Made by a program: the position numbers and the translations under genes. Below, one piece after another: positions 1 through 43,309 of a stretch of 43,309 nt of DNA. The DNA lies in NCBI GenBank assembly GCA_033764315.1, contig JANRJA010000154.1, positions 1-43,309 on the forward strand, given 5' to 3'. The notes below the pieces were generated by a model, which was not told the DNA's origin, ran no database searches, and worked only from the letters and a program-made list of their open reading frames with translations. Within the stretch, counting starts at the first letter, position 1, and every line of letters begins with the position of its first letter. The DNA comes from Oculatellaceae cyanobacterium bins.114. Its GTDB lineage: Bacteria; Cyanobacteriota; Cyanobacteriia; Elainellales; Elainellaceae.

Positions 1-117
1 AGAGGTTTTCCCGATTGCTTCACTTCAGGTCGGCTTTGAGCAATTAACCCGCAAGATGAATACGTTTATTTGTCCACTCGTACATGAGTTAAACCTGCAA
101 CTCATCTTTTCATCTGC

Positions 118-732
118 TTAGAGTGACCAAAGAGGGATAAAGCCGGAGTCCTTGCCCCCATTCGTTGTATAGAGTTGAATGAGGTGGTGACACAACTCGT
201 GATCAAGCACATTAGGAATAAATAAGGCTGGGGCTTGTCGGGTTGCCATTGTGGGAGCCGAAAACTCTGGCAACTCCTTTGCCCATTGCAGCACCTGCAC
301 GGCATGTTGGGCTGGATCTTGAATGGGGGCGATCGCCATAATTTGCAGGTTCTGATTGAGCACAAAGCTCATGGGGATGTATTGCACATTAAAGTTCGCT
401 GCACTCGTTGGTTGAAGAACTCCATACAGTTGGCTTACCGCACGATCAAAATCCCAAAATAATTTGCAATACGTCAGATGAGTGATCTGATCTTGAAAGA
501 CTACATCATCAGGATCTATCAGCACCCCAAAAAAAGGAACATTGGCTTGCTCAAACTCTGCTTGCAGATCGAGAAACTGTTGCAGCACCTGCCGACACCG
601 ATCGACTTTAGAGCTACCTAAAAAAGATAAGATAACGCGATAGCCCCCGACGGTATCAAAGTTGAAGTTAGGGCTAGAGGTGGAAGGAACTCGAAAGAGG
701 GGGGCAGGGTCGCCTGGGGTAAGGTGTGACAC
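118..732 (-). pseudogene. Redoxin (AhpC/TSA-like) + 2OG-Fe(II) oxygenase fusion protein, 3'-truncated
   Basis: N-terminus is redoxin-like (LTPGDPAPLF...FWDFDRAVSQLYG). It then reads QAPALFIPNVLD..LC..LI.LY...GGKDSGF, the start of the oxygenase domain in this family, and ends at IPLWSL* with no HxD...H triad. The other frames past ~137 also stop quickly. Confidence 0.6.
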
Positions 733-780
733 AGGAGTTGAATGGGCACCTAAAACTCATTTGGATAATAACCGATCCAT

Positions 781-850
781 TGGTGTCTGAGAAGTTTTTG
801 GCGGTTGAAACCGCGGCTACAAAACCCAAATCTGCCGTTGCGGACTCAAA
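781..850. repeat. Dispersed REP/MITE-like repeat, copy 1 (partial)
   Basis: Its reverse complement closely matches 10329-10398 (…TTGTAGYCGCGGTTTYAACCRCCAAAAACTTCTCAGACA) and shares the core GTAGTTGCGGTTTCAACCGCC with ~5414-5434. Confidence 0.75.
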
Positions 851-1068
851 CTAATCCAGGCTTTCGGTAACCTGCTTTCTTCTAGCTAATTTTAATAAGC
901 AATAAGGGCGATCGCCCCAGTTTGTAACAATGGCGATCGCCCCAGTGGGGAAGCTGTTTTGCATGCCCCTTTTGATTAATAGATTGATCCCATGACCGAT
1001 TCAGTCGGGAATTGAAGAAAAATAAGAAATGGTCTGAGTTGAATACTACTCAATTGATTGGTATACGG

Positions 1069-1506
1069 TTAACCCTGGACGTGAGTCTCTAAAATTTTGG
1101 CTAAGCCGGGAACAGCTTCCTCAATGTCATTCTTTACTGATTTGCGAAGCTGATTATAGGAAGCGCGTACAGCCCCATTCTTTGATTTTTCGATCTTGGC
1201 ATCAGTGAGGCTCAACAACATATCAGCAGTGCGAGAGCGGTTTTGAGTCAAATGTTCAACCGGATTGCCCGACTGAATTCCTTCGTTCCACATCGGGTCA
1301 AGGGCCGCTAGAGCTTCAGGCAATAACCGCTGAATTGCTTTGGGAACGTAGCTCGGCTCAATTCCTTTGACAACACCATATGCCGCTTTCAACGCCAGCC
1401 CAGAGATTCCGCCTTTAGCAGCCACTTGCTCATCCATCAACTTGGCACAGTCTGCAACCAAGTTTGCTTGTGTGGTCTTATCTTTAAGCTTGTCGTGAAG
1501 TCCCAT
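1069..1506 (-). CDS. Conserved hypothetical protein (DUF6918-like)
   Basis: 145-aa ORF with ATG start. The KGGISGLALKAAY...LLP..ALDP...ADMLLSLTD pattern is typical of this all-helical family. Confidence 0.7.
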   Translation of the reverse strand: MGLHDKLKDKTTQANLVADCAKLMDEQVAAKGGISGLALKAAYGVVKGIEPSYVPKAIQRLLPEALAALDPMWNEGIQSGNPVEHLTQNRSRTADMLLSLTDAKIEKSKNGAVRASYNQLRKSVKNDIEEAVPGLAKILETHVQG

Positions 1507-1684
1507 ATTGATTTCCTAGACATAACCAATGTGTGCTGACTCCTCATTATTGACAAGCTTTGATGAAAACTAGCACTTTTGCCCCATTTTTCGACGTTAC
1601 TTAACAAGAGTGTGAATTTTTTTTAATCTCTGGCCAAAACTACGGATTCAGACTACCAACCCACTAAAGCTTTCTGAAGCTCTA

Positions 1685-1777
1685 TATGGCAGTCCTAAAT
1701 CATTTGTGAGATTAGCACGTTGTGAGAGGTGTATCCTTCCGGGGTGCACCTCTCACAACTCATTTGGGATTGCTATA
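1685..1777. mobile_element. MITE with ~27-bp terminal inverted repeats
   Basis: Left end TATGGCAGTCCTAAATCATTTGTGAGA; right end reverse complement TATAGCAATCCCAAATGAGTTGTGAGA. Internal hairpin at 1720-1759. The same left end recurs at 42384. Confidence 0.8.
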
Positions 1778-1863
1778 GTTACTCTACCTCCAAGCCATTA
1801 ATCCTGAACGCAGAGCTTTGTCACGAAGAGATAGGGATCACAACGTTAATCCAAGGCGTCAAC

Positions 1864-3366
1864 CTAAGGCAAGCAATCCATGTAGGTGGCCATGTCCCAA
1901 TCAGTGGTTGTCGCCAAAAACTTCGCCCACTCATCCCGCTTATACCAGTCATACAGCATATACATTTCACCTGGCATGGCCGATTTAATTACATCATCTG
2001 CGGCCAGACGATCGAGTGCTTCTCCTAGCGACATGGGCAACTTCTTCACCTGTTTTCCGGCTTCCATCGCCTCATACAAGTTCCGCTGTTCGGGTGCACC
2101 CGGATCCAGTTTTTGTTGAATGCCATCATCAAAGGCTTTGAGTAGGGCAGATGCCATTAGATAGGGGTTCACCATTGAGTCAACCGCGCGATATTCAAAC
2201 CGTCCGGGAGCCGAAACACGCAAGCCACAAGTCCGATTTTGATAGCCCCAATCAGCATAGACGGGTGCCCACAATCCGGTGTCCCACAAACGACGATAAG
2301 AGTTCACGGTGGAACAGCCGATCGCAGTAAGAGCAGGTAAATGCTCAATTACACCACCGATGCAATATAGCCCAGTTTGTCCTGGAATGCGGCGATCGCT
2401 TGCTCCTGGCTCTGGTAAAAAGGTATTAGTTCCCCCTTTGTAATAGGTAAAGTTTTCCTCCAGTCCAGGTAGGGTTTCTAACGCAAAGGTCTTGATCGTT
2501 TCCTCACCGCCGCCCCAGAGCGATAGGTTATGGTGACACCCAGAGGCAGAGACTCCCATAAAGGGCTTTGACATAAAACAGGCGATCAAGTTAAATTCGC
2601 GGGCGACTTGGGCACAGATTTGGCGATAGGTCGTGAGGCGATCGCTCGTCCGCAACGCATCATCAAAAGTAAAGTTGAGTTCCAACTGTCCGGGTGCGTC
2701 TTCGTGGTCACCCTGAATCATATCCAAACCCATCGCGCGGCTATATTCGATCACCCGCAAAAAGACAGGACGCAACTCCTCAAACTGGTCAATATGATAA
2801 CAGTTGGGTTTTGTCACCCCACCTGCGGGTTTGCCATCGGGGCCTTTTTTCAGCCACATCATTTCGGGTTCACAACCGTGGCGCAAGTGCAACCCGTGAG
2901 CCGTTTGAAACTCCGCATGAATGCGTTTTAGATTACCGCGACAGTCAGCCGTGAGATAGGCACCGGGGTCTATTTCCTCTTCGCGATTGCGAAAACAAGT
3001 GCAAAAAACACGGGCAACCCGCTTATCCCAGGGTAGTTGACAAAAAGTTTCAGGATCGGGGATGGCAACCAGTTCAGCCGCTTCAGGGCCATAGCCGATG
3101 TAGTTGCGATGGCGATCGATAAACAGGTTTGCCATCGAGCCATAGACCAGTTGAATTCCTTTTTCAGCGATCGCCTCCCAGTGATCAGCAGGCACCCCTT
3201 TGCCCACTACGCGCCCTGTAACCGAAATGAATTGGTAATAAATGTATTGAATGCCCAACTGATCAATCTTGGCACGCACCTGTTTGACTAACTCGGCGCG
3301 CCCTTCTGCGGTGACATACGCTTCTAAGTCAGTCAGTGTTTCAGCTTTTGTTAGAACTCCTGTCAC
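1864..3366 (-). CDS. Glutamine synthetase-like protein, probable gamma-glutamyl-amine ligase (GmaS/PuuA-like function)
   Basis: GS catalytic motifs GCEPE, HEDAPGQLE, SGCHHNLS, YRRL, NRT, RFEYRAVD. The flap reads GLWAP instead of GYEAP. GTG start with GGAGGG RBS. Confidence 0.85.
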   Translation of the reverse strand: MTGVLTKAETLTDLEAYVTAEGRAELVKQVRAKIDQLGIQYIYYQFISVTGRVVGKGVPADHWEAIAEKGIQLVYGSMANLFIDRHRNYIGYGPEAAELVAIPDPETFCQLPWDKRVARVFCTCFRNREEEIDPGAYLTADCRGNLKRIHAEFQTAHGLHLRHGCEPEMMWLKKGPDGKPAGGVTKPNCYHIDQFEELRPVFLRVIEYSRAMGLDMIQGDHEDAPGQLELNFTFDDALRTSDRLTTYRQICAQVAREFNLIACFMSKPFMGVSASGCHHNLSLWGGGEETIKTFALETLPGLEENFTYYKGGTNTFLPEPGASDRRIPGQTGLYCIGGVIEHLPALTAIGCSTVNSYRRLWDTGLWAPVYADWGYQNRTCGLRVSAPGRFEYRAVDSMVNPYLMASALLKAFDDGIQQKLDPGAPEQRNLYEAMEAGKQVKKLPMSLGEALDRLAADDVIKSAMPGEMYMLYDWYKRDEWAKFLATTTDWDMATYMDCLP

Positions 3367-3405
3367 CGATCGCCCTCCAAATGAATTTTGCTACTTAATA
3401 AAACC

Positions 3406-3438
3406 AAATTGTTATATCAAGTTTGTATCCGTTAATAC
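3406..3438 (-). promoter_or_regulatory. Operator palindrome copy (AAATTGTTATATCAAGTT) plus adjacent NtcA box (GTA-N8-TAC)
   Basis: 3409-3420 TTGTTATATCAA is 1 mismatch from TTGTTATAACAA; 3425-3438 is GTATCCGTTAATAC. Both lie 40-70 bp upstream of the GS-like start and overlap the 3' end of the SBP gene. No clean -10 at the canonical spacing. Confidence 0.6.
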
Positions 3439-4173
3439 GGGTTGCTTGATTTCCTCTACAAACGGAAATGGCTTCCAGGGAATCCATCGTTCCCATAGTG
3501 TTGCAACCGTGCCATTGGCAATCAATGCATTGAGAGCCGATTCGATCGCTTGATGCAGAGCGACATTACCCTTTTGCACACCAATTCCAAACGGAACTCG
3601 GGTCGGCACCTCAAACGCCATTCGTAAACTCGCGTCTTCTTCTGCTGCAACGACTAATACCAACTCATCATCAATCAGGGCATCAATCTCCCCGTTTCGC
3701 AGTGCCTCTAGCATTTCAGGCAACACTTTGTCGCTGCCGGGATAGGGAACAACGGTGACACCGGGAAACGTGGCGGCGAGTGCCAGGTTGGTGCTATCTG
3801 CCAACCCTCCCACTCGCAAGCCAGCCAGATCTGCGGCTGACTGCACCGGACTCTCGACTTTGACTAATACCGACTCATCAAACAGCCCATAGGGGCGAGT
3901 AAAGTCAACCCACTGTTGCCGCTCTGGAGTGATGGCTTGATTAAACCACACCACATCGTAGTGACCTGTTTGCATAGAGGAATAAAACTTCTCCATGCGG
4001 GTGTTGTGCCAAATTGGTTCTAACCCTAGTTTTTGGCATACGAGGCGAGCTAGCTCTGGCTCATAACCCGATCGCTGTCCTTGCTCGACATAGGTCATAG
4101 GACGAGCATCAAAATCGCTAGCAACAATATGCAAATAGCCCGTTTCAACCGTTGAAAACGCTTGAGTGTTCAT
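3412..4173 (-). CDS. Polar amino acid-type (family 3) solute-binding protein, no signal peptide
   Basis: GYEPELARLVCQKLGL, AITPERQQWVDFTRPY, DLAGLRVG, L.NGEIDA, FGIGVQKGN..L...I..AL motifs. In-frame TGA 9 codons upstream of the ATG. Confidence 0.85.
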   Translation of the reverse strand: MNTQAFSTVETGYLHIVASDFDARPMTYVEQGQRSGYEPELARLVCQKLGLEPIWHNTRMEKFYSSMQTGHYDVVWFNQAITPERQQWVDFTRPYGLFDESVLVKVESPVQSAADLAGLRVGGLADSTNLALAATFPGVTVVPYPGSDKVLPEMLEALRNGEIDALIDDELVLVVAAEEDASLRMAFEVPTRVPFGIGVQKGNVALHQAIESALNALIANGTVATLWERWIPWKPFPFVEEIKQPVLTDTNLI

Positions 4174-4251
4174 GAATTGTAGGAATGCTGTAACGAGTCA
4201 ATCATGAGAATCAAATCTATACCAGCAACTATCTAAAAAAGACAATAGAGC

Positions 4252-4343
4252 GTAGCTGGAAATACATTTTTTCAGAGAAGTAAACTTATTATAACAAGTT
4301 AATGATTGCAGTAAGTTTGACACCAAAATGTAATTATCACTAC
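4252..4343. promoter_or_regulatory. Divergent promoter region: two NtcA boxes and an 18-bp operator overlapping both -10 elements
   Basis: GTAGCTGGAAATAC (4252-4265), 21 nt, then TATTAT (4287-4292) on +. TGTTATAAT extended -10 (4296-4288) on -. Palindrome AACTTATTATAACAAGTT at 4283-4300. Second box GTAATTATCACTAC at 4330-4343. Confidence 0.75.
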
Positions 4344-4390
4344 CAATCTGACGGGATTACGTTTGATGTTTAGAAACAACAGGATGACAT

Positions 4391-5296
4391 ATGGAATATC
4401 AACCCATTGATCTAACAGATGCACAACTTCAACAGTTTCAAGAAGATGGCTTTTTGATTCTGGAAAACTTTTTGCCCAAAGAATTGCCAGAAATATTAAT
4501 CGATCGAATGGGGCGTTTATTTTATGGAGAGTTTGAAACCGGAATCTATCCTGATGAATGGTATTGGCGACCTGGATTAAGTTTGCCCGACGTAACGCGA
4601 GAGATCTGTAATGCCTGGAAGTGTGATTTGGCGATCGCCAGTTTGGTGTTATCCGCTGAGATTGGTCGGCTTAGTGCCACCTTAGCTGGCTGGGAAGGAG
4701 CACGCATTGGACAAGACAGCATGTGGATGAAACCACCCCTCGCCAGTGCGATCGCCATGCATCAAGATGGTGCTTACATTGACTATCTAACTCCATCCCA
4801 GATGATGACCTGTTGGATTGCCTTAAACAATGCCACTGCTGCCGATGGCACGTTGGTCTATGCCAGAGGTTCCCATAAATGGGATTTAATTAACGTCGCG
4901 GGTGAGTTTCATGCCCCCACAAAAGACTATCGCTGGGCAATGCTGCAAGCCGCCGAAAAAGCGGGTGTTGATGAGCCAGAGATCGTGGTGGTAGAAGTGC
5001 CTGCGGGGGGATGCGCCTTTCATCATGGACGCACCTGGCATGGACTCTGCAAAACCACTCGTACCGAAGGCGTGTTCCACAGCATTGGCTTACATACGAT
5101 TCCCTCCAATGCTCAGTTTCACCCCACTAACAAAGCGGGTTATATCTATGGACGCTATAAGCGAGTCAACGATGTGGTGATGGATGAGAGTTTTTTCCCC
5201 ATTTTGTGGACAAAGGAGGGGTATCGATCGCCCTTTTTAGCAGATTATTGCAAGGATGCTTTGACTCCCAGCCTACTGGTATCTGGCGTACGTTAA
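4391..5296 (+). CDS. PhyH-family Fe(II)/2-oxoglutarate dioxygenase
   Basis: QF.EDGFLILENFL start, MHQD (HxD), TCWIALNNAT..DG.L....GSHKW, VPAGG..FHHG.TWHG. Confidence 0.88.
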   Translation: MEYQPIDLTDAQLQQFQEDGFLILENFLPKELPEILIDRMGRLFYGEFETGIYPDEWYWRPGLSLPDVTREICNAWKCDLAIASLVLSAEIGRLSATLAGWEGARIGQDSMWMKPPLASAIAMHQDGAYIDYLTPSQMMTCWIALNNATAADGTLVYARGSHKWDLINVAGEFHAPTKDYRWAMLQAAEKAGVDEPEIVVVEVPAGGCAFHHGRTWHGLCKTTRTEGVFHSIGLHTIPSNAQFHPTNKAGYIYGRYKRVNDVVMDESFFPILWTKEGYRSPFLADYCKDALTPSLLVSGVR

Positions 5297-5458
5297 CGTC
5301 AGTTTGGTTTAAGAGCCTAGCGAATAAATTCGCGGCTATAAGAGCGAAGTTCGCCTTCGCGAACTACAGAAAATCAAGGGTTGAGTGAACCGACGCAGGT
5401 CGGTTTTGCTCCTGTAGTTGCGGTTTCAACCGCCAAAATCCTTATCCCGAATTCACGT
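5296..5458. mobile_element. MITE with imperfect TIRs and 7-bp target duplication TACGTTA
   Basis: Ends ACGTCAGTTTGGT / rc ACGTGAATTCGGG. TACGTTA at 5289-5295 and 5459-5465. Internal REP-like hairpins related to 781-850 and 10257-10400. Confidence 0.75.
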
Positions 5459-5471
5459 TACGTTAATGCAA

Positions 5472-5504
5472 CAGATCTCCGGAATTCTAATAATTCCGGA
5501 GATC
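5472..5504. repeat. AGATCYCCGG...CCGGRGATCT hairpin repeat (possible bidirectional terminator)
   Basis: Perfect inverted repeat AGATCTCCGGAATT-ctaat-AATTCCGGAGATCT between convergent genes; same family at 13653-13685 and 29972-30038. Confidence 0.7.
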
Positions 5505-5527
5505 TAAAAGCGATAGAGCGATCGCCC

Positions 5528-5932
5528 TTATCTCATCCGACGCCCTTTACGAGCTCCTCTCCGTTTAGCGGTACGCCCTTTCGACCCTCCACCCAAACCG
5601 ACTAACCCTAATAGGGCAAGTGGTTGCCAGGTTGAGCGTTCAGAGCGAATTTCTTGAGAATGGCGAGGGTTAATCGCTTCACGGCGATCGGCCTGTGGGT
5701 TTAACAGTCCCATCACTGATGCAAACCCCGCCACTAGCAATAGCCCTATAGCTTTGACATCAGGTGACTTAGAAGATGTCTGAGTCATCCCAAAGGATGC
5801 ATAGAAAAAGTAGATTGTGATTAGCGCACTGATGATTAACAAAACGGTAATCATCGTCGGATTATTGGCGAAGGTATAGATGGGTCCTTCAGCACTAGAA
5901 AACTCTTCAAAGGTCGAAAATGGACTTGTCAT
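5528..5932 (-). CDS. Small membrane protein co-transcribed with amt
   Basis: Starts 10 bp after the amt stop; 2-3 hydrophobic segments and a basic C-tail. Confidence 0.75.
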   Translation of the reverse strand: MTSPFSTFEEFSSAEGPIYTFANNPTMITVLLIISALITIYFFYASFGMTQTSSKSPDVKAIGLLLVAGFASVMGLLNPQADRREAINPRHSQEIRSERSTWQPLALLGLVGLGGGSKGRTAKRRGARKGRRMR

Positions 5933-5941
5933 AAGTGGCTC

Positions 5942-7351
5942 TTACTCCGTTGCAAGCTCAGGTGAACCGATGGCAGTAGGTTGCGCTGATTTGCCCTTAG
6001 AACCTCCGGTCACAAAGGACATCGTGGCGTATTCTGGATAGCCTTCAACCCCTAAATCAGAGAGATCCAATCCAGTGATTTCTTCTTCATAAGGAACCCG
6101 CAACAGATTGAATTTCTTCAACAACCAACTTGTGCCATATCCAGGAATAAACCCTAAGAGAACAGTGCAAACTAAAGCACCGACAATTTGACCCACTAAG
6201 TTAATAGAAGGAATGCCATCGCCTTGAGGGAAGCCAGCCGCTGCAATACCCACGACGACAGAGCCAAATAAGCCACAGAAACCATGAACCCCAACCGCAC
6301 CCACGGCATCGTCGATACCCAATTTTTCAATCGCAAGGATCACTTTAGGCATACAGAAGGAGGCAATAAATGCTAGGACAATCACTAAAGCGGGGTGATA
6401 CACATCCATGCCTGCCCCAGTAGCAATAATGCCTGCCAGACCACCGGAAATGGTGAAGAATGGATCACTCTTGGAAGAGATGTATGCACCGACCAAACCA
6501 GCTGCCAGGGCAAGCGTTGTGCTCACTCCAATCGAAGCTAGCGTCATTGGCGTGCCATAGATCGTAAACTCTCCGGTATAACCCGGCAAGAAGATTAAGC
6601 ACGCGGCTAAAAATGCATAGAACCCGACAAAGATAAGCATCAGTCCCACCATAGTGAGCGGCAGGTTGTGAGGCAGAATCGGTCTAGGCTTACCATTGGC
6701 ATCATACTTGCCAATTCTGGGTCCGAGATTGAGCAACACACCCAACGTAAAGAAACCAGAGACTCCGTGGACGACCGCAGCGCACCCAAAATCGTGATAG
6801 CCCAACTGGGTAAACATCCAACCAAAAACGTTCCATCCCCAAGCGGCGGCAACAACCCAGGTAAATGACCCTAGGACAATTGACATAATCAAATAGGCAC
6901 CCACTTTGACCCGTTCGATCAGTGCACCCGACAAGATGGATGCAGTGGTCATTGCAAACAATGCAAAGGCAAAGAAGAAAACGCCTGTAATGTGATCAGC
7001 CGTATTTGGCCCCAACGCTGGTGACCAGGGATAGGAGGTCTCAACATAGGGCATGGCAGCCGCAACGGCTTCGCTCGCTTCTGGATTAGTCCAGGGTCCT
7101 AAAATGCCCCCCACAAATGGGAACAGAGGGAAGGCATTGTAGACCCACCAACCAAAAAAGAAAAATGCCAAACCGACACTCGCCAGGGTTAATAGGTTCT
7201 TCACCATAGTGGCGAGAACATTCTTAGTTCGGGAAGCTCCGCCTTCATACGCTAGAAAACCAGCGTGGATCAAAATCATGAAGACAGAAGCCCAGTAATA
7301 GAAACTTTCCGAGACAAATGTTCCTAGAAATTCTTGTGCTTCGGGAGACAT
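5942..7351 (-). CDS. amt: Amt-family ammonium/methylammonium transporter (divergent type)
   Basis: GF..YEGG.SR.KNV, SGALIERVK, DFGCAAVVH, LGPRIGKY, PHNLP, DDAVGAVGVHG with both pore His conserved; about 11 TM segments. Confidence 0.93.
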   Translation of the reverse strand: MSPEAQEFLGTFVSESFYYWASVFMILIHAGFLAYEGGASRTKNVLATMVKNLLTLASVGLAFFFFGWWVYNAFPLFPFVGGILGPWTNPEASEAVAAAMPYVETSYPWSPALGPNTADHITGVFFFAFALFAMTTASILSGALIERVKVGAYLIMSIVLGSFTWVVAAAWGWNVFGWMFTQLGYHDFGCAAVVHGVSGFFTLGVLLNLGPRIGKYDANGKPRPILPHNLPLTMVGLMLIFVGFYAFLAACLIFLPGYTGEFTIYGTPMTLASIGVSTTLALAAGLVGAYISSKSDPFFTISGGLAGIIATGAGMDVYHPALVIVLAFIASFCMPKVILAIEKLGIDDAVGAVGVHGFCGLFGSVVVGIAAAGFPQGDGIPSINLVGQIVGALVCTVLLGFIPGYGTSWLLKKFNLLRVPYEEEITGLDLSDLGVEGYPEYATMSFVTGGSKGKSAQPTAIGSPELATE

Positions 7352-7661
7352 GGCTTAATGCAAAGGGTATTGCGATCAGAAGTTTGCAGTTGAACTCAAT
7401 CAAAGGGGGACTCGATAACAGTCTGGACAATTTTGATCAAACAGAGATTCAACAGAAATGAGACATTTGAGAGCGATCGCGACAAAAGCCAATATGACGT
7501 CCTCAACAATCTCTTGCAAATGCAGTTTTCACCAAAATGCTTGCCCAAACTGTACCCAAAACTCCGCTAGATTCCGACTAAAAACTATATTTAGCGGAAA
7601 TCTATGAGAATGATAGAGAACCTTTGATATCAAAAATCAGACACGAATTAAAGATGAAGCA

Positions 7662-7703
7662 AATATAAAATTGACTTGTTATAACAAATGTATTCTAATT
7701 AAC
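7662..7703 (-). promoter_or_regulatory. NtcA-type class II promoter for amt with embedded perfect operator TTGTTATAACAA
   Basis: On -: GTT-N8-TAC (7703-7690), 22 nt, TATATT (7667-7662). The palindrome at 7676-7687 lies in the spacer. Confidence 0.7.
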
Positions 7704-7899
7704 CATTTCAAATATTTCAGCAGTTTATCTTCAATCATACAAACTGCCCGTTTAGCAATGACCGTCCGACTCTAGACGCCGAGATATTATGGCTTCCCAC
7801 TGCTTTTTAAAGGCAGTAGTTTACTTTGGTAAATGGGCAGCAGATTAGTAAAGCACTCTAAAAACCCAAGCCTGCCGCCAGTACGGTTAAAAGTTTTTT

Positions 7900-9327
7900 A
7901 TGACAACAAAGATTTGGAATCAAGAAGAATATTGGGGATTGGGTTATGACTTTGACCCGCAGTGGACGTTGACTGCCGCTCAACAAACATTGCAAGCCAA
8001 ATTGATTGAGATATGTGCTACGGTTCTACGTCCCAATGCGATTGAGAGCGATCGCTCCTTGATCTATCCTCGTAAAAATTTTGAGGCACTGGCATCCCTC
8101 GGATTATTGGGATTATTTGTGCCAAAAGAATGGGGCGGATTAGGCGAAAATCACGTCTGTGCAGCCATGATTGTCGAGACAATTGCTCGCTATGGGTGTC
8201 CCAGTACAGCCATGTGCTACACCATGCATTTAGGTGCAACAGCCGCCGCTCTATTTCGAGCACACGAGAGTCCTAGTCTGCAAAACCTGTTACAGCGGCT
8301 CGATCAAGAGGTGTTAATCGGCACTCTCTCCTACTCTGACCCTGAAACTGGATCGCACTTTTGGTATCCCGTCTCCTCTAAAGCCGAGCAGATGAGTGAT
8401 TCTTGGCAGGTCTTCAAAAAAGCCTCGTGGACAACCTCAGCCGGATTCGCTGATTGGTACATTGTGCAAACCACGAGTCCGGAATTTGACGGCAATTATG
8501 CTGACCTCTCGTGCTTCTTGATCTATCGGGATGAGGTGCAAGCCGAACCCCACAAGTGGGATGCATTAGGCTTACGGGGCAATCAATCAGGCACGTTGCT
8601 GGTGGATGGTATCACCGTTCCCCTCGATCGCATGGTGGGGACTAAAGGCGACGGCACTGCCTCTAATGACGAAATTGTTGACCCGTTCTTTTTGCTCTGT
8701 TCGTCTGCGTGCTGGAATGGCATTGCAATGGGGGCGATCGATATTGCCAAACGCCATGTCACTCGCAAAAAGCACGTTGATGTGGGTATGCGCGTTGCTG
8801 ACTATCCAACGATCCAAGATTACTTTGGTGAAGCCATCATCGACACCAATGCTTGTCGCATGTTTACCCTGTCAATGGGGCAGTTAATGGATAATTTGAC
8901 CAATCATTGCGACTGGTCGATTCACGCTGACCTCAGTGCACTGCCGCGATCAACCTACTTGCCCTGGTATTGGCAAATCAAGTTTGCAGCCGCTAAAAAT
9001 GTGGCACATGTTTGTGACAAAATGCTGCATGCCTGCGGTGGATCGGGCTTTAAAAAAGATATGGAGATCGAACGCTATCTGCGGGATGGCAAAGCGGGTT
9101 GGGTTATGGGTCCCACTAATGAAGTGTTGCGGCAGTTTGTGGGCAAGCTAGCCCTACTCGGATTTGATGCCCTCGACTATTGGAACCAGAACGTCAATGA
9201 GCGGGTTCTCAACAACGAAGTGAAAAAACTGGATGCTGACGGCAAACGACAACTAGCAGAACAGTTATTAGCACAAGCTGCCGCAGAAGAGGAAGCTTCT
9301 AAAACTTTAGTGAGCAGTGGGGTGTAG
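7900..9327 (+). CDS. Acyl-CoA dehydrogenase-fold flavoprotein (non-canonical; possible amine oxidoreductase/monooxygenase)
   Basis: LGLLGLFVPKEWGGLG, SYSDPETGS, K.SWTTSAGFADWY, WDALGLRGNQSG, GGSGF......ERYLRD. The usual IYEGT reads VMGPT. Confidence 0.85.
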   Translation: MTTKIWNQEEYWGLGYDFDPQWTLTAAQQTLQAKLIEICATVLRPNAIESDRSLIYPRKNFEALASLGLLGLFVPKEWGGLGENHVCAAMIVETIARYGCPSTAMCYTMHLGATAAALFRAHESPSLQNLLQRLDQEVLIGTLSYSDPETGSHFWYPVSSKAEQMSDSWQVFKKASWTTSAGFADWYIVQTTSPEFDGNYADLSCFLIYRDEVQAEPHKWDALGLRGNQSGTLLVDGITVPLDRMVGTKGDGTASNDEIVDPFFLLCSSACWNGIAMGAIDIAKRHVTRKKHVDVGMRVADYPTIQDYFGEAIIDTNACRMFTLSMGQLMDNLTNHCDWSIHADLSALPRSTYLPWYWQIKFAAAKNVAHVCDKMLHACGGSGFKKDMEIERYLRDGKAGWVMGPTNEVLRQFVGKLALLGFDALDYWNQNVNERVLNNEVKKLDADGKRQLAEQLLAQAAAEEEASKTLVSSGV

Positions 9328-9433
9328 GGTAGGGATGATGCAGTGTGCAACACTATTAATTTTATCTCTGCACACTGGATCACTCTCGCAGTATCATTAG
9401 CCATCACCGATCGCATAGATATCAGGAGAGAGT

Positions 9434-10231
9434 ATGACCGAAGCAACCGTCGGAACTCTAGTGTCGCTGTGGCGTTATCCTGTGAAGTCAATGATGGGGG
9501 AAGAATTGAATGCCTCTGTTATCACAGAAGAAGGCTTGTTGGGCGATCGCACCTATGCCTTGATTGACAATCATGGTAAAACTGTCAGTGCCAAATCTCC
9601 GCGCAAGTGGGGCAAGATGTTTGACTGTAGAGCCTCTCTGGAAACTCTCTCACAGGTCAAAATTACCCTGCCAGATGGCACTGTTGTGTTGAGTCATGTC
9701 GATGAGGTTGATCAGGTGCTCTCACAGGCTTTTGGGCAACTTGTCAAATTAGAGGCGATCGCCCCTGCTGAACCCAGCATTGAGATGTATACTCCCGATA
9801 TTGATGGCTTGCCCGATCAAGATCAAATCACGGATGCTGCCATTCAACCAAGCACATTTTTTGATGCCGCTACGGTGCATCTGCTTACCACTGCCACCAT
9901 GAACCAGCTTCAAACCTTAGCTCCTGGTTCTCGATTTGAGACGCGCCGTTTTCGTCCTAACCTGGTGGTGCAACCCACTAACAGCACTACTGGATTTGTT
10001 GAGAATGACTGGGTCGGCAGAACTCTGGCGATCGGCGATGAAGTTCGTCTCAGTGTGACGAGTCCCTGTCCTCGCTGTGTCATGACAACAATGGCGCAAG
10101 GCGAGCTACCCAATGATTTAAATATTCTAAAAACTGCCATGCAACACAATCAGGGCAACATTGGGATTTACGCCAGTGTGATGCAGGGTGGCACAATTCG
10201 ACGGGGAGATACTGTTACGGTTTTAGAGTGA
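9434..10231 (+). CDS. MOSC-domain molybdoprotein (YcbX/mARC-like)
   Basis: LWRYPVKSM.GE, GDR.YAL, RRFRPNLVV, PCPRCVMTT, GIYA.V..GG.IR.GD; AGGAG RBS. Confidence 0.92.
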   Translation: MTEATVGTLVSLWRYPVKSMMGEELNASVITEEGLLGDRTYALIDNHGKTVSAKSPRKWGKMFDCRASLETLSQVKITLPDGTVVLSHVDEVDQVLSQAFGQLVKLEAIAPAEPSIEMYTPDIDGLPDQDQITDAAIQPSTFFDAATVHLLTTATMNQLQTLAPGSRFETRRFRPNLVVQPTNSTTGFVENDWVGRTLAIGDEVRLSVTSPCPRCVMTTMAQGELPNDLNILKTAMQHNQGNIGIYASVMQGGTIRRGDTVTVLE

Positions 10232-10256
10232 ATTGTAGTTTTGCGATCGCTCGTCA

Positions 10257-10400
10257 GCATTGGCAACTAAAGTCGCAGCTACACGAGCAAAACCTGCCTC
10301 CGCAGGTTACAGGAAGCCTGAATTGACTTGAGCTAGCAACGGTGGACTTGGTTCTTGTAGTCGCGGTTTTAACCACCAAAAACTTCTCAGACATCCTCTA
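10257..10400. repeat. Dispersed REP/MITE-like repeat, copy 3
   Basis: Similar to 781-850 (inverted) and to the interior of the 5296-5458 element; ends ACTTCTCAGACATCCTCTA. Confidence 0.75.
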
Positions 10401-10429
10401 ACATCTGCCCTTTAACCTCTATTCTGTTT

Positions 10430-12286
10430 ATGCTTCTCGACATCAAACAACTTGACGTATTTCACCCCTCTCTTCCTAAACCGTTGGGATTGGTGGTCGC
10501 CGAGTATTGGATCGAGGGTGGAACGGCGATCGCCTACCCCGTTAAAGCAGGGCAATACGTTCAAATTTTGGATGTGGAAGGGTGTCAGTGCTCTGACCTG
10601 GTTGCTTTTACTGGAGAGCAATATGAAGAGGAACTGGATGCCACTGTTACCCGCACGCTCAATGGTTTGTCACTGCCTGTGGCAGGGTTGCATGGCAAAT
10701 ACTTCTCACAACACATGCAGCCGCTGTTAGAGGTGATTCAAGATACCTGCAATCGCCACGACAGTTTCTTTTTGGCGTGTACGGCACGTTACTACGAAGA
10801 TTTAGGCTATCCCGGTCATCCCAGTTGCAGTGACAACTTCAATCAGGTGTTGCAGCCTTACGGCATTGCTCCTCGTTTGGGGTGGAGTGCGATCAATTTT
10901 TTCTATAACACTGCCGTTGAGGAGACAGGGGCGATCGCTGGAGGTGAGTCGTGGTCACGTCCAGGTGACTACGTGTTGCTGCGTGCCCATCGCGATCTGC
11001 TCTGCGCCAGTTCCTCCTGTGCCGATGACATCGACTCTGTGAATGGCTGGAATCCAACTCCTATTTTGATTCGGGTCTATGATGCTGAAGCCGAGTTTTC
11101 AAGGGCGATCGGGCGACGAGTCTCTGCGATCGCCCCTCTACGGCTGACCCAACCCAGTGCCTTCACGCCCCGAATTCAGCAATTGACTAACAATCTGGTG
11201 GAATATAACGGCTTTTGGGTGCCCAACAGTTTCACCAATCACGGCATTCAAGATGAATATTGGGCATTGCGCGAACGAGCCGTGTTGCTTGATTTGTCGG
11301 CTCTGCGTAAGTTTGATGTGGTAGGAAAAGATGCCTTTCGTTTATTACAACTGGCTTTCTCGCGGGATGTCAGCAAACTCAACGTGGGGCAGTCGGCTTA
11401 TGGGTGTTTGCTCAATCCTCATGGAGGCATTGTCGATGATGGCATTGTGTTTTGTCTGAGGGAATCGCACTATCGCTATGTGGGCAATTGCGACAGTGAT
11501 GCTGACTGGTTGACGCGAGTTGCAGATCAACACGGCTTTGGCGTTGAGGTTCATCCCTGTAGTCATGTGCTCCACAATCTGGCAATTCAAGGGCCCTTGT
11601 CTCGACAAATTTTGCGATCGCTCACCCAGTTTGATCCGCAGTTCCAGGGATTCACCCTCGATGACCTGCCTTATTTTCACTTTGTCACTGGAACCGTTGC
11701 CAATATCCCTGTCTTGATCTCCCGTACCGGCTACACCGGAGAATTGGGCTATGAGATTTTTGTGCACCCTGACTACGGCATTGCTCTGTGGGATGCGCTG
11801 ATGACAGCAGGAGCACCCGTTGGACTGCAACCGATGGGCATGTTGGCACTCGATCGCGCCCGCATCGAAGCTGGACTGTTAGCGGCAGGACGCGAATTTG
11901 ATGACCTGACCTCGCCTTATCAAGCGGGAATCGGTTGGGCAGTGGCGATGAAAAAGCCTGATTTCATGGGTAAAGCAGCTTTAGAACAGATTCGACCCCA
12001 TCCTCCCAGGGTGACGGTTGGACTGGTGTTAGAGGGTAACGAGGTTGCTGCCGGGGGGCAGTGCATTCACCCATTGGGAGAACGTTGGCGCGTCGGCACC
12101 ATCACCAGTGGCACCTTTTCACCCATCCTCAATCGCAGCATTGCTCTGGCACAAGTCACCCCCGAATATGCTGAACTGGGAACTGTGTTAGAAGTTGGCT
12201 TGGTGGATGGCATGATTCGCCGTGTTAGAGCTACCGTTGGCACCCTTGCCGCCTATGACCCCACTAAAAGCCGAGTCCGATCATGA
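10430..12286 (+). CDS. tdm: DUF1989 + GcvT (THF-binding) protein, TMAO demethylase (Tdm)-like
   Basis: DTCNRHDSFFLAC.ARYYEDLGYPGHPSCSDNFN...WSRPGDYVLLRA..DL.C.SSSCADD followed by a GcvT domain (DLSALRKF, DDG, SRTGYTGELGYE, RIEAGL, YDP.K.R.RS). The gene symbol rests on motif recognition only. Confidence 0.8.
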   Translation: MLLDIKQLDVFHPSLPKPLGLVVAEYWIEGGTAIAYPVKAGQYVQILDVEGCQCSDLVAFTGEQYEEELDATVTRTLNGLSLPVAGLHGKYFSQHMQPLLEVIQDTCNRHDSFFLACTARYYEDLGYPGHPSCSDNFNQVLQPYGIAPRLGWSAINFFYNTAVEETGAIAGGESWSRPGDYVLLRAHRDLLCASSSCADDIDSVNGWNPTPILIRVYDAEAEFSRAIGRRVSAIAPLRLTQPSAFTPRIQQLTNNLVEYNGFWVPNSFTNHGIQDEYWALRERAVLLDLSALRKFDVVGKDAFRLLQLAFSRDVSKLNVGQSAYGCLLNPHGGIVDDGIVFCLRESHYRYVGNCDSDADWLTRVADQHGFGVEVHPCSHVLHNLAIQGPLSRQILRSLTQFDPQFQGFTLDDLPYFHFVTGTVANIPVLISRTGYTGELGYEIFVHPDYGIALWDALMTAGAPVGLQPMGMLALDRARIEAGLLAAGREFDDLTSPYQAGIGWAVAMKKPDFMGKAALEQIRPHPPRVTVGLVLEGNEVAAGGQCIHPLGERWRVGTITSGTFSPILNRSIALAQVTPEYAELGTVLEVGLVDGMIRRVRATVGTLAAYDPTKSRVRS

Positions 12287-12783
12287 GTCATCGTTCGATT
12301 TATGCCAATTTGTTGTGGGATGTCGCCGGAGTGGATGGCTTGCAGGTGATGAAGACTCTGTTTGGCGACCAGTGCGATCGCATTGCTCCGTTTCAGTCAT
12401 TTGAGGCAGAGCTAGACCACACACCTTGTTCTGTGTTGCGATTGTGTGAGGGCAACTTTCGGATTCGTTGGGCGGGCGATGCCGATCACCTCAAGTCGAT
12501 GCTATATTCCGTGACCACCGATCAGCGAGTTTGGGTCAAACAGTTTCCCTGGCTGGTATCAGTCCAGTTGCCTCACACCTTAGACACGGTGAAATTGTCT
12601 CAAATGGCGATCGCCAAACTTCCCTTTTCGCTGACATCCCTTGCGCTTAACTGTGCTGCTCCTGCCCGTATCGAAACCCTATCTGTCCTGGTTTGGCGAC
12701 ACACGCTGCAAACCACTGAAACCCTGGAACTCCACACCGCAAGAAAATCCCTCGAAATGCTAGAACACAGTTTAGCCCTGTGA
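12283..12783 (+). CDS. Sarcosine oxidase gamma / GcvT N-terminal-like small protein
   Basis: Start overlaps the tdm stop (ATGA). WDVAG.D...VM..LFG...F....L....CSVLRLCE.NFRI resembles the folate-binding fold; the assignment is tentative. Confidence 0.55.
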   Translation: MSHRSIYANLLWDVAGVDGLQVMKTLFGDQCDRIAPFQSFEAELDHTPCSVLRLCEGNFRIRWAGDADHLKSMLYSVTTDQRVWVKQFPWLVSVQLPHTLDTVKLSQMAIAKLPFSLTSLALNCAAPARIETLSVLVWRHTLQTTETLELHTARKSLEMLEHSLAL

Positions 12784-12810
12784 AGCCATGCGCTTTGGGG
12801 CGATCGCTCT

Positions 12811-13248
12811 TTAGGTAGAAAACTTTTGGTTCTGACAATTTCGCATCAAAGCTTGAAATCCAGCTTGCACAAAATGCTTGTCATAGGCAAGAGCCTCTGC
12901 AATTGCCTGTTTTTCCATAACCTTAAAAGAGACACAATCAGTCTGGCTCCATTCCTTGTCAGGTCGCTGTTTATACAGGGTGAGTGCAGCTTGAAATTGC
13001 AAACTGGTTTGAGGAATGATGGTTGTATTGGGATGTTGATATAGCTTTTCGATTAGATTAACTGCAACTTTTCGGAAGAAATCACCGCGATCGCTAAAAT
13101 CATTCAATACTTCAGTCAAAACCATTTCAGTTGTAACGATATGAGCAGGTTGAATGTTTTGAGAGAGTTGCTGTGCTTTTGTGTGTAAGTCATCACGAGG
13201 ATTCATTAATGCAACCCAGTAACCCGTATCTGCAAATACAACTCTCAT
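12811..13248 (-). CDS. vapC: PIN-domain toxin (VapC family)
   Basis: VFADTGYWVAL...D..H, TTEMVLTE, S.TDC.SF..M...I.EAL.YDKHF.QAGF. Confidence 0.9.
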   Translation of the reverse strand: MRVVFADTGYWVALMNPRDDLHTKAQQLSQNIQPAHIVTTEMVLTEVLNDFSDRGDFFRKVAVNLIEKLYQHPNTTIIPQTSLQFQAALTLYKQRPDKEWSQTDCVSFKVMEKQAIAEALAYDKHFVQAGFQALMRNCQNQKFST

Positions 13249-13577
13249 TCGTCATTCCGTTGTTTTTGATAAGTATCAAAGTTTCTGGCGAGGTCAGTCG
13301 GCAATTTAGCCCATTCTTCATCGGGAACTTGAGCAGAAATTTCGGCAACTAATTCCCAAATTGGTTGAGCATCTGAGTCAAACAGCAATTGATTCGTTAC
13401 TGGTTCGCTCAATGAAGGAGTTTCAAATTGAGTCAGTGGGTCATTTGCCGTTTTGGTGTCTGACTCTTCCAATAAAACAATTAAGCGTATCCGACCCGGA
13501 TGAGACACCTGTAATGGTTGATCTAGCGTTAGTCGCCCTGTAGGGTCGATTGTTCCAGTGACTTCAAAGGCTTGCAT
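13245..13577 (-). CDS. Putative antitoxin partner of VapC
   Basis: 4-bp overlap with vapC. MQAFEVTGTID..G.L.LD.PL N-terminus and PIWE....I...VP.EEW.KLPTDLA.N.D.Y C-terminus are typical of cyanobacterial TA-associated proteins. Confidence 0.7.
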   Translation of the reverse strand: MQAFEVTGTIDPTGRLTLDQPLQVSHPGRIRLIVLLEESDTKTANDPLTQFETPSLSEPVTNQLLFDSDAQPIWELVAEISAQVPDEEWAKLPTDLARNFDTYQKQRNDE

Positions 13578-13652
13578 AGGGTTCTCAAAAGAAAAGAGAT
13601 ATCAGAATTCTAGCAAGGGGCGATCGCTCTTTAATATCGATTCGCTCATCCC

Positions 13653-13685
13653 AGATCCCCGGAATCTTGAAGCTTCCGGGGATCT
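13653..13685. repeat. AGATCCCCGG hairpin repeat
   Basis: AGATCCCCGGAA-tcttgaagc-TTCCGGGGATCT inverted repeat. Confidence 0.7.
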
Positions 13686-13722
13686 AGAACCCGTCAATTT
13701 AAGATCACGGTCGGAGCGAAAG

Positions 13723-14085
13723 TCATCGCGCAAGACAGAACCAAAGAACAAAGACCCATGTTTTTAAAGCGTCTCCCCAATGGGCAACTGCACCATCAAG
13801 ATCCTCATCTATTTTGCTTTGAACTTCTGCCTGTTTTAATTCATCGGGTGAGTAAACCTGGAAGAATATTGAATCATCCCGAAATAATCCATCACACTTG
13901 CGATCGCCAATCTTTCCATAAGGACGAACTCGTATGAATCCGGGTTTAGCCCATACCATAATGTCTTCAAAGAGTCCTTGAAAGGCATCACCCAGTCCTT
14001 CAAGGCACCGAAGCTTGAATTCCTTATAGTGCTCGTAAGTGGTAAGGTCGTATTCGTTAGGTTTGCTCTCTGAAGATTCACTCAT
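13723..14085 (-). pseudogene. Truncated PD-(D/E)xK restriction-endonuclease-like domain (ABC-3C-type effector N-terminus)
   Basis: G.AFQ.LFEDIM......F..VRPYG..GD.KCDG.......FQVYSP......KI.ED..GA..HW.....WVFV, then an unrelated tail and stop at 120 aa. Confidence 0.55.
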
Positions 14086-14213
14086 ATCAGCATAGTAATG
14101 AGTTAGCTCATTTGTTTAGAGGCTAATGTTCTAGCCCCTTTTCTACCTACAACGAGTATTTTAGCGATTTCAAGCAGCGATCGCCCTCTGACCCTCATCA
14201 TTCGCCTTTTGAT

Positions 14214-14420
14214 CTCTGAACTCCAACCTTTTTATTCCAACCTCCGACCTCTGAACTCGGAACCTCGACCTCTGAACTTCAACCTCCGACTTCTGAACCC
14301 GGAACCTCGACCTCTGAGCTCCAACCTCCGACCTCTGAGCTCCAACCGTCGACCTCTGAACTCCAACCGTCGACCTCTGAACTCCAAACTTCGAGCATTT
14401 TGCCCCAACCGTCGAGTTCT
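14214..14420. repeat. Heptamer-based tandem repeat (21-bp higher-order unit)
   Basis: About 9 degenerate units such as CTCTGAA-CTCCAAC-CGTCGAC; STRR-like. Confidence 0.85.
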
Positions 14421-14480
14421 AATCCCAATTTAACCCACAACGATTACAGATCATTAGAACCAATGCGAAGCGCGTCTTTG

Positions 14481-14612
14481 GGGTGAACCGAAACACCGTC
14501 TGCCAGAGGGTTTGGGGGAGGCAGTGACGTCCCTCAATGGGGGTTTGGGAGAGACTCCCCAATGCCTGGTTTTCACATTTGGGTGAATTGAAACACCGTC
14601 TGCTAGAGGGTT
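14481..14612. repeat. 32-bp direct repeat, two copies 100 bp apart
   Basis: GGGTGAACCGAAACACCGTCTGCCAGAGGGTT (14481) vs GGGTGAATTGAAACACCGTCTGCTAGAGGGTT (14581), flanking a GGGGGTTTGGGAGAGACTCCCCAA hairpin. Confidence 0.75.
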
Positions 14613-14738
14613 CAGGAGCACCCCAGAAAAAAGCCTTCAGTGGTGGGTTTTATCTTTTAACAGAGGGATGTCAAAGAGTTGAGTTAAGCTAGATCAGGAC
14701 TTATTGTCAGCTCAGTCACACGTCCCTGAACCAATTCA

Positions 14739-15464
14739 ATGCAACTTCCCCTCCACCTGATCATCTCAGAACAACTTCGGGAGCAAATTACAAACGGTGA
14801 GTTTCAACCAGGAGCACAACTCCCCAGCGAACATCAATTGATGTCTGATTTTGACGTTAGCCGCATCACCGTTAGACGAGCGATCGCCAATTTGGTTAAT
14901 CAGGGCTTAGTTTCATCCCATCGAGGCAAAGGAGTCTTTGTTAAAGAACAACGCAAAGTAACCTATTCACTCTCTAGCCCGATGGTCTTTTTTGAAGAAG
15001 ACATGACACGACAAGGAGTGACCAGTTCGATTCAAAATTTAGTCTTTGAAGCTGTGATTGCACCTGCCGAAGTACAACAAAAATTACAACTTACTTCTCA
15101 TCAAAAAACAGTTTATTTACAGAAAAAATTATTGTTGTTAGATGATACTCCCGTTGGGGTTGACATCACTTACATTACTGCGGATTTAGGAAAACAATAT
15201 GCAGATGATTTACAACAGCAAATGACATTTCCCACATTAGAACAACATGGTGTTTTTATTGAACGAGTTGAAGCCGTGTTGGGATGCACACGTGCAGATT
15301 ATGAAACAAGTGAATATTTAGATGTGCCATTAGGTGATCCGTTGTTAGTCTATAGTCACACGGCTTACACCATTGATAACCGTCCGATTGTTTGTGGAGA
15401 AGCTCTCTCCAGGGGCGATCGCCTGTGTTACTCCATCAATCTTTTAAAGCAAGACACAGTTTAA
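14739..15464 (+). CDS. GntR-family regulator, HutC/UTRA subfamily
   Basis: PG.QLPSE.QL...F.VSR.TVRRA...L...GL.....GKG.FV wHTH plus a UTRA-like C-terminal domain; 241 aa. Confidence 0.93.
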   Translation: MQLPLHLIISEQLREQITNGEFQPGAQLPSEHQLMSDFDVSRITVRRAIANLVNQGLVSSHRGKGVFVKEQRKVTYSLSSPMVFFEEDMTRQGVTSSIQNLVFEAVIAPAEVQQKLQLTSHQKTVYLQKKLLLLDDTPVGVDITYITADLGKQYADDLQQQMTFPTLEQHGVFIERVEAVLGCTRADYETSEYLDVPLGDPLLVYSHTAYTIDNRPIVCGEALSRGDRLCYSINLLKQDTV

Positions 15465-15493
15465 ACGATGCATTTTACTACACAAGCAATACT

Positions 15494-16342
15494 CTAATTT
15501 AGAGAGTGAGTTTGAGAAATCTGATGAGCGATCGCCTTCAGTTCTGACCAGTGTCTACGAGACTCCACAGGTTGAACAGGGTCAATATGTCTTTGACTCG
15601 TTTGTGGTGCTAGTTTTGTTTTTGAGGGCAGAGTCATATGAGGTTCATCTTGCACGAGTTGAATCAAAGCAGTCGTGTGATCGGCATTGGGGGAGGTTGT
15701 CGGCAGAGGCTCTGTCGGCTTTGGCATGATGGATTTGCTTAACGGACTCGCGATCGCAGCCGCTGTAATGAGTTGAGCAGGAATCTCAACAAGGGATACA
15801 AAAGCTTGTTGAGCAACAGAAAGTTGCTGTAGACCAACGGGCACAGGAGGTTCTAGAGGATCTTTCTCTAATAAGATCGACATCTCTGCCGCCCTCAACC
15901 ATGCCAGATATAACACTCTAAAATCACCTTGCAAGAGTTCGTAGCGCAGTTCTGCAAGGGTTGATATGAGTTGACTATACTCCGTCCTGGTGTATTGAGT
16001 CTGTGGATTTAACGGAATAGTGAGCAGGACATAGAGGGGAGTCGTGATCAGGGTGATTACATGATCGATGTCGTATGGTTTGATAGCGATCGCATCAAAG
16101 ACAGCGCAAGGCAAGCGAAAGACTAATTGCCCATCAGAATCAGAGGCTAGATGCACCATGACATCAAAACACTTTTCTAACAGCTTGAGTGGATTGCCTC
16201 GAAAATCGTCGTAATGATAGGTAAAAGTTGCACTGACAGGGGTTAGCTGAACCCGACTCCAAAGGCTAGAAATATAACTTTGCTCTGCTTCAGTTAAGGG
16301 ACGATCCTGTGATTGAAACTCATAATATCGATAGATTTTCAT
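15494..16342 (-). CDS. Conserved hypothetical protein (Y.YYEF...DRPLT family), possibly C-terminally shortened
   Basis: YRYYEFQSQDRPLT..EQ, FTYHY.DFRG.P, L..LR.ELL.GD.R.LYLAWL, EPPVP.GL..LS. ATG at 16342 preferred over 16357. Confidence 0.65.
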   Translation of the reverse strand: MKIYRYYEFQSQDRPLTEAEQSYISSLWSRVQLTPVSATFTYHYDDFRGNPLKLLEKCFDVMVHLASDSDGQLVFRLPCAVFDAIAIKPYDIDHVITLITTPLYVLLTIPLNPQTQYTRTEYSQLISTLAELRYELLQGDFRVLYLAWLRAAEMSILLEKDPLEPPVPVGLQQLSVAQQAFVSLVEIPAQLITAAAIASPLSKSIMPKPTEPLPTTSPNADHTTALIQLVQDEPHMTLPSKTKLAPQTSQRHIDPVQPVESRRHWSELKAIAHQISQTHSLN

Positions 16343-16738
16343 CAATACACCTTTCAACAGACCAAGGACAACAACGGCTGAAACAGTCCTCGGTAGGAGT
16401 CTTCAATCATTTTTTGAATTTAGGTCTTTTATTTCACTCTAAAAGAGAAAGGTAAAGAACTAGGAAAGATGAGATAAATTGGGCAACCTGTCAAAAATTC
16501 ATGCTGCGGTATCATCCACGCCTTAGGGGAACCTGGCTCTGTAGCGATCGCCCCACGGGTGAAACCGCCCACATGGAGGGATATGAGGGATAATACCCTG
16601 GCTAAATCCGCCCCTGCAACCCGTCTTAGTTGATATCATGCTTACTCTATCTCCGTCCTAGGTGGAATGGCTAGATTGAGAAAGTACGCTAACGTTGATA
16701 AATCCTTTTAGGATATTCGGAAATAACGGCTAGATAGA

Positions 16739-19330
16739 GTGGATGTGAGAAGACTACATAGTTATGGAGTTGCTATTGTAAGCGTCTTAGTAACACTGGT
16801 ACTGACGCTTATCCTAGAGTCTTTACTGCAACCCACAACCCTGATTCTGTTCTATTTAGTGCCACTCTTAAGTGCCTTTTATGGCGGACACAAATCGGGG
16901 TTGCTCTCTGTCATATTGACGGGTTTGGTCAGTCGATATTTCTTCTTTGAACCTCAATACAGCCTTGCAGTGCCAGATATGGCTACTGGTTTGAGGTTAT
17001 CTGTGTTTGTTTTGGTGTTGTGGCTCATTAATTTTGTGAGTGCCTCGTTGCGTGATGCCAAGCGGCAAGCCGAAAAAAATTTATATCAATTACGCACGAG
17101 TGAAGAACACTTGCAATACGTTAAAGAAAGATTTGAACTGGCGACATCAACCGTTAAGGGATTGGTATATGAATGGAATTCTAAAACCAACTTAATTGAA
17201 CGCACTCCAGGATTAGTGGATTTAATCGGTTATCAGCTAGAGGAGGCAGATCCGACCCCCGAATGGTGGTATCAACAGGTGCATCCTGATGACCAAGTTT
17301 ATTTACGTCAGGCTAATCAAACAGCCATTGCTAGCGGTGATACTGGCTTTACGCTGGAATATCGAGTTCGTCATCGCAATGGACACTATCGATATGTGTG
17401 GGATCGAGCCCGCATTGAACGCGATCGCCACGGCAACCCTATTCGTGTGATTGGCTTTAATCTGGATATTACCGATCGCAAATGTGTCGAAGATGCATTG
17501 CGCGAGAGTGAAGAACGCTTTCGGACAATGGCCGATACGGCTCCTATGTTGGTGTGGATGTCAGGAGTTGATAAACGCTGCACTTATTTCAACAAAACCT
17601 GGCTTGATTTTACAGGACGCACCTTAGAGCAAGAAAACGGCAATGGCTGGCTAGAAGGGGTTCACCCAGAGGATTATCACTCTTGTCTAGCCACCTATGA
17701 AACGGCGTTTGATGCTCGACAACCTTTTTCAAGAGATTATCGCTTGCGGCGACACGATGGCGACTATCGCTGGGTGCTCGATCAGGGGGTGCCTCGCCTG
17801 ACACCCGATGGTGAGTTTTTAGGCTTTATCGGTAGCTGCGTTGATATTAGCGATCGCAAGTATATCGAAGAAACTCAACGCTATTTAGCAGAAGTTAGCG
17901 ACGTTCTGAGTAGTTCGCTTAATTATGAAGAAACTCTTACCAGTGTTGCCCGCTTAACTGTTCCTCACTTAGCAGATTGGTGTACGGTACATATTCGGGA
18001 AGAAGATGGAACGGTAAAACCTTTGGCGATCGCCCATGTCAATCCCGAAAAAATGGCATGGGCAAAGGAACTGAACCAACAGTATCCATTTGATCCACAC
18101 CAATCGCATGGGGTGGCTGAAGTCATGCGGAGTGGGCAACCCAAACTCTATCCTTATATCTCAGATGCACTGTTAGAGGATTTAGCTTGCGATGCTAAAC
18201 ATCTCAACGTGTTGCGCGAAGTGGGGTTTAGGTCAGCGATGATTGTGCCTCTAGCCACGCAAGAGCAAATCTTGGGAGCTATCTCATTTATCTACGCCGA
18301 GTCAGAACGACACTATAGTCAGCCAGATTTAGTTCTAGCGGTCGAGCTGGCACGTCGAGCCACATTAGCGGTTGAAAATGCACGTCTCTATCGAAATGCT
18401 CAGTCCGATCGCACTAAAGCCGAAGCGGCTAACCGGAGTAAAGATGAGTTTTTGGCAACGCTGTCTCACGAGTTGCGTACCCCTCTGAATGCTATGTTGG
18501 GGTGGATGCAACTCCTCAACCACCGTCAACTAGATGAGCCAACCGAAAAAAGGGCATTAGAAACGGTGCTCCGCAACACCAGAGTGCTCAAAACGATTAT
18601 TGAAGACTTGTTGGATGTCTCTCGTGTAACGAGTGGTAAACTCCAACTCAATATCCGCCCCATCGACTTGGCATCAGTGGTCGAAGCAGCGATCGAGGCG
18701 GTGCGCCCAGCGGCGATCGCCAAACAGATTCAGTTGCACCTCACCCTGGCAGACCTGTCGTCTGACCCCGTTGATCTCAACTCCAACCCATCTGCAACTC
18801 TAACCTCGACCTATCACGCATCGGATGACTCTAGCTCGTCGCCCTATCAAGTCATGGGGGATCCCGATCGATTACAGCAAGTCGTTTGGAATCTGCTATC
18901 TAACGCCGTTAAATTCACAGATCAAGGCGGACACATTAACGTTAAAGTGTCTACTGTTAAAGGCCAATCCCCTGTGGGGAGCAGCAAAGGCTTGTTGCCT
19001 GACAAAGAGCCGTTAACCTATGTTCAAATTCAAGTGATTGACACAGGCGTGGGCATTAGTCCTGACTTCTTGCCCTATATCTTCGAGCGGTTTCGCCAAG
19101 CCGACATGAGCATTACTAAAATTCACGGTGGTTTGGGGCTAGGACTGGCGATCGTCCGCCATTTAGTCGAGATGCACGGTGGCACCGTTTTTGCTGATAG
19201 CGAAGGGATTGGCAAAGGAACCACTTTCACCGTTCAGTTGCCTCTGCGATCGCCCCAATACCAAAAGCAGAGCAACTTTAACGCAGAACTCAAGCAACAC
19301 CAACCTTCAACGGCTCCCATTGAAGGTTGA
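16739..19330 (+). CDS. Membrane sensor histidine kinase (DUF4118-PAS-PAS-GAF-HisKA-HATPase)
   Basis: 4 N-terminal TM segments, two PAS/PAC (VHPDD, VHPED), [39 protein letters not shown]; no receiver domain. Confidence 0.92.
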
Positions 19331-19431
19331 GGAAGCCGCGATCAAAAACGTTAACGAATTTGTAGCAATTTTCCTCTATTCATAACTTTCGAGGATAGAA
19401 TGCGGGCTACTGAATTCTAAGGAAATTCACC

Positions 19432-20709
19432 ATGACTGAACTCGTGCGCTTCCGTCGAGAGGGCTGGAAACCCGTAGCATCACACCGCGAAGATCGAGGC
19501 ATTGTTAAAGTCGTTTGGCTGCAAGGTACTCCCTATGAGATGGGATACCAACACGGCAAACTATTGCACGAAGAAATTGATTCATTGCCCAGAAGTACAC
19601 TCGATGCCGTTAGCTTTTTAGGCAAGCATTTAGGATTGGCGAGTTTTGCTAAAAAGCGGTGTTTTAATGATGTGATCGAGGAATGTGAGGGGTTAGTAGC
19701 CGGAGCAAAAGGTACGGGTCTAACTATGAGTGTGGCCTTGGTTTTTGCCTTTGGAGATGTGTTTCAAGAGTATTTTGCTAATACCCTACCTCGCATCTTT
19801 AATGATGGTGCAGGGTTTCCCCAAGGGGTGTTTAACGATGTCGCCTGCTCTCAATTTATCGCATCGGGTAAAGCAACCACAGATGGTCGCCTCTATCACG
19901 GTCGCAGTTTAGATAATAATGGCAAACCCAACGAATATTGGTTAAAAAATCCAACCGTATTTGTTCGACAGCCCAATAATGGCATTCCCCATATGTTTAT
20001 TGCTGTTCCGGGGGTGGTATGGCCTAACTCTGGGATGAATGCCTCAGGCATTACGCTTGCGCTTGATACGGCTCATCCTAAAAACATTACAAAACTAGCC
20101 ACAACTGGACGTAGCCATGTGCAAATGATGGCTCAAATCTTAAAACAGGCAAACAGCTATGAAGAAGCCCGTGCGTTTATGCAATCTCAACGACGCATGG
20201 CAGCAGACTTAATTTTGATTGCCGATGGCATCTCTCGTAAGGCAGGTGTGTTTGAGCTAATCGCTCGCTCGATGGGCATCCGAGAAATGGGAGCCAATGG
20301 GGTGTTATATATGGCTAACCACTTTGTGTCGCCAGAGATGCAGGGAGAAGATCGCGATCCTCCCAGTCGATCGAGTCTGATTCGCCATGAGCGGTTTAAA
20401 CAATTGCTAGAACCAGGTGGTCCTCATTCTCGCCACGGCAAGATTAACCCAGCGGTGATGATTCAGATTTTGCGCGATCGCATCAATCCTTTTACGCTCA
20501 ATGAAAGCCCATCCACCATATATGATGACAACGCCAGCATTGCTACCAATGGGGTGGTGCGTCAGGTGGTGTTTGATTCGCAGCGATTGTTGTTTTGGTT
20601 GGCTACGGGGGAGGTGCCCATTCCCAAAAATCCGTTTGTTGGTTTTTCATTGGGGGAAATGCTCAATTTGCCTAACGCTGTTCCCTGTCAACCTTTGGTT
20701 TATCAATAG
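19432..20709 (+). CDS. Peptidase C45 family Ntn-hydrolase/acyltransferase
   Basis: L.GTPYEMGYQHG, autocleavage site A|CSQF, YHGRSLD, SGMN.SG, NHF, S..R..R; AAGGA RBS. Confidence 0.85.
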   Translation: MTELVRFRREGWKPVASHREDRGIVKVVWLQGTPYEMGYQHGKLLHEEIDSLPRSTLDAVSFLGKHLGLASFAKKRCFNDVIEECEGLVAGAKGTGLTMSVALVFAFGDVFQEYFANTLPRIFNDGAGFPQGVFNDVACSQFIASGKATTDGRLYHGRSLDNNGKPNEYWLKNPTVFVRQPNNGIPHMFIAVPGVVWPNSGMNASGITLALDTAHPKNITKLATTGRSHVQMMAQILKQANSYEEARAFMQSQRRMAADLILIADGISRKAGVFELIARSMGIREMGANGVLYMANHFVSPEMQGEDRDPPSRSSLIRHERFKQLLEPGGPHSRHGKINPAVMIQILRDRINPFTLNESPSTIYDDNASIATNGVVRQVVFDSQRLLFWLATGEVPIPKNPFVGFSLGEMLNLPNAVPCQPLVYQ

Positions 20710-20729
20710 ATTCCAGATTGGGTTTGCTG

Positions 20730-20940
20730 CCTTCGACGCGCTCAGTCAACGTTCCCTTGAACTTATACCGATTTAATTTTTGATTGTGACAGATAGCTGG
20801 TTAGGGGCGTTTCGCGAAACGCCCTTACAAAATCATGTGCAACGAAGCCAATTCAAATTAGTATTAGTCAGCGTCCCCTGCGCTCAGTCAGTGTCCTTTA
20901 TACTCAGTCAGCGTCCCCTGAATGTAGTCGAAGGGGACGC
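20730..20940. repeat. Composite REP/MITE region
   Basis: CTCAGTCAGCGTCCCCTG-type direct repeats (20864-20920) and CTTCGAC.../GTCGAAGG ends surround an insert (~20764-20866) with TATACC.ATT / AATTAGTATTA ends and an AGGGGCGTTTCGCGAAACGCCCTT palindrome. Confidence 0.65.
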
Positions 20941-21053
20941 CTTTAGCGAATGGACATAAAAGACGATGAGAGTCAGGGTTATGTTTTCGAGTTGGGGGTG
21001 CGGCTTTGCTAGACAACCTGTGATGTCGCTAGACAACCATTCATACCAGACGT

Positions 21054-22637
21054 TTAACCAGCCGCATTATTAAAAACAGGAGAAGAATCAGGAGGCTGTA
21101 GAGGGAGTTGAAGAGTAAAGCAGGTTTGATGAGAGTTGCTCTCAACCTGAATCGTTCCTCCTAAAACAGCCACTAATTTTTTGACCAGAGATAAGCCCAA
21201 CCCTGTCCCCCCCTGTCGCCAGCGATCGCTCTGAGGAATCCGATAAAACGGATCAAAAATGCGGTCTAACTCTTCTGGGACAATCTCAACTCCGGTATTG
21301 CAAACGCTGAGTTGAAGGTGTTGTGACTCAACAGAGGTGATTGAAATTGAAATTTGCTCTCCTGGAGGGCTATATTTGCAGGCGTTTCCCAATAGCTCCG
21401 TCAAAATCCGCTCTAGTGCGGTGCTGTCAGAGACGAGCACGGGTAAATCTGTCGCCACCTCAGTGTGGAGGGTGAGTTGGCGATCGTGTAGCCGAGCTTG
21501 AAACCCCTCTATTATGTGAGTAACCCATTCTAAAATCTGAATGGTTTCTAGATTAAGGATGTAGGCATCTGCATTGAGTTTCTGAAAATCTAGCAGGTCG
21601 TTCACTAGAGTCAGTTCGCGATCGCACTGATCTTGCAAAATGTGCAGATATTGATCGGTTCGCAGCCTGTCTACCCTGTCCTCACCAGCTTGCTGAATCA
21701 CCTGATTAAGGGTTACTTCTAGCATCCGAACCGCCATTTTAATATTTGTAAGAGGGGTTCGCAGTTCGTGTGAGATAGTGCTGAGAAAATCATCTTTAAG
21801 TTGATTTAGCCGTTGCATCTCAACCATTTGCATTTGCAACTGTTGATTGAGTGCCAATGCTACCCCCCGCTCTGCGGCAAGCCGTTTTTCAGTAATGTCT
21901 CGAAAGACTAAAACAGCCCCGGTGATGACATCCTGTTCATTTCTTAAAGGGGCAACACTGTCGGCAATCAGAATCATCCGCCCGTCTCTGGTGATCAGCA
22001 AGATTCCTTCAGGAAGCACCATCATCTCACCTCGCTCTAAGGCAGCAACAATTGGGTTTTCAACGGGGGTCAATGTTTGCTCATGCACGACTCGAAATAC
22101 CTCAGCAATCGGGCGATTGTAAATCGTGGCTTGAGAATAGCCCAGCAATGCCTCTGCGGCTGAGTTCAAAAATGTGATGCGGGCTTCAGCATCCACCACA
22201 ATCACACCATCTCCCATTCCCCGCAAAATTGTGGACAGCCAAGCTTCTCGCCGTTGCAACTCAACAGTCAACTGAAATTGCTGCATTGCCGTTTCAACGG
22301 CGACGTAAAGCTCTCGTTCTTCGATGGGTTTGAGCACATAACCAAACGGATTTGTTGCCTTTGCCCGATCAAGCGTATTGCGATCAGAATAGCCCGTGGC
22401 ATAGATAAATGGAATCTGAAACTGTCTCCAGATCTGAGCAGCGGCTTGGATGCCATCCATCTCGGTCTTGAGTCGAATGTCCATTAAAATCAGATCAGGT
22501 TGAAATTCTCTCGCTTTTGTGATGGCTTCTTCCCCTGATGAGGCGATCGCAGGCACCGTGTAGCCTAAATTTTCCAGAGATGCCCGAATATCTCTAGCAA
22601 TGATACGTTCGTCTTCAACTAGCAAAATTCGTACCAT
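21054..22637 (-). CDS. Hybrid kinase REC-PAS-HisKA-HATPase
   Basis: [53 protein letters not shown] at 22637 preferred. Confidence 0.92.
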   Translation of the reverse strand: MVRILLVEDERIIARDIRASLENLGYTVPAIASSGEEAITKAREFQPDLILMDIRLKTEMDGIQAAAQIWRQFQIPFIYATGYSDRNTLDRAKATNPFGYVLKPIEERELYVAVETAMQQFQLTVELQRREAWLSTILRGMGDGVIVVDAEARITFLNSAAEALLGYSQATIYNRPIAEVFRVVHEQTLTPVENPIVAALERGEMMVLPEGILLITRDGRMILIADSVAPLRNEQDVITGAVLVFRDITEKRLAAERGVALALNQQLQMQMVEMQRLNQLKDDFLSTISHELRTPLTNIKMAVRMLEVTLNQVIQQAGEDRVDRLRTDQYLHILQDQCDRELTLVNDLLDFQKLNADAYILNLETIQILEWVTHIIEGFQARLHDRQLTLHTEVATDLPVLVSDSTALERILTELLGNACKYSPPGEQISISITSVESQHLQLSVCNTGVEIVPEELDRIFDPFYRIPQSDRWRQGGTGLGLSLVKKLVAVLGGTIQVESNSHQTCFTLQLPLQPPDSSPVFNNAAG

Positions 22638-22669
22638 AGGTGTTTCCAGCAAATAGTCGGGAAAACCAA

Positions 22670-24541
22670 TCACGAGCGAACCTCCATAGGAAAAGTCACT
22701 GTAAATGTTGTTCCGGGGGGTTGAGCGATTTGAATGCTTCCTTCTAGCTGATCAACAAAATCTTGAACTAATTGCAAGCCCAGTGAAGTTGGTTCAGCTA
22801 AATCGAGCGAGTCAGGTAGACCAATGCCATTATCACTGACGCAAAGAATAATCTGAGATTTTTCGTTGGTGTGTAACGACACTTGAATTGTTCCCTTTGA
22901 GTCCACAGGAAACGCATATTTCAATGCATTTGATACCAACTCATTAATAATTAAGCCACAAGGCACAGCTTGATCGATCCCCAAGACAATAGAATCCACC
23001 TCAGTTTCTAGCGCGATCGCACTGGAATCAATTTTGTAAGCACTAAACAAGTAAGCTACTAGACTATTGACATATTGGGAAAAATCAATTTCTGCCATAT
23101 CGGCAGAGCGATAAAGCTTTTCGTGAACCAAGGCGATCGATTTAATCCGGTTTTGGCTCTCTAATAAGACATTAGTCACCTGCGGATCAGAATTGTATCG
23201 GGTCTGAAGCCGCAATAAGCTATAAACAATTTGCAAATTATTCTTGACTCGGTGGTGAATCTCTTGCAGCAAAACCTCCTTCTCTTTCAGTGAAGCTTGT
23301 AGCTTTTGCAACATTTTTCGATCAGTAATATCTACAGCAACACCCAATACTTGTTGTGGCGATTCCTCATCCATACTAGAAAATAGTGTTTCCTGGCATT
23401 GCAGATAATGCCAGTCTCCATCAGGTTGTTTTAATCGATACTCTCGTTGTAAAACACTCCCCTCAGTCATGGTGTACCACTGTTGTCGCCATTCCGTCAC
23501 TTTCATTAAATCGTCTAGATGCAACGCAACACCCAACAAATTATTTTTTTCAGCCTGCGTTAGTTCACTCCGCCGCTCCAACGAATCAACCGTATCCCGA
23601 TTGCTATAAACCATCCGGTTTTCAATGAAATCATAGACATACAGCAATATTGGAGCCGTGTCCGCGATTTTTTGAATAAACCGTTGACTATTTTGTAACG
23701 CAATTTCTGCCTGTTTGCGCTCGGTTATATCTCGACCAACTGATTGAAACTCGATGAACTGTTGTTCTTGATCAAACAATGCTCGATTGATCCATTGAGT
23801 CCAACGCACTTCTCCTTCTATCACAACTCGGTTCTCGATGGTCACAACCGGATTTTCGATATTCATCGCAGCAACGAGTTGGGCAACCTTGTCTCGATCT
23901 GCTTCATACACAATGGGTTGATATTGCTTACCAATGATTTCACTATGGTTAATGCCAAAGTAGCGACAATAGGCATCATTCACGAACAACAATGTGCCGT
24001 CAGATTGAAATCGAGTAATTAACTCAGTTTGGTCTTCGACGATCGCACGATATCGGGCTTCACTCTTGCGTCGTTCAGCGATCTCACGCTCTAACTCTCG
24101 ATTAGTCGCCTCTAATAGCGTTTGACTAGGAAGAGCTAACGCTTTAGGCACCAGAAAGATCAGTAATATTGCTGTAGTTACTGAGATCAAAGCCGTAATA
24201 GATTTGACAAAACCAGACAGCCAGTAGGTGGGATGCCAGAGCGTCCAAATTTCTAACAAGTGAGTTGTGCCACAAGCCACAATAAAACTTCCAAACAAGA
24301 GAAACACCCAATCAAAGGGTAAGTCTTGTCGCTTGCGAACAAAGATAAATAGAGTAATTGGAATAGAGTAGTATGCCAGCGCAATCCATGCATCAGATAA
24401 TACATGGAGCCACACCAAATCGGGCTTCCACAAATAGCAGTGCCCATGTGGAATAAATGTTGCAGATGCAATGAATGGGTTGAGCAATATGAGGAAGTTG
24501 TCATCCAATAATGGGTAATGAAGCATGAGGGATGGCATCAT
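22670..24541 (-). CDS. Histidine kinase with ethylene-receptor-like 3-TM input, 2 PAS and HisKA_2 domains
   Basis: SDAWIALAYYSIP...FIVACGTTHL; EIHHRVKNNLQ, HEKLY, NELVSNALKYAF, DNGIG, SLGL. Confidence 0.9.
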   Translation of the reverse strand: MMPSLMLHYPLLDDNFLILLNPFIASATFIPHGHCYLWKPDLVWLHVLSDAWIALAYYSIPITLFIFVRKRQDLPFDWVFLLFGSFIVACGTTHLLEIWTLWHPTYWLSGFVKSITALISVTTAILLIFLVPKALALPSQTLLEATNRELEREIAERRKSEARYRAIVEDQTELITRFQSDGTLLFVNDAYCRYFGINHSEIIGKQYQPIVYEADRDKVAQLVAAMNIENPVVTIENRVVIEGEVRWTQWINRALFDQEQQFIEFQSVGRDITERKQAEIALQNSQRFIQKIADTAPILLYVYDFIENRMVYSNRDTVDSLERRSELTQAEKNNLLGVALHLDDLMKVTEWRQQWYTMTEGSVLQREYRLKQPDGDWHYLQCQETLFSSMDEESPQQVLGVAVDITDRKMLQKLQASLKEKEVLLQEIHHRVKNNLQIVYSLLRLQTRYNSDPQVTNVLLESQNRIKSIALVHEKLYRSADMAEIDFSQYVNSLVAYLFSAYKIDSSAIALETEVDSIVLGIDQAVPCGLIINELVSNALKYAFPVDSKGTIQVSLHTNEKSQIILCVSDNGIGLPDSLDLAEPTSLGLQLVQDFVDQLEGSIQIAQPPGTTFTVTFPMEVRS

Positions 24542-24772
24542 AAACTAAAACCACAAAATGGTGCGAATGCATCTCCTCATTATGTATGTTTCATTGCGGA
24601 ATAAAATGCAGGAATTGAGATAGCACGTGAAAACATCTCTAAAATTTATGTGCCTCTGCATTCTTCTTTGACAAAAAATATTGTACTTTCCTACTTCGTT
24701 AACCTTTTGAAGCTTAAGTCCCTTGTTCTAGGCACCTTTACAAAGAATTGAGATAAGGTATTAAAATTTCGT

Positions 24773-26665
24773 TTAACTAGCACGACCTAGCGGCAATCTT
24801 AATACAAACGAAGTTTGATTTCCCTTACTTTCAACCTGAATTCTTCCTCCTAAACGGTCTACTAATTTTTTGACCAGTGCCAATCCTAAGCCAGTCCCTC
24901 CCCGTTTCCAAAAATCCTTATTTGGAAGGCGATAAAATTTCTCAAAAATTCGTTCCTGTTCTTCTACAGAAATCTCAACTCCAGTATTGGTTACACAAAT
25001 CAGTACATGAGGCAGTGAGAGTGAAAGAAGTTTTTCTGTAGACTGATTCTCTAAACGATTTCCGACCATCATTCTTGCAGAGATGACGATTTTTTGATGG
25101 GATGGAGTGTATTTGCAGGCATTGTGCAGAAGTTCGGTGAGAACGCGATTGAGAGATTCCAAATGACTATAAAACACTGGGAGATCATCTGGAATATTTA
25201 GGATTAGTTCCTGTTGTTGACTCTGAATGCGTTCTAAAAATGCGGTTACAAGGGGCGGAATTTGGAGGTGGAGATCGATGGCAGCTAATTCTAAAGGTTC
25301 AGAGGCACCATCTAAACGAGCTAAGTCTAATAGGTCATTAATTAATCCAATTTCTCGCTTGCACTCATCCTGTAAGATTTGCACATAGCGATTAATTGGG
25401 CTTTTTATATCTTGATCTGTAGCTTGCAAATGAATCGTTAGCATCTGAGTTGCCATTTTGATGTTAGCCATAGGAGCCCGCAATTCATGAGATGCCATGC
25501 TCAAAAAGTCATCTTTGAGCCGATTAAGTCGCTCTAGCTCTTTGACTTGCGCTTGCAATGTTTGATAGAGGCGAGCCTGGCGAAGGGCGATCGCACATTG
25601 GTTCGCTACCTGTTGAATTAATCGCCAATCTTGATCATTAAAGGCATAGTATTGGTGATTGAGCAGCCATAAATCGCCTAGAACCCCCTGGTCATCTAGG
25701 ATGGGGTGGACTAGGACAGCTAGCTTTCCTCGGTCTGGATTTGGCGTCAGCGAACACAGTTGAAATGTTTCACCCCGCAGTAATTGTTCATAAAGTTCTC
25801 GATAAATCGCCATATTCAGGGTTCGCCCCTGATAAGAACACGAAAGTTGGCTAAATTCATAGCGAACATGGGAGCGTTCTTGCTCCAGGTCATAGATCGC
25901 AGCGTTACAAGCAACGGCTCCAACGGCTTGAGCCAATTCACGCACAGCTGTTTGCATAATCTGGCTCTCATCCAGGCTATCGCGCACCTTATCGGTGATG
26001 CGCTTGAGAGTTGCCTCAAACTCAAAAGAGAGTTGCAGTTGAGCAGTGCGGGCTTTGACTTGTCGCTCTAGAGAATGATTGAGCCGCCAAATTTCTTTTT
26101 GTATGCGCTTGCGATCGCTTACATCCCGGTAGTTGAGAACAATCGCTTGGACAGAAGGCTCATTTAAACAGTTGCAGCCAACGCCTTCTAAATAACGGCA
26201 ATCTCCAGTAACCGTACGCAACCGAAAGGAGAACTGAAATTCAACATGAGGGTTTGTCAAACAAGTCGCAAACTTTTGCTGAATTTGTTTTATGTCAGCA
26301 GAGTATAGATGTCTAAAGATACTGTGCCCCTCCAACTCAGTGGGGCTATAGCCCAATATTCGCTCAACGGATGGGCTGATATATAGGCAAATTCCTTGGC
26401 GATCAACCAAAACAATGCCATCTGCACTGCGCTCTGTCAGTGCTCGAAACCGTGACTCACTGGCTTGCAGAGCGGCTTCAATTTGTCTACGTTCAGCGAT
26501 TTCCTGTGCTAATCGTTGATTGGCTACCTTAATTTGATTCGTATGCTCCTGTCGTTCTAAAGCGAGAGCTATCAGTTGGTTATTAGTCGTTACTAATTCT
26601 TCATACAGTAGGCGAATGATGGTTTGTGAGGAAGTGGGTTCGCCACGAAAATGTTCGGTAGTCAT
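24773..26665 (-). CDS. Cytoplasmic histidine kinase PAS-GAF-HisKA-HATPase
   Basis: PAS (YISPSVERILGY), GAF (R.SLDE..I.QTAV.EL...AIALRQARLY), SHELRAP, NACKY, GGTGLGL; AAGGAG RBS. Confidence 0.92.
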   Translation of the reverse strand: MTTEHFRGEPTSSQTIIRLLYEELVTTNNQLIALALERQEHTNQIKVANQRLAQEIAERRQIEAALQASESRFRALTERSADGIVLVDRQGICLYISPSVERILGYSPTELEGHSIFRHLYSADIKQIQQKFATCLTNPHVEFQFSFRLRTVTGDCRYLEGVGCNCLNEPSVQAIVLNYRDVSDRKRIQKEIWRLNHSLERQVKARTAQLQLSFEFEATLKRITDKVRDSLDESQIMQTAVRELAQAVGAVACNAAIYDLEQERSHVRYEFSQLSCSYQGRTLNMAIYRELYEQLLRGETFQLCSLTPNPDRGKLAVLVHPILDDQGVLGDLWLLNHQYYAFNDQDWRLIQQVANQCAIALRQARLYQTLQAQVKELERLNRLKDDFLSMASHELRAPMANIKMATQMLTIHLQATDQDIKSPINRYVQILQDECKREIGLINDLLDLARLDGASEPLELAAIDLHLQIPPLVTAFLERIQSQQQELILNIPDDLPVFYSHLESLNRVLTELLHNACKYTPSHQKIVISARMMVGNRLENQSTEKLLSLSLPHVLICVTNTGVEISVEEQERIFEKFYRLPNKDFWKRGGTGLGLALVKKLVDRLGGRIQVESKGNQTSFVLRLPLGRAS

Positions 26666-26676
26666 GGCATAGCTCC

Positions 26677-26988
26677 TTACACTACAACAGTTAGGGTCTG
26701 GCCATCTTTTGCCAGTACCTGCAATAACTTTTGAGCAACAAGAGTTGCCCGGTTCCCTGCTAGCTGCGGGAGGCTATCCACTGCTAATGGGCCATTAAAC
26801 CCTTGGAATGTAGACCAAAGAGAGAGATTGACTGCCACTGATGTTCTGATTTCAGTCGGGTTGAGTGCATTACTTTCAAATAATTCCCTGATAGCTAGAA
26901 AAATGAACAAAGCTAGAGTGGCTGATATAGCTGTCGTTTCATGATTGAGGAGACTAGAATTGGAGAGCGCATGAAGGGAATGCCCCAA
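26677..26988 (-). CDS. Hypothetical small protein
   Basis: 103-aa ORF ending 11 bp before the kinase start on the same strand; TTG start, no recognisable motif. Confidence 0.35.
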   Translation of the reverse strand: MGHSLHALSNSSLLNHETTAISATLALFIFLAIRELFESNALNPTEIRTSVAVNLSLWSTFQGFNGPLAVDSLPQLAGNRATLVAQKLLQVLAKDGQTLTVVV

Positions 26989-27112
26989 TCGGGCTAGTCT
27001 GCAATACGTCTTTTGAGTTAGCCGCAGGACAGTTTATAGACTGACCGCCTGGATGAGGTGGTTTGCGATCGCTCCTCCTACGCTAGAGATAGAAGGTTTA
27101 GCAAAATGTGTT

Positions 27113-27775
27113 ATGAGACTGCCTACAATTCCTGATTTTGGCGACATTATTGATGATATCGATGATGTCTTTAAAGACGTCTTTAACAGCCTAGATGACA
27201 TCGATCTGCTGGATGGTCTAGACGACGTATTCGGCGATTTGGGTGACATTAATTTTTTAGATGACCTAGTGGGTCGCGACTTATTTCGAGGCGACAGCGG
27301 CAACGACACAATTCTTGGCTCTGTTGCAGGCGATATTTTGATTGGGTTAGTTGGCAATGACATTCTGTTAGGAATGATCGGCAATGACATTATCAATGGC
27401 GGTAGAGGCAATGACCTGCTGCAAGGCTTGTTGGGCAATGACACGTTGGTTGGGCAAGTCGGCAGAGATTTGTTAGATGGCGGCAGAGGCAATGATGTTT
27501 TAGTTGGCGGTCAAGGTTTAGACCAACTCATAGGCGGCAGAGGACGCGATGAGTTTGTGTTGCAACGACGCAGTGGGCTTGACACCATCTTTGACTTTGA
27601 GGATAGACGCGATCGCCTTGCTTTGCCAGAAAGCATTGACTTTGAAGACTTACGAATTACCCGCCGTGGTAGCGATACTGTTGTCAGCTACGGCAGCAAC
27701 CCACTAGCCGTGTTACAAGATATCCGCCCCACTCAAATTACAGCGGCTGACTTTATACGCTTCACTGATGGCTAA
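27113..27775 (+). CDS. RTX/hemolysin-type Ca2+-binding repeat protein
   Basis: About 10 GGxGxDxLx nonapeptides, C-terminal D.I.DF....D.L.L...I...DF, acidic N-terminus. ATG at 27113 preferred. Confidence 0.9.
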   Translation: MRLPTIPDFGDIIDDIDDVFKDVFNSLDDIDLLDGLDDVFGDLGDINFLDDLVGRDLFRGDSGNDTILGSVAGDILIGLVGNDILLGMIGNDIINGGRGNDLLQGLLGNDTLVGQVGRDLLDGGRGNDVLVGGQGLDQLIGGRGRDEFVLQRRSGLDTIFDFEDRRDRLALPESIDFEDLRITRRGSDTVVSYGSNPLAVLQDIRPTQITAADFIRFTDG

Positions 27776-28531
27776 AATCGCCTGCCACTCTTGATCTGAG
27801 AGTGGCTGTGAAATGAGATGGATGCCCCAACAACGTTGCGCTGACTCGATGAGGGCATCCACCACCGTTTGCCAGTTGGCTCGGTCGTGTAGCCATGCGG
27901 GTAGAGCCTCTAGAGGGGTAACAAGTGCCTCTGATTTTGTCTCAAATACCTGTTGATATAGGGTTGAGTCTGCGGCTAGCCGCATTGAACCATGTTGTAG
28001 TGCGACATTTCCCCGGCGGAGTTGAGCACTGCCAATGAACTTAGCCCCATTGGGCAAAACCAGATCGGCTCCGGTTGCCGTGCCAAAGCAATTGGGGTTG
28101 TGAATATACCCTCGTCCGGCTTGCCCGTAATAGAGGGAAACACCGAGCGATCGCCAGCCTTCAATCAAAAACTCACAGAGTTGTTGATAAGCCAGGAGGC
28201 GATTGGCAGGTAACCCTGAAGCGATCACCGCATAGGTCAGGTCGCCTTGGTGTAAAACTGCTCGCCCTCCGGTGGGGCGACGCACCAGATCTGCTGGCTC
28301 GTCTTGCCAGATCAAATCGTGCCAAGTGTCGGGGTATCGCCGTTGATGATAGCCCAATGAGATGGCAACAGGGTTCCACGTGTAAAACCGCAGAGTGGGG
28401 GGATGAGTTCCCGCACAATGGTGTTGAAACAACCAGGCATCCACTGCCATTTGCAGATGCCCAGGTGCTGCTATAGGGGAAATAAGTCGCCAGCGATCGC
28501 CCCATTGGGGGAATTGCTTTGCATCACTCAA
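27713..28531 (-). CDS. Lipoate-protein ligase A family (octanoyltransferase-like)
   Basis: QMAVD, LRFYTW...ISLGYHQ, VRRPTGGRAVLH..DLTY, K.IGSAQ, LQHGS. Confidence 0.9.
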   Translation of the reverse strand: MSDAKQFPQWGDRWRLISPIAAPGHLQMAVDAWLFQHHCAGTHPPTLRFYTWNPVAISLGYHQRRYPDTWHDLIWQDEPADLVRRPTGGRAVLHQGDLTYAVIASGLPANRLLAYQQLCEFLIEGWRSLGVSLYYGQAGRGYIHNPNCFGTATGADLVLPNGAKFIGSAQLRRGNVALQHGSMRLAADSTLYQQVFETKSEALVTPLEALPAWLHDRANWQTVVDALIESAQRCWGIHLISQPLSDQEWQAILAISEAYKVSRCNLSGADIL

Positions 28532-28546
28532 GGTTGTTTTATCCTT

Positions 28547-29020
28547 TTAACCTTGCCCAAACTCAGCCACTAAAGCTTCGTCATGGTCGTCTGCAACCGT
28601 TGCCACAACGGTGATGTTACGAGAAACTTCCCCTGGCGACAACTCTGCCACCGATCGCTGAGACGACACCACAACTTGATTTTCGACAATCCCAAAATGG
28701 GCTTCAAAGGTGCTTGTCCAGTTCAATTCCAATAGCTTTCGCAACAGTTGAGGTTCATTTTTGACAGGCAACTTGAGCACGGGCGACCAGATCGTTAACA
28801 TGTCTTCATCCGATGTCCCAGTCAACTGCACATAAACCTCAACACTGCCATACTTAAATTTCCACAGGTGCCCCTGCTCGGTTTGGCTGACCATTGCACT
28901 TTGGTCTTCTTGCAAGCTAGAAATGACTGTTTCGATGACCTCAACATGGTTTGCCTCAGCAATCGTTTCGCTGACAAGGCTCTGGTTAGTATCGGATTCT
29001 GGGTTGGTGGTGTAGGTCAT
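28547..29020 (-). CDS. YbjN-domain protein
   Basis: WKFKYGSVEV.VQLTG...D.L..WS.VL.LP...LLE.NW..TFEA.F, a conserved cyanobacterial pattern. Confidence 0.82.
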   Translation of the reverse strand: MTYTTNPESDTNQSLVSETIAEANHVEVIETVISSLQEDQSAMVSQTEQGHLWKFKYGSVEVYVQLTGTSDEDMLTIWSPVLKLPVKNEPQLLRKLLELNWTSTFEAHFGIVENQVVVSSQRSVAELSPGEVSRNITVVATVADDHDEALVAEFGQG

Positions 29021-29343
29021 AAATCAGCAGATTATTATGGCTGTGTAGTCCAAACTGAGAATTGACAAGCGTTGCGACGTGCCAATAGTCATCAAGTGAC
29101 TAGAGACGCTCCTTCATACTAAGAGGTCAGTCCAACACAAGGATTACTCCTTGAGTGTGAAATCTAAGTGTGAAATTGTCGCTTATCCCAACTCTATCCT
29201 CTGCTAGCTTCACCAACCTACAGTGTATTGATTTTTTACGTTTTTGGTTTCTGTTGAACGGCGATCGCTCAACTTGCCTTTAACAGCAAACGACCAACCG
29301 TGGAGCGATCGCACCGATTGATTTAAGCAAGGTTGCGAGACGG

Positions 29344-29805
29344 TTAAGCCCGGACAGCTTTAGGAAAGAGGTCTTTGAGTGCAGCGGGCAAAATGCTTGT
29401 GACATCTTCCACTTCACCGTTGGGGATGCGCTCAGCGATCACCTTAAACACGGCTCGTGCTACCTGCTCGACATCTACATCAAACTCGCTCTCACCCGTT
29501 TGAAAATAGTGATGCAGATGGTTGTGCAGACTCTCCAAAAAGGCAGCTTTAGTCCGTTCTTTGGTGGGATTGTGTTCTGGCTTCCAGCCTTCGTAATAAA
29601 ATCCGGCTAACAAAATCGGTAGCTCTGCACCAAAATGGGCAGCCTCACCTATCGTCAGGCGATCGCGCAATACATGCAAGGTGGCTCTTAAAACCTGGAA
29701 AGTTTTGTGAGGATCGTCCCAACCCAATTCGGCTGCAACATCATTGATCCACAGTTGAGTTTGCTGAGTTGTTTTGTCAAATACATCTAATCCTGTCATT
29801 ACCAT
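29344..29805 (-). CDS. DUF2267 family protein
   Basis: TGLDVFDKT.Q.T..W, LRATLH.LRDRL...EAA...A.LP.LL.G.YYEGW.P. Start uncertain (29826/29805/29799). Confidence 0.85.
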   Translation of the reverse strand: MVMTGLDVFDKTTQQTQLWINDVAAELGWDDPHKTFQVLRATLHVLRDRLTIGEAAHFGAELPILLAGFYYEGWKPEHNPTKERTKAAFLESLHNHLHHYFQTGESEFDVDVEQVARAVFKVIAERIPNGEVEDVTSILPAALKDLFPKAVRA

Positions 29806-29919
29806 TTTTATGCCTCGACATAGCACTGATCATGGTAGCGAGTCAAGCATTTGATGCAGTCTGTCAATCGGCACAGATTGGAAGAAGGTTGGTAGTAGCC
29901 AAGACAATAGGTGGATTCA

Positions 29920-29947
29920 GTCATTGGTCATTGCTCATTGGTCATTG
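29920..29947. repeat. STRR-like heptamer repeat (GTCATTG x4)
   Basis: GTCATTG GTCATTG CTCATTG GTCATTG. Confidence 0.75.
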
Positions 29948-29971
29948 ACGTGATGGGCAAATTAGGAGTTT

Positions 29972-30038
29972 AGATCCCCGGTTTCTCGTTGGAGCTGACC
30001 GAAAGGTGCCTCGTTACATCCCTAGAAATCGGGGATCT
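29972..30038. repeat. AGATCCCCG hairpin repeat with long loop
   Basis: AGATCCCCGGTTTCT ... AGAAATCGGGGATCT; followed at ~30068 by GAATTGGTAT, a MITE-like end. Confidence 0.65.
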
Positions 30039-30088
30039 GGAATAGTTGCACGTCGGATTACTTTAAGGAATTGGTATGACTCATCTGC

Positions 30089-30130
30089 AAAAAAAAGCAA
30101 AAAAGAGGGCACCCGATTGGACTACCCTCT
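30089..30130 (-). terminator. Rho-independent terminator of the ferritin-like gene
   Basis: On -: AGAGGGTA...TGCCCTCT stem followed by TTTTTGCTTTTTTTT, about 46 bp after the stop. Confidence 0.7.
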
Positions 30131-30176
30131 CGCTAATATCAGTTGGCTTGGAACGAAACGAGCTTAAACGTTAACC

Positions 30177-31085
30177 TCAGGCACTTTTCTTAACTTGCCC
30201 TTTCTCAATGCGGTTGATGCCATTGAGAAACATTGGCACAAAACGTTCCATAAATGCTTTGGGATCACGTTGCCAAGCTCGTTGAGCAACGTCAATGCGA
30301 GTACGTTGTAAGTCAGGTGCCAAGAGCGATTGCGGTAAACGCTCCATCAGATATTGAGGACGCTCCCAAACGGGTAGAGTGTTTGCGATATCGAGCAGAT
30401 TTCCCACACGACGCAATTCTGCACCCAGGGTGATGTCCATTCCTGACTCAAAGGCGGCCTGTTCGATCGCCACATATTTGCGCTTTGCCTGGTCTACTTT
30501 TTGGCGGTGCTCAGGACTTTTGTCTGCTATCTTGGCTAACCAGCGGTTGCCCCAACGAACATGTCCGGCTTCTTCCGGCAAAATGCGTTCAATGGTTTCG
30601 CGAATTTTGATGTTTTCTTCTGTCTGAGGTGCCTTTTTGAGCGCATAGATGTGACCAGAGAAATATTCGCAACCCCGCTTTTCGGTGACGTTGATAGCAG
30701 CAATGGATGAGATCACAAAATCCTCATGGCTATCTGTTAAACCGGGGCGATCGCGATCGAGCAACCGCTCAAACTCATCAATATAAGACGAGCCTGGAGG
30801 AGTGCCAATATCAGCACCCAACTCTATTAATAAGTCGGTCAACCATATCGCATGGCGGGCTTCGTCTGAGATGTGACGAGACAAATCCTGCACCAGCTCA
30901 GGGGGTTTGCCATTCAGAAATTCAATCAAATTTGTTAAGTCTTTGCAGCTTCTTTGTTCGCTATAGCGGTAGCGATTCAAGGTGATGATATGAATGTCGC
31001 GATCGCGCACAACCTGTTGCAGCACATCGCGGGCACTCATAGCACCCAATGAGCTTTGCAGTTTGCGAGGGTAAACAACGGTCAT
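30177..31085 (-). CDS. Ferritin-like di-iron domain protein
   Basis: E...DEARH and E...EEAGH di-iron ExxH motifs. ATG at 31085 preferred. Confidence 0.85.
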   Translation of the reverse strand: MTVVYPRKLQSSLGAMSARDVLQQVVRDRDIHIITLNRYRYSEQRSCKDLTNLIEFLNGKPPELVQDLSRHISDEARHAIWLTDLLIELGADIGTPPGSSYIDEFERLLDRDRPGLTDSHEDFVISSIAAINVTEKRGCEYFSGHIYALKKAPQTEENIKIRETIERILPEEAGHVRWGNRWLAKIADKSPEHRQKVDQAKRKYVAIEQAAFESGMDITLGAELRRVGNLLDIANTLPVWERPQYLMERLPQSLLAPDLQRTRIDVAQRAWQRDPKAFMERFVPMFLNGINRIEKGQVKKSA

Positions 31086-31248
31086 AAGAAATATGGTAAT
31101 TATTGCGGTTTGTAAACTTCTTCTCATCCTAACGCAACTTTAATCAAGCGTGGGTCACTTCTGACTGGCTACTTCATCCGGGTTGTACTAAGCTTCTAGT
31201 GATTTAGGCACACAGAGCCAAAAATTACCAAACCTCTCGTCGCACTCT

Positions 31249-32328
31249 ATGTCAATCAAAAACATTATTTCCCTGGGTTTGCTGGTCTTCATTCCGATTT
31301 CGTTAGCGGCAGAGCGTTTAGAATGGGGGGCGTTGACAGTGTTTATCACCGCAGCGATCGCCATTGTTCCTCTAGCCATCTGGCTTAGCACTGCCACCGA
31401 AGAAGTTGCCGTGGTGGCGGGTCCATCAATTGGTGGTTTATTAAATGCGCTATTTGGCAATGCTACCGAGTTGATTATTGCGCTGGTTGCCTTGAGAGCC
31501 GGATTGATTGATATTGTCAAAGCCAGCATCACGGGTACGATCATCAGCAACCTGTTGTTGGTGATGGGTTTGTCAATGTTCTTAGGCGGATTGCGCTACA
31601 AAGAACAGGAGTTTCAGCCAATCGTGGCACGGGTCAACGGTTCCACCATGACGTTAGCGGTGACTGCGATCGTGTTGCCTGCAATGGTGATCGCCACCTC
31701 TGGAGGGGTAGAGCCGATCGCTATTGAGCGACTCTCTATTACAGCGGCGATCGTGCTGATTGCGGTTTATGCCATGACGTTGCTGTTTTCCCTCAAGACC
31801 CACAGCTATCTCTATGAAGTGGGAGTCGTTGACCACGCTGAAGAGACGGGTGAAGTGGCTCATAAACCCAATTTGCCGCTGTGGTTAGGGGTGTTAGCCA
31901 TTTCGACCATTGGCGTTGCATTTGAGTCTGAGATTTTTGTCGGTGCCGTTGAGGAAGCAACTTCTGGGCTAGGCTTGACGCCACTCTTTACGGGGGTAAT
32001 TTTGTTGCCTCTGGTAGGAGGAGCCGCCGAGTATGTCACGGCGGTGCGGGTGGCGGTCAAAAACAACATGGACTTGTCAGTGTCTGTGGCGATGGGGTCG
32101 AGTCTCTTGGTCGCCCTGTTGGTGGCACCTATTCTCGTATTAGTGGGGCAGGTGATTGGGCAACCGATGGATTTAAGCTTTAATCTATTTGAAGTCGTTG
32201 CAGTGGCGATCGCCGTTGCAGTGGCAAATTTGATTAGCCTCGATGGGCGATCAAACTGGTTAGAAGGAGCACTATTATTGGCAACTTATATCGTCTTAGG
32301 TGCTGCTTTCTATTTCCACCCCGCCTGA
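31249..32328 (+). CDS. cax: Ca2+/H+ antiporter (CAX), copy 1
   Basis: GGLLNA.FGNATE alpha-1 motif; alpha-2 variant GGAAEY; DG.SNWLEG.LL..Y. Confidence 0.92.
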   Translation: MSIKNIISLGLLVFIPISLAAERLEWGALTVFITAAIAIVPLAIWLSTATEEVAVVAGPSIGGLLNALFGNATELIIALVALRAGLIDIVKASITGTIISNLLLVMGLSMFLGGLRYKEQEFQPIVARVNGSTMTLAVTAIVLPAMVIATSGGVEPIAIERLSITAAIVLIAVYAMTLLFSLKTHSYLYEVGVVDHAEETGEVAHKPNLPLWLGVLAISTIGVAFESEIFVGAVEEATSGLGLTPLFTGVILLPLVGGAAEYVTAVRVAVKNNMDLSVSVAMGSSLLVALLVAPILVLVGQVIGQPMDLSFNLFEVVAVAIAVAVANLISLDGRSNWLEGALLLATYIVLGAAFYFHPA

Positions 32329-32363
32329 TATGATTGCATCTCGTTGACTCTTCCCAAATTGGC

Positions 32364-33479
32364 ATGACCACCAAAAATCTAATCTTTTCAGTGCTGTTAG
32401 TGTTTATTCCCATCTCGATCGCGGCACATTTTTTAGCATGGAGCCCATTGGCGATCTTCATCACAGCCGGGTTGGCGATCGTCCCTTTGGCAGCTTGGAT
32501 GGGAACTGCCACCGAAGAAATTGCCGTTGTTGTCGGTCCATCATTGGGGGGCTTGTTAAATGCCACCTTTGGTAATGCCACTGAGTTGATCGTGGCATTG
32601 GTGGCACTGCAAGCGGGGTTAGTGAATATCGTCAAAGCCAGTTTGACGGGGTCGATCATCGGCAATCTGCTGCTGGTGATGGGGTTGTCGATGTTTTTAG
32701 GTGGATTGCGCTTTAAAGAGCAGGAATTTCAACCCATCGTGGCACGAGTCAACGCCTCCTCAATGAATTTGGCAGTGATTGCCATGCTGTTGCCAACAGC
32801 AGTAAACTTCAGTTCCTCTGGGGTGGCACCGGTTGCTTTGCAAAAGCTGTCGGTTGCCGTCGCTATTGTATTGATTTTGGTCTATGGTTTAACCCTGCTA
32901 TTTTCGATGAAGACCCACGCTTATCTCTATGACGTGGGGATCACCGAATTTGAGGATATCGCGATCGCTGACTCAGAGGCGATCGATGCACCAGGAGAGG
33001 CACTCAGCCATAAACCCAACCTGTGGTTTTGGGTGGCGGTTTTGCTAACTGCCACTATATTTGTGGCGATCGAGTCAGAATATCTGGTCGGCACTCTGGA
33101 AGAAGCGACCGTCAAACTGGGGTTTACCGAGTTGTTTACCGGGGTGATCTTGTTGCCGATCATTGGCAATGCGGCTGAACATGCTACTGCTGTTGTCGTT
33201 GCCATCAAAGACAAAATGGATTTGTCCGTTTCTGTGGCGGTCGGTTCTAGCCTGCAAATTGCGCTGTTTGTTGCGCCTGTGTTGGTTCTCGTGGGATGGG
33301 TGATCGGGCAACCGATGGATCTAAACTTCAATCCCTTTGAGTTAGTAGCGGTTGCCGTCTCGGTGTTGATTGCTAACTCCATCAGTTCCGATGGGCGATC
33401 GAACTGGTTTGAGGGGGTTTTGTTGCTGGCAACCTACATCGTGTTGGGCTTAGCTTTCTTTTTTCACCCCGTCATTTAG
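32364..33479 (+). CDS. cax: Ca2+/H+ antiporter (CAX), copy 2
   Basis: GNATE and canonical GNAAEH, GSSLQIALFVAP, acidic central loop. ATG at 32364 preferred. Confidence 0.94.
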   Translation: MTTKNLIFSVLLVFIPISIAAHFLAWSPLAIFITAGLAIVPLAAWMGTATEEIAVVVGPSLGGLLNATFGNATELIVALVALQAGLVNIVKASLTGSIIGNLLLVMGLSMFLGGLRFKEQEFQPIVARVNASSMNLAVIAMLLPTAVNFSSSGVAPVALQKLSVAVAIVLILVYGLTLLFSMKTHAYLYDVGITEFEDIAIADSEAIDAPGEALSHKPNLWFWVAVLLTATIFVAIESEYLVGTLEEATVKLGFTELFTGVILLPIIGNAAEHATAVVVAIKDKMDLSVSVAVGSSLQIALFVAPVLVLVGWVIGQPMDLNFNPFELVAVAVSVLIANSISSDGRSNWFEGVLLLATYIVLGLAFFFHPVI

Positions 33480-33499
33480 CTACTTTTTTCATGCTTCCC

Positions 33500-34870
33500 C
33501 TACACCACCCGGTTTTGGCGAATGCACTCGGCATACCAGTGATAGCTGGCTTTGGGGATGCGTTCTTGAGTGTTGTAATTGACATAAATCAGCCCAAAGC
33601 GGCGATCGTAGCCCCACGCCCATTCAAAGTTGTCGAGTAAACTCCAAACAAAATACCCCTTGAGCGGATAGCCCTCACTAACGGCTCGATGGGCTGATTT
33701 AAAGTACTCTCGTAGATAAAGGATGCGATCGGTGTCAATCACTTCTCGATTCACCAGTTCATCATCAGCAGCACACCCATTCTCGCTGATAAAAATGGGT
33801 AAATCGGGTCGTCCCAACGTCTCACTGATATGGCGAACGCCCCAATATAAGCAGTCTGGCACAAAGTGCAGCCAGGGCATGTGTAAGCGAGGATAGCCCC
33901 GTGGAAAAGCCAGTGATTCAAAACCTGCTGGGTTATCTGCTGCCCGCACATAACTTCCGGTGTAGACATTAAACCCTAGCCCATCCAGGGGTTGATGAAT
34001 CGTTTCTAAATCACCCGGTTGAATATCTGGTGCATCCTTGCCTAACTGCTCTAAGAACACCGGACTGTAAGCCCCTGTCAGGGCTGGAAAGGTCACTCCA
34101 CCATTAAACCAGCAGGTATGAAAGGCCCGCTTAGCCGCTTCGATATTGGCAGGGGATTCGTTAATCGGGACGGTGATCCCAAAGTTATCTACCAATGACA
34201 CGGAGCAGGGCACTGGAGACGCCGCCCGAATGGCTTGACAGGCTAATCCGTGAGCCAATAGCGCATGATGGGAGGTTTGCCACACTGCTTTTTTATGTTT
34301 TACAACAGTGCCGGGGGCATGCATCGGCACTTTGCCAACCCCGTAACCCAAATGAGTAAAACAAGGGATTTCGTTAATCGTCATCCAATTTGAGAGGCGA
34401 TCGCCCAAACGACTCACAACGGCTGTCGCATAATCGGCAAAATCAGTCGCAATCTGACGGCTCTGCCAGGAGCCATACTGTTGCTCTAGTGATTGTGGGC
34501 TATCCCAGTGAAATAGTGTAGCGTGAGGGGTAATGCCATGCTCTTGCAAACAATCTATTAGCCGTTTGTAGAAGTCAATGCCTGCCTCATTCACCGCTCC
34601 GCGACCATCGGGGATCACTCGTGTCCAGCTAATGCTAAAGCGATAATGCTTGATCCCCAGGGCTGCCATCAAGCGCACATCTTCAGGATAGCGGTGGTAA
34701 TGGTCACAGGCGATCGCCCCTGTGTCTCCATTTAAAACTCGCTTGGGGATCGCGCTAAACGTATCCCAAACACTGGGTTTTCGTCCTCCTTCGGTAGCCG
34801 CCCCTTCAATCTGATAGGCCGCCGTTGCCGCCCCCCACATAAAGTCATCTGGAAACTGATAGCTTGTCAT
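33500..34870 (-). CDS. GH1 beta-glucosidase
   Basis: F.WGAATAAYQIEG, YRFSISW.R, acid/base TINE, nucleophile ISENG, WSLLDNFEWA.GY..RFG. ATG at 34870. Confidence 0.95.
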   Translation of the reverse strand: MTSYQFPDDFMWGAATAAYQIEGAATEGGRKPSVWDTFSAIPKRVLNGDTGAIACDHYHRYPEDVRLMAALGIKHYRFSISWTRVIPDGRGAVNEAGIDFYKRLIDCLQEHGITPHATLFHWDSPQSLEQQYGSWQSRQIATDFADYATAVVSRLGDRLSNWMTINEIPCFTHLGYGVGKVPMHAPGTVVKHKKAVWQTSHHALLAHGLACQAIRAASPVPCSVSLVDNFGITVPINESPANIEAAKRAFHTCWFNGGVTFPALTGAYSPVFLEQLGKDAPDIQPGDLETIHQPLDGLGFNVYTGSYVRAADNPAGFESLAFPRGYPRLHMPWLHFVPDCLYWGVRHISETLGRPDLPIFISENGCAADDELVNREVIDTDRILYLREYFKSAHRAVSEGYPLKGYFVWSLLDNFEWAWGYDRRFGLIYVNYNTQERIPKASYHWYAECIRQNRVV

Positions 34871-34946
34871 TTTGATCTCCAGCACGCCTTGTTTTTCAAG
34901 AGTGTAAGTTCTTGCGGGGGTAAACTGTGCAACGAGTCACTGAGGT

Positions 34947-35501
34947 TTATTGATCAAATCGCCGCATTAAATAGGCGACGCCAAAATCTCCGTTGGGGTG
35001 GTTTTCGAGCAATTCAGCCAGTTCAAACACACGGTAGGCCAGATCTTCACCCAACTTCTCAATCGTCGCACGACGTTCGCGTTCAGCTGCCTCTAATTCT
35101 TTGACACGGGCTTGCCACTCACTCGAAAACAGTTGGTCGATCGCAACGTGAATCCCCATGATTTGCAAGACTTCCCACTCGCCGCGATCGCACCAAATGC
35201 CACCACAATTGATACACCGTTCTACATAAAATGGGGTTTTAAGGCTGACTCTAGCCCGTGCTAAATAGCAATTACACTCTGGGCAAAGGGCACCTCGTGA
35301 ATCAGACGAGGCAGGAGTATAGGGAACATCCAGAGTTTTAGGGAGTACTGTCTTACTTTCTACCGCTTGATGACTTTGCCAGGATTGATACTCTTCAGCC
35401 GAGACCCACATCCCCTGACACTCAGGGCAATGTTGGACTCTTAGCCCTTCGGCTAAAGCACTACTTACCAGTTCCACCTGTTTTTCTTTAGGACACTGCA
35501 C
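34947..35501 (-). CDS. Zn-ribbon (zf-TFIIB-like) domain protein
   Basis: CPKE...CPECQGMW and CPEC...CINCGGIWCDRGEW. GTG at 35501 with GGAGA RBS preferred over 35579. Confidence 0.82.
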   Translation of the reverse strand: MQCPKEKQVELVSSALAEGLRVQHCPECQGMWVSAEEYQSWQSHQAVESKTVLPKTLDVPYTPASSDSRGALCPECNCYLARARVSLKTPFYVERCINCGGIWCDRGEWEVLQIMGIHVAIDQLFSSEWQARVKELEAAERERRATIEKLGEDLAYRVFELAELLENHPNGDFGVAYLMRRFDQ

Positions 35502-35584
35502 AACCTGCTCTCCACCAAAACACTCTTTATTAAACCATTCTGGGTTAACCCTTAAGAGAGGAATAAGAGAAGAAAACACCTGAC

Positions 35585-35956
35585 TTAACTCTCTTCCTCC
35601 GTTCCTAATACCATCTCACAGTAGCGAATCAACATCGTCAGGCGATCGCTAATCTGGGTATAACGCTGTTGCACAGTAGCTGATTGTCGAGCCGTTTGCA
35701 GAAATAGAAGATCGACTTCCAATAATCTTAATTGTTTGCTGATCTCAGTTTGAATGGACTGTAGTTTTAAGCCAACTGTAGGGTCTACAGCATCTAAATC
35801 GAGGGATAAAATCTGTTGCTGAAACTGGGTTTTGATGGCTTGCAAGCTTGCTCGAAGTAGCTTTAAGTCAACGGTTTCCGCCGCAATGAATAATTGCGAC
35901 TGCGTCAAGGTCTGTCTCAGGGTGAGATAGGGTTGGTGATAAGTAATGGGTAGCAT
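35585..35956 (-). CDS. patD: PatD-family protein
   Basis: QTEISKQLRLLE.D..FLQ.ARQ..T...R...I.DRL..LI.YC; divergent from rel, as recalled for Anabaena. ATG at 35956 preferred. Confidence 0.78.
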   Translation of the reverse strand: MLPITYHQPYLTLRQTLTQSQLFIAAETVDLKLLRASLQAIKTQFQQQILSLDLDAVDPTVGLKLQSIQTEISKQLRLLEVDLLFLQTARQSATVQQRYTQISDRLTMLIRYCEMVLGTEEES

Positions 35957-36308
35957 TGAAAAAGATAGACTTTTAATATCAGCGGAGAGGCAGACTGATA
36001 ATGTAAAGAAGTTTGTATATATTAGTAGAACAACCACTCTTTACATACTGGCCTTTTAGAGTAAGCTGATAAATCAAGCTCGACCAATTAAGACCGATTT
36101 TTTATACTTGCTTCTCACGTCCCTTGTGCTTCTACTAGAGTTATTTACTACTCTGGTAGGTTTTTGTTTAACCTAGCTCTCAGACTAGCCCCAAAATAAT
36201 GGGATCGAAGCAGGCTCAAAACTGCTCTCGATTTGTATACCTAAGCACATTTATACCGTAAGATTAGCAAAATCTACCCTGAGCCACCCTAAACACCGGG
36301 TCTAAAAG

Positions 36309-38576
36309 ATGAACGTAGCGGCTCCTTCCTACTCCATTGACATCACCCTTCCTGATTGGCTTAATCAATGTCTGATTGCGAAGCAATCTCCTATGATTTG
36401 TGCCTCAGACACTGTTGAAGCCGAAACTGATCTGGTTTGTCGTGCCTTTGAGTTTGCCTATTGCCTCCATGAAGGGCAGTTTCGAGCGTCTGGTGAGCCT
36501 TATATTTGCCACCCTGTTGCAGTTGCTGGTCTGTTGAGAGATCTGGGGGGTGGCGGTGCCATGATAGCAGCAGGCTTTTTACACGATGTGGTTGAAGACA
36601 CCGATGTCACCCCTGACGAGATCGAACGTCGCTTTGGGGTTGAAGTCCGGCAACTGGTTGAAGGGGTCACTAAACTCTCAAAATTTAACTTTTCGAGTAA
36701 GACAGAGCGTCAGGCTGAAAACTTCCGCCGCATGTTTTTGGCGATGGCGCAAGATATTCGCGTCATTGTGGTGAAGCTGGCAGATCGGCTGCATAATATG
36801 CGGACGCTCGAACATTTAGCAGATGACAAACGCCGCCGCATTGCCCAAGAAACGATGGACATCTTTGCACCATTAGCCAATCGTTTGGGAATCGGACGCT
36901 TTAAATGGGAGTTAGAGGATTTATCGTTTAAGTATCTTGACCCCGATGCCTATCGGCAGATGCAAAAACTGGTGACAGACAAGCGCACCGATCGCGAAGC
37001 CCGCTTAGACCAGGCGATCGCCACTCTGCGATATGAGTTAGAACAATTGGGCATTCAATGCATTGATGTCAGTGGTCGCCCCAAGCATCTCTATGGCATC
37101 TATCAAAAAATGGAGCGTCAGAAGAAGGAGTTTCACGAGATCTTTGATGTTGCTGCGCTCCGCATCATTGTTGAGAATAAGGACGAATGTTATCGAGCAC
37201 TGGCTGTTGTACATGATGCCTTTCGCCCGATCCCCGGTCGCTTTAAAGACTACATTGGCTTACCCAAACCCAATCGCTATCAATCGCTGCATACAGTGGT
37301 CATTGGCATGTCGGGTCGCCCAATGGAGGTGCAGATCCGAACCGTTGAGATGCACCACATTGCCGAATACGGAATTGCAGCTCACTGGAAGTACAAGGAG
37401 TCAGGGCATTCCTCCAGCAAATTTACGGGTGATGACGAGAAATTTACCTGGCTACGGCAACTTCTGGAATGGCAAAACGACCTGAAGGATGCTCAAGAAT
37501 ATCTTGAAAACGTCAAAGACAATCTGTTTGACGAGGATGTGTATGTCTTCACGCCCAATGGAGATGTGATCCCGTTGAGCCGGGGATCAACCCCTGTAGA
37601 CTTTGCCTATCGGATTCACACTGAAGTGGGGAATCACTGTGCTGGTGCCCGTGTGAATGAGCGCATGGTGCCTTTGGATACACCCTTGTGTAACGGCGAT
37701 ATCGTCGAAATCTTGACCCAAAAGAATGCCCACCCCACCCTCGATTGGTTGAATTTTGTGATTACCACGGGGGCACGTAACCGGATTCGTCAATGGTATA
37801 AGCGATCGCACCACGACGAAAATTATGCCCGTGGTCGAGAATTGCTAGAGAAAGAACTGGGTAAAAAAGGCTTTGAAGCCTTGCTCAAATCTGCCCCAAT
37901 GCAAACCACCGCAGAGCGATGTAATTACCACACCGTAGACGATCTGTTAGCGGCTTTAGGCTACGGCGAAGTCACCCTTAATCTTGTAGTCAACCGTTTG
38001 AGAGAAGCGATCAAAGCCCAACAGCCGATCGCCCCTGCTCCCGTTGTGGATGATCTGGAGACGCTGTTGCCTCCATCCACGCCAGCCTTACCTGTGCGTT
38101 TACCCAATCGCGCTAGCGATTCGCCGATCGCTGGCGTTGAGGGTCTGTTATATAACCTCGCCAAGTGTTGCAACCCCGTTCCGGGAGAAGCCATTATTGG
38201 GGTTGTGACAATGGGGAGTCGAGGGATCTCCATTCATCGACAGGGCTGTAGCAATACCGAGAGTGTTCCGGGCGATCGCTTGATTCCCGTCAGTTGGAAC
38301 CCCATTGACACTAAAGCTCGACCTCAAACCTACCTGGTACAGATTTTGATCGAGGTGATTGATCGAGTGGGGGTGCTCAAAGACATTTTGTCTCGCTTGA
38401 CCGATCACAATATCAACGTTCGTAGTGCACAAGTCAAAACCTATCCCGGTCAAACGGCTGTGATCAACCTGGGAATTGACGTACAAGATCACAAGCAACT
38501 CGAAAAAACGCTGACGCAAATTCGCAAAATGAGTGATGTGGTCAACCTGCGACGGGTTAGTCAAACTGATGAGTGA
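36309..38576 (+). CDS. spoT: Bifunctional (p)ppGpp synthetase/hydrolase (RSH)
   Basis: R.SGEPYI.HP, LHDVVED, KLADRLHNMRT, RFKDYI..PK.N.YQSLHT, EVQIRT, TGS domain, CC.P.PG zinc finger, ACT domain. Confidence 0.97.
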   Translation: MNVAAPSYSIDITLPDWLNQCLIAKQSPMICASDTVEAETDLVCRAFEFAYCLHEGQFRASGEPYICHPVAVAGLLRDLGGGGAMIAAGFLHDVVEDTDVTPDEIERRFGVEVRQLVEGVTKLSKFNFSSKTERQAENFRRMFLAMAQDIRVIVVKLADRLHNMRTLEHLADDKRRRIAQETMDIFAPLANRLGIGRFKWELEDLSFKYLDPDAYRQMQKLVTDKRTDREARLDQAIATLRYELEQLGIQCIDVSGRPKHLYGIYQKMERQKKEFHEIFDVAALRIIVENKDECYRALAVVHDAFRPIPGRFKDYIGLPKPNRYQSLHTVVIGMSGRPMEVQIRTVEMHHIAEYGIAAHWKYKESGHSSSKFTGDDEKFTWLRQLLEWQNDLKDAQEYLENVKDNLFDEDVYVFTPNGDVIPLSRGSTPVDFAYRIHTEVGNHCAGARVNERMVPLDTPLCNGDIVEILTQKNAHPTLDWLNFVITTGARNRIRQWYKRSHHDENYARGRELLEKELGKKGFEALLKSAPMQTTAERCNYHTVDDLLAALGYGEVTLNLVVNRLREAIKAQQPIAPAPVVDDLETLLPPSTPALPVRLPNRASDSPIAGVEGLLYNLAKCCNPVPGEAIIGVVTMGSRGISIHRQGCSNTESVPGDRLIPVSWNPIDTKARPQTYLVQILIEVIDRVGVLKDILSRLTDHNINVRSAQVKTYPGQTAVINLGIDVQDHKQLEKTLTQIRKMSDVVNLRRVSQTDE

Positions 38577-39103
38577 TGTTCAACTTAGAGTTCCGTCAGA
38601 CAACTGAAGCTGATCTGGAGTACGTTTTGGCGGTAGAACAGCACGATGAAAATCGTCCCTTCATCCTTCCCTGGAGTCGTGAAAAACATCAAGCGGCGAT
38701 CGCTGACCCTGATATTGCCCATCTCATTGTTCAAACTTCTACAGTTCAAACTTCTACAGTTCAAACTTTTACAGACTCGGTTGCGGTGAATGTAGGATTT
38801 GTGATTCTAGCAGGTCTGTGTGACCCCAATGACAGCATTGAACTGCGCCGTATTGTCATCACCCAAAAAGGGCAGGGATATGGACAAGCTACCCTTAACC
38901 AGGTCAAACAATTAGCATTTGAAACCTATCAGGCCCATCTACTTTGGTTAGATGTTAAAGAGCATAATCATCGTGCCCAGGTTGTCTATACTAAAGCAGG
39001 TTTTAAAGTTGAAGGAACATTGCGCGATCGCTTAAAAACAACTACTGGCTATGAATCATTGATACTGATGTCAATCTTGCGATCGGAGTACCAAAAGAGT
39101 TAA
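38573..39103 (+). CDS. GNAT-family N-acetyltransferase
   Basis: KGQGYG motif A, LDV..HN.RA...Y.K.GF..EG.LR; coupled to the rel stop (GTG 38573 or ATG 38576). Confidence 0.88.
   Translation: MMFNLEFRQTTEADLEYVLAVEQHDENRPFILPWSREKHQAAIADPDIAHLIVQTSTVQTSTVQTFTDSVAVNVGFVILAGLCDPNDSIELRRIVITQKGQGYGQATLNQVKQLAFETYQAHLLWLDVKEHNHRAQVVYTKAGFKVEGTLRDRLKTTTGYESLILMSILRSEYQKS
38729..38773 (+). repeat. In-frame 15-bp tandem repeat x3
   Basis: GTTCAAACTTCTACA x2 plus GTTCAAACTTTTACA, encoding VQTST VQTST VQTFT. Confidence 0.9.
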
Positions 39104-39240
39104 ATTTTTGTACTATTCGATTGTCAATTGACTTATATTTAATTCCATTACTATTCTAATCAAGGTAGTCCTCTAAAAGTAATGATGTTTGAGTAAGGAT
39201 ATACTGCGCTCTGCGCGGCATATCCTTAACTTGTTTAGGA

Positions 39241-39978
39241 CTACCCTAATAAAATCTCTGCCATCCTCTTTTCAACCGCTTTTGGATCACGTAACAACTG
39301 CTCTTGCATCTCCTGTGCCTGCTCACCTGGATAAACCTCTTCAACGCCATCCACAACGGCTTGGAGTGCTGCCCTTACCACTTCTTCAGGAGCCACTTTA
39401 GGAGGTGGAAAAGTCTTACTCATGCCTGTATCTACTGTTCCAGGCATCACCCCAATCACCAGTGTCTTTTGTGATGCAAGTTCGGCGCGAATTCCCTGAG
39501 TTGCTAATAAAGCTGCTGCTTTAGATGCACAGTAGGACGCATTAAAGGGAAAGTTGACCTTTGCCAGAATAGTTAGCATATTCACGATCGCCCCTCCTCC
39601 ATTAGCTTTTAACAAGGGTGCAAAGGCAAGACACATGCGCACCATGCCCAGGTAATTGACCTCAATTTCCGAGCGCATTTTGTCGAAACCTATATCCGCT
39701 ACCAATCGTTGGTTAAATCCAACTCCAGCATTATTGATCAAAAGATTGACATCTGGATAGGCGATCGCGGCTGCGTTCACTGAGGCTTCATCCGTAATAT
39801 CTAGCGAAATCGGAATAATGCGATCGGGGTCTGTTTCCACAATGTCTTTAAGGCTGTCTGGATTGCGTGCCCCTGCGTAAATGCGAGTCACTCCAGATCC
39901 CTGTAAGCCTTGAATGTAGTATTGCCCGATGCCACCATTTGCACCTGTCACCAATGCGATCGCGCCTTCAAGTTGCAT
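39241..39978 (-). CDS. SDR-family oxidoreductase
   Basis: TGANGGIG, NNAG, YCASK. ATG at 39978 preferred. Confidence 0.93.
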   Translation of the reverse strand: MQLEGAIALVTGANGGIGQYYIQGLQGSGVTRIYAGARNPDSLKDIVETDPDRIIPISLDITDEASVNAAAIAYPDVNLLINNAGVGFNQRLVADIGFDKMRSEIEVNYLGMVRMCLAFAPLLKANGGGAIVNMLTILAKVNFPFNASYCASKAAALLATQGIRAELASQKTLVIGVMPGTVDTGMSKTFPPPKVAPEEVVRAALQAVVDGVEEVYPGEQAQEMQEQLLRDPKAVEKRMAEILLG

Positions 39979-40040
39979 ACTCCTCTTTCCTTTTTTTTCG
40001 GTCAAATGATCAAGGTATACTTTTACTAACCTTTTTGGAA

Positions 40041-40062
40041 GTACTTACTTTTTTGTAAGTGC
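40041..40062. promoter_or_regulatory. Putative HxlR-family operator
   Basis: Palindrome GTACTTAC-TTTTTT-GTAAGTGC in the short divergent SDR/HxlR intergenic region. Confidence 0.6.
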
Positions 40063-40088
40063 CTTGAATCTATAGGGAAACAGCCTAC

Positions 40089-40412
40089 ATGACTAATGAA
40101 CCCACTCAAGGGACTGTGTTTGTGCAAACTACGCTCAAAGTGTTAGGCGGCAAATGGAAGATTCTGATTTTGTGGCACTTAAAAGATAGCGTCAGACGAT
40201 TTAGTGAACTCAAGCGATTGATGCCAGAGATTACAGAAAAGATGCTCATTCAACAACTACGCGAACTGGAAAACGATGGAATTGTAAATCGCACCGTTTA
40301 TTCAGAAGTGCCACCCAAAGTAGAATATTCATTTACAGACTATGGTCTAAGTTTAAAGCCCGTGTTGCAGGTGTTGTGCAACTGGGGAGAACATCATTTA
40401 AAGCGCGAGTAA
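40089..40412 (+). CDS. HxlR-family wHTH regulator
   Basis: GGKWKILIL.HL....RFSELKR....IT.KML..QLRELE.DG...R.VY.EVPPKVEYS.T..G. Confidence 0.95.
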   Translation: MTNEPTQGTVFVQTTLKVLGGKWKILILWHLKDSVRRFSELKRLMPEITEKMLIQQLRELENDGIVNRTVYSEVPPKVEYSFTDYGLSLKPVLQVLCNWGEHHLKRE

Positions 40413-40506
40413 AGATAACAACCCTGTTTTCTCCACTAAACTCACTTGTAAATAGCACTCACCATTAAAAATGCAAAGGTCGCATTTAGCCTCTATCTCG
40501 ACTCAA

Positions 40507-41346
40507 CTAGGGCGATCGCTCAATGAGCTGTTGTAATGTCTGCTCAAGATTAATAGTTGCTTCCAAATTAAGACCAAAAATTTCCTCAAGAGTTACGCAT
40601 AATTCTGTGACCATTGACAACACACGGTGTTCCGTTTGATCCTCTAAATAATGCACTGTAAACTGATTATCTTGTAATGCATAACGACAATTTAAGTCAG
40701 GTTTTGCCACTATTAGATGGTTCACAAAAAGTGAGTTGGGATGCGTGGAAACATACCAATTGCTGACTTCATAATCAGGCAGTTGTTGTTCTTGAAGATC
40801 AAACTTATACAGAGATTTCCACTCTTGCTTAATCAATGCCTGCATGATGTAAGTGTGATCAACTGCAAGTAACCGAAACGGTTCATGTGATGTCTGTTGC
40901 TCAACATCTGGTATCAAAGCAAGTGGCGTAGTGAGTGTCAATCCGCCAAATCCCACATCTGCAATGTAGGATCTTCCGTCAATATCGACCCGCAACACCA
41001 TATGGGTACGAGGTGTAATCGTTCCTTCTGGCACATTCCACAGCACACGAGCGGCTAGGGCTGTCACCTGAAAGCCAAGGGCAAGCAAAACCGATCGCAG
41101 TAATGAGTTTTGTTCAAAACAATACCCTCCTCGCCTCTCATGAATTAGCTTTTGTTGCAGAGATGCTAAATCTAAAAGAACAGGTTGTTTGAGAAGTGGA
41201 GTGAGGTTTTCAAAGGCGATCGCCTGGACATGGTGTTGGTGAATTGCCTGTAAGGTTGCAAGTGTCGGTAATGCATCGCCACTATAACCAATGCGTTGAA
41301 AGTAGGCGTCCAAATTAATCTCGGTTGGTCGTTGTTGTAATTGCAT
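40507..41346 (-). CDS. Arylamine N-acetyltransferase
   Basis: AY..RIGY, FENL, RRGGYCFEQN (Cys), THM (His), DVGFGG (Asp). ATG at 41346 preferred. Confidence 0.93.
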   Translation of the reverse strand: MQLQQRPTEINLDAYFQRIGYSGDALPTLATLQAIHQHHVQAIAFENLTPLLKQPVLLDLASLQQKLIHERRGGYCFEQNSLLRSVLLALGFQVTALAARVLWNVPEGTITPRTHMVLRVDIDGRSYIADVGFGGLTLTTPLALIPDVEQQTSHEPFRLLAVDHTYIMQALIKQEWKSLYKFDLQEQQLPDYEVSNWYVSTHPNSLFVNHLIVAKPDLNCRYALQDNQFTVHYLEDQTEHRVLSMVTELCVTLEEIFGLNLEATINLEQTLQQLIERSP

Positions 41347-41401
41347 ATATTTATTGTTATTAAAGTTGAAGCTGTGTTGCTTCACCAGGAGCAATTCATC
41401 A

Positions 41402-41884
41402 TCACATATCTAAGGAGCCAAAGGGTTTAGCATCTGAGAAATCATAGATATCGATCGCTTCTCTTTGTCGAAGCATGCGTTTTCCCAACCGTGGAAATTC
41501 AGCAATTTCAATATCCAAGTTTTCGCCTCCCGCTAGATACACCAGATCCTCATCCCCAATATTTCTGAGGTGATGAGCAACGGAAGGAGTGGGAAATCCC
41601 ATGAAGTCTCCAGACCCAACCTCAAATTCTGCCCCATCAATCTCTGCTATGCCACGACCCGACAGAATGTAAATCCATTCTTCTTCACGATGATGTGAAT
41701 GATAGATAAAGGACTCCTTGCCCGATGGAACTTTGCCAAAGTTGACTCCTGTGCGCTGGAGTCCAATTGTTTTGCCTAATTGAATCCCCGATAATTCAGA
41801 GTTTGGATTCCAGGGGTGAGAGAAAGCTTGCAAGTTTGACGCAATCTGTTCGGCTCGCAAAAGTAATGGGTGTTGATCTGCCAT
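41402..41884 (-). CDS. Cupin-domain protein
   Basis: HSH..EEE..YILSG.G...GD..GFP...AH.L.N; AGGAGG RBS. Confidence 0.9.
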   Translation of the reverse strand: MADQHPLLLRAEQIASNLQAFSHPWNPNSELSGIQLGKTIGLQRTGVNFGKVPSGKESFIYHSHHREEEWIYILSGRGIAEIDGAEFEVGSGDFMGFPTPSVAHHLRNIGDEDLVYLAGGENLDIEIAEFPRLGKRMLRQREAIDIYDFSDAKPFGSLDM

Positions 41885-41901
41885 GCTGGTTATCCTCCTG
41901 T

Positions 41902-42300
41902 TTATAGTGCTCGGTTCTGGGTTCCTTCACCGGGAGTCATAAATAACACAGAACTGGATGTGTGAACTCTAGCCGTATGCCATACCCCACGGGGCACTAG
42001 CACATAAGCACCAGGAACATTCAGAGATGCTACTTGTTCGCCTCCGTCTTGCTCCAAAATGAAATCGACATGCCCCGACAGCAAACACACAAACTCGTCT
42101 CCCGCTGGATGCATCTCCCAACAATTCCAATCTGTTTCAAAGATGTAGTGTGAGATTAGTCGCTTTCCTTTGAAATCACCAAACTGGCGTTCTAGATCTT
42201 GATAGAAGCGATCGCTCACTGCAACCGGAGTGGCATCGCCATTCTCATCTACAACAGTATAAGTGGAATTGATGTTGAAGAGACTAATATTACTAACCAT
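41902..42300 (-). CDS. Cupin-domain protein
   Basis: WEMHPAGDE.V.LLSG...VPRGVWHTA...TPGEGT. ATG at 42300 preferred. Confidence 0.88.
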   Translation of the reverse strand: MVSNISLFNINSTYTVVDENGDATPVAVSDRFYQDLERQFGDFKGKRLISHYIFETDWNCWEMHPAGDEFVCLLSGHVDFILEQDGGEQVASLNVPGAYVLVPRGVWHTARVHTSSSVLFMTPGEGTQNRAL

Positions 42301-42383
42301 TGTAATTACTCTCAAAGATTGTCAACATGAAATGCTTGAAAATAAGTGATGAAAGAATTAATTGAAGAGTTTAACTTGTTTAA

Positions 42384-42575
42384 TATAGCAGTCCTAAATC
42401 ATTTGTGAGATTGGGGAGTTGTAAGAAGCACATTGAGATTTGCCACATCATCAATCCATCAAATTGAGCAGCTAAGGAATATAGATTTAGTTAAGTAACT
42501 CCTTACAATATTGACAGTCAATGACTTAATGCTTCACCACTGTCAATCAAAATTATGGCTAGTAGGATTGCTATA
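42384..42575. mobile_element. MITE (same TIR family as 1685-1777)
   Basis: Left end TATAGCAGTCCTAAATCATTTGTGAGA; right end TAGGATTGCTATA (rc TATAGCAATCCTA). Confidence 0.7.
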
Positions 42576-42693
42576 ACCCAAGTGGGTGATTTGTTGAGAT
42601 TCACATCATGTTAGCCTACTCCTGACAGCTTGAAGTTCATAAAATCTTCTTGGTAGAAATCACTTCATAACTTAATAAATTATAAAATAGCAA

Positions 42694-43059
42694 ATGAGTT
42701 TTTTATATCCTGAAATTCTTTTTCCTCTCATTCTTCCAGCCTTGCTAATATTATTTATTGCACTATTTATTATTCCACTTGTTTTCATGATAGCCTGGAA
42801 CATTTCAATACCTGTTGTATTCAGGCTTCCAAGAATTACGTATTGGCAAGCGTTTGGTTTCTTGTTAGTTGTCAGTATTATCTTCAATGGAGCATTTATG
42901 GGGTTGAAGAATAACTCTTCAACTCAAAGTTCTGTAGAAAATTCTGATATTGATGATTTACGAAAAGATATTTGGAAGGTGAGTAATAAAGTAGATCAGC
43001 TCGAACAGCAACTCAATGAGTTAAATCAGCAACTTCAGCCCTCTCCTCTCAATCCGTAA
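42694..43059 (+). CDS. Hypothetical membrane protein with C-terminal coiled coil
   Basis: 2 TM segments with WN..IP.VF.LP.ITYWQAFG, then a heptad-rich tail. Confidence 0.7.
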   Translation: MSFLYPEILFPLILPALLILFIALFIIPLVFMIAWNISIPVVFRLPRITYWQAFGFLLVVSIIFNGAFMGLKNNSSTQSSVENSDIDDLRKDIWKVSNKVDQLEQQLNELNQQLQPSPLNP

Positions 43060-43066
43060 TTTCTAC

Positions 43067-43309
43067 CTAACTCTGTGGGTATCCGAAAGGTAGCATTATT
43101 GGAGAGATTAACAATACGTCCGCCACATCCTCAATCCACCGTGCTACTTCTTGCAAAGCTAAAAAGACAGGGAGCATGTCACCTTTGTAGTGAGTAAAAA
43201 TACTTAAGAGGTTGAGGTACTGGAAAATATAAGCGGTATCCGTCAGAATTAGAGCAATTAACTCTGCCAACAAGACCATGCAACCTGAACAAGAGCAAGC
43301 CCTCAAAGC
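43067..43309 (-). CDS. 3' part of a hypothetical membrane protein (runs off the window)
   Basis: Frame is open from the window edge to TAG at 43067; hydrophobic. Confidence 0.4.
   Translation of the reverse strand, partial: ALRACSCSGCMVLLAELIALILTDTAYIFQYLNLLSIFTHYKGDMLPVFLALQEVARWIEDVADVLLISPIMLPFGYPQS

Follow-up and report, generated by a model that had tools for sequence, protein, structure and literature searches.

A putative methylated-amine nitrogen regulon around a Tdm-like enzyme in a filamentous cyanobacterium

Gene content and conservation of the cluster

The analysed stretch of 43,309 nucleotides (the window) comes from Oculatellaceae cyanobacterium bins.114, a filamentous cyanobacterium, and the ten ORFs of a gene cluster were confirmed in it, with gene families assigned by Pfam and NCBIfam profiles. 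The minus strand carries a 500-aa glutamine-synthetase-like putative gamma-glutamyl-amine ligase (GS-500; 1864..3366; Gln-synt_C, 260 bits) and an SBP_bac_3-fold protein (3412..4173; PF00497, 99.4 bits), followed on the plus strand by a PhyH-family Fe(II)/2-oxoglutarate dioxygenase (4391..5296; PF05721, 70.8 bits) in which an HQD motif was located by eye. A divergent Amt-family transporter (5942..7351, minus strand; PF00909, 208 bits) has at its 3' side, as always, the gene for a 134-aa membrane protein (5528..5932, minus strand), which matches no Pfam family and has two hydrophobic segments with a basic tail. The plus strand then encodes a 475-aa flavoprotein with three acyl-CoA dehydrogenase (ACAD) domains (7900..9327), a MOSC_N+MOSC molybdenum-cofactor enzyme (9434..10231; PCPRC motif, by eye), a Tdm-like trimethylamine N-oxide (TMAO) demethylase with DUF1989, GCV_T and GCV_T_C domains, that is, a zinc core and a folate domain (10430..12286; NF053776), a 166-aa protein (12283..12783) with its start on the Tdm-like stop codon and a 4-nt overlap of the two genes, and a GntR-family (HutC/PhnF-like, UTRA) regulator (14739..15464; PF00392 and PF07702). 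Between these last two genes lie two small ORFs and one with a PIN domain.

The SBP-fold protein begins with MNTQAFSTVETGYLHIV and has no leader or signal peptide, which marks it as cytoplasmic and rules it out as a transporter component. The window also holds no ABC permease or ATPase. The Amt protein scores 210 against TIGR00836 (cut-off 343). It shares only 26-31% identity with the products of the genome's other Amt genes and may serve to import methylammonium or methylated amines.

When gene neighbourhoods were compared across cyanobacterial genomes, the cluster genes proved to be co-conserved, and their order is kept in at least three cyanobacterial families. Among 14 loci, the neighbours of the Tdm-like gene include the 166-aa gene (13 loci), the ACAD-fold gene (11), Amt with the 134-aa gene downstream of it (nine), the PhyH, SBP-fold and GntR genes (five each) and GS-500 (three); since most of these loci are short contigs, a gene missing from one of them is often merely uncovered. 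The 166-aa gene lies 3' of the Tdm-like gene in five further loci and the 134-aa gene follows Amt in two more, while the GntR gene adjoins the cluster in eight loci. GS-500 is 80-84% identical in six loci, and the SBP-fold gene has PhyH and GS-500 as neighbours in every case where the sequence reaches that far. The MOSC enzyme, present at 65% identity or more in only two of the 14 loci, is an optional member.

Operator sites, NtcA boxes and the GntR regulator

A search with the operator pattern CTTRTTATAACAAR, allowing up to two mismatches, gave seven strand-matches in the window, made up of the palindromic sites at 3408, 4285 and 7675 and one site at 17583; seven were reached in none of 100 shuffles (mean 0.94). 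The first, an operator-like palindrome (O1, ATTGTTATATCAAG, 3408..3421) between the SBP-fold and GS-500 genes, lies 4 nt from an NtcA-type box (GTATCCGTTAATAC, 3425..3438) that is a candidate internal promoter for GS-500, and in three related loci this site recurs, again with an NtcA box at an offset of +16. The second (O2, CTTATTATAACAAG, 4285..4298) overlaps the -10-like hexamer of a putative PhyH promoter, where TATTAT lies 21 nt downstream of an NtcA-type box (GTAGCTGGAAATAC, 4252..4265) and faces PhyH (spacing by eye); orthologous sites are found in the PhyH/SBP intergenic region of five loci. This divergent region contains a second NtcA-type box (GTAATTATCACTAC, 4330..4343), and locus L007 also has two there. 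The third operator (O3, CTTGTTATAACAAA, 7675..7688) is located in the Amt/ACAD divergent region, and a perfect TTGTTATAACAA core stands upstream of the ACAD-fold gene in seven loci.

NtcA boxes (GTAN8TAC) alone are not significant in the window, with five against 3.65 expected and at least five in 27 of 100 shuffles; three of the five (3425, 4252 and 4330) adjoin operator sites. In the window and 20 related loci taken together, a perfect box lies within 60 nt of 14 of 36 operator-like sites, where about 0.6 would be expected from a box density of 0.138 per kb, and the offsets +16/-18, -43 and about 33 recur. Twenty-six of the 36 sites were placed by eye, and 22 of these are directly upstream of cluster genes. 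The regulator scores 124.5 against PhnF (TIGR02325; cut-off 156.8) and is presumed to be the repressor that binds the palindromes. As the preliminary description had claimed, the ten co-located genes share a palindromic operator and NtcA boxes, an arrangement which is real and conserved in related cyanobacteria, and synteny together with operator and NtcA-box conservation supports a co-conserved, nitrogen-controlled methylated-amine regulon around the Tdm-like enzyme.

The Tdm-like enzyme and the neighbouring flavoprotein

The Tdm-like protein scores 810.4 bits against the TMAO demethylase model NF053776 (model positions 147-763), below the cut-off of 1100, and 580 bits by phmmer against residues 178-787 of Paracoccus TDM (9q59). 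Of the Paracoccus residues with assigned roles (PMC13619132), the zinc ligands C285, C301 and C365, the substrate residues D220 and D367 and the folate residues R480, F582 and K782 are all kept, and F327 and F672 are replaced by Tyr and Trp. Most Tdm-like orthologues retain Phe at position 327, the other substrate-contacting residues are all conserved, and all 24 aligned homologues keep D56, C117, C133, C197 and D199. In the tree, all 19 cyanobacterial proteins form one clade (support 100/100), which includes contexts with the monooxygenase Tmm as well as those with the ACAD-fold protein, and a long branch parts them from proteobacterial and actinobacterial homologues.

The window protein has 618 aa against 793 aa in Paracoccus, and the N-terminal domain (residues 1 to about 165) is missing; Paracoccus TDM deleted for residues 1-150 aggregates (PMC13619132). 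The adjoining 166-aa protein had no family match in HMM searches, and its earlier labelling as SoxG-like, for which a language-model lead (SoxG/GCV_T) is the sole support, was not upheld. In a set of 1.84 billion proteins its family counts 61 representatives, none of them fused to a Tdm-length protein. This lineage-specific, co-translated protein probably works as a partner of the Tdm-like enzyme and replaces the missing domain.

The ACAD-fold protein lacks the catalytic glutamate of acyl-CoA dehydrogenases (the Glu of YEG aligns to Gly in VMGPTNE) and is lengthened by ~60 aa at its C-terminus and by an insertion of ~35 aa. Its best similarity is to true acyl-CoA dehydrogenases (98.8 bits, against 50 bits for DnmZ and similar N-oxygenases), the closest Atlas cluster is auto-named 'dibenzothiophene monooxygenase', and none of the genes beside it was identified as a flavin reductase. 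Bona fide Tmm is encoded next to the Tdm-like gene in five related genomes. For example, in G017 and G200 it lies beside the Tdm-like and 166-aa genes, scores 798 and 770 bits against NF058570 (cut-off 675), and shares the locus with PhyH, the SBP-fold protein and GS-500. In a family sample of 57 genomes, Tdm-like genes were scored in 21, ACAD in 17, Tmm in six and MgsC-like genes in 28; among the Tdm-positive genomes, 15 have ACAD, five have Tmm, none has both, and one (G305, 79% complete) has neither. Because the two are mutually exclusive in these 21 genomes and the catalytic glutamate is missing, the ACAD-fold protein may replace Tmm and oxidise trimethylamine to TMAO, a proposal to which we give somewhat less than an even chance. 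The exclusivity may partly reflect lineage, since the ACAD-positive set is nearly the MgsC-positive set (MgsC in 16 of 17 ACAD-positive and none of six Tmm-positive genomes), and Tmm is confined to three genera in the sample, whose related genomes are not independent. An 87%-identical ACAD also occurs in an unrelated neighbourhood in G242 (99% complete), which has no Tdm-like gene, and two more ACAD-positive genomes without Tdm are 72% and 84% complete.

A proposed pathway and its alternatives

A different enzyme set throughout, as first suggested for this locus, does not hold. Contig C16 of the same genome carries purU, soxB-family, soxA-family, GATase-like, GXGXG and glutamate-synthase-FMN genes in the order of mgdABCD and mgsABC. 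No operator-like site was found in this mgd/mgs-like cluster. In G321 the equivalent genes run on directly from the methylated-amine cluster, and an operator immediately precedes the mgsA-like gene; in G325 they adjoin it. Mgs and mgd are thus present in the genome, and neither tmm nor a DmmA-like domain was found, so that a canonical pathway elsewhere, which could have accounted for the flux, is half present; as the genome is only 90.7% complete, the absence of tmm and dmm is not proven.

Since no DmmA-like domain was found, the conserved trio of GS-500, PhyH and the cytoplasmic SBP-fold protein is the candidate for the dimethylamine step, and that it closes this gap is conceivable, if rather doubtful. 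GS-500 scores 298.4 against TIGR03105 (cut-off 469.6), and in its DHEDA motif and the Trp of the Glu flap it agrees with GmaS 7cql and 9qur (Asp and flap Trp as given in PMC7948447). By these features it is a paralogue distinct from canonical GmaS, with a GmaS-like active site. The genome has two canonical type III GS/GmaS-type genes at other sites, which weigh against a firm substrate assignment for GS-500; a canonical GmaS-type gene is also present in L041. The PhyH protein is a candidate oxidative N-demethylase. At a second locus, C68, a class-I GATase-like gene and two divergently oriented PhyH paralogues flank an operator-like site. In marine variants the cluster is extended by a further GS-like gene and two further PhyH genes, together with genes for a copper primary-amine oxidase, a GATase and a CN-hydrolase. 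Gamma-glutamyl amine pathways use a ligase, an oxygenase and a hydrolase, and the C68 genes with the GS-like ligases elsewhere would make up such a set.

We propose, with a probability of roughly 55% for the scheme as a whole, that the cluster serves as a regulon to scavenge nitrogen from trimethylamine, TMAO and lower methylamines. Under nitrogen shortage NtcA would turn the regulon on, and the GntR/UTRA repressor would otherwise keep it off through the palindrome (A/C)TTGTTATAACAA(G/A). Amt and its 134-aa partner may import methylated ammonium ions, and the ACAD-fold flavoprotein may take over from Tmm the oxidation of trimethylamine. By homology, TMAO would next be split into dimethylamine and formaldehyde by the Tdm-like enzyme, with the C1 unit passed to tetrahydrofolate. 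GS-500 could then gamma-glutamylate the amine and PhyH hydroxylate its N-methyl group, which would be lost as formaldehyde, while the nitrogen of monomethylamine would pass via gamma-glutamylmethylamide to N-methylglutamate through the C16 genes, again by homology. The MOSC enzyme might reduce stray N-oxide or N-hydroxy intermediates.

A methylated-amine cluster could also work with other assignments, namely with the ACAD-fold protein as a dimethylamine oxidiser replacing DmmDABC, or acting on an intermediate of the N-methylglutamate pathway, with TMAO imported ready-made, GS-500 an ordinary GmaS isoform and PhyH in a side role. The company of MgsC, the missing DmmA-like domain, the ACAD without Tdm in G242 and the GmaS catalytic features of GS-500 fit this alternative. 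However, the ACAD-fold protein and Tmm take the same position next to the Tdm-like gene and are never found together in the 21 Tdm-positive genomes, Tmm-type genomes would be left without a dimethylamine enzyme and ACAD-type genomes without a trimethylamine oxidase, and canonical GmaS-type genes already exist in this genome and in L041, and we consider it unlikely. Slightly less probable still is a substrate other than TMAO, either a different N-oxide of a tertiary amine or a compound that is N-hydroxylated or N-methylated (such as a longer dimethylalkylamine oxide or an N-methylated polyamine or amino alcohol), with the cluster as a module of a broader gamma-glutamyl amine-catabolic island. 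The sub-threshold score and long branch of the Tdm-like protein, its Tyr at 327, the MOSC enzyme and the extra genes of the marine variants would agree with this, but the remaining substrate-contacting residues are conserved with Phe at 327 in most orthologues, bona fide Tmm accompanies the same Tdm-like clade, and N-methylglutamate pathway genes are joined to the cluster in G321 and G325. Chance neighbours or horizontal co-transfer without a common function, with palindromes and NtcA boxes as chance matches, would suit the unenriched NtcA pattern and the 27 genome-wide sites within one mismatch of the 12-mer core, but can practically be set aside given the shuffles, the gene order and the orthologous promoters of many genera, which keep the sites at fixed spacing to NtcA boxes.

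Aerobic trimethylamine oxidation in Ruegeria pomeroyi and Methylocella silvestris uses Tmm, Tdm, DmmDABC, GmaS, MgsABC and MgdABCD, with an Amt gene nearby. The proposed nitrogen-scavenging regulon resembles it in the Tdm homologue with a matching active site (apart from F327), the mgd/mgs-like genes and purU, the GmaS-type ligases, the Amt in the cluster, the predicted transfer of C1 to tetrahydrofolate, and Tmm in sister cyanobacteria. It differs in the ACAD-fold protein in Tmm's place, the DmmA-like domain not found, the split between a shortened Tdm and a 166-aa partner, and the added GS-500, PhyH, SBP-fold and MOSC genes. Control would be by NtcA and a GntR repressor, not by TmaR/TmoR (PMC13390433). 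Compared with Paracoccus TMAO demethylase (PDB 9Q59, 9Q5A, 9Q5L), the window protein has the same DUF1989 three-Cys zinc core and GcvT-like folate domain, and is set apart by its length, the lost N-terminal domain and the Tyr/Trp replacements. Gamma-glutamylation-dependent catabolism is known from the Puu putrescine, Ipu isopropylamine, aniline and 1-naphthylamine pathways; GS-like ligases, oxygenases and class-I GATase/Peptidase_C26-like hydrolases likewise occur together in L022, L030 and C68, whereas the oxygenases here are PhyH-family Fe/2OG enzymes in a methylamine gene context. Group D ACAD-fold flavin monooxygenases and oxidases include DszC, the N-oxygenases DnmZ/KijD3 and nitroalkane oxidase, and the window protein shares with them an ACAD fold without the catalytic glutamate, yet resembles true ACADs more in sequence than it does DnmZ or DszC.

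In conclusion, literature searches covering titles and abstract openings gave no cyanobacterial description of such a pathway, in agreement with the preliminary description, which knew of none characterised in this phylum. Most likely, the cluster represents a known pathway with unfamiliar enzymes at two standard steps, found in an unexpected phylum, and its phototrophic host would use it for nitrogen.

Gene content and distribution of the cluster

Judged from gene order and predicted binding sites, the cluster at 1864-15464 is a real, conserved regulon under nitrogen control. It probably encodes a variant of the known trimethylamine (TMA)/TMA N-oxide (TMAO) pathway, with candidate replacements for two of the enzymes, in a phylum where this pathway was not expected. 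The ten genes named in the preliminary description, which had proposed a non-canonical methylated-amine nitrogen-utilisation regulon, were all recovered with the coordinates and families ascribed to them (ORF calls, Pfam/NCBIfam). They encode a 500-aa GS-like ligase (GS-500; 1864-3366, minus strand), an SBP-fold protein (3412-4173, minus), PhyH (4391-5296, plus), a 134-aa membrane protein (5528-5932, minus), Amt (5942-7351, minus), an ACAD-fold protein (7900-9327, plus), MOSC (9434-10231, plus), a Tdm-like protein (10430-12286, plus), a 166-aa protein (12283-12783, plus) and GntR (14739-15464, plus). The source genome is assembled as 6.64 Mb in 251 contigs (90.7% complete), and the names of the closest homologues point to Leptolyngbya/Elainellaceae-like filamentous cyanobacteria. 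Functional assignments past family membership were inferred from residues, gene context and co-occurrence. The label 'SBP' could not be kept in its usual sense, since the SBP_bac_3 protein begins at the mature domain, has no signal peptide and is encoded in a window without ABC transporter genes (no BPD_transp or ABC_tran gene in the cluster by Pfam/NCBIfam scans). On these grounds, the idea that it serves a TMAO ABC transporter as a TmoX-like binding protein was rejected.

The grouping of the genes was borne out by their neighbourhoods, as the Tdm-like gene is accompanied by cluster genes across 14 cyanobacterial loci. The ACAD-fold protein is encoded at 11 of the 14 and is 81-90% identical, higher than the Tdm-like protein (67-83%); Amt with the 134-aa protein is found at nine loci, PhyH, the SBP-fold protein and GntR at five each, GS-500 at three and MOSC (at least 65% identity) at two, counts in which a missing gene mostly means one that is not covered because most of the contigs are short. 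At the marine loci L015, L016, L018 and L022, a gap of ~2.5 kb separates the ACAD and Tdm-like genes; in L022, the sole annotated case, it holds a copper primary-amine oxidase (NF008559, 993 bits), and this locus also carries DUF6885, a second GS-like gene, two more PhyH genes, a class-I GATase and a CN-hydrolase. Of 301 genomes spread evenly over the phylum, 4 have the Tdm-like gene, the source genome being one of them; within the family, it is present in 21 of 57 genomes (17 of the 38 high-quality ones). Among the named carriers of the cluster are Cyanobacteria bacterium FACHB-502, Nodosilinea sp. LEGE 07088, Stenomitos frigidus and Oculatella sp. LEGE 06141. Judged by titles and abstract openings, no literature on a cyanobacterial Tdm or N-methylglutamate cluster was found, and the sole cyanobacterium discussed in those sources was Trichodesmium. 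According to a Trichodesmium preprint, T. erythraeum has homologues of Tmm and GmaS only, and Trichodesmium is thought to depend on its epibionts (10.1101/2021.03.10.434842).

The 166-aa gene and GntR are separated by a PIN-domain ORF preceded by a 110-aa ORF, by a further ORF of 120 aa and by a 21/42-bp tandem repeat. The PIN ORF (145 aa; PF01850 at 22.3 bits, slightly below the cut-off) overlaps the end of the 110-aa ORF, and the two (12811-13577, minus) look like a toxin-antitoxin pair inserted at this place; at four other loci (L011, L012, L014 and L019), GntR directly follows the 166-aa gene. The tandem repeat (14236-14415, ~7.6 copies) lies upstream of GntR and is followed at 14470-14620 by two copies of a ~40-nt element starting GTGAA(C/T)(C/T)GAAACACCGTCTGC, seen by eye. 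An Rfam scan of window positions 1-20000 (E up to 0.1) gave no riboswitch or other RNA family. The window flanks (118-1506 and 15494-20709) encode a peroxiredoxin-like protein, DUF6918, a 287-aa ORF without a family, an 863-aa PAS/GAF histidine kinase and an AAT-family acyltransferase-like protein, and none of the flank genes recurs in related loci.

The predicted shared operator and its NtcA-type boxes

The shared operator that had been described was upheld. The palindrome CTTGTTATAACAAG occurs at 3408, 4285 and 7675 with 2, 1 and 1 mismatches, respectively, all in intergenic positions, and a scan of the window gave seven strand-matches against 0.94 expected, a number reached in none of 100 shuffles. 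The claim of NtcA boxes stood in part: within the window, GTAN8TAC occurs five times where 3.65 are expected, a count that 27 of 100 shuffles also attain and that taken alone is no evidence, but across species the boxes are enriched beside operators. Three of the five window boxes adjoin the three operator regions. NtcA-activated promoters carry GTAN8TAC ~22 nt upstream of a TAN3T -10 box; the NtcA-type box at 4252-4265 lies 21 nt upstream of a TATTAT hexamer, which is overlapped by the operator at 4285 (by eye).

The window and 20 cyanobacterial loci, together 333.5 kb, were scanned for operator-like sites, taken as the 12-mer core with up to two mismatches, and 36 were found. When 26 of these were placed by eye, 22 lay immediately 5' of ACAD, Tdm-like, Amt, PhyH/SBP, GS-500, Tmm or neighbouring cluster genes. 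A perfect NtcA box is present within 60 nt at 14 of the 36 sites, against ~0.6 predicted from 0.138 boxes per kb, and the spacing between operator and box recurs. The two are 4 nt apart (+16/-18) in the window, L015, L016 and L030; the promoters of Amt in L015, L016, L017, L018 and L022 share an offset of -43, and the window, L030 and L040 share one of ~33 between PhyH and SBP. Because these sites and offsets are conserved and recurrent, the shared operator and nitrogen control are backed by comparative evidence, and the predicted sites support a cluster that shares one operator under nitrogen control. The GntR protein has a winged-helix domain (PF00392, 72.6 bits) and a UTRA domain (PF07702, 76.1 bits), and the palindrome, conserved at orthologous promoters, is its predicted GntR/HutC-type operator. 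In the related genome G321, the GntR match is in two pieces (L040 12808-13522), possibly through decay. The sole perfect 14-nt palindrome of the source genome (C105:23865) lies where a HEAT-repeat (PBS lyase-like) gene ends, at its 3' side and not at an obvious promoter, and it was not counted as a regulon member.

The probable N-oxide demethylase and the trimethylamine step

The Tdm-like protein contains DUF1989 (PF09347, 151.7 bits), GCV_T (PF01571, 227.4) and GCV_T_C (PF08669, 52.8) in a row, and it matches the Paracoccus TDM cryo-EM chains 9q59 and 9q5a at 580 bits. In Paracoccus TDM, Zn is bound by C285, C301 and C365, TMAO and dimethylamine (DMA) are contacted by D220, F327 and D367, and folate is contacted by R480, F582, F672 and K782 (PMC13619132). 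A phmmer alignment to 9q59 places C285, C301, C365, D220, D367, R480, F582 and K782 unchanged in the Tdm-like protein, with F327 replaced by Tyr and F672 by Trp. The Zn-Cys and substrate Asp positions are invariant in 24 of 24 aligned homologues, and position 327, which is Tyr in the window protein, is Phe in most of them (consensus INFFFNT). From these residues, we conclude that the Tdm-like protein is probably a real N-oxide demethylase with the TDM active site. It is not filed as a confirmed equivalog because its score against the TMAO demethylase model NF053776 (810.4 bits over model positions 147-763 only) is below the cut-off of 1100 and because the N-terminal domain (~150 aa) is absent, the ORF starting ~13 residues ahead of the aligned core. 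In the Paracoccus enzyme, the N-terminal 150 residues are poorly conserved, yet they are required for soluble assembly (PMC13619132). All cyanobacterial Tdm-like proteins are ~600-640 aa long without this domain, the Amycolatopsis and Rhodospirillales homologues have 807 and 812 aa, and 19 cyanobacterial sequences form one clade with support of 100/100.

The start of the 166-aa gene overlaps the Tdm-like stop codon by 4 nt. The gene lies 3' of the Tdm-like gene in 13 of the 14 cyanobacterial loci (the 14th is cut inside the Tdm-like gene) and also in L029, L030, L031, L040 and L041, and it is missing beside both non-cyanobacterial Tdm homologues. The proposed 'SoxG-like' label found no match for this protein in Pfam or NCBIfam, nor among PDB sequences at E up to 10, and a PF04268 (SoxG) search of the source genome was silent, as was its positive control. 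What stays of the label is a placement in a language-model atlas near clusters with SoxG in 12-13% and GCV_T in 29-76% of their members (scores 0.89-0.90), which is a lead in its favour and not a test. A profile search of 1.84 billion representative proteins returned 61 matches, 60 of them 47-223 aa long and one of 545 aa that is marginal (E 3.3e-4), with no fusion to a Tdm-length protein among them. The idea that it is the split-off N-terminal domain of Tdm has no sequence support (hhalign with residues 1-200 of the Tdm of the Rhodospirillales locus L021, probability 0.1), and hhalign found no kinship with a 267-aa ORF, a putative MgdD, of contig C16. One possible role of the 166-aa protein is that of a small subunit docked to the GcvT-like domain, a functional stand-in for the absent N-terminal domain.

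For the step ahead of the demethylase, no Tmm homologue above the NF058570 cut-off of 675 was found in the source genome (90.7% complete). FMO-like pieces in this genome are limited to one on C178 and to C10:4-447, the latter at a contig edge and scoring 33.1 bits against NF058570, and tblastn with the Tmm of G017, a complete related genome, gave nothing. In G017 and G200, both complete, Tmm adjoins the Tdm-like gene (798 and 770 bits) and an ACAD orthologue was not found; in the source genome and G158, ACAD is present and Tmm was not found. The same pattern was seen in the 57 genomes of the order, which form one family and by their kinship are not independent. The Tdm-like gene is present in 21, ACAD in 17, Tmm in 6 and MgsC-like genes in 28; the Tdm-like gene occurs with ACAD in 15 genomes, with Tmm in 5, with both in none and with neither in one (G305, 79% complete). 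The simplest reading of this distribution is a non-orthologous replacement of Tmm by an ACAD-fold amine N-oxygenase. The protein has the domains PF02771, PF02770 (below its cut-off) and PF00441/PF08028, and its catalytic Glu is missing: IYEGTN of 8i4p, 7w0j and 4m9a aligns to VMGPTN, and what we take to be the IVD-type alternative Glu position aligns to Phe (alignment read by eye). An atlas search placed it in generic ACAD clusters only. Against the replacement reading, its sequence is closer to true ACADs than to DnmZ or DszC, and no flavin reductase was recognised in the cluster. Also against it, MgsC is found in 16 of the 17 ACAD-positive genomes against 0 of the 6 Tmm-positive ones, so that the ACAD-type set is almost the MgsC-positive set and lineage may therefore explain part of the pattern; the Tmm carriers belong to three genera only. 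One genome (G242, 99% complete) also speaks against the reading, having an 87%-identical ACAD in an unrelated neighbourhood and no Tdm-like gene.

In G242, the ACAD orthologue stands alone (C3:3286608-3288008, L039) amid AAA_35/GGDEF, collagen-repeat and phage-tail-repeat genes. Possible decay was seen in G330 (C493 and C225), where ACAD is split, with two TGA codons, and MgsC is in two pieces, and in G346, where the Tmm match at C1:4953645 covers residues 1-167 only.

Downstream genes, the dimethylamine step and implications

A genome-wide check of the canonical partners gave a divided result: no Tmm and no DmmA-like domain was found, but mgd/mgs-like genes are present on contig C16. Their order is purU, a soxB-family gene (482.6 bits, below the cut-off of 529.45), a soxA-family gene (1016 aa; 807.4 bits, below the cut-off of 1164), the 267-aa ORF without a family match, a GlmS/PurF-like amidotransferase, a GXGXG (FwdC-like) gene and a glutamate-synthase FMN-domain (GltB-like) gene. 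By gene order and general domain families, this row fits the order of mgdABCD and mgsABC. No operator was found in it. In G321, a single stretch carries a soxB-like gene, GS-500, SBP, PhyH, the 134-aa gene and Amt, then ACAD, Tdm-like, the 166-aa gene, GntR, mgsA, mgsB and mgsC, with an operator just upstream of mgsA; in G325, mgdC, the 267-aa ORF, a GmaS-type gene and mgsABC directly adjoin GntR, the 166-aa gene, Tdm-like and ACAD. The C16 row and this contiguity therefore point to the known route for the downstream steps. Next to the purU-mgd-mgs genes lies an integron integrase gene (TIGR02249, 481.9 bits, above the cut-off; C16:150-1127, L025), a hint that they may be mobile.

Two genes of the source genome exceed the TIGR03105 (type III GS) cut-off of 469.6, on C49 (586.9 bits) and C188 (582.9 bits), and the operator-like sites beside these GmaS-type genes are 2-mismatch sites off promoters. 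On C49 (L037 6247-11027), a Rieske ring-hydroxylating oxygenase alpha subunit, the GmaS-type GS, an ABC permease and an alpha/beta hydrolase stand in a row, and they may make up a further gamma-glutamyl amine or quaternary-amine pathway.

Elsewhere, too, the step from DMA is known to lack its enzyme: dmmDABC is missing from SAR11 and many marine bacteria (PMC5520151). The Pfam models DmmA-like_N and DmmA-like_C gave nothing in the source genome, the positive control for the short C-terminal model was also silent, and a scan of the Rhodospirillales locus L021 likewise found no Dmm sequences, so that the absence of Dmm is that reported by these two models. In ACAD-type and Tmm-type clusters alike, the genes for GS-500, PhyH and the cytoplasmic SBP-fold protein remain grouped. 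GS-500 is 80-84% identical across families, has an insertion of ~50 aa and scores 298.4 against TIGR03105, below the cut-off. GmaS uses catalytic Asp177, Glu186 and Arg312 and has Trp instead of Glu at the Glu-flap (PMC7948447). Aligned to 7cql and 9qur, GS-500 keeps DHEDA, GQLELNF, NRT and the Trp of the flap. Where GS-500 and GmaS have the catalytic Asp and the flap Trp, the two diagnostic positions, archaeal GS carries His and Glu. Canonical GmaS-type genes stand beside GS-500 in L030 and L041 and elsewhere in the genome in the source organism.

On C68:6794-9510 (L042), two PhyH paralogues in tandem face away from a class-I GATase/Peptidase_C26-like gene, with the operator-like site TTGTTATAACAT between them at C68:7668, and the regulon probably has its second locus here. 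The Puu, Ipu and arylamine pathways combine a ligase, an oxygenase and a gamma-glutamyl hydrolase; the oxygenase and hydrolase parts of the source genome are on C68 and its GS-like ligases are elsewhere. In G200 (L030 12725-16277), genes for a membrane protein of the fatty-acid-desaturase family, an alpha/beta hydrolase and a canonical type III GS (654 bits) stand behind an operator-like site, and a Peptidase_C26 gene adjoins GntR; these are predicted extra regulon members in a Tmm-type genome without Mgs.

Taken together, the two replacements form one joint reading, to which we give a chance of roughly one in five: in some cyanobacteria, these two steps would be carried out by enzyme types never linked to methylamines. 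The ACAD-fold protein would oxidise TMA to TMAO in place of the FMO-type Tmm. DMA would be handled without DmmDABC, GS-500 gamma-glutamylating it and the PhyH enzymes then stripping N-methyl groups by Fe/2OG-dependent oxidation with release of formaldehyde, to give gamma-glutamylmethylamide or directly glutamine. For the DMA gap by itself, we propose that GS-500 may gamma-glutamylate DMA or monomethylamine ahead of this demethylation by PhyH enzymes, and that the end product would be gamma-glutamylmethylamide for the Mgs enzymes, or glutamine in Tmm-type genomes without Mgs.

Methylated amines are a sizeable organic-nitrogen pool and precursors of climate-active gases, and their aerobic breakdown is ascribed to heterotrophic Proteobacteria. 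The natural swap of Tmm and the ACAD-fold protein gives specific candidate proteins for the TMA step, and the conserved ligase/PhyH/SBP-fold trio gives candidate proteins for the DMA step. If true, the GS-500/PhyH step would be a candidate solution of the known 'DMA bottleneck' seen where bacteria carry tmm, tdm and gmaS without dmm. If the pathway is complete and NtcA-controlled, mat- and crust-forming filamentous cyanobacteria would be direct consumers of TMA/TMAO nitrogen.

Follow-up and report, generated by a model that had tools for sequence, protein, structure and literature searches.

A short Tdm-type demethylase gene of filamentous cyanobacteria, coupled to a small GcvT-fold gene in a putative methylated-amine cluster

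The window, that is, the whole stretch of DNA that was analysed (43,309 nt), is contig JANRJA010000154.1 of the Oculatellaceae cyanobacterium bins.114 assembly (GCA_033764315.1). A gene for a short Tdm-type demethylase, followed by a small gene here called the partner, lies among genes for a transporter, a flavoprotein, a ligase, a dioxygenase and a regulator. These features are as follows, with the basis of each assignment in brackets.

1864..3366, minus strand: GS-like ligase, 500 aa, candidate gamma-glutamyl-(methyl)amine synthetase (Pfam, NCBIfam)
3412..4173, minus strand: SBP_bac_3-type solute-binding-like protein, conserved (Pfam, NCBIfam, relatives' loci)
4391..5296, plus strand: PhyH-family Fe(II)/2-oxoglutarate dioxygenase, conserved (Pfam)
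5528..5932, minus strand: conserved 134-aa protein beside the Amt transporter (kept in relatives' loci)
5942..7351, minus strand: Amt-family (ammonium/methylammonium-type) transporter, conserved (Pfam, NCBIfam)
7900..9327, plus strand: ACAD-fold flavoprotein, 475 aa, directly upstream, candidate amine N-oxygenase (Pfam, NCBIfam and PDB matches)
9434..10231, plus strand: MOSC-domain protein, 265 aa, between flavoprotein and demethylase, a variable member (Pfam MOSC_N, MOSC)
10255..10407, no strand assigned: copy of a dispersed repeat of about 150 nt in the spacer between the MOSC and demethylase genes (genome search)
10430..12286, plus strand: short Tdm-type demethylase, 618 aa (ORF, Pfam, PDB and NCBIfam matches)
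10511..11002, plus strand: DUF1989 catalytic core of the demethylase, residues 28-191 (Pfam; 9Q59/9Q5A residue mapping)
11171..12259, plus strand: GcvT folate-binding domain and C-terminal barrel of the demethylase, residues 248-610 (Pfam; 9Q59 mapping)
12283..12783, plus strand: partner, 166 aa, unnamed family with a T-protein/SoxG-like half-GcvT fold, proposed second subunit (AF2, Foldseek, VIA-align)
14739..15464, plus strand: GntR/UTRA regulator (Pfam, NCBIfam)

The 618-aa protein has the conserved domains PF09347 (DUF1989; residues 28-191, E-value: 2e-44), PF01571 (GCV_T; residues 248-504, E-value: 2.3e-67) and PF08669 (GCV_T_C; residues 527-610), so the GcvT fusion reported in a preliminary description of this DNA is present. 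In the alignment with the Paracoccus TMAO demethylase (PDB 9Q59, 793 aa; E-value: 5.5e-173), residues 14-618 of the protein pair with 178-787, in keeping with the Tdm-like identity given there. Residues 6-618 match positions 147-763 of the 763 in NCBIfam NF053776, the equivalog for the M. silvestris-type Tdm. The score of 810.4 bits is below the curated equivalog cut-off of 1100, and long forms from two other phyla score 1010-1293 bits; short and long forms are 46-50% identical in an alignment of five short and four long sequences. The DUF1989 core also matches stand-alone DUF1989 proteins, 3oru by sequence (E-value: 3.9e-16) and 3siy by fold (Foldseek, TM 0.73 normalised to the target). Modelled with AF2, the protein reaches a moderate pLDDT of 76.4, with low-confidence stretches that include residues 482-506 in the folate domain. 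Sequence comparison therefore supports the classification of this protein as a close relative of Tdm, with intact catalytic and folate-site residues.

All eight residues singled out in the preliminary description (H110, F113, C117, H130, C133, Y159, W175 and C197) are found at the positions it gave, with the spacing C117-x15-C133-x63-C197. The predicted Cys3 zinc site, C117/C133/C197, corresponds to C285/C301/C365 of the Paracoccus enzyme; C197 is located just outside the Pfam DUF1989 envelope. These cysteines are invariant in the nine aligned short and long sequences and in 47/47 short forms. The predicted substrate residues D56, Y159 and D199 correspond to Paracoccus D220, F327 and D367 in alignments with 9Q59 and with the D220A/D367A mutant 9Q5A. 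The five short and four long forms show no variation at D56, D199, H110 and F113; position 159 holds either Y or F, and 8/9 sequences have W175. The roles of the zinc and substrate residues in Paracoccus TDM are those reported in PMC13619132, as are its THF-site residues R480, F582, F672 and K782. The latter correspond to the predicted folate-site residues R312, F416, W503 and K613, which are invariant across the 47 short forms; the third position is F in Paracoccus and W here, and K613 is just beyond the Pfam envelope of the C-terminal barrel.

The Methylocella Tdm numbering C263/C279/C343, which the preliminary description had given, is borne out by PMC12560246, as is H276, and an offset of 146 turns these four residues into C117, C133, C197 and H130. 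Methylocella D198 maps to D56 at an offset of 142 because of a four-residue indel that is visible in the 9Q59 alignment. Judging from these alignments, the spacing pattern of cysteines and other residues is a matter of homology and not of chance. The offset of 146 likewise converts H256, F259, Y305 and W321, which we take to be key residues of Methylocella Tdm, into H110, F113, Y159 and W175.

Relative to long Tdm, the 618-aa protein lacks approximately 146-170 N-terminal residues, in agreement with the preliminary estimate of about 145 and with the start of the NF053776 match at position 147 of 763. The absent region comprises the N-terminal DUF1989-like domain and an interfacial segment (Paracoccus residues 1-158). 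The open frame reaches only 19 codons upstream of the demethylase start, and the spacer between the MOSC and demethylase genes is 198 nt. Other cyanobacterial homologues, which the preliminary description had proposed to check, share the short N-terminus: all 17 complete orthologues examined (window included) are short. Open frames in 14/14 cyanobacterial genome loci are 579-677 aa, the 579-aa one (L012) being cut by a contig end, and lengths among the top 120 database relatives span 597-720 aa, which excludes the case of longer close homologues and a gene cut short by the repeat. Four of 401 sampled cyanobacterial genomes carry the gene, and all four matches begin at profile position 123-148; in the phylum of the Rhodospirillales locus L021, 26 matches from 24 of 401 sampled genomes all begin at position 4-15. 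Long forms are also encoded by 10/301 sampled genomes of the phylum of Amycolatopsis. Tdm thus does occur outside Proteobacteria, as had been proposed, but this is not special to the window.

In an unrooted tree built without the N-domain columns, one branch (SH-aLRT 100) separates 17 short from 23 long forms, and the short clade sits on a long branch (0.63) away from all long forms. Short forms are 67-84% identical across 47 sequences. The short Tdm is a real, conserved form and not a local truncation, and as far as sampled only a few filamentous cyanobacterial families have it. Cultured carriers, going by the sources of the database relatives, include Leptolyngbya sp. FACHB-261, Leptolyngbya ohadii, Stenomitos frigidus, Oculatella sp. 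LEGE 06141, Oscillatoria sp. FACHB-1407 and Nodosilinea sp. LEGE 07088. The N-terminal domain is called ubiquitous in Tdm homologues by Cappa et al. (PMC12560246), according to whom the long form has two N-terminal domains that act like a homodimer within one chain. Paracoccus TDM without residues 1-150 yields no soluble protein, and the domain is described as indispensable for a soluble, assembled enzyme (PMC13619132). The earlier term "minimal Tdm" is accurate in that the N-domain is absent and the catalytic residues are kept. The self-sufficiency that it implied is doubtful, given the insoluble Paracoccus deletion and the constant presence of a second gene.

This second gene encodes the 166-aa partner, and in the window its start overlaps the demethylase stop (ATGA). 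The partner gene is located directly downstream of the demethylase gene in 13/14 genome loci (the fourteenth is cut by a contig end) and in three further sample genomes. In every one of the 17 complete loci the two genes are adjacent, with start-stop overlap in 15 of them (13 ATGA, 1 GTGA and 1 TTGA). No partner was found in the long-form loci L019, L021, L023 and L024. Both genes have been lost from a decayed cluster in one cyanobacterium (G011), and in G002 a remote representative of the partner family (31% identity) occurs on its own, in unrelated surroundings. Partner identities range from 30 to 80%, compared with 67-84% for the enzyme, so the partner evolves faster.

The partner sequence has no match in Pfam, NCBIfam or the PDB. 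Its AF2 model is confident (pLDDT 93.8) and superposes on T-protein residues 44-212 (VIA-align; Z 15.2, rmsd 2.3 A, 161 residues, approximately 11% identity). Foldseek also matches it to the SoxG chains 2gag_C (E-value: 7.9e-05) and 1vrq_C (E-value: 1.4e-04), with TM 0.54-0.59 normalised to the target. Among 56 partner-family members, nine have a weak Pfam GCV_T match (best E-value: 0.0056) and none matches Pfam SoxG (PF04268), even at E-values up to 10. Atlas clusters near the partner carry SoxG and GCV_T labels (scores 0.89-0.90). When a profile of the 56 partners was compared with 1.84 billion proteins, 65 matches were obtained, none of them in a protein of Tdm length; all but two are 223 aa or shorter, and the two larger ones are repetitive multi-stretch hits in proteins of 1211 and 545 aa. 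As the partner is half a cloverleaf without a C-terminal barrel, it is unlikely to bind folate by itself. The idea that the partner is the N-domain moved to its own gene is rejected in view of the confident T-protein fold and of a comparison with stand-alone DUF1989 structures: 3ORU, 3SIY and 3DI4 are absent among the Foldseek and VIA-align matches listed for the partner. A SoxA-like gene is present on another contig of the window's genome.

A complex of the demethylase and the partner was predicted in three runs, which disagree with one another: ipSAE was 0.34, 0.76 and 0.18 (median 0.34), compared with 0.00 for the best control. The partner had a pLDDT of at least 85 in the predicted complex, and contact agreement between runs was at least 0%. 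Calibration placed 116 of 157 solved complexes and 2 of 215 mismatches at or above the mark; scores of 0.60 or lower were obtained by just 18 of those 157 solved complexes and by both passing mismatches. The predicted complex weakly supports binding between the two proteins.

Several neighbouring genes recur beside the short gene and its partner. The ACAD-fold flavoprotein, whose Pfam and NCBIfam matches are under every equivalog cut-off, is found at 81-90% identity in 11 other cyanobacterial loci that all lack an FMO; it thus holds the place of Tmm in 12 clusters (the window and these 11). In G017 and G200, an FMO adjoins the short gene and partner. This FMO is 61% identical to the Tmm-type gene product encoded beside Acinetobacter tdm and matches trimethylamine monooxygenase (PDB 6kbw; E-value: 8e-190). 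In locus L027 (G158), neither an ACAD-like gene nor an FMO is seen within 16 kb. Searches of the window's own genome (90.7% complete) with Acinetobacter queries, including one Tmm query, found neither Tmm nor DmmA, and therefore neither a TMAO source nor a dimethylamine sink was found there.

The Amt transporter gene is present in nine loci and two more, the gene for the 134-aa protein (no match in Pfam or NCBIfam) in seven loci, and the PhyH dioxygenase gene in five loci and two more. The GS-like ligase, which in NCBIfam comes closest to type III GS and gamma-glutamylputrescine synthetase (both below cut-off), is found at 80-82% identity in L016, L017, L022, L028 and L029. The GntR/UTRA regulator gene is present in five loci and directly follows the partner in several relatives. 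The MOSC gene occurs also in L009 and L026, with a fragment at the edge of L010.

Together, homology, conserved residues, the architecture of the clade, gene co-location and the fold of the partner suggest that the demethylase and its partner probably form a two-subunit variant of TMAO demethylase within a cluster for scavenging nitrogen from methylated amines. The proposed reaction would proceed as follows. TMAO would bind through its oxygen to the Cys3-Zn site (C117/C133/C197), flanked by D56, Y159 and D199, and would be split by the large subunit into dimethylamine and formaldehyde. In the fused GcvT domain (R312, F416, W503 and K613), tetrahydrofolate would receive the formaldehyde and become methylene-THF. 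The partner probably takes over the solubility and assembly role of the N-domain by stabilising the core, and perhaps closes the formaldehyde path. The cluster as a whole would take nitrogen from methylated amines by means of Amt, the GS-like ligase, PhyH and GntR, together with either a Tmm-type monooxygenase or the ACAD-fold flavoprotein.

Alternatively, the DUF1989-GcvT protein may work alone as an enzyme in which two DUF1989 cores perhaps pair between subunits, replacing the pairing of core and degenerate N-domain, with the partner doing another job in the pathway (for instance, on an amine or one-carbon intermediate). Such an arrangement seems unlikely. The large protein does hold all of the catalytic and folate residues, the homodimer-like behaviour ascribed to the long-form N-terminal domains in PMC12560246 would fit it, the complex prediction is weak, and a partner-family member occurs without a Tdm neighbour in G002. 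However, adjacency in 17/17 loci with start-stop overlap in 15/17 is typical of subunits made in a fixed ratio, the two genes were lost together from the decayed cluster of G011, and deletion of the N-domain destroys the solubility of Paracoccus TDM (PMC13619132). The short form never occurs without a coupled GcvT-fold partner, and a two-subunit enzyme is therefore likelier than a self-sufficient one.

A second alternative keeps the chemistry and changes the substrate, which would be a small N-oxygenated amine made by the ACAD-fold flavoprotein, such as dimethylamine or another tertiary amine in its N-oxide or N-hydroxy form, and not TMAO. We consider this improbable, because all residues with a reported contact to TMAO or its products are retained and because a canonical Tmm-type FMO is encoded beside the same short enzyme and partner in two sister clusters. 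The points in its favour are the length of the branch (0.63) and the 46-50% identity to long forms, the NF053776 score below the equivalog cut-off, the constant neighbourhood of an uncharacterised flavoprotein, and the result that Tmm and DmmA were not found in the window's own genome.

The repeat upstream of the demethylase gene is matched at 39 more places in the genome of the window, and orthologues without it have the same start as the 618-aa protein; the short N-terminus is not caused by this repeat. No internal repeats were found within 10100-10500, and no Rfam match (riboswitch or other RNA) in 7300-15000 at E-values up to 0.1. An N-domain remnant upstream in another frame is ruled out, the 198-nt spacer being mostly dispersed repeat. 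That a repeat insertion took the N-terminus and left this ORF as a decaying remnant is extremely unlikely: a dispersed repeat with 39 other matches does lie directly upstream, and G011 does hold a decayed copy of the cluster, but start and length are the same in orthologues from several cyanobacterial families, the frame is intact, identity is 67-84% over 47 sequences with all catalytic residues invariant, and the 198-nt spacer is too small for a 146-residue domain. Truncation is thus refuted already by the lengths, open frames and alignment of the relatives.

The two-subunit reading may be extended, tentatively and with some doubt, to a TMAO demethylase that is obligately heteromeric, with a GcvT-fold subunit from its own gene in place of the fused N-domain, and that acts in an undescribed pathway by which cyanobacteria turn methylated amines into assimilable nitrogen. 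In such a pathway, the ACAD-fold flavoprotein would replace Tmm, and the GS-like ligase and PhyH dioxygenase together would convert methylamine to glutamine, with gamma-glutamylation first and oxidative N-demethylation after it. A clade without the N-domain and with an extra small GcvT-fold gene is a natural test of N-domain function, and of the construction of the tunnel that takes formaldehyde to folate. The use of TMAO and methylated amines would thereby be placed in oxygenic phototrophs, which suggests that filamentous cyanobacteria of mats and crusts have in these amines a source of nitrogen that has been overlooked. The Tmm and ACAD-fold neighbours, which exclude each other, are a lead to an alternative amine oxygenase. 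Literature searches that combined cyanobacteria with DUF1989 or Tdm returned no report of a Tdm from cyanobacteria.

Among known systems, the closest to the short form is Tdm of Methylocella silvestris and Paracoccus (9Q59/9Q5L/9Q5A), in which a DUF1989 Cys3-Zn core is likewise fused to GcvT. The Zn, substrate and THF-site residues are common to the studied long enzymes and the short form, and a Tmm-type FMO neighbour is also present in the two short-form sister clusters of G017 and G200, the ACAD-fold flavoprotein standing there in the window and 11 other loci. The N-terminal DUF1989-like domain and the interfacial segment are found only in long Tdm, whereas the coupled GcvT-fold gene is an addition of the short form. 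Stand-alone DUF1989 proteins (urea-carboxylase-associated UAAP1/2; 3ORU, 3SIY and 3DI4) share the core domain with short Tdm but have neither the GcvT fusion nor any known N-oxide activity.

The partner can be compared with SoxG, the gamma subunit of heterotetrameric sarcosine oxidase (2GAG chain C and 1VRQ chain C), which is also a small, stand-alone protein of approximately 170-200 aa with a truncated T-protein-like fold and is also encoded beside a large protein in which a GcvT-type folate domain is complete. In sarcosine oxidase, the folate domain of SoxA is the surface against which SoxG packs. Unlike SoxG, the partner has no Pfam SoxG match and fits true T-proteins better (Z 15.2), and its gene adjoins a Tdm-type gene and a GntR regulator or other genes instead of SoxA/B/D. 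Compared with the glycine-cleavage T-protein GcvT itself (1WOO/1WOS; relatives DMGO, DMGDH, DmdA and LigM), on residues 44-212 of which it superposes, the partner represents approximately half of the folate-binding cloverleaf and lacks the C-terminal barrel.

The demethylase gene and the small gene that follows it overlap and form a pair:
10430-12286, plus strand: short Tdm-type demethylase (618 residues)
12283-12783, plus strand: partner ORF (166 aa), its start within the demethylase stop codon (ATGA)

The 618-residue protein has the Pfam domains DUF1989 (28-191), GCV_T (248-504) and GCV_T_C (527-610). Aligned to a characterised Tdm, a check proposed in the preliminary description, it matches residues 178-787 of 9Q59 (the 793-residue TMAO demethylase of Paracoccus, solved by cryo-EM) from residue 14 to its end (E-value: 5.5e-173). 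Residues 6-618 match positions 147-763 of the 763-position NCBIfam equivalog for M. silvestris-type Tdm, NF053776, at 810 bits, which is below the 1100-bit cut-off. C117, C133, C197, H110, F113, H130, Y159 and W175 and the spacing C117-x15-C133-x63-C197 are located in the translation as that description stated. Its constant offset of 146 from Methylocella Tdm is valid for the zinc residues C263, C279 and C343 and for H276, numbering that agrees with PMC12560246. D198 corresponds to D56 with an offset of 142, owing to a 4-residue indel in the alignment to 9Q59. The columns of H256, F259, Y305 and W321, which we take to be key residues of Methylocella Tdm, are conserved in our own alignment of short and long forms.

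According to PMC13619132, the Paracoccus enzyme binds zinc through C285, C301 and C365, holds TMAO and its products with D220, F327 and D367, and holds THF with R480, F582, F672 and K782. The equivalents in the 618-aa protein (9Q59 alignment) are C117, C133 and C197; D56, Y159 and D199; and R312, F416, W503 and K613, respectively, with the two aspartates fixed in the alignment by the D220A/D367A mutant chain. All of these residues are invariant across 47 short forms except position 159 (Y or F). With the zinc, substrate and THF residues kept, the short forms very probably retain the known Tdm chemistry, as judged from sequence.

Truncation of a longer gene by the upstream repeat can be dismissed because relatives are similarly short, the frame upstream of the start is open for 19 codons only and the spacer from the MOSC gene to the demethylase is 198 nt, most of it filled by one copy of a dispersed repeat of about 150 nt. 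The best 120 database relatives are 597-720 aa long, and those with a named organism are all cyanobacterial. Genome loci with the gene number 16, of which 14 are cyanobacterial; other cyanobacterial homologues share the short N-terminus, none of these 14 loci having an open frame longer than 677 aa. Long genes encode 807 aa in Amycolatopsis, 812 aa in Rhodospirillales and, on plasmids, 789 aa as annotated in Rhizobium (801-aa ORF) and 781 aa as annotated in Acinetobacter (785-aa ORF). The start of the NF053776 match was compared in evenly drawn phylum samples:
Cyanobacteria: 4/401 genomes with a match, profile start 123-148 in 4/4
Phylum of the Rhodospirillales locus: 24/401 genomes (26 matches), profile start 4-15 in 26/26
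Phylum of Amycolatopsis: 10/301 genomes, profile start 7-14 in eight, 71 and 97 in two

For the two late-starting matches (71 and 97) the open frames are 835 and 731 aa long. A tree of 40 proteins was built with the N-domain columns excluded and without locus L012, where the gene runs off the contig. In it, 17 short and 23 long forms are separated by a single branch (SH-aLRT 100, length 0.63). Because this tree is unrooted, it fits loss or gain of the N-domain equally.

Several genes recur around the pair in relatives, including those for an SBP_bac_3-like protein, a 134-aa protein of no assigned family, an Amt transporter and a GntR regulator. Others bearing on the substrate are:
1864-3366, minus strand: GS-like ligase, recurring around the pair
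4391-5296, plus strand: PhyH dioxygenase, recurring around the pair
7900-9327, plus strand: ACAD-fold flavoprotein, directly upstream (81-90% identity in 11 loci)
L028:12308-13642 and L029:8486-9856 (fetched loci): Tmm-type FMO beside the short pair

The ACAD-fold gene neighbours the short pair in 12 clusters (window included) and the FMO in 2, in G017 and G200, the two sample genomes with no ACAD-fold gene in their clusters. This FMO matches trimethylamine monooxygenase (PDB 6kbw; E-value: 8e-190) and shares 61% identity with the Tmm-type gene beside Acinetobacter tdm; FMOs of this type also occur close to the long genes in Amycolatopsis, Rhizobium and Acinetobacter. The FMO and ACAD-fold genes occur together in 0 of the fetched loci. 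The FMO beside the pair, never with the ACAD-fold gene at these loci, speaks for TMAO as the short enzyme's substrate. This mutual exclusivity marks the ACAD-fold flavoprotein as a candidate Tmm replacement and suggests non-orthologous replacement of trimethylamine monooxygenase. Acinetobacter queries found neither Tmm nor DmmA in the window's own genome (90.7% complete), which counts against a complete canonical pathway there. The ligase and PhyH genes accompany the pair in at least 5 relatives; speculatively, their products could gamma-glutamylate methylamine and then demethylate the product oxidatively to glutamine.

The dispersed repeat (10255-10407) has 39 further matches spread over contigs of the same genome, among them a partial second copy in the window (784-875, minus strand). 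It resembles a miniature mobile element; a search for internal inverted repeats gave none at the settings used. Two overlapping small genes lie between the partner gene and GntR, which directly follows the partner in relatives:
12811-13248, minus strand: 145 aa, no Pfam match
13245-13577, minus strand: 110 aa, no Pfam match

The two resemble an inserted pair of toxin-antitoxin-like genes, and the 145-aa protein gives a PIN-like impression. The ORF at 14209-14433 (plus strand) repeats a short Pro/Leu-rich unit (roughly RPLNS/RPLSS, with variants), which suggests that the spacer ahead of GntR contains a tandem DNA repeat. Four large PAS/GAF histidine kinases run through 16739-26665; that at 22670-24541 (minus strand) has an ethylene-receptor-like N-terminal domain (ETR1_N, E-value: 6.8e-43). 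Elsewhere in the genome are stand-alone DUF1989 genes of the urea-amidolyase-associated type (contig C96:35411-36016 and 42892-43524, the latter with an in-frame TAA).

The partner sequence has no match in Pfam, NCBIfam or PDB. Its 87 relatives in a 90%-clustered database are, where named, all cyanobacterial, and a partner profile found only 65 matches among 1.84 billion representatives, all but two being small stand-alone proteins. The partner directly follows the short gene in 13/14 genome loci (the 14th is cut by a contig end) and in 3 further sample genomes; the genes overlap at start and stop in 15/17 loci. It was not found at the four long-form loci. In the cyanobacterial sample the profile matches 6/401 genomes: four carry the short gene, G002 has a lone paralogue (31% identical) in an unrelated context, and G011 has a decayed cluster with both genes of the pair reduced to a fused fragment. 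At the G011 locus (L026:5875-6354 and 10299-11053) a 159-aa ORF joins the demethylase end to the partner start, and the ACAD-fold gene persists only as fragments adjoining intact Amt and MOSC genes.

Structural matches of the AlphaFold model of the 618-aa protein (pLDDT 76.4, moderate) include T-proteins and, among DUF1989 structures, 3siy (TM 0.73, normalised to target). The partner model is confident (pLDDT 93.8) and superposes on residues 44-212 of glycine-cleavage T-protein (Z 15.2, rmsd 2.3 A, 161 residues). Predicted complexes of the two gave a median ipSAE of 0.34 (runs 0.34, 0.76 and 0.18; best of three controls 0.00), with partner pLDDT of at least 85 and at least 0% of contacts shared between runs. 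Of the calibration cases, 116/157 solved complexes and 2/215 mismatches reached the mark, and scores of at most 0.60 came from only 18 of the 157 and both passing mismatches. The prediction thus lends weak support to an association.

According to PMC12560246, the N-terminal DUF1989-like domain is ubiquitous among Tdm homologues. Removal of residues 1-150 from the Paracoccus enzyme yielded no soluble protein (PMC13619132). Unlike long Tdm, the cyanobacterial proteins lack both this domain and the interfacial segment, and their solubility and assembly must depend on something else. The partner is not the missing N-domain on its own gene, since it has a T-protein-type fold and no DUF1989 structure is among its listed structural matches. 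The preliminary description proposed an active minimal Tdm, a reading that is upheld in part. The window protein is a conserved and, judged from its sequence, probably active Tdm-type demethylase of reduced architecture with catalytic and folate residues kept; 'minimal' is doubtful given the missing N-domain and the always-adjacent partner gene, and a two-gene enzyme is better supported than a self-sufficient one.

No paper on a cyanobacterial Tdm was found in the literature on Tdm/DUF1989, searched generally or jointly with cyanobacteria; the short form is a variant of an enzyme type already known. The partner family matches the Pfam model of SoxG in 0/56 members and GCV_T weakly in 9/56. Structural matches of the partner model include 2gag_C and 1vrq_C, gamma chains of sarcosine oxidase. 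By its modelled fold the partner is a half-T-protein, comparable in kind to SoxG.
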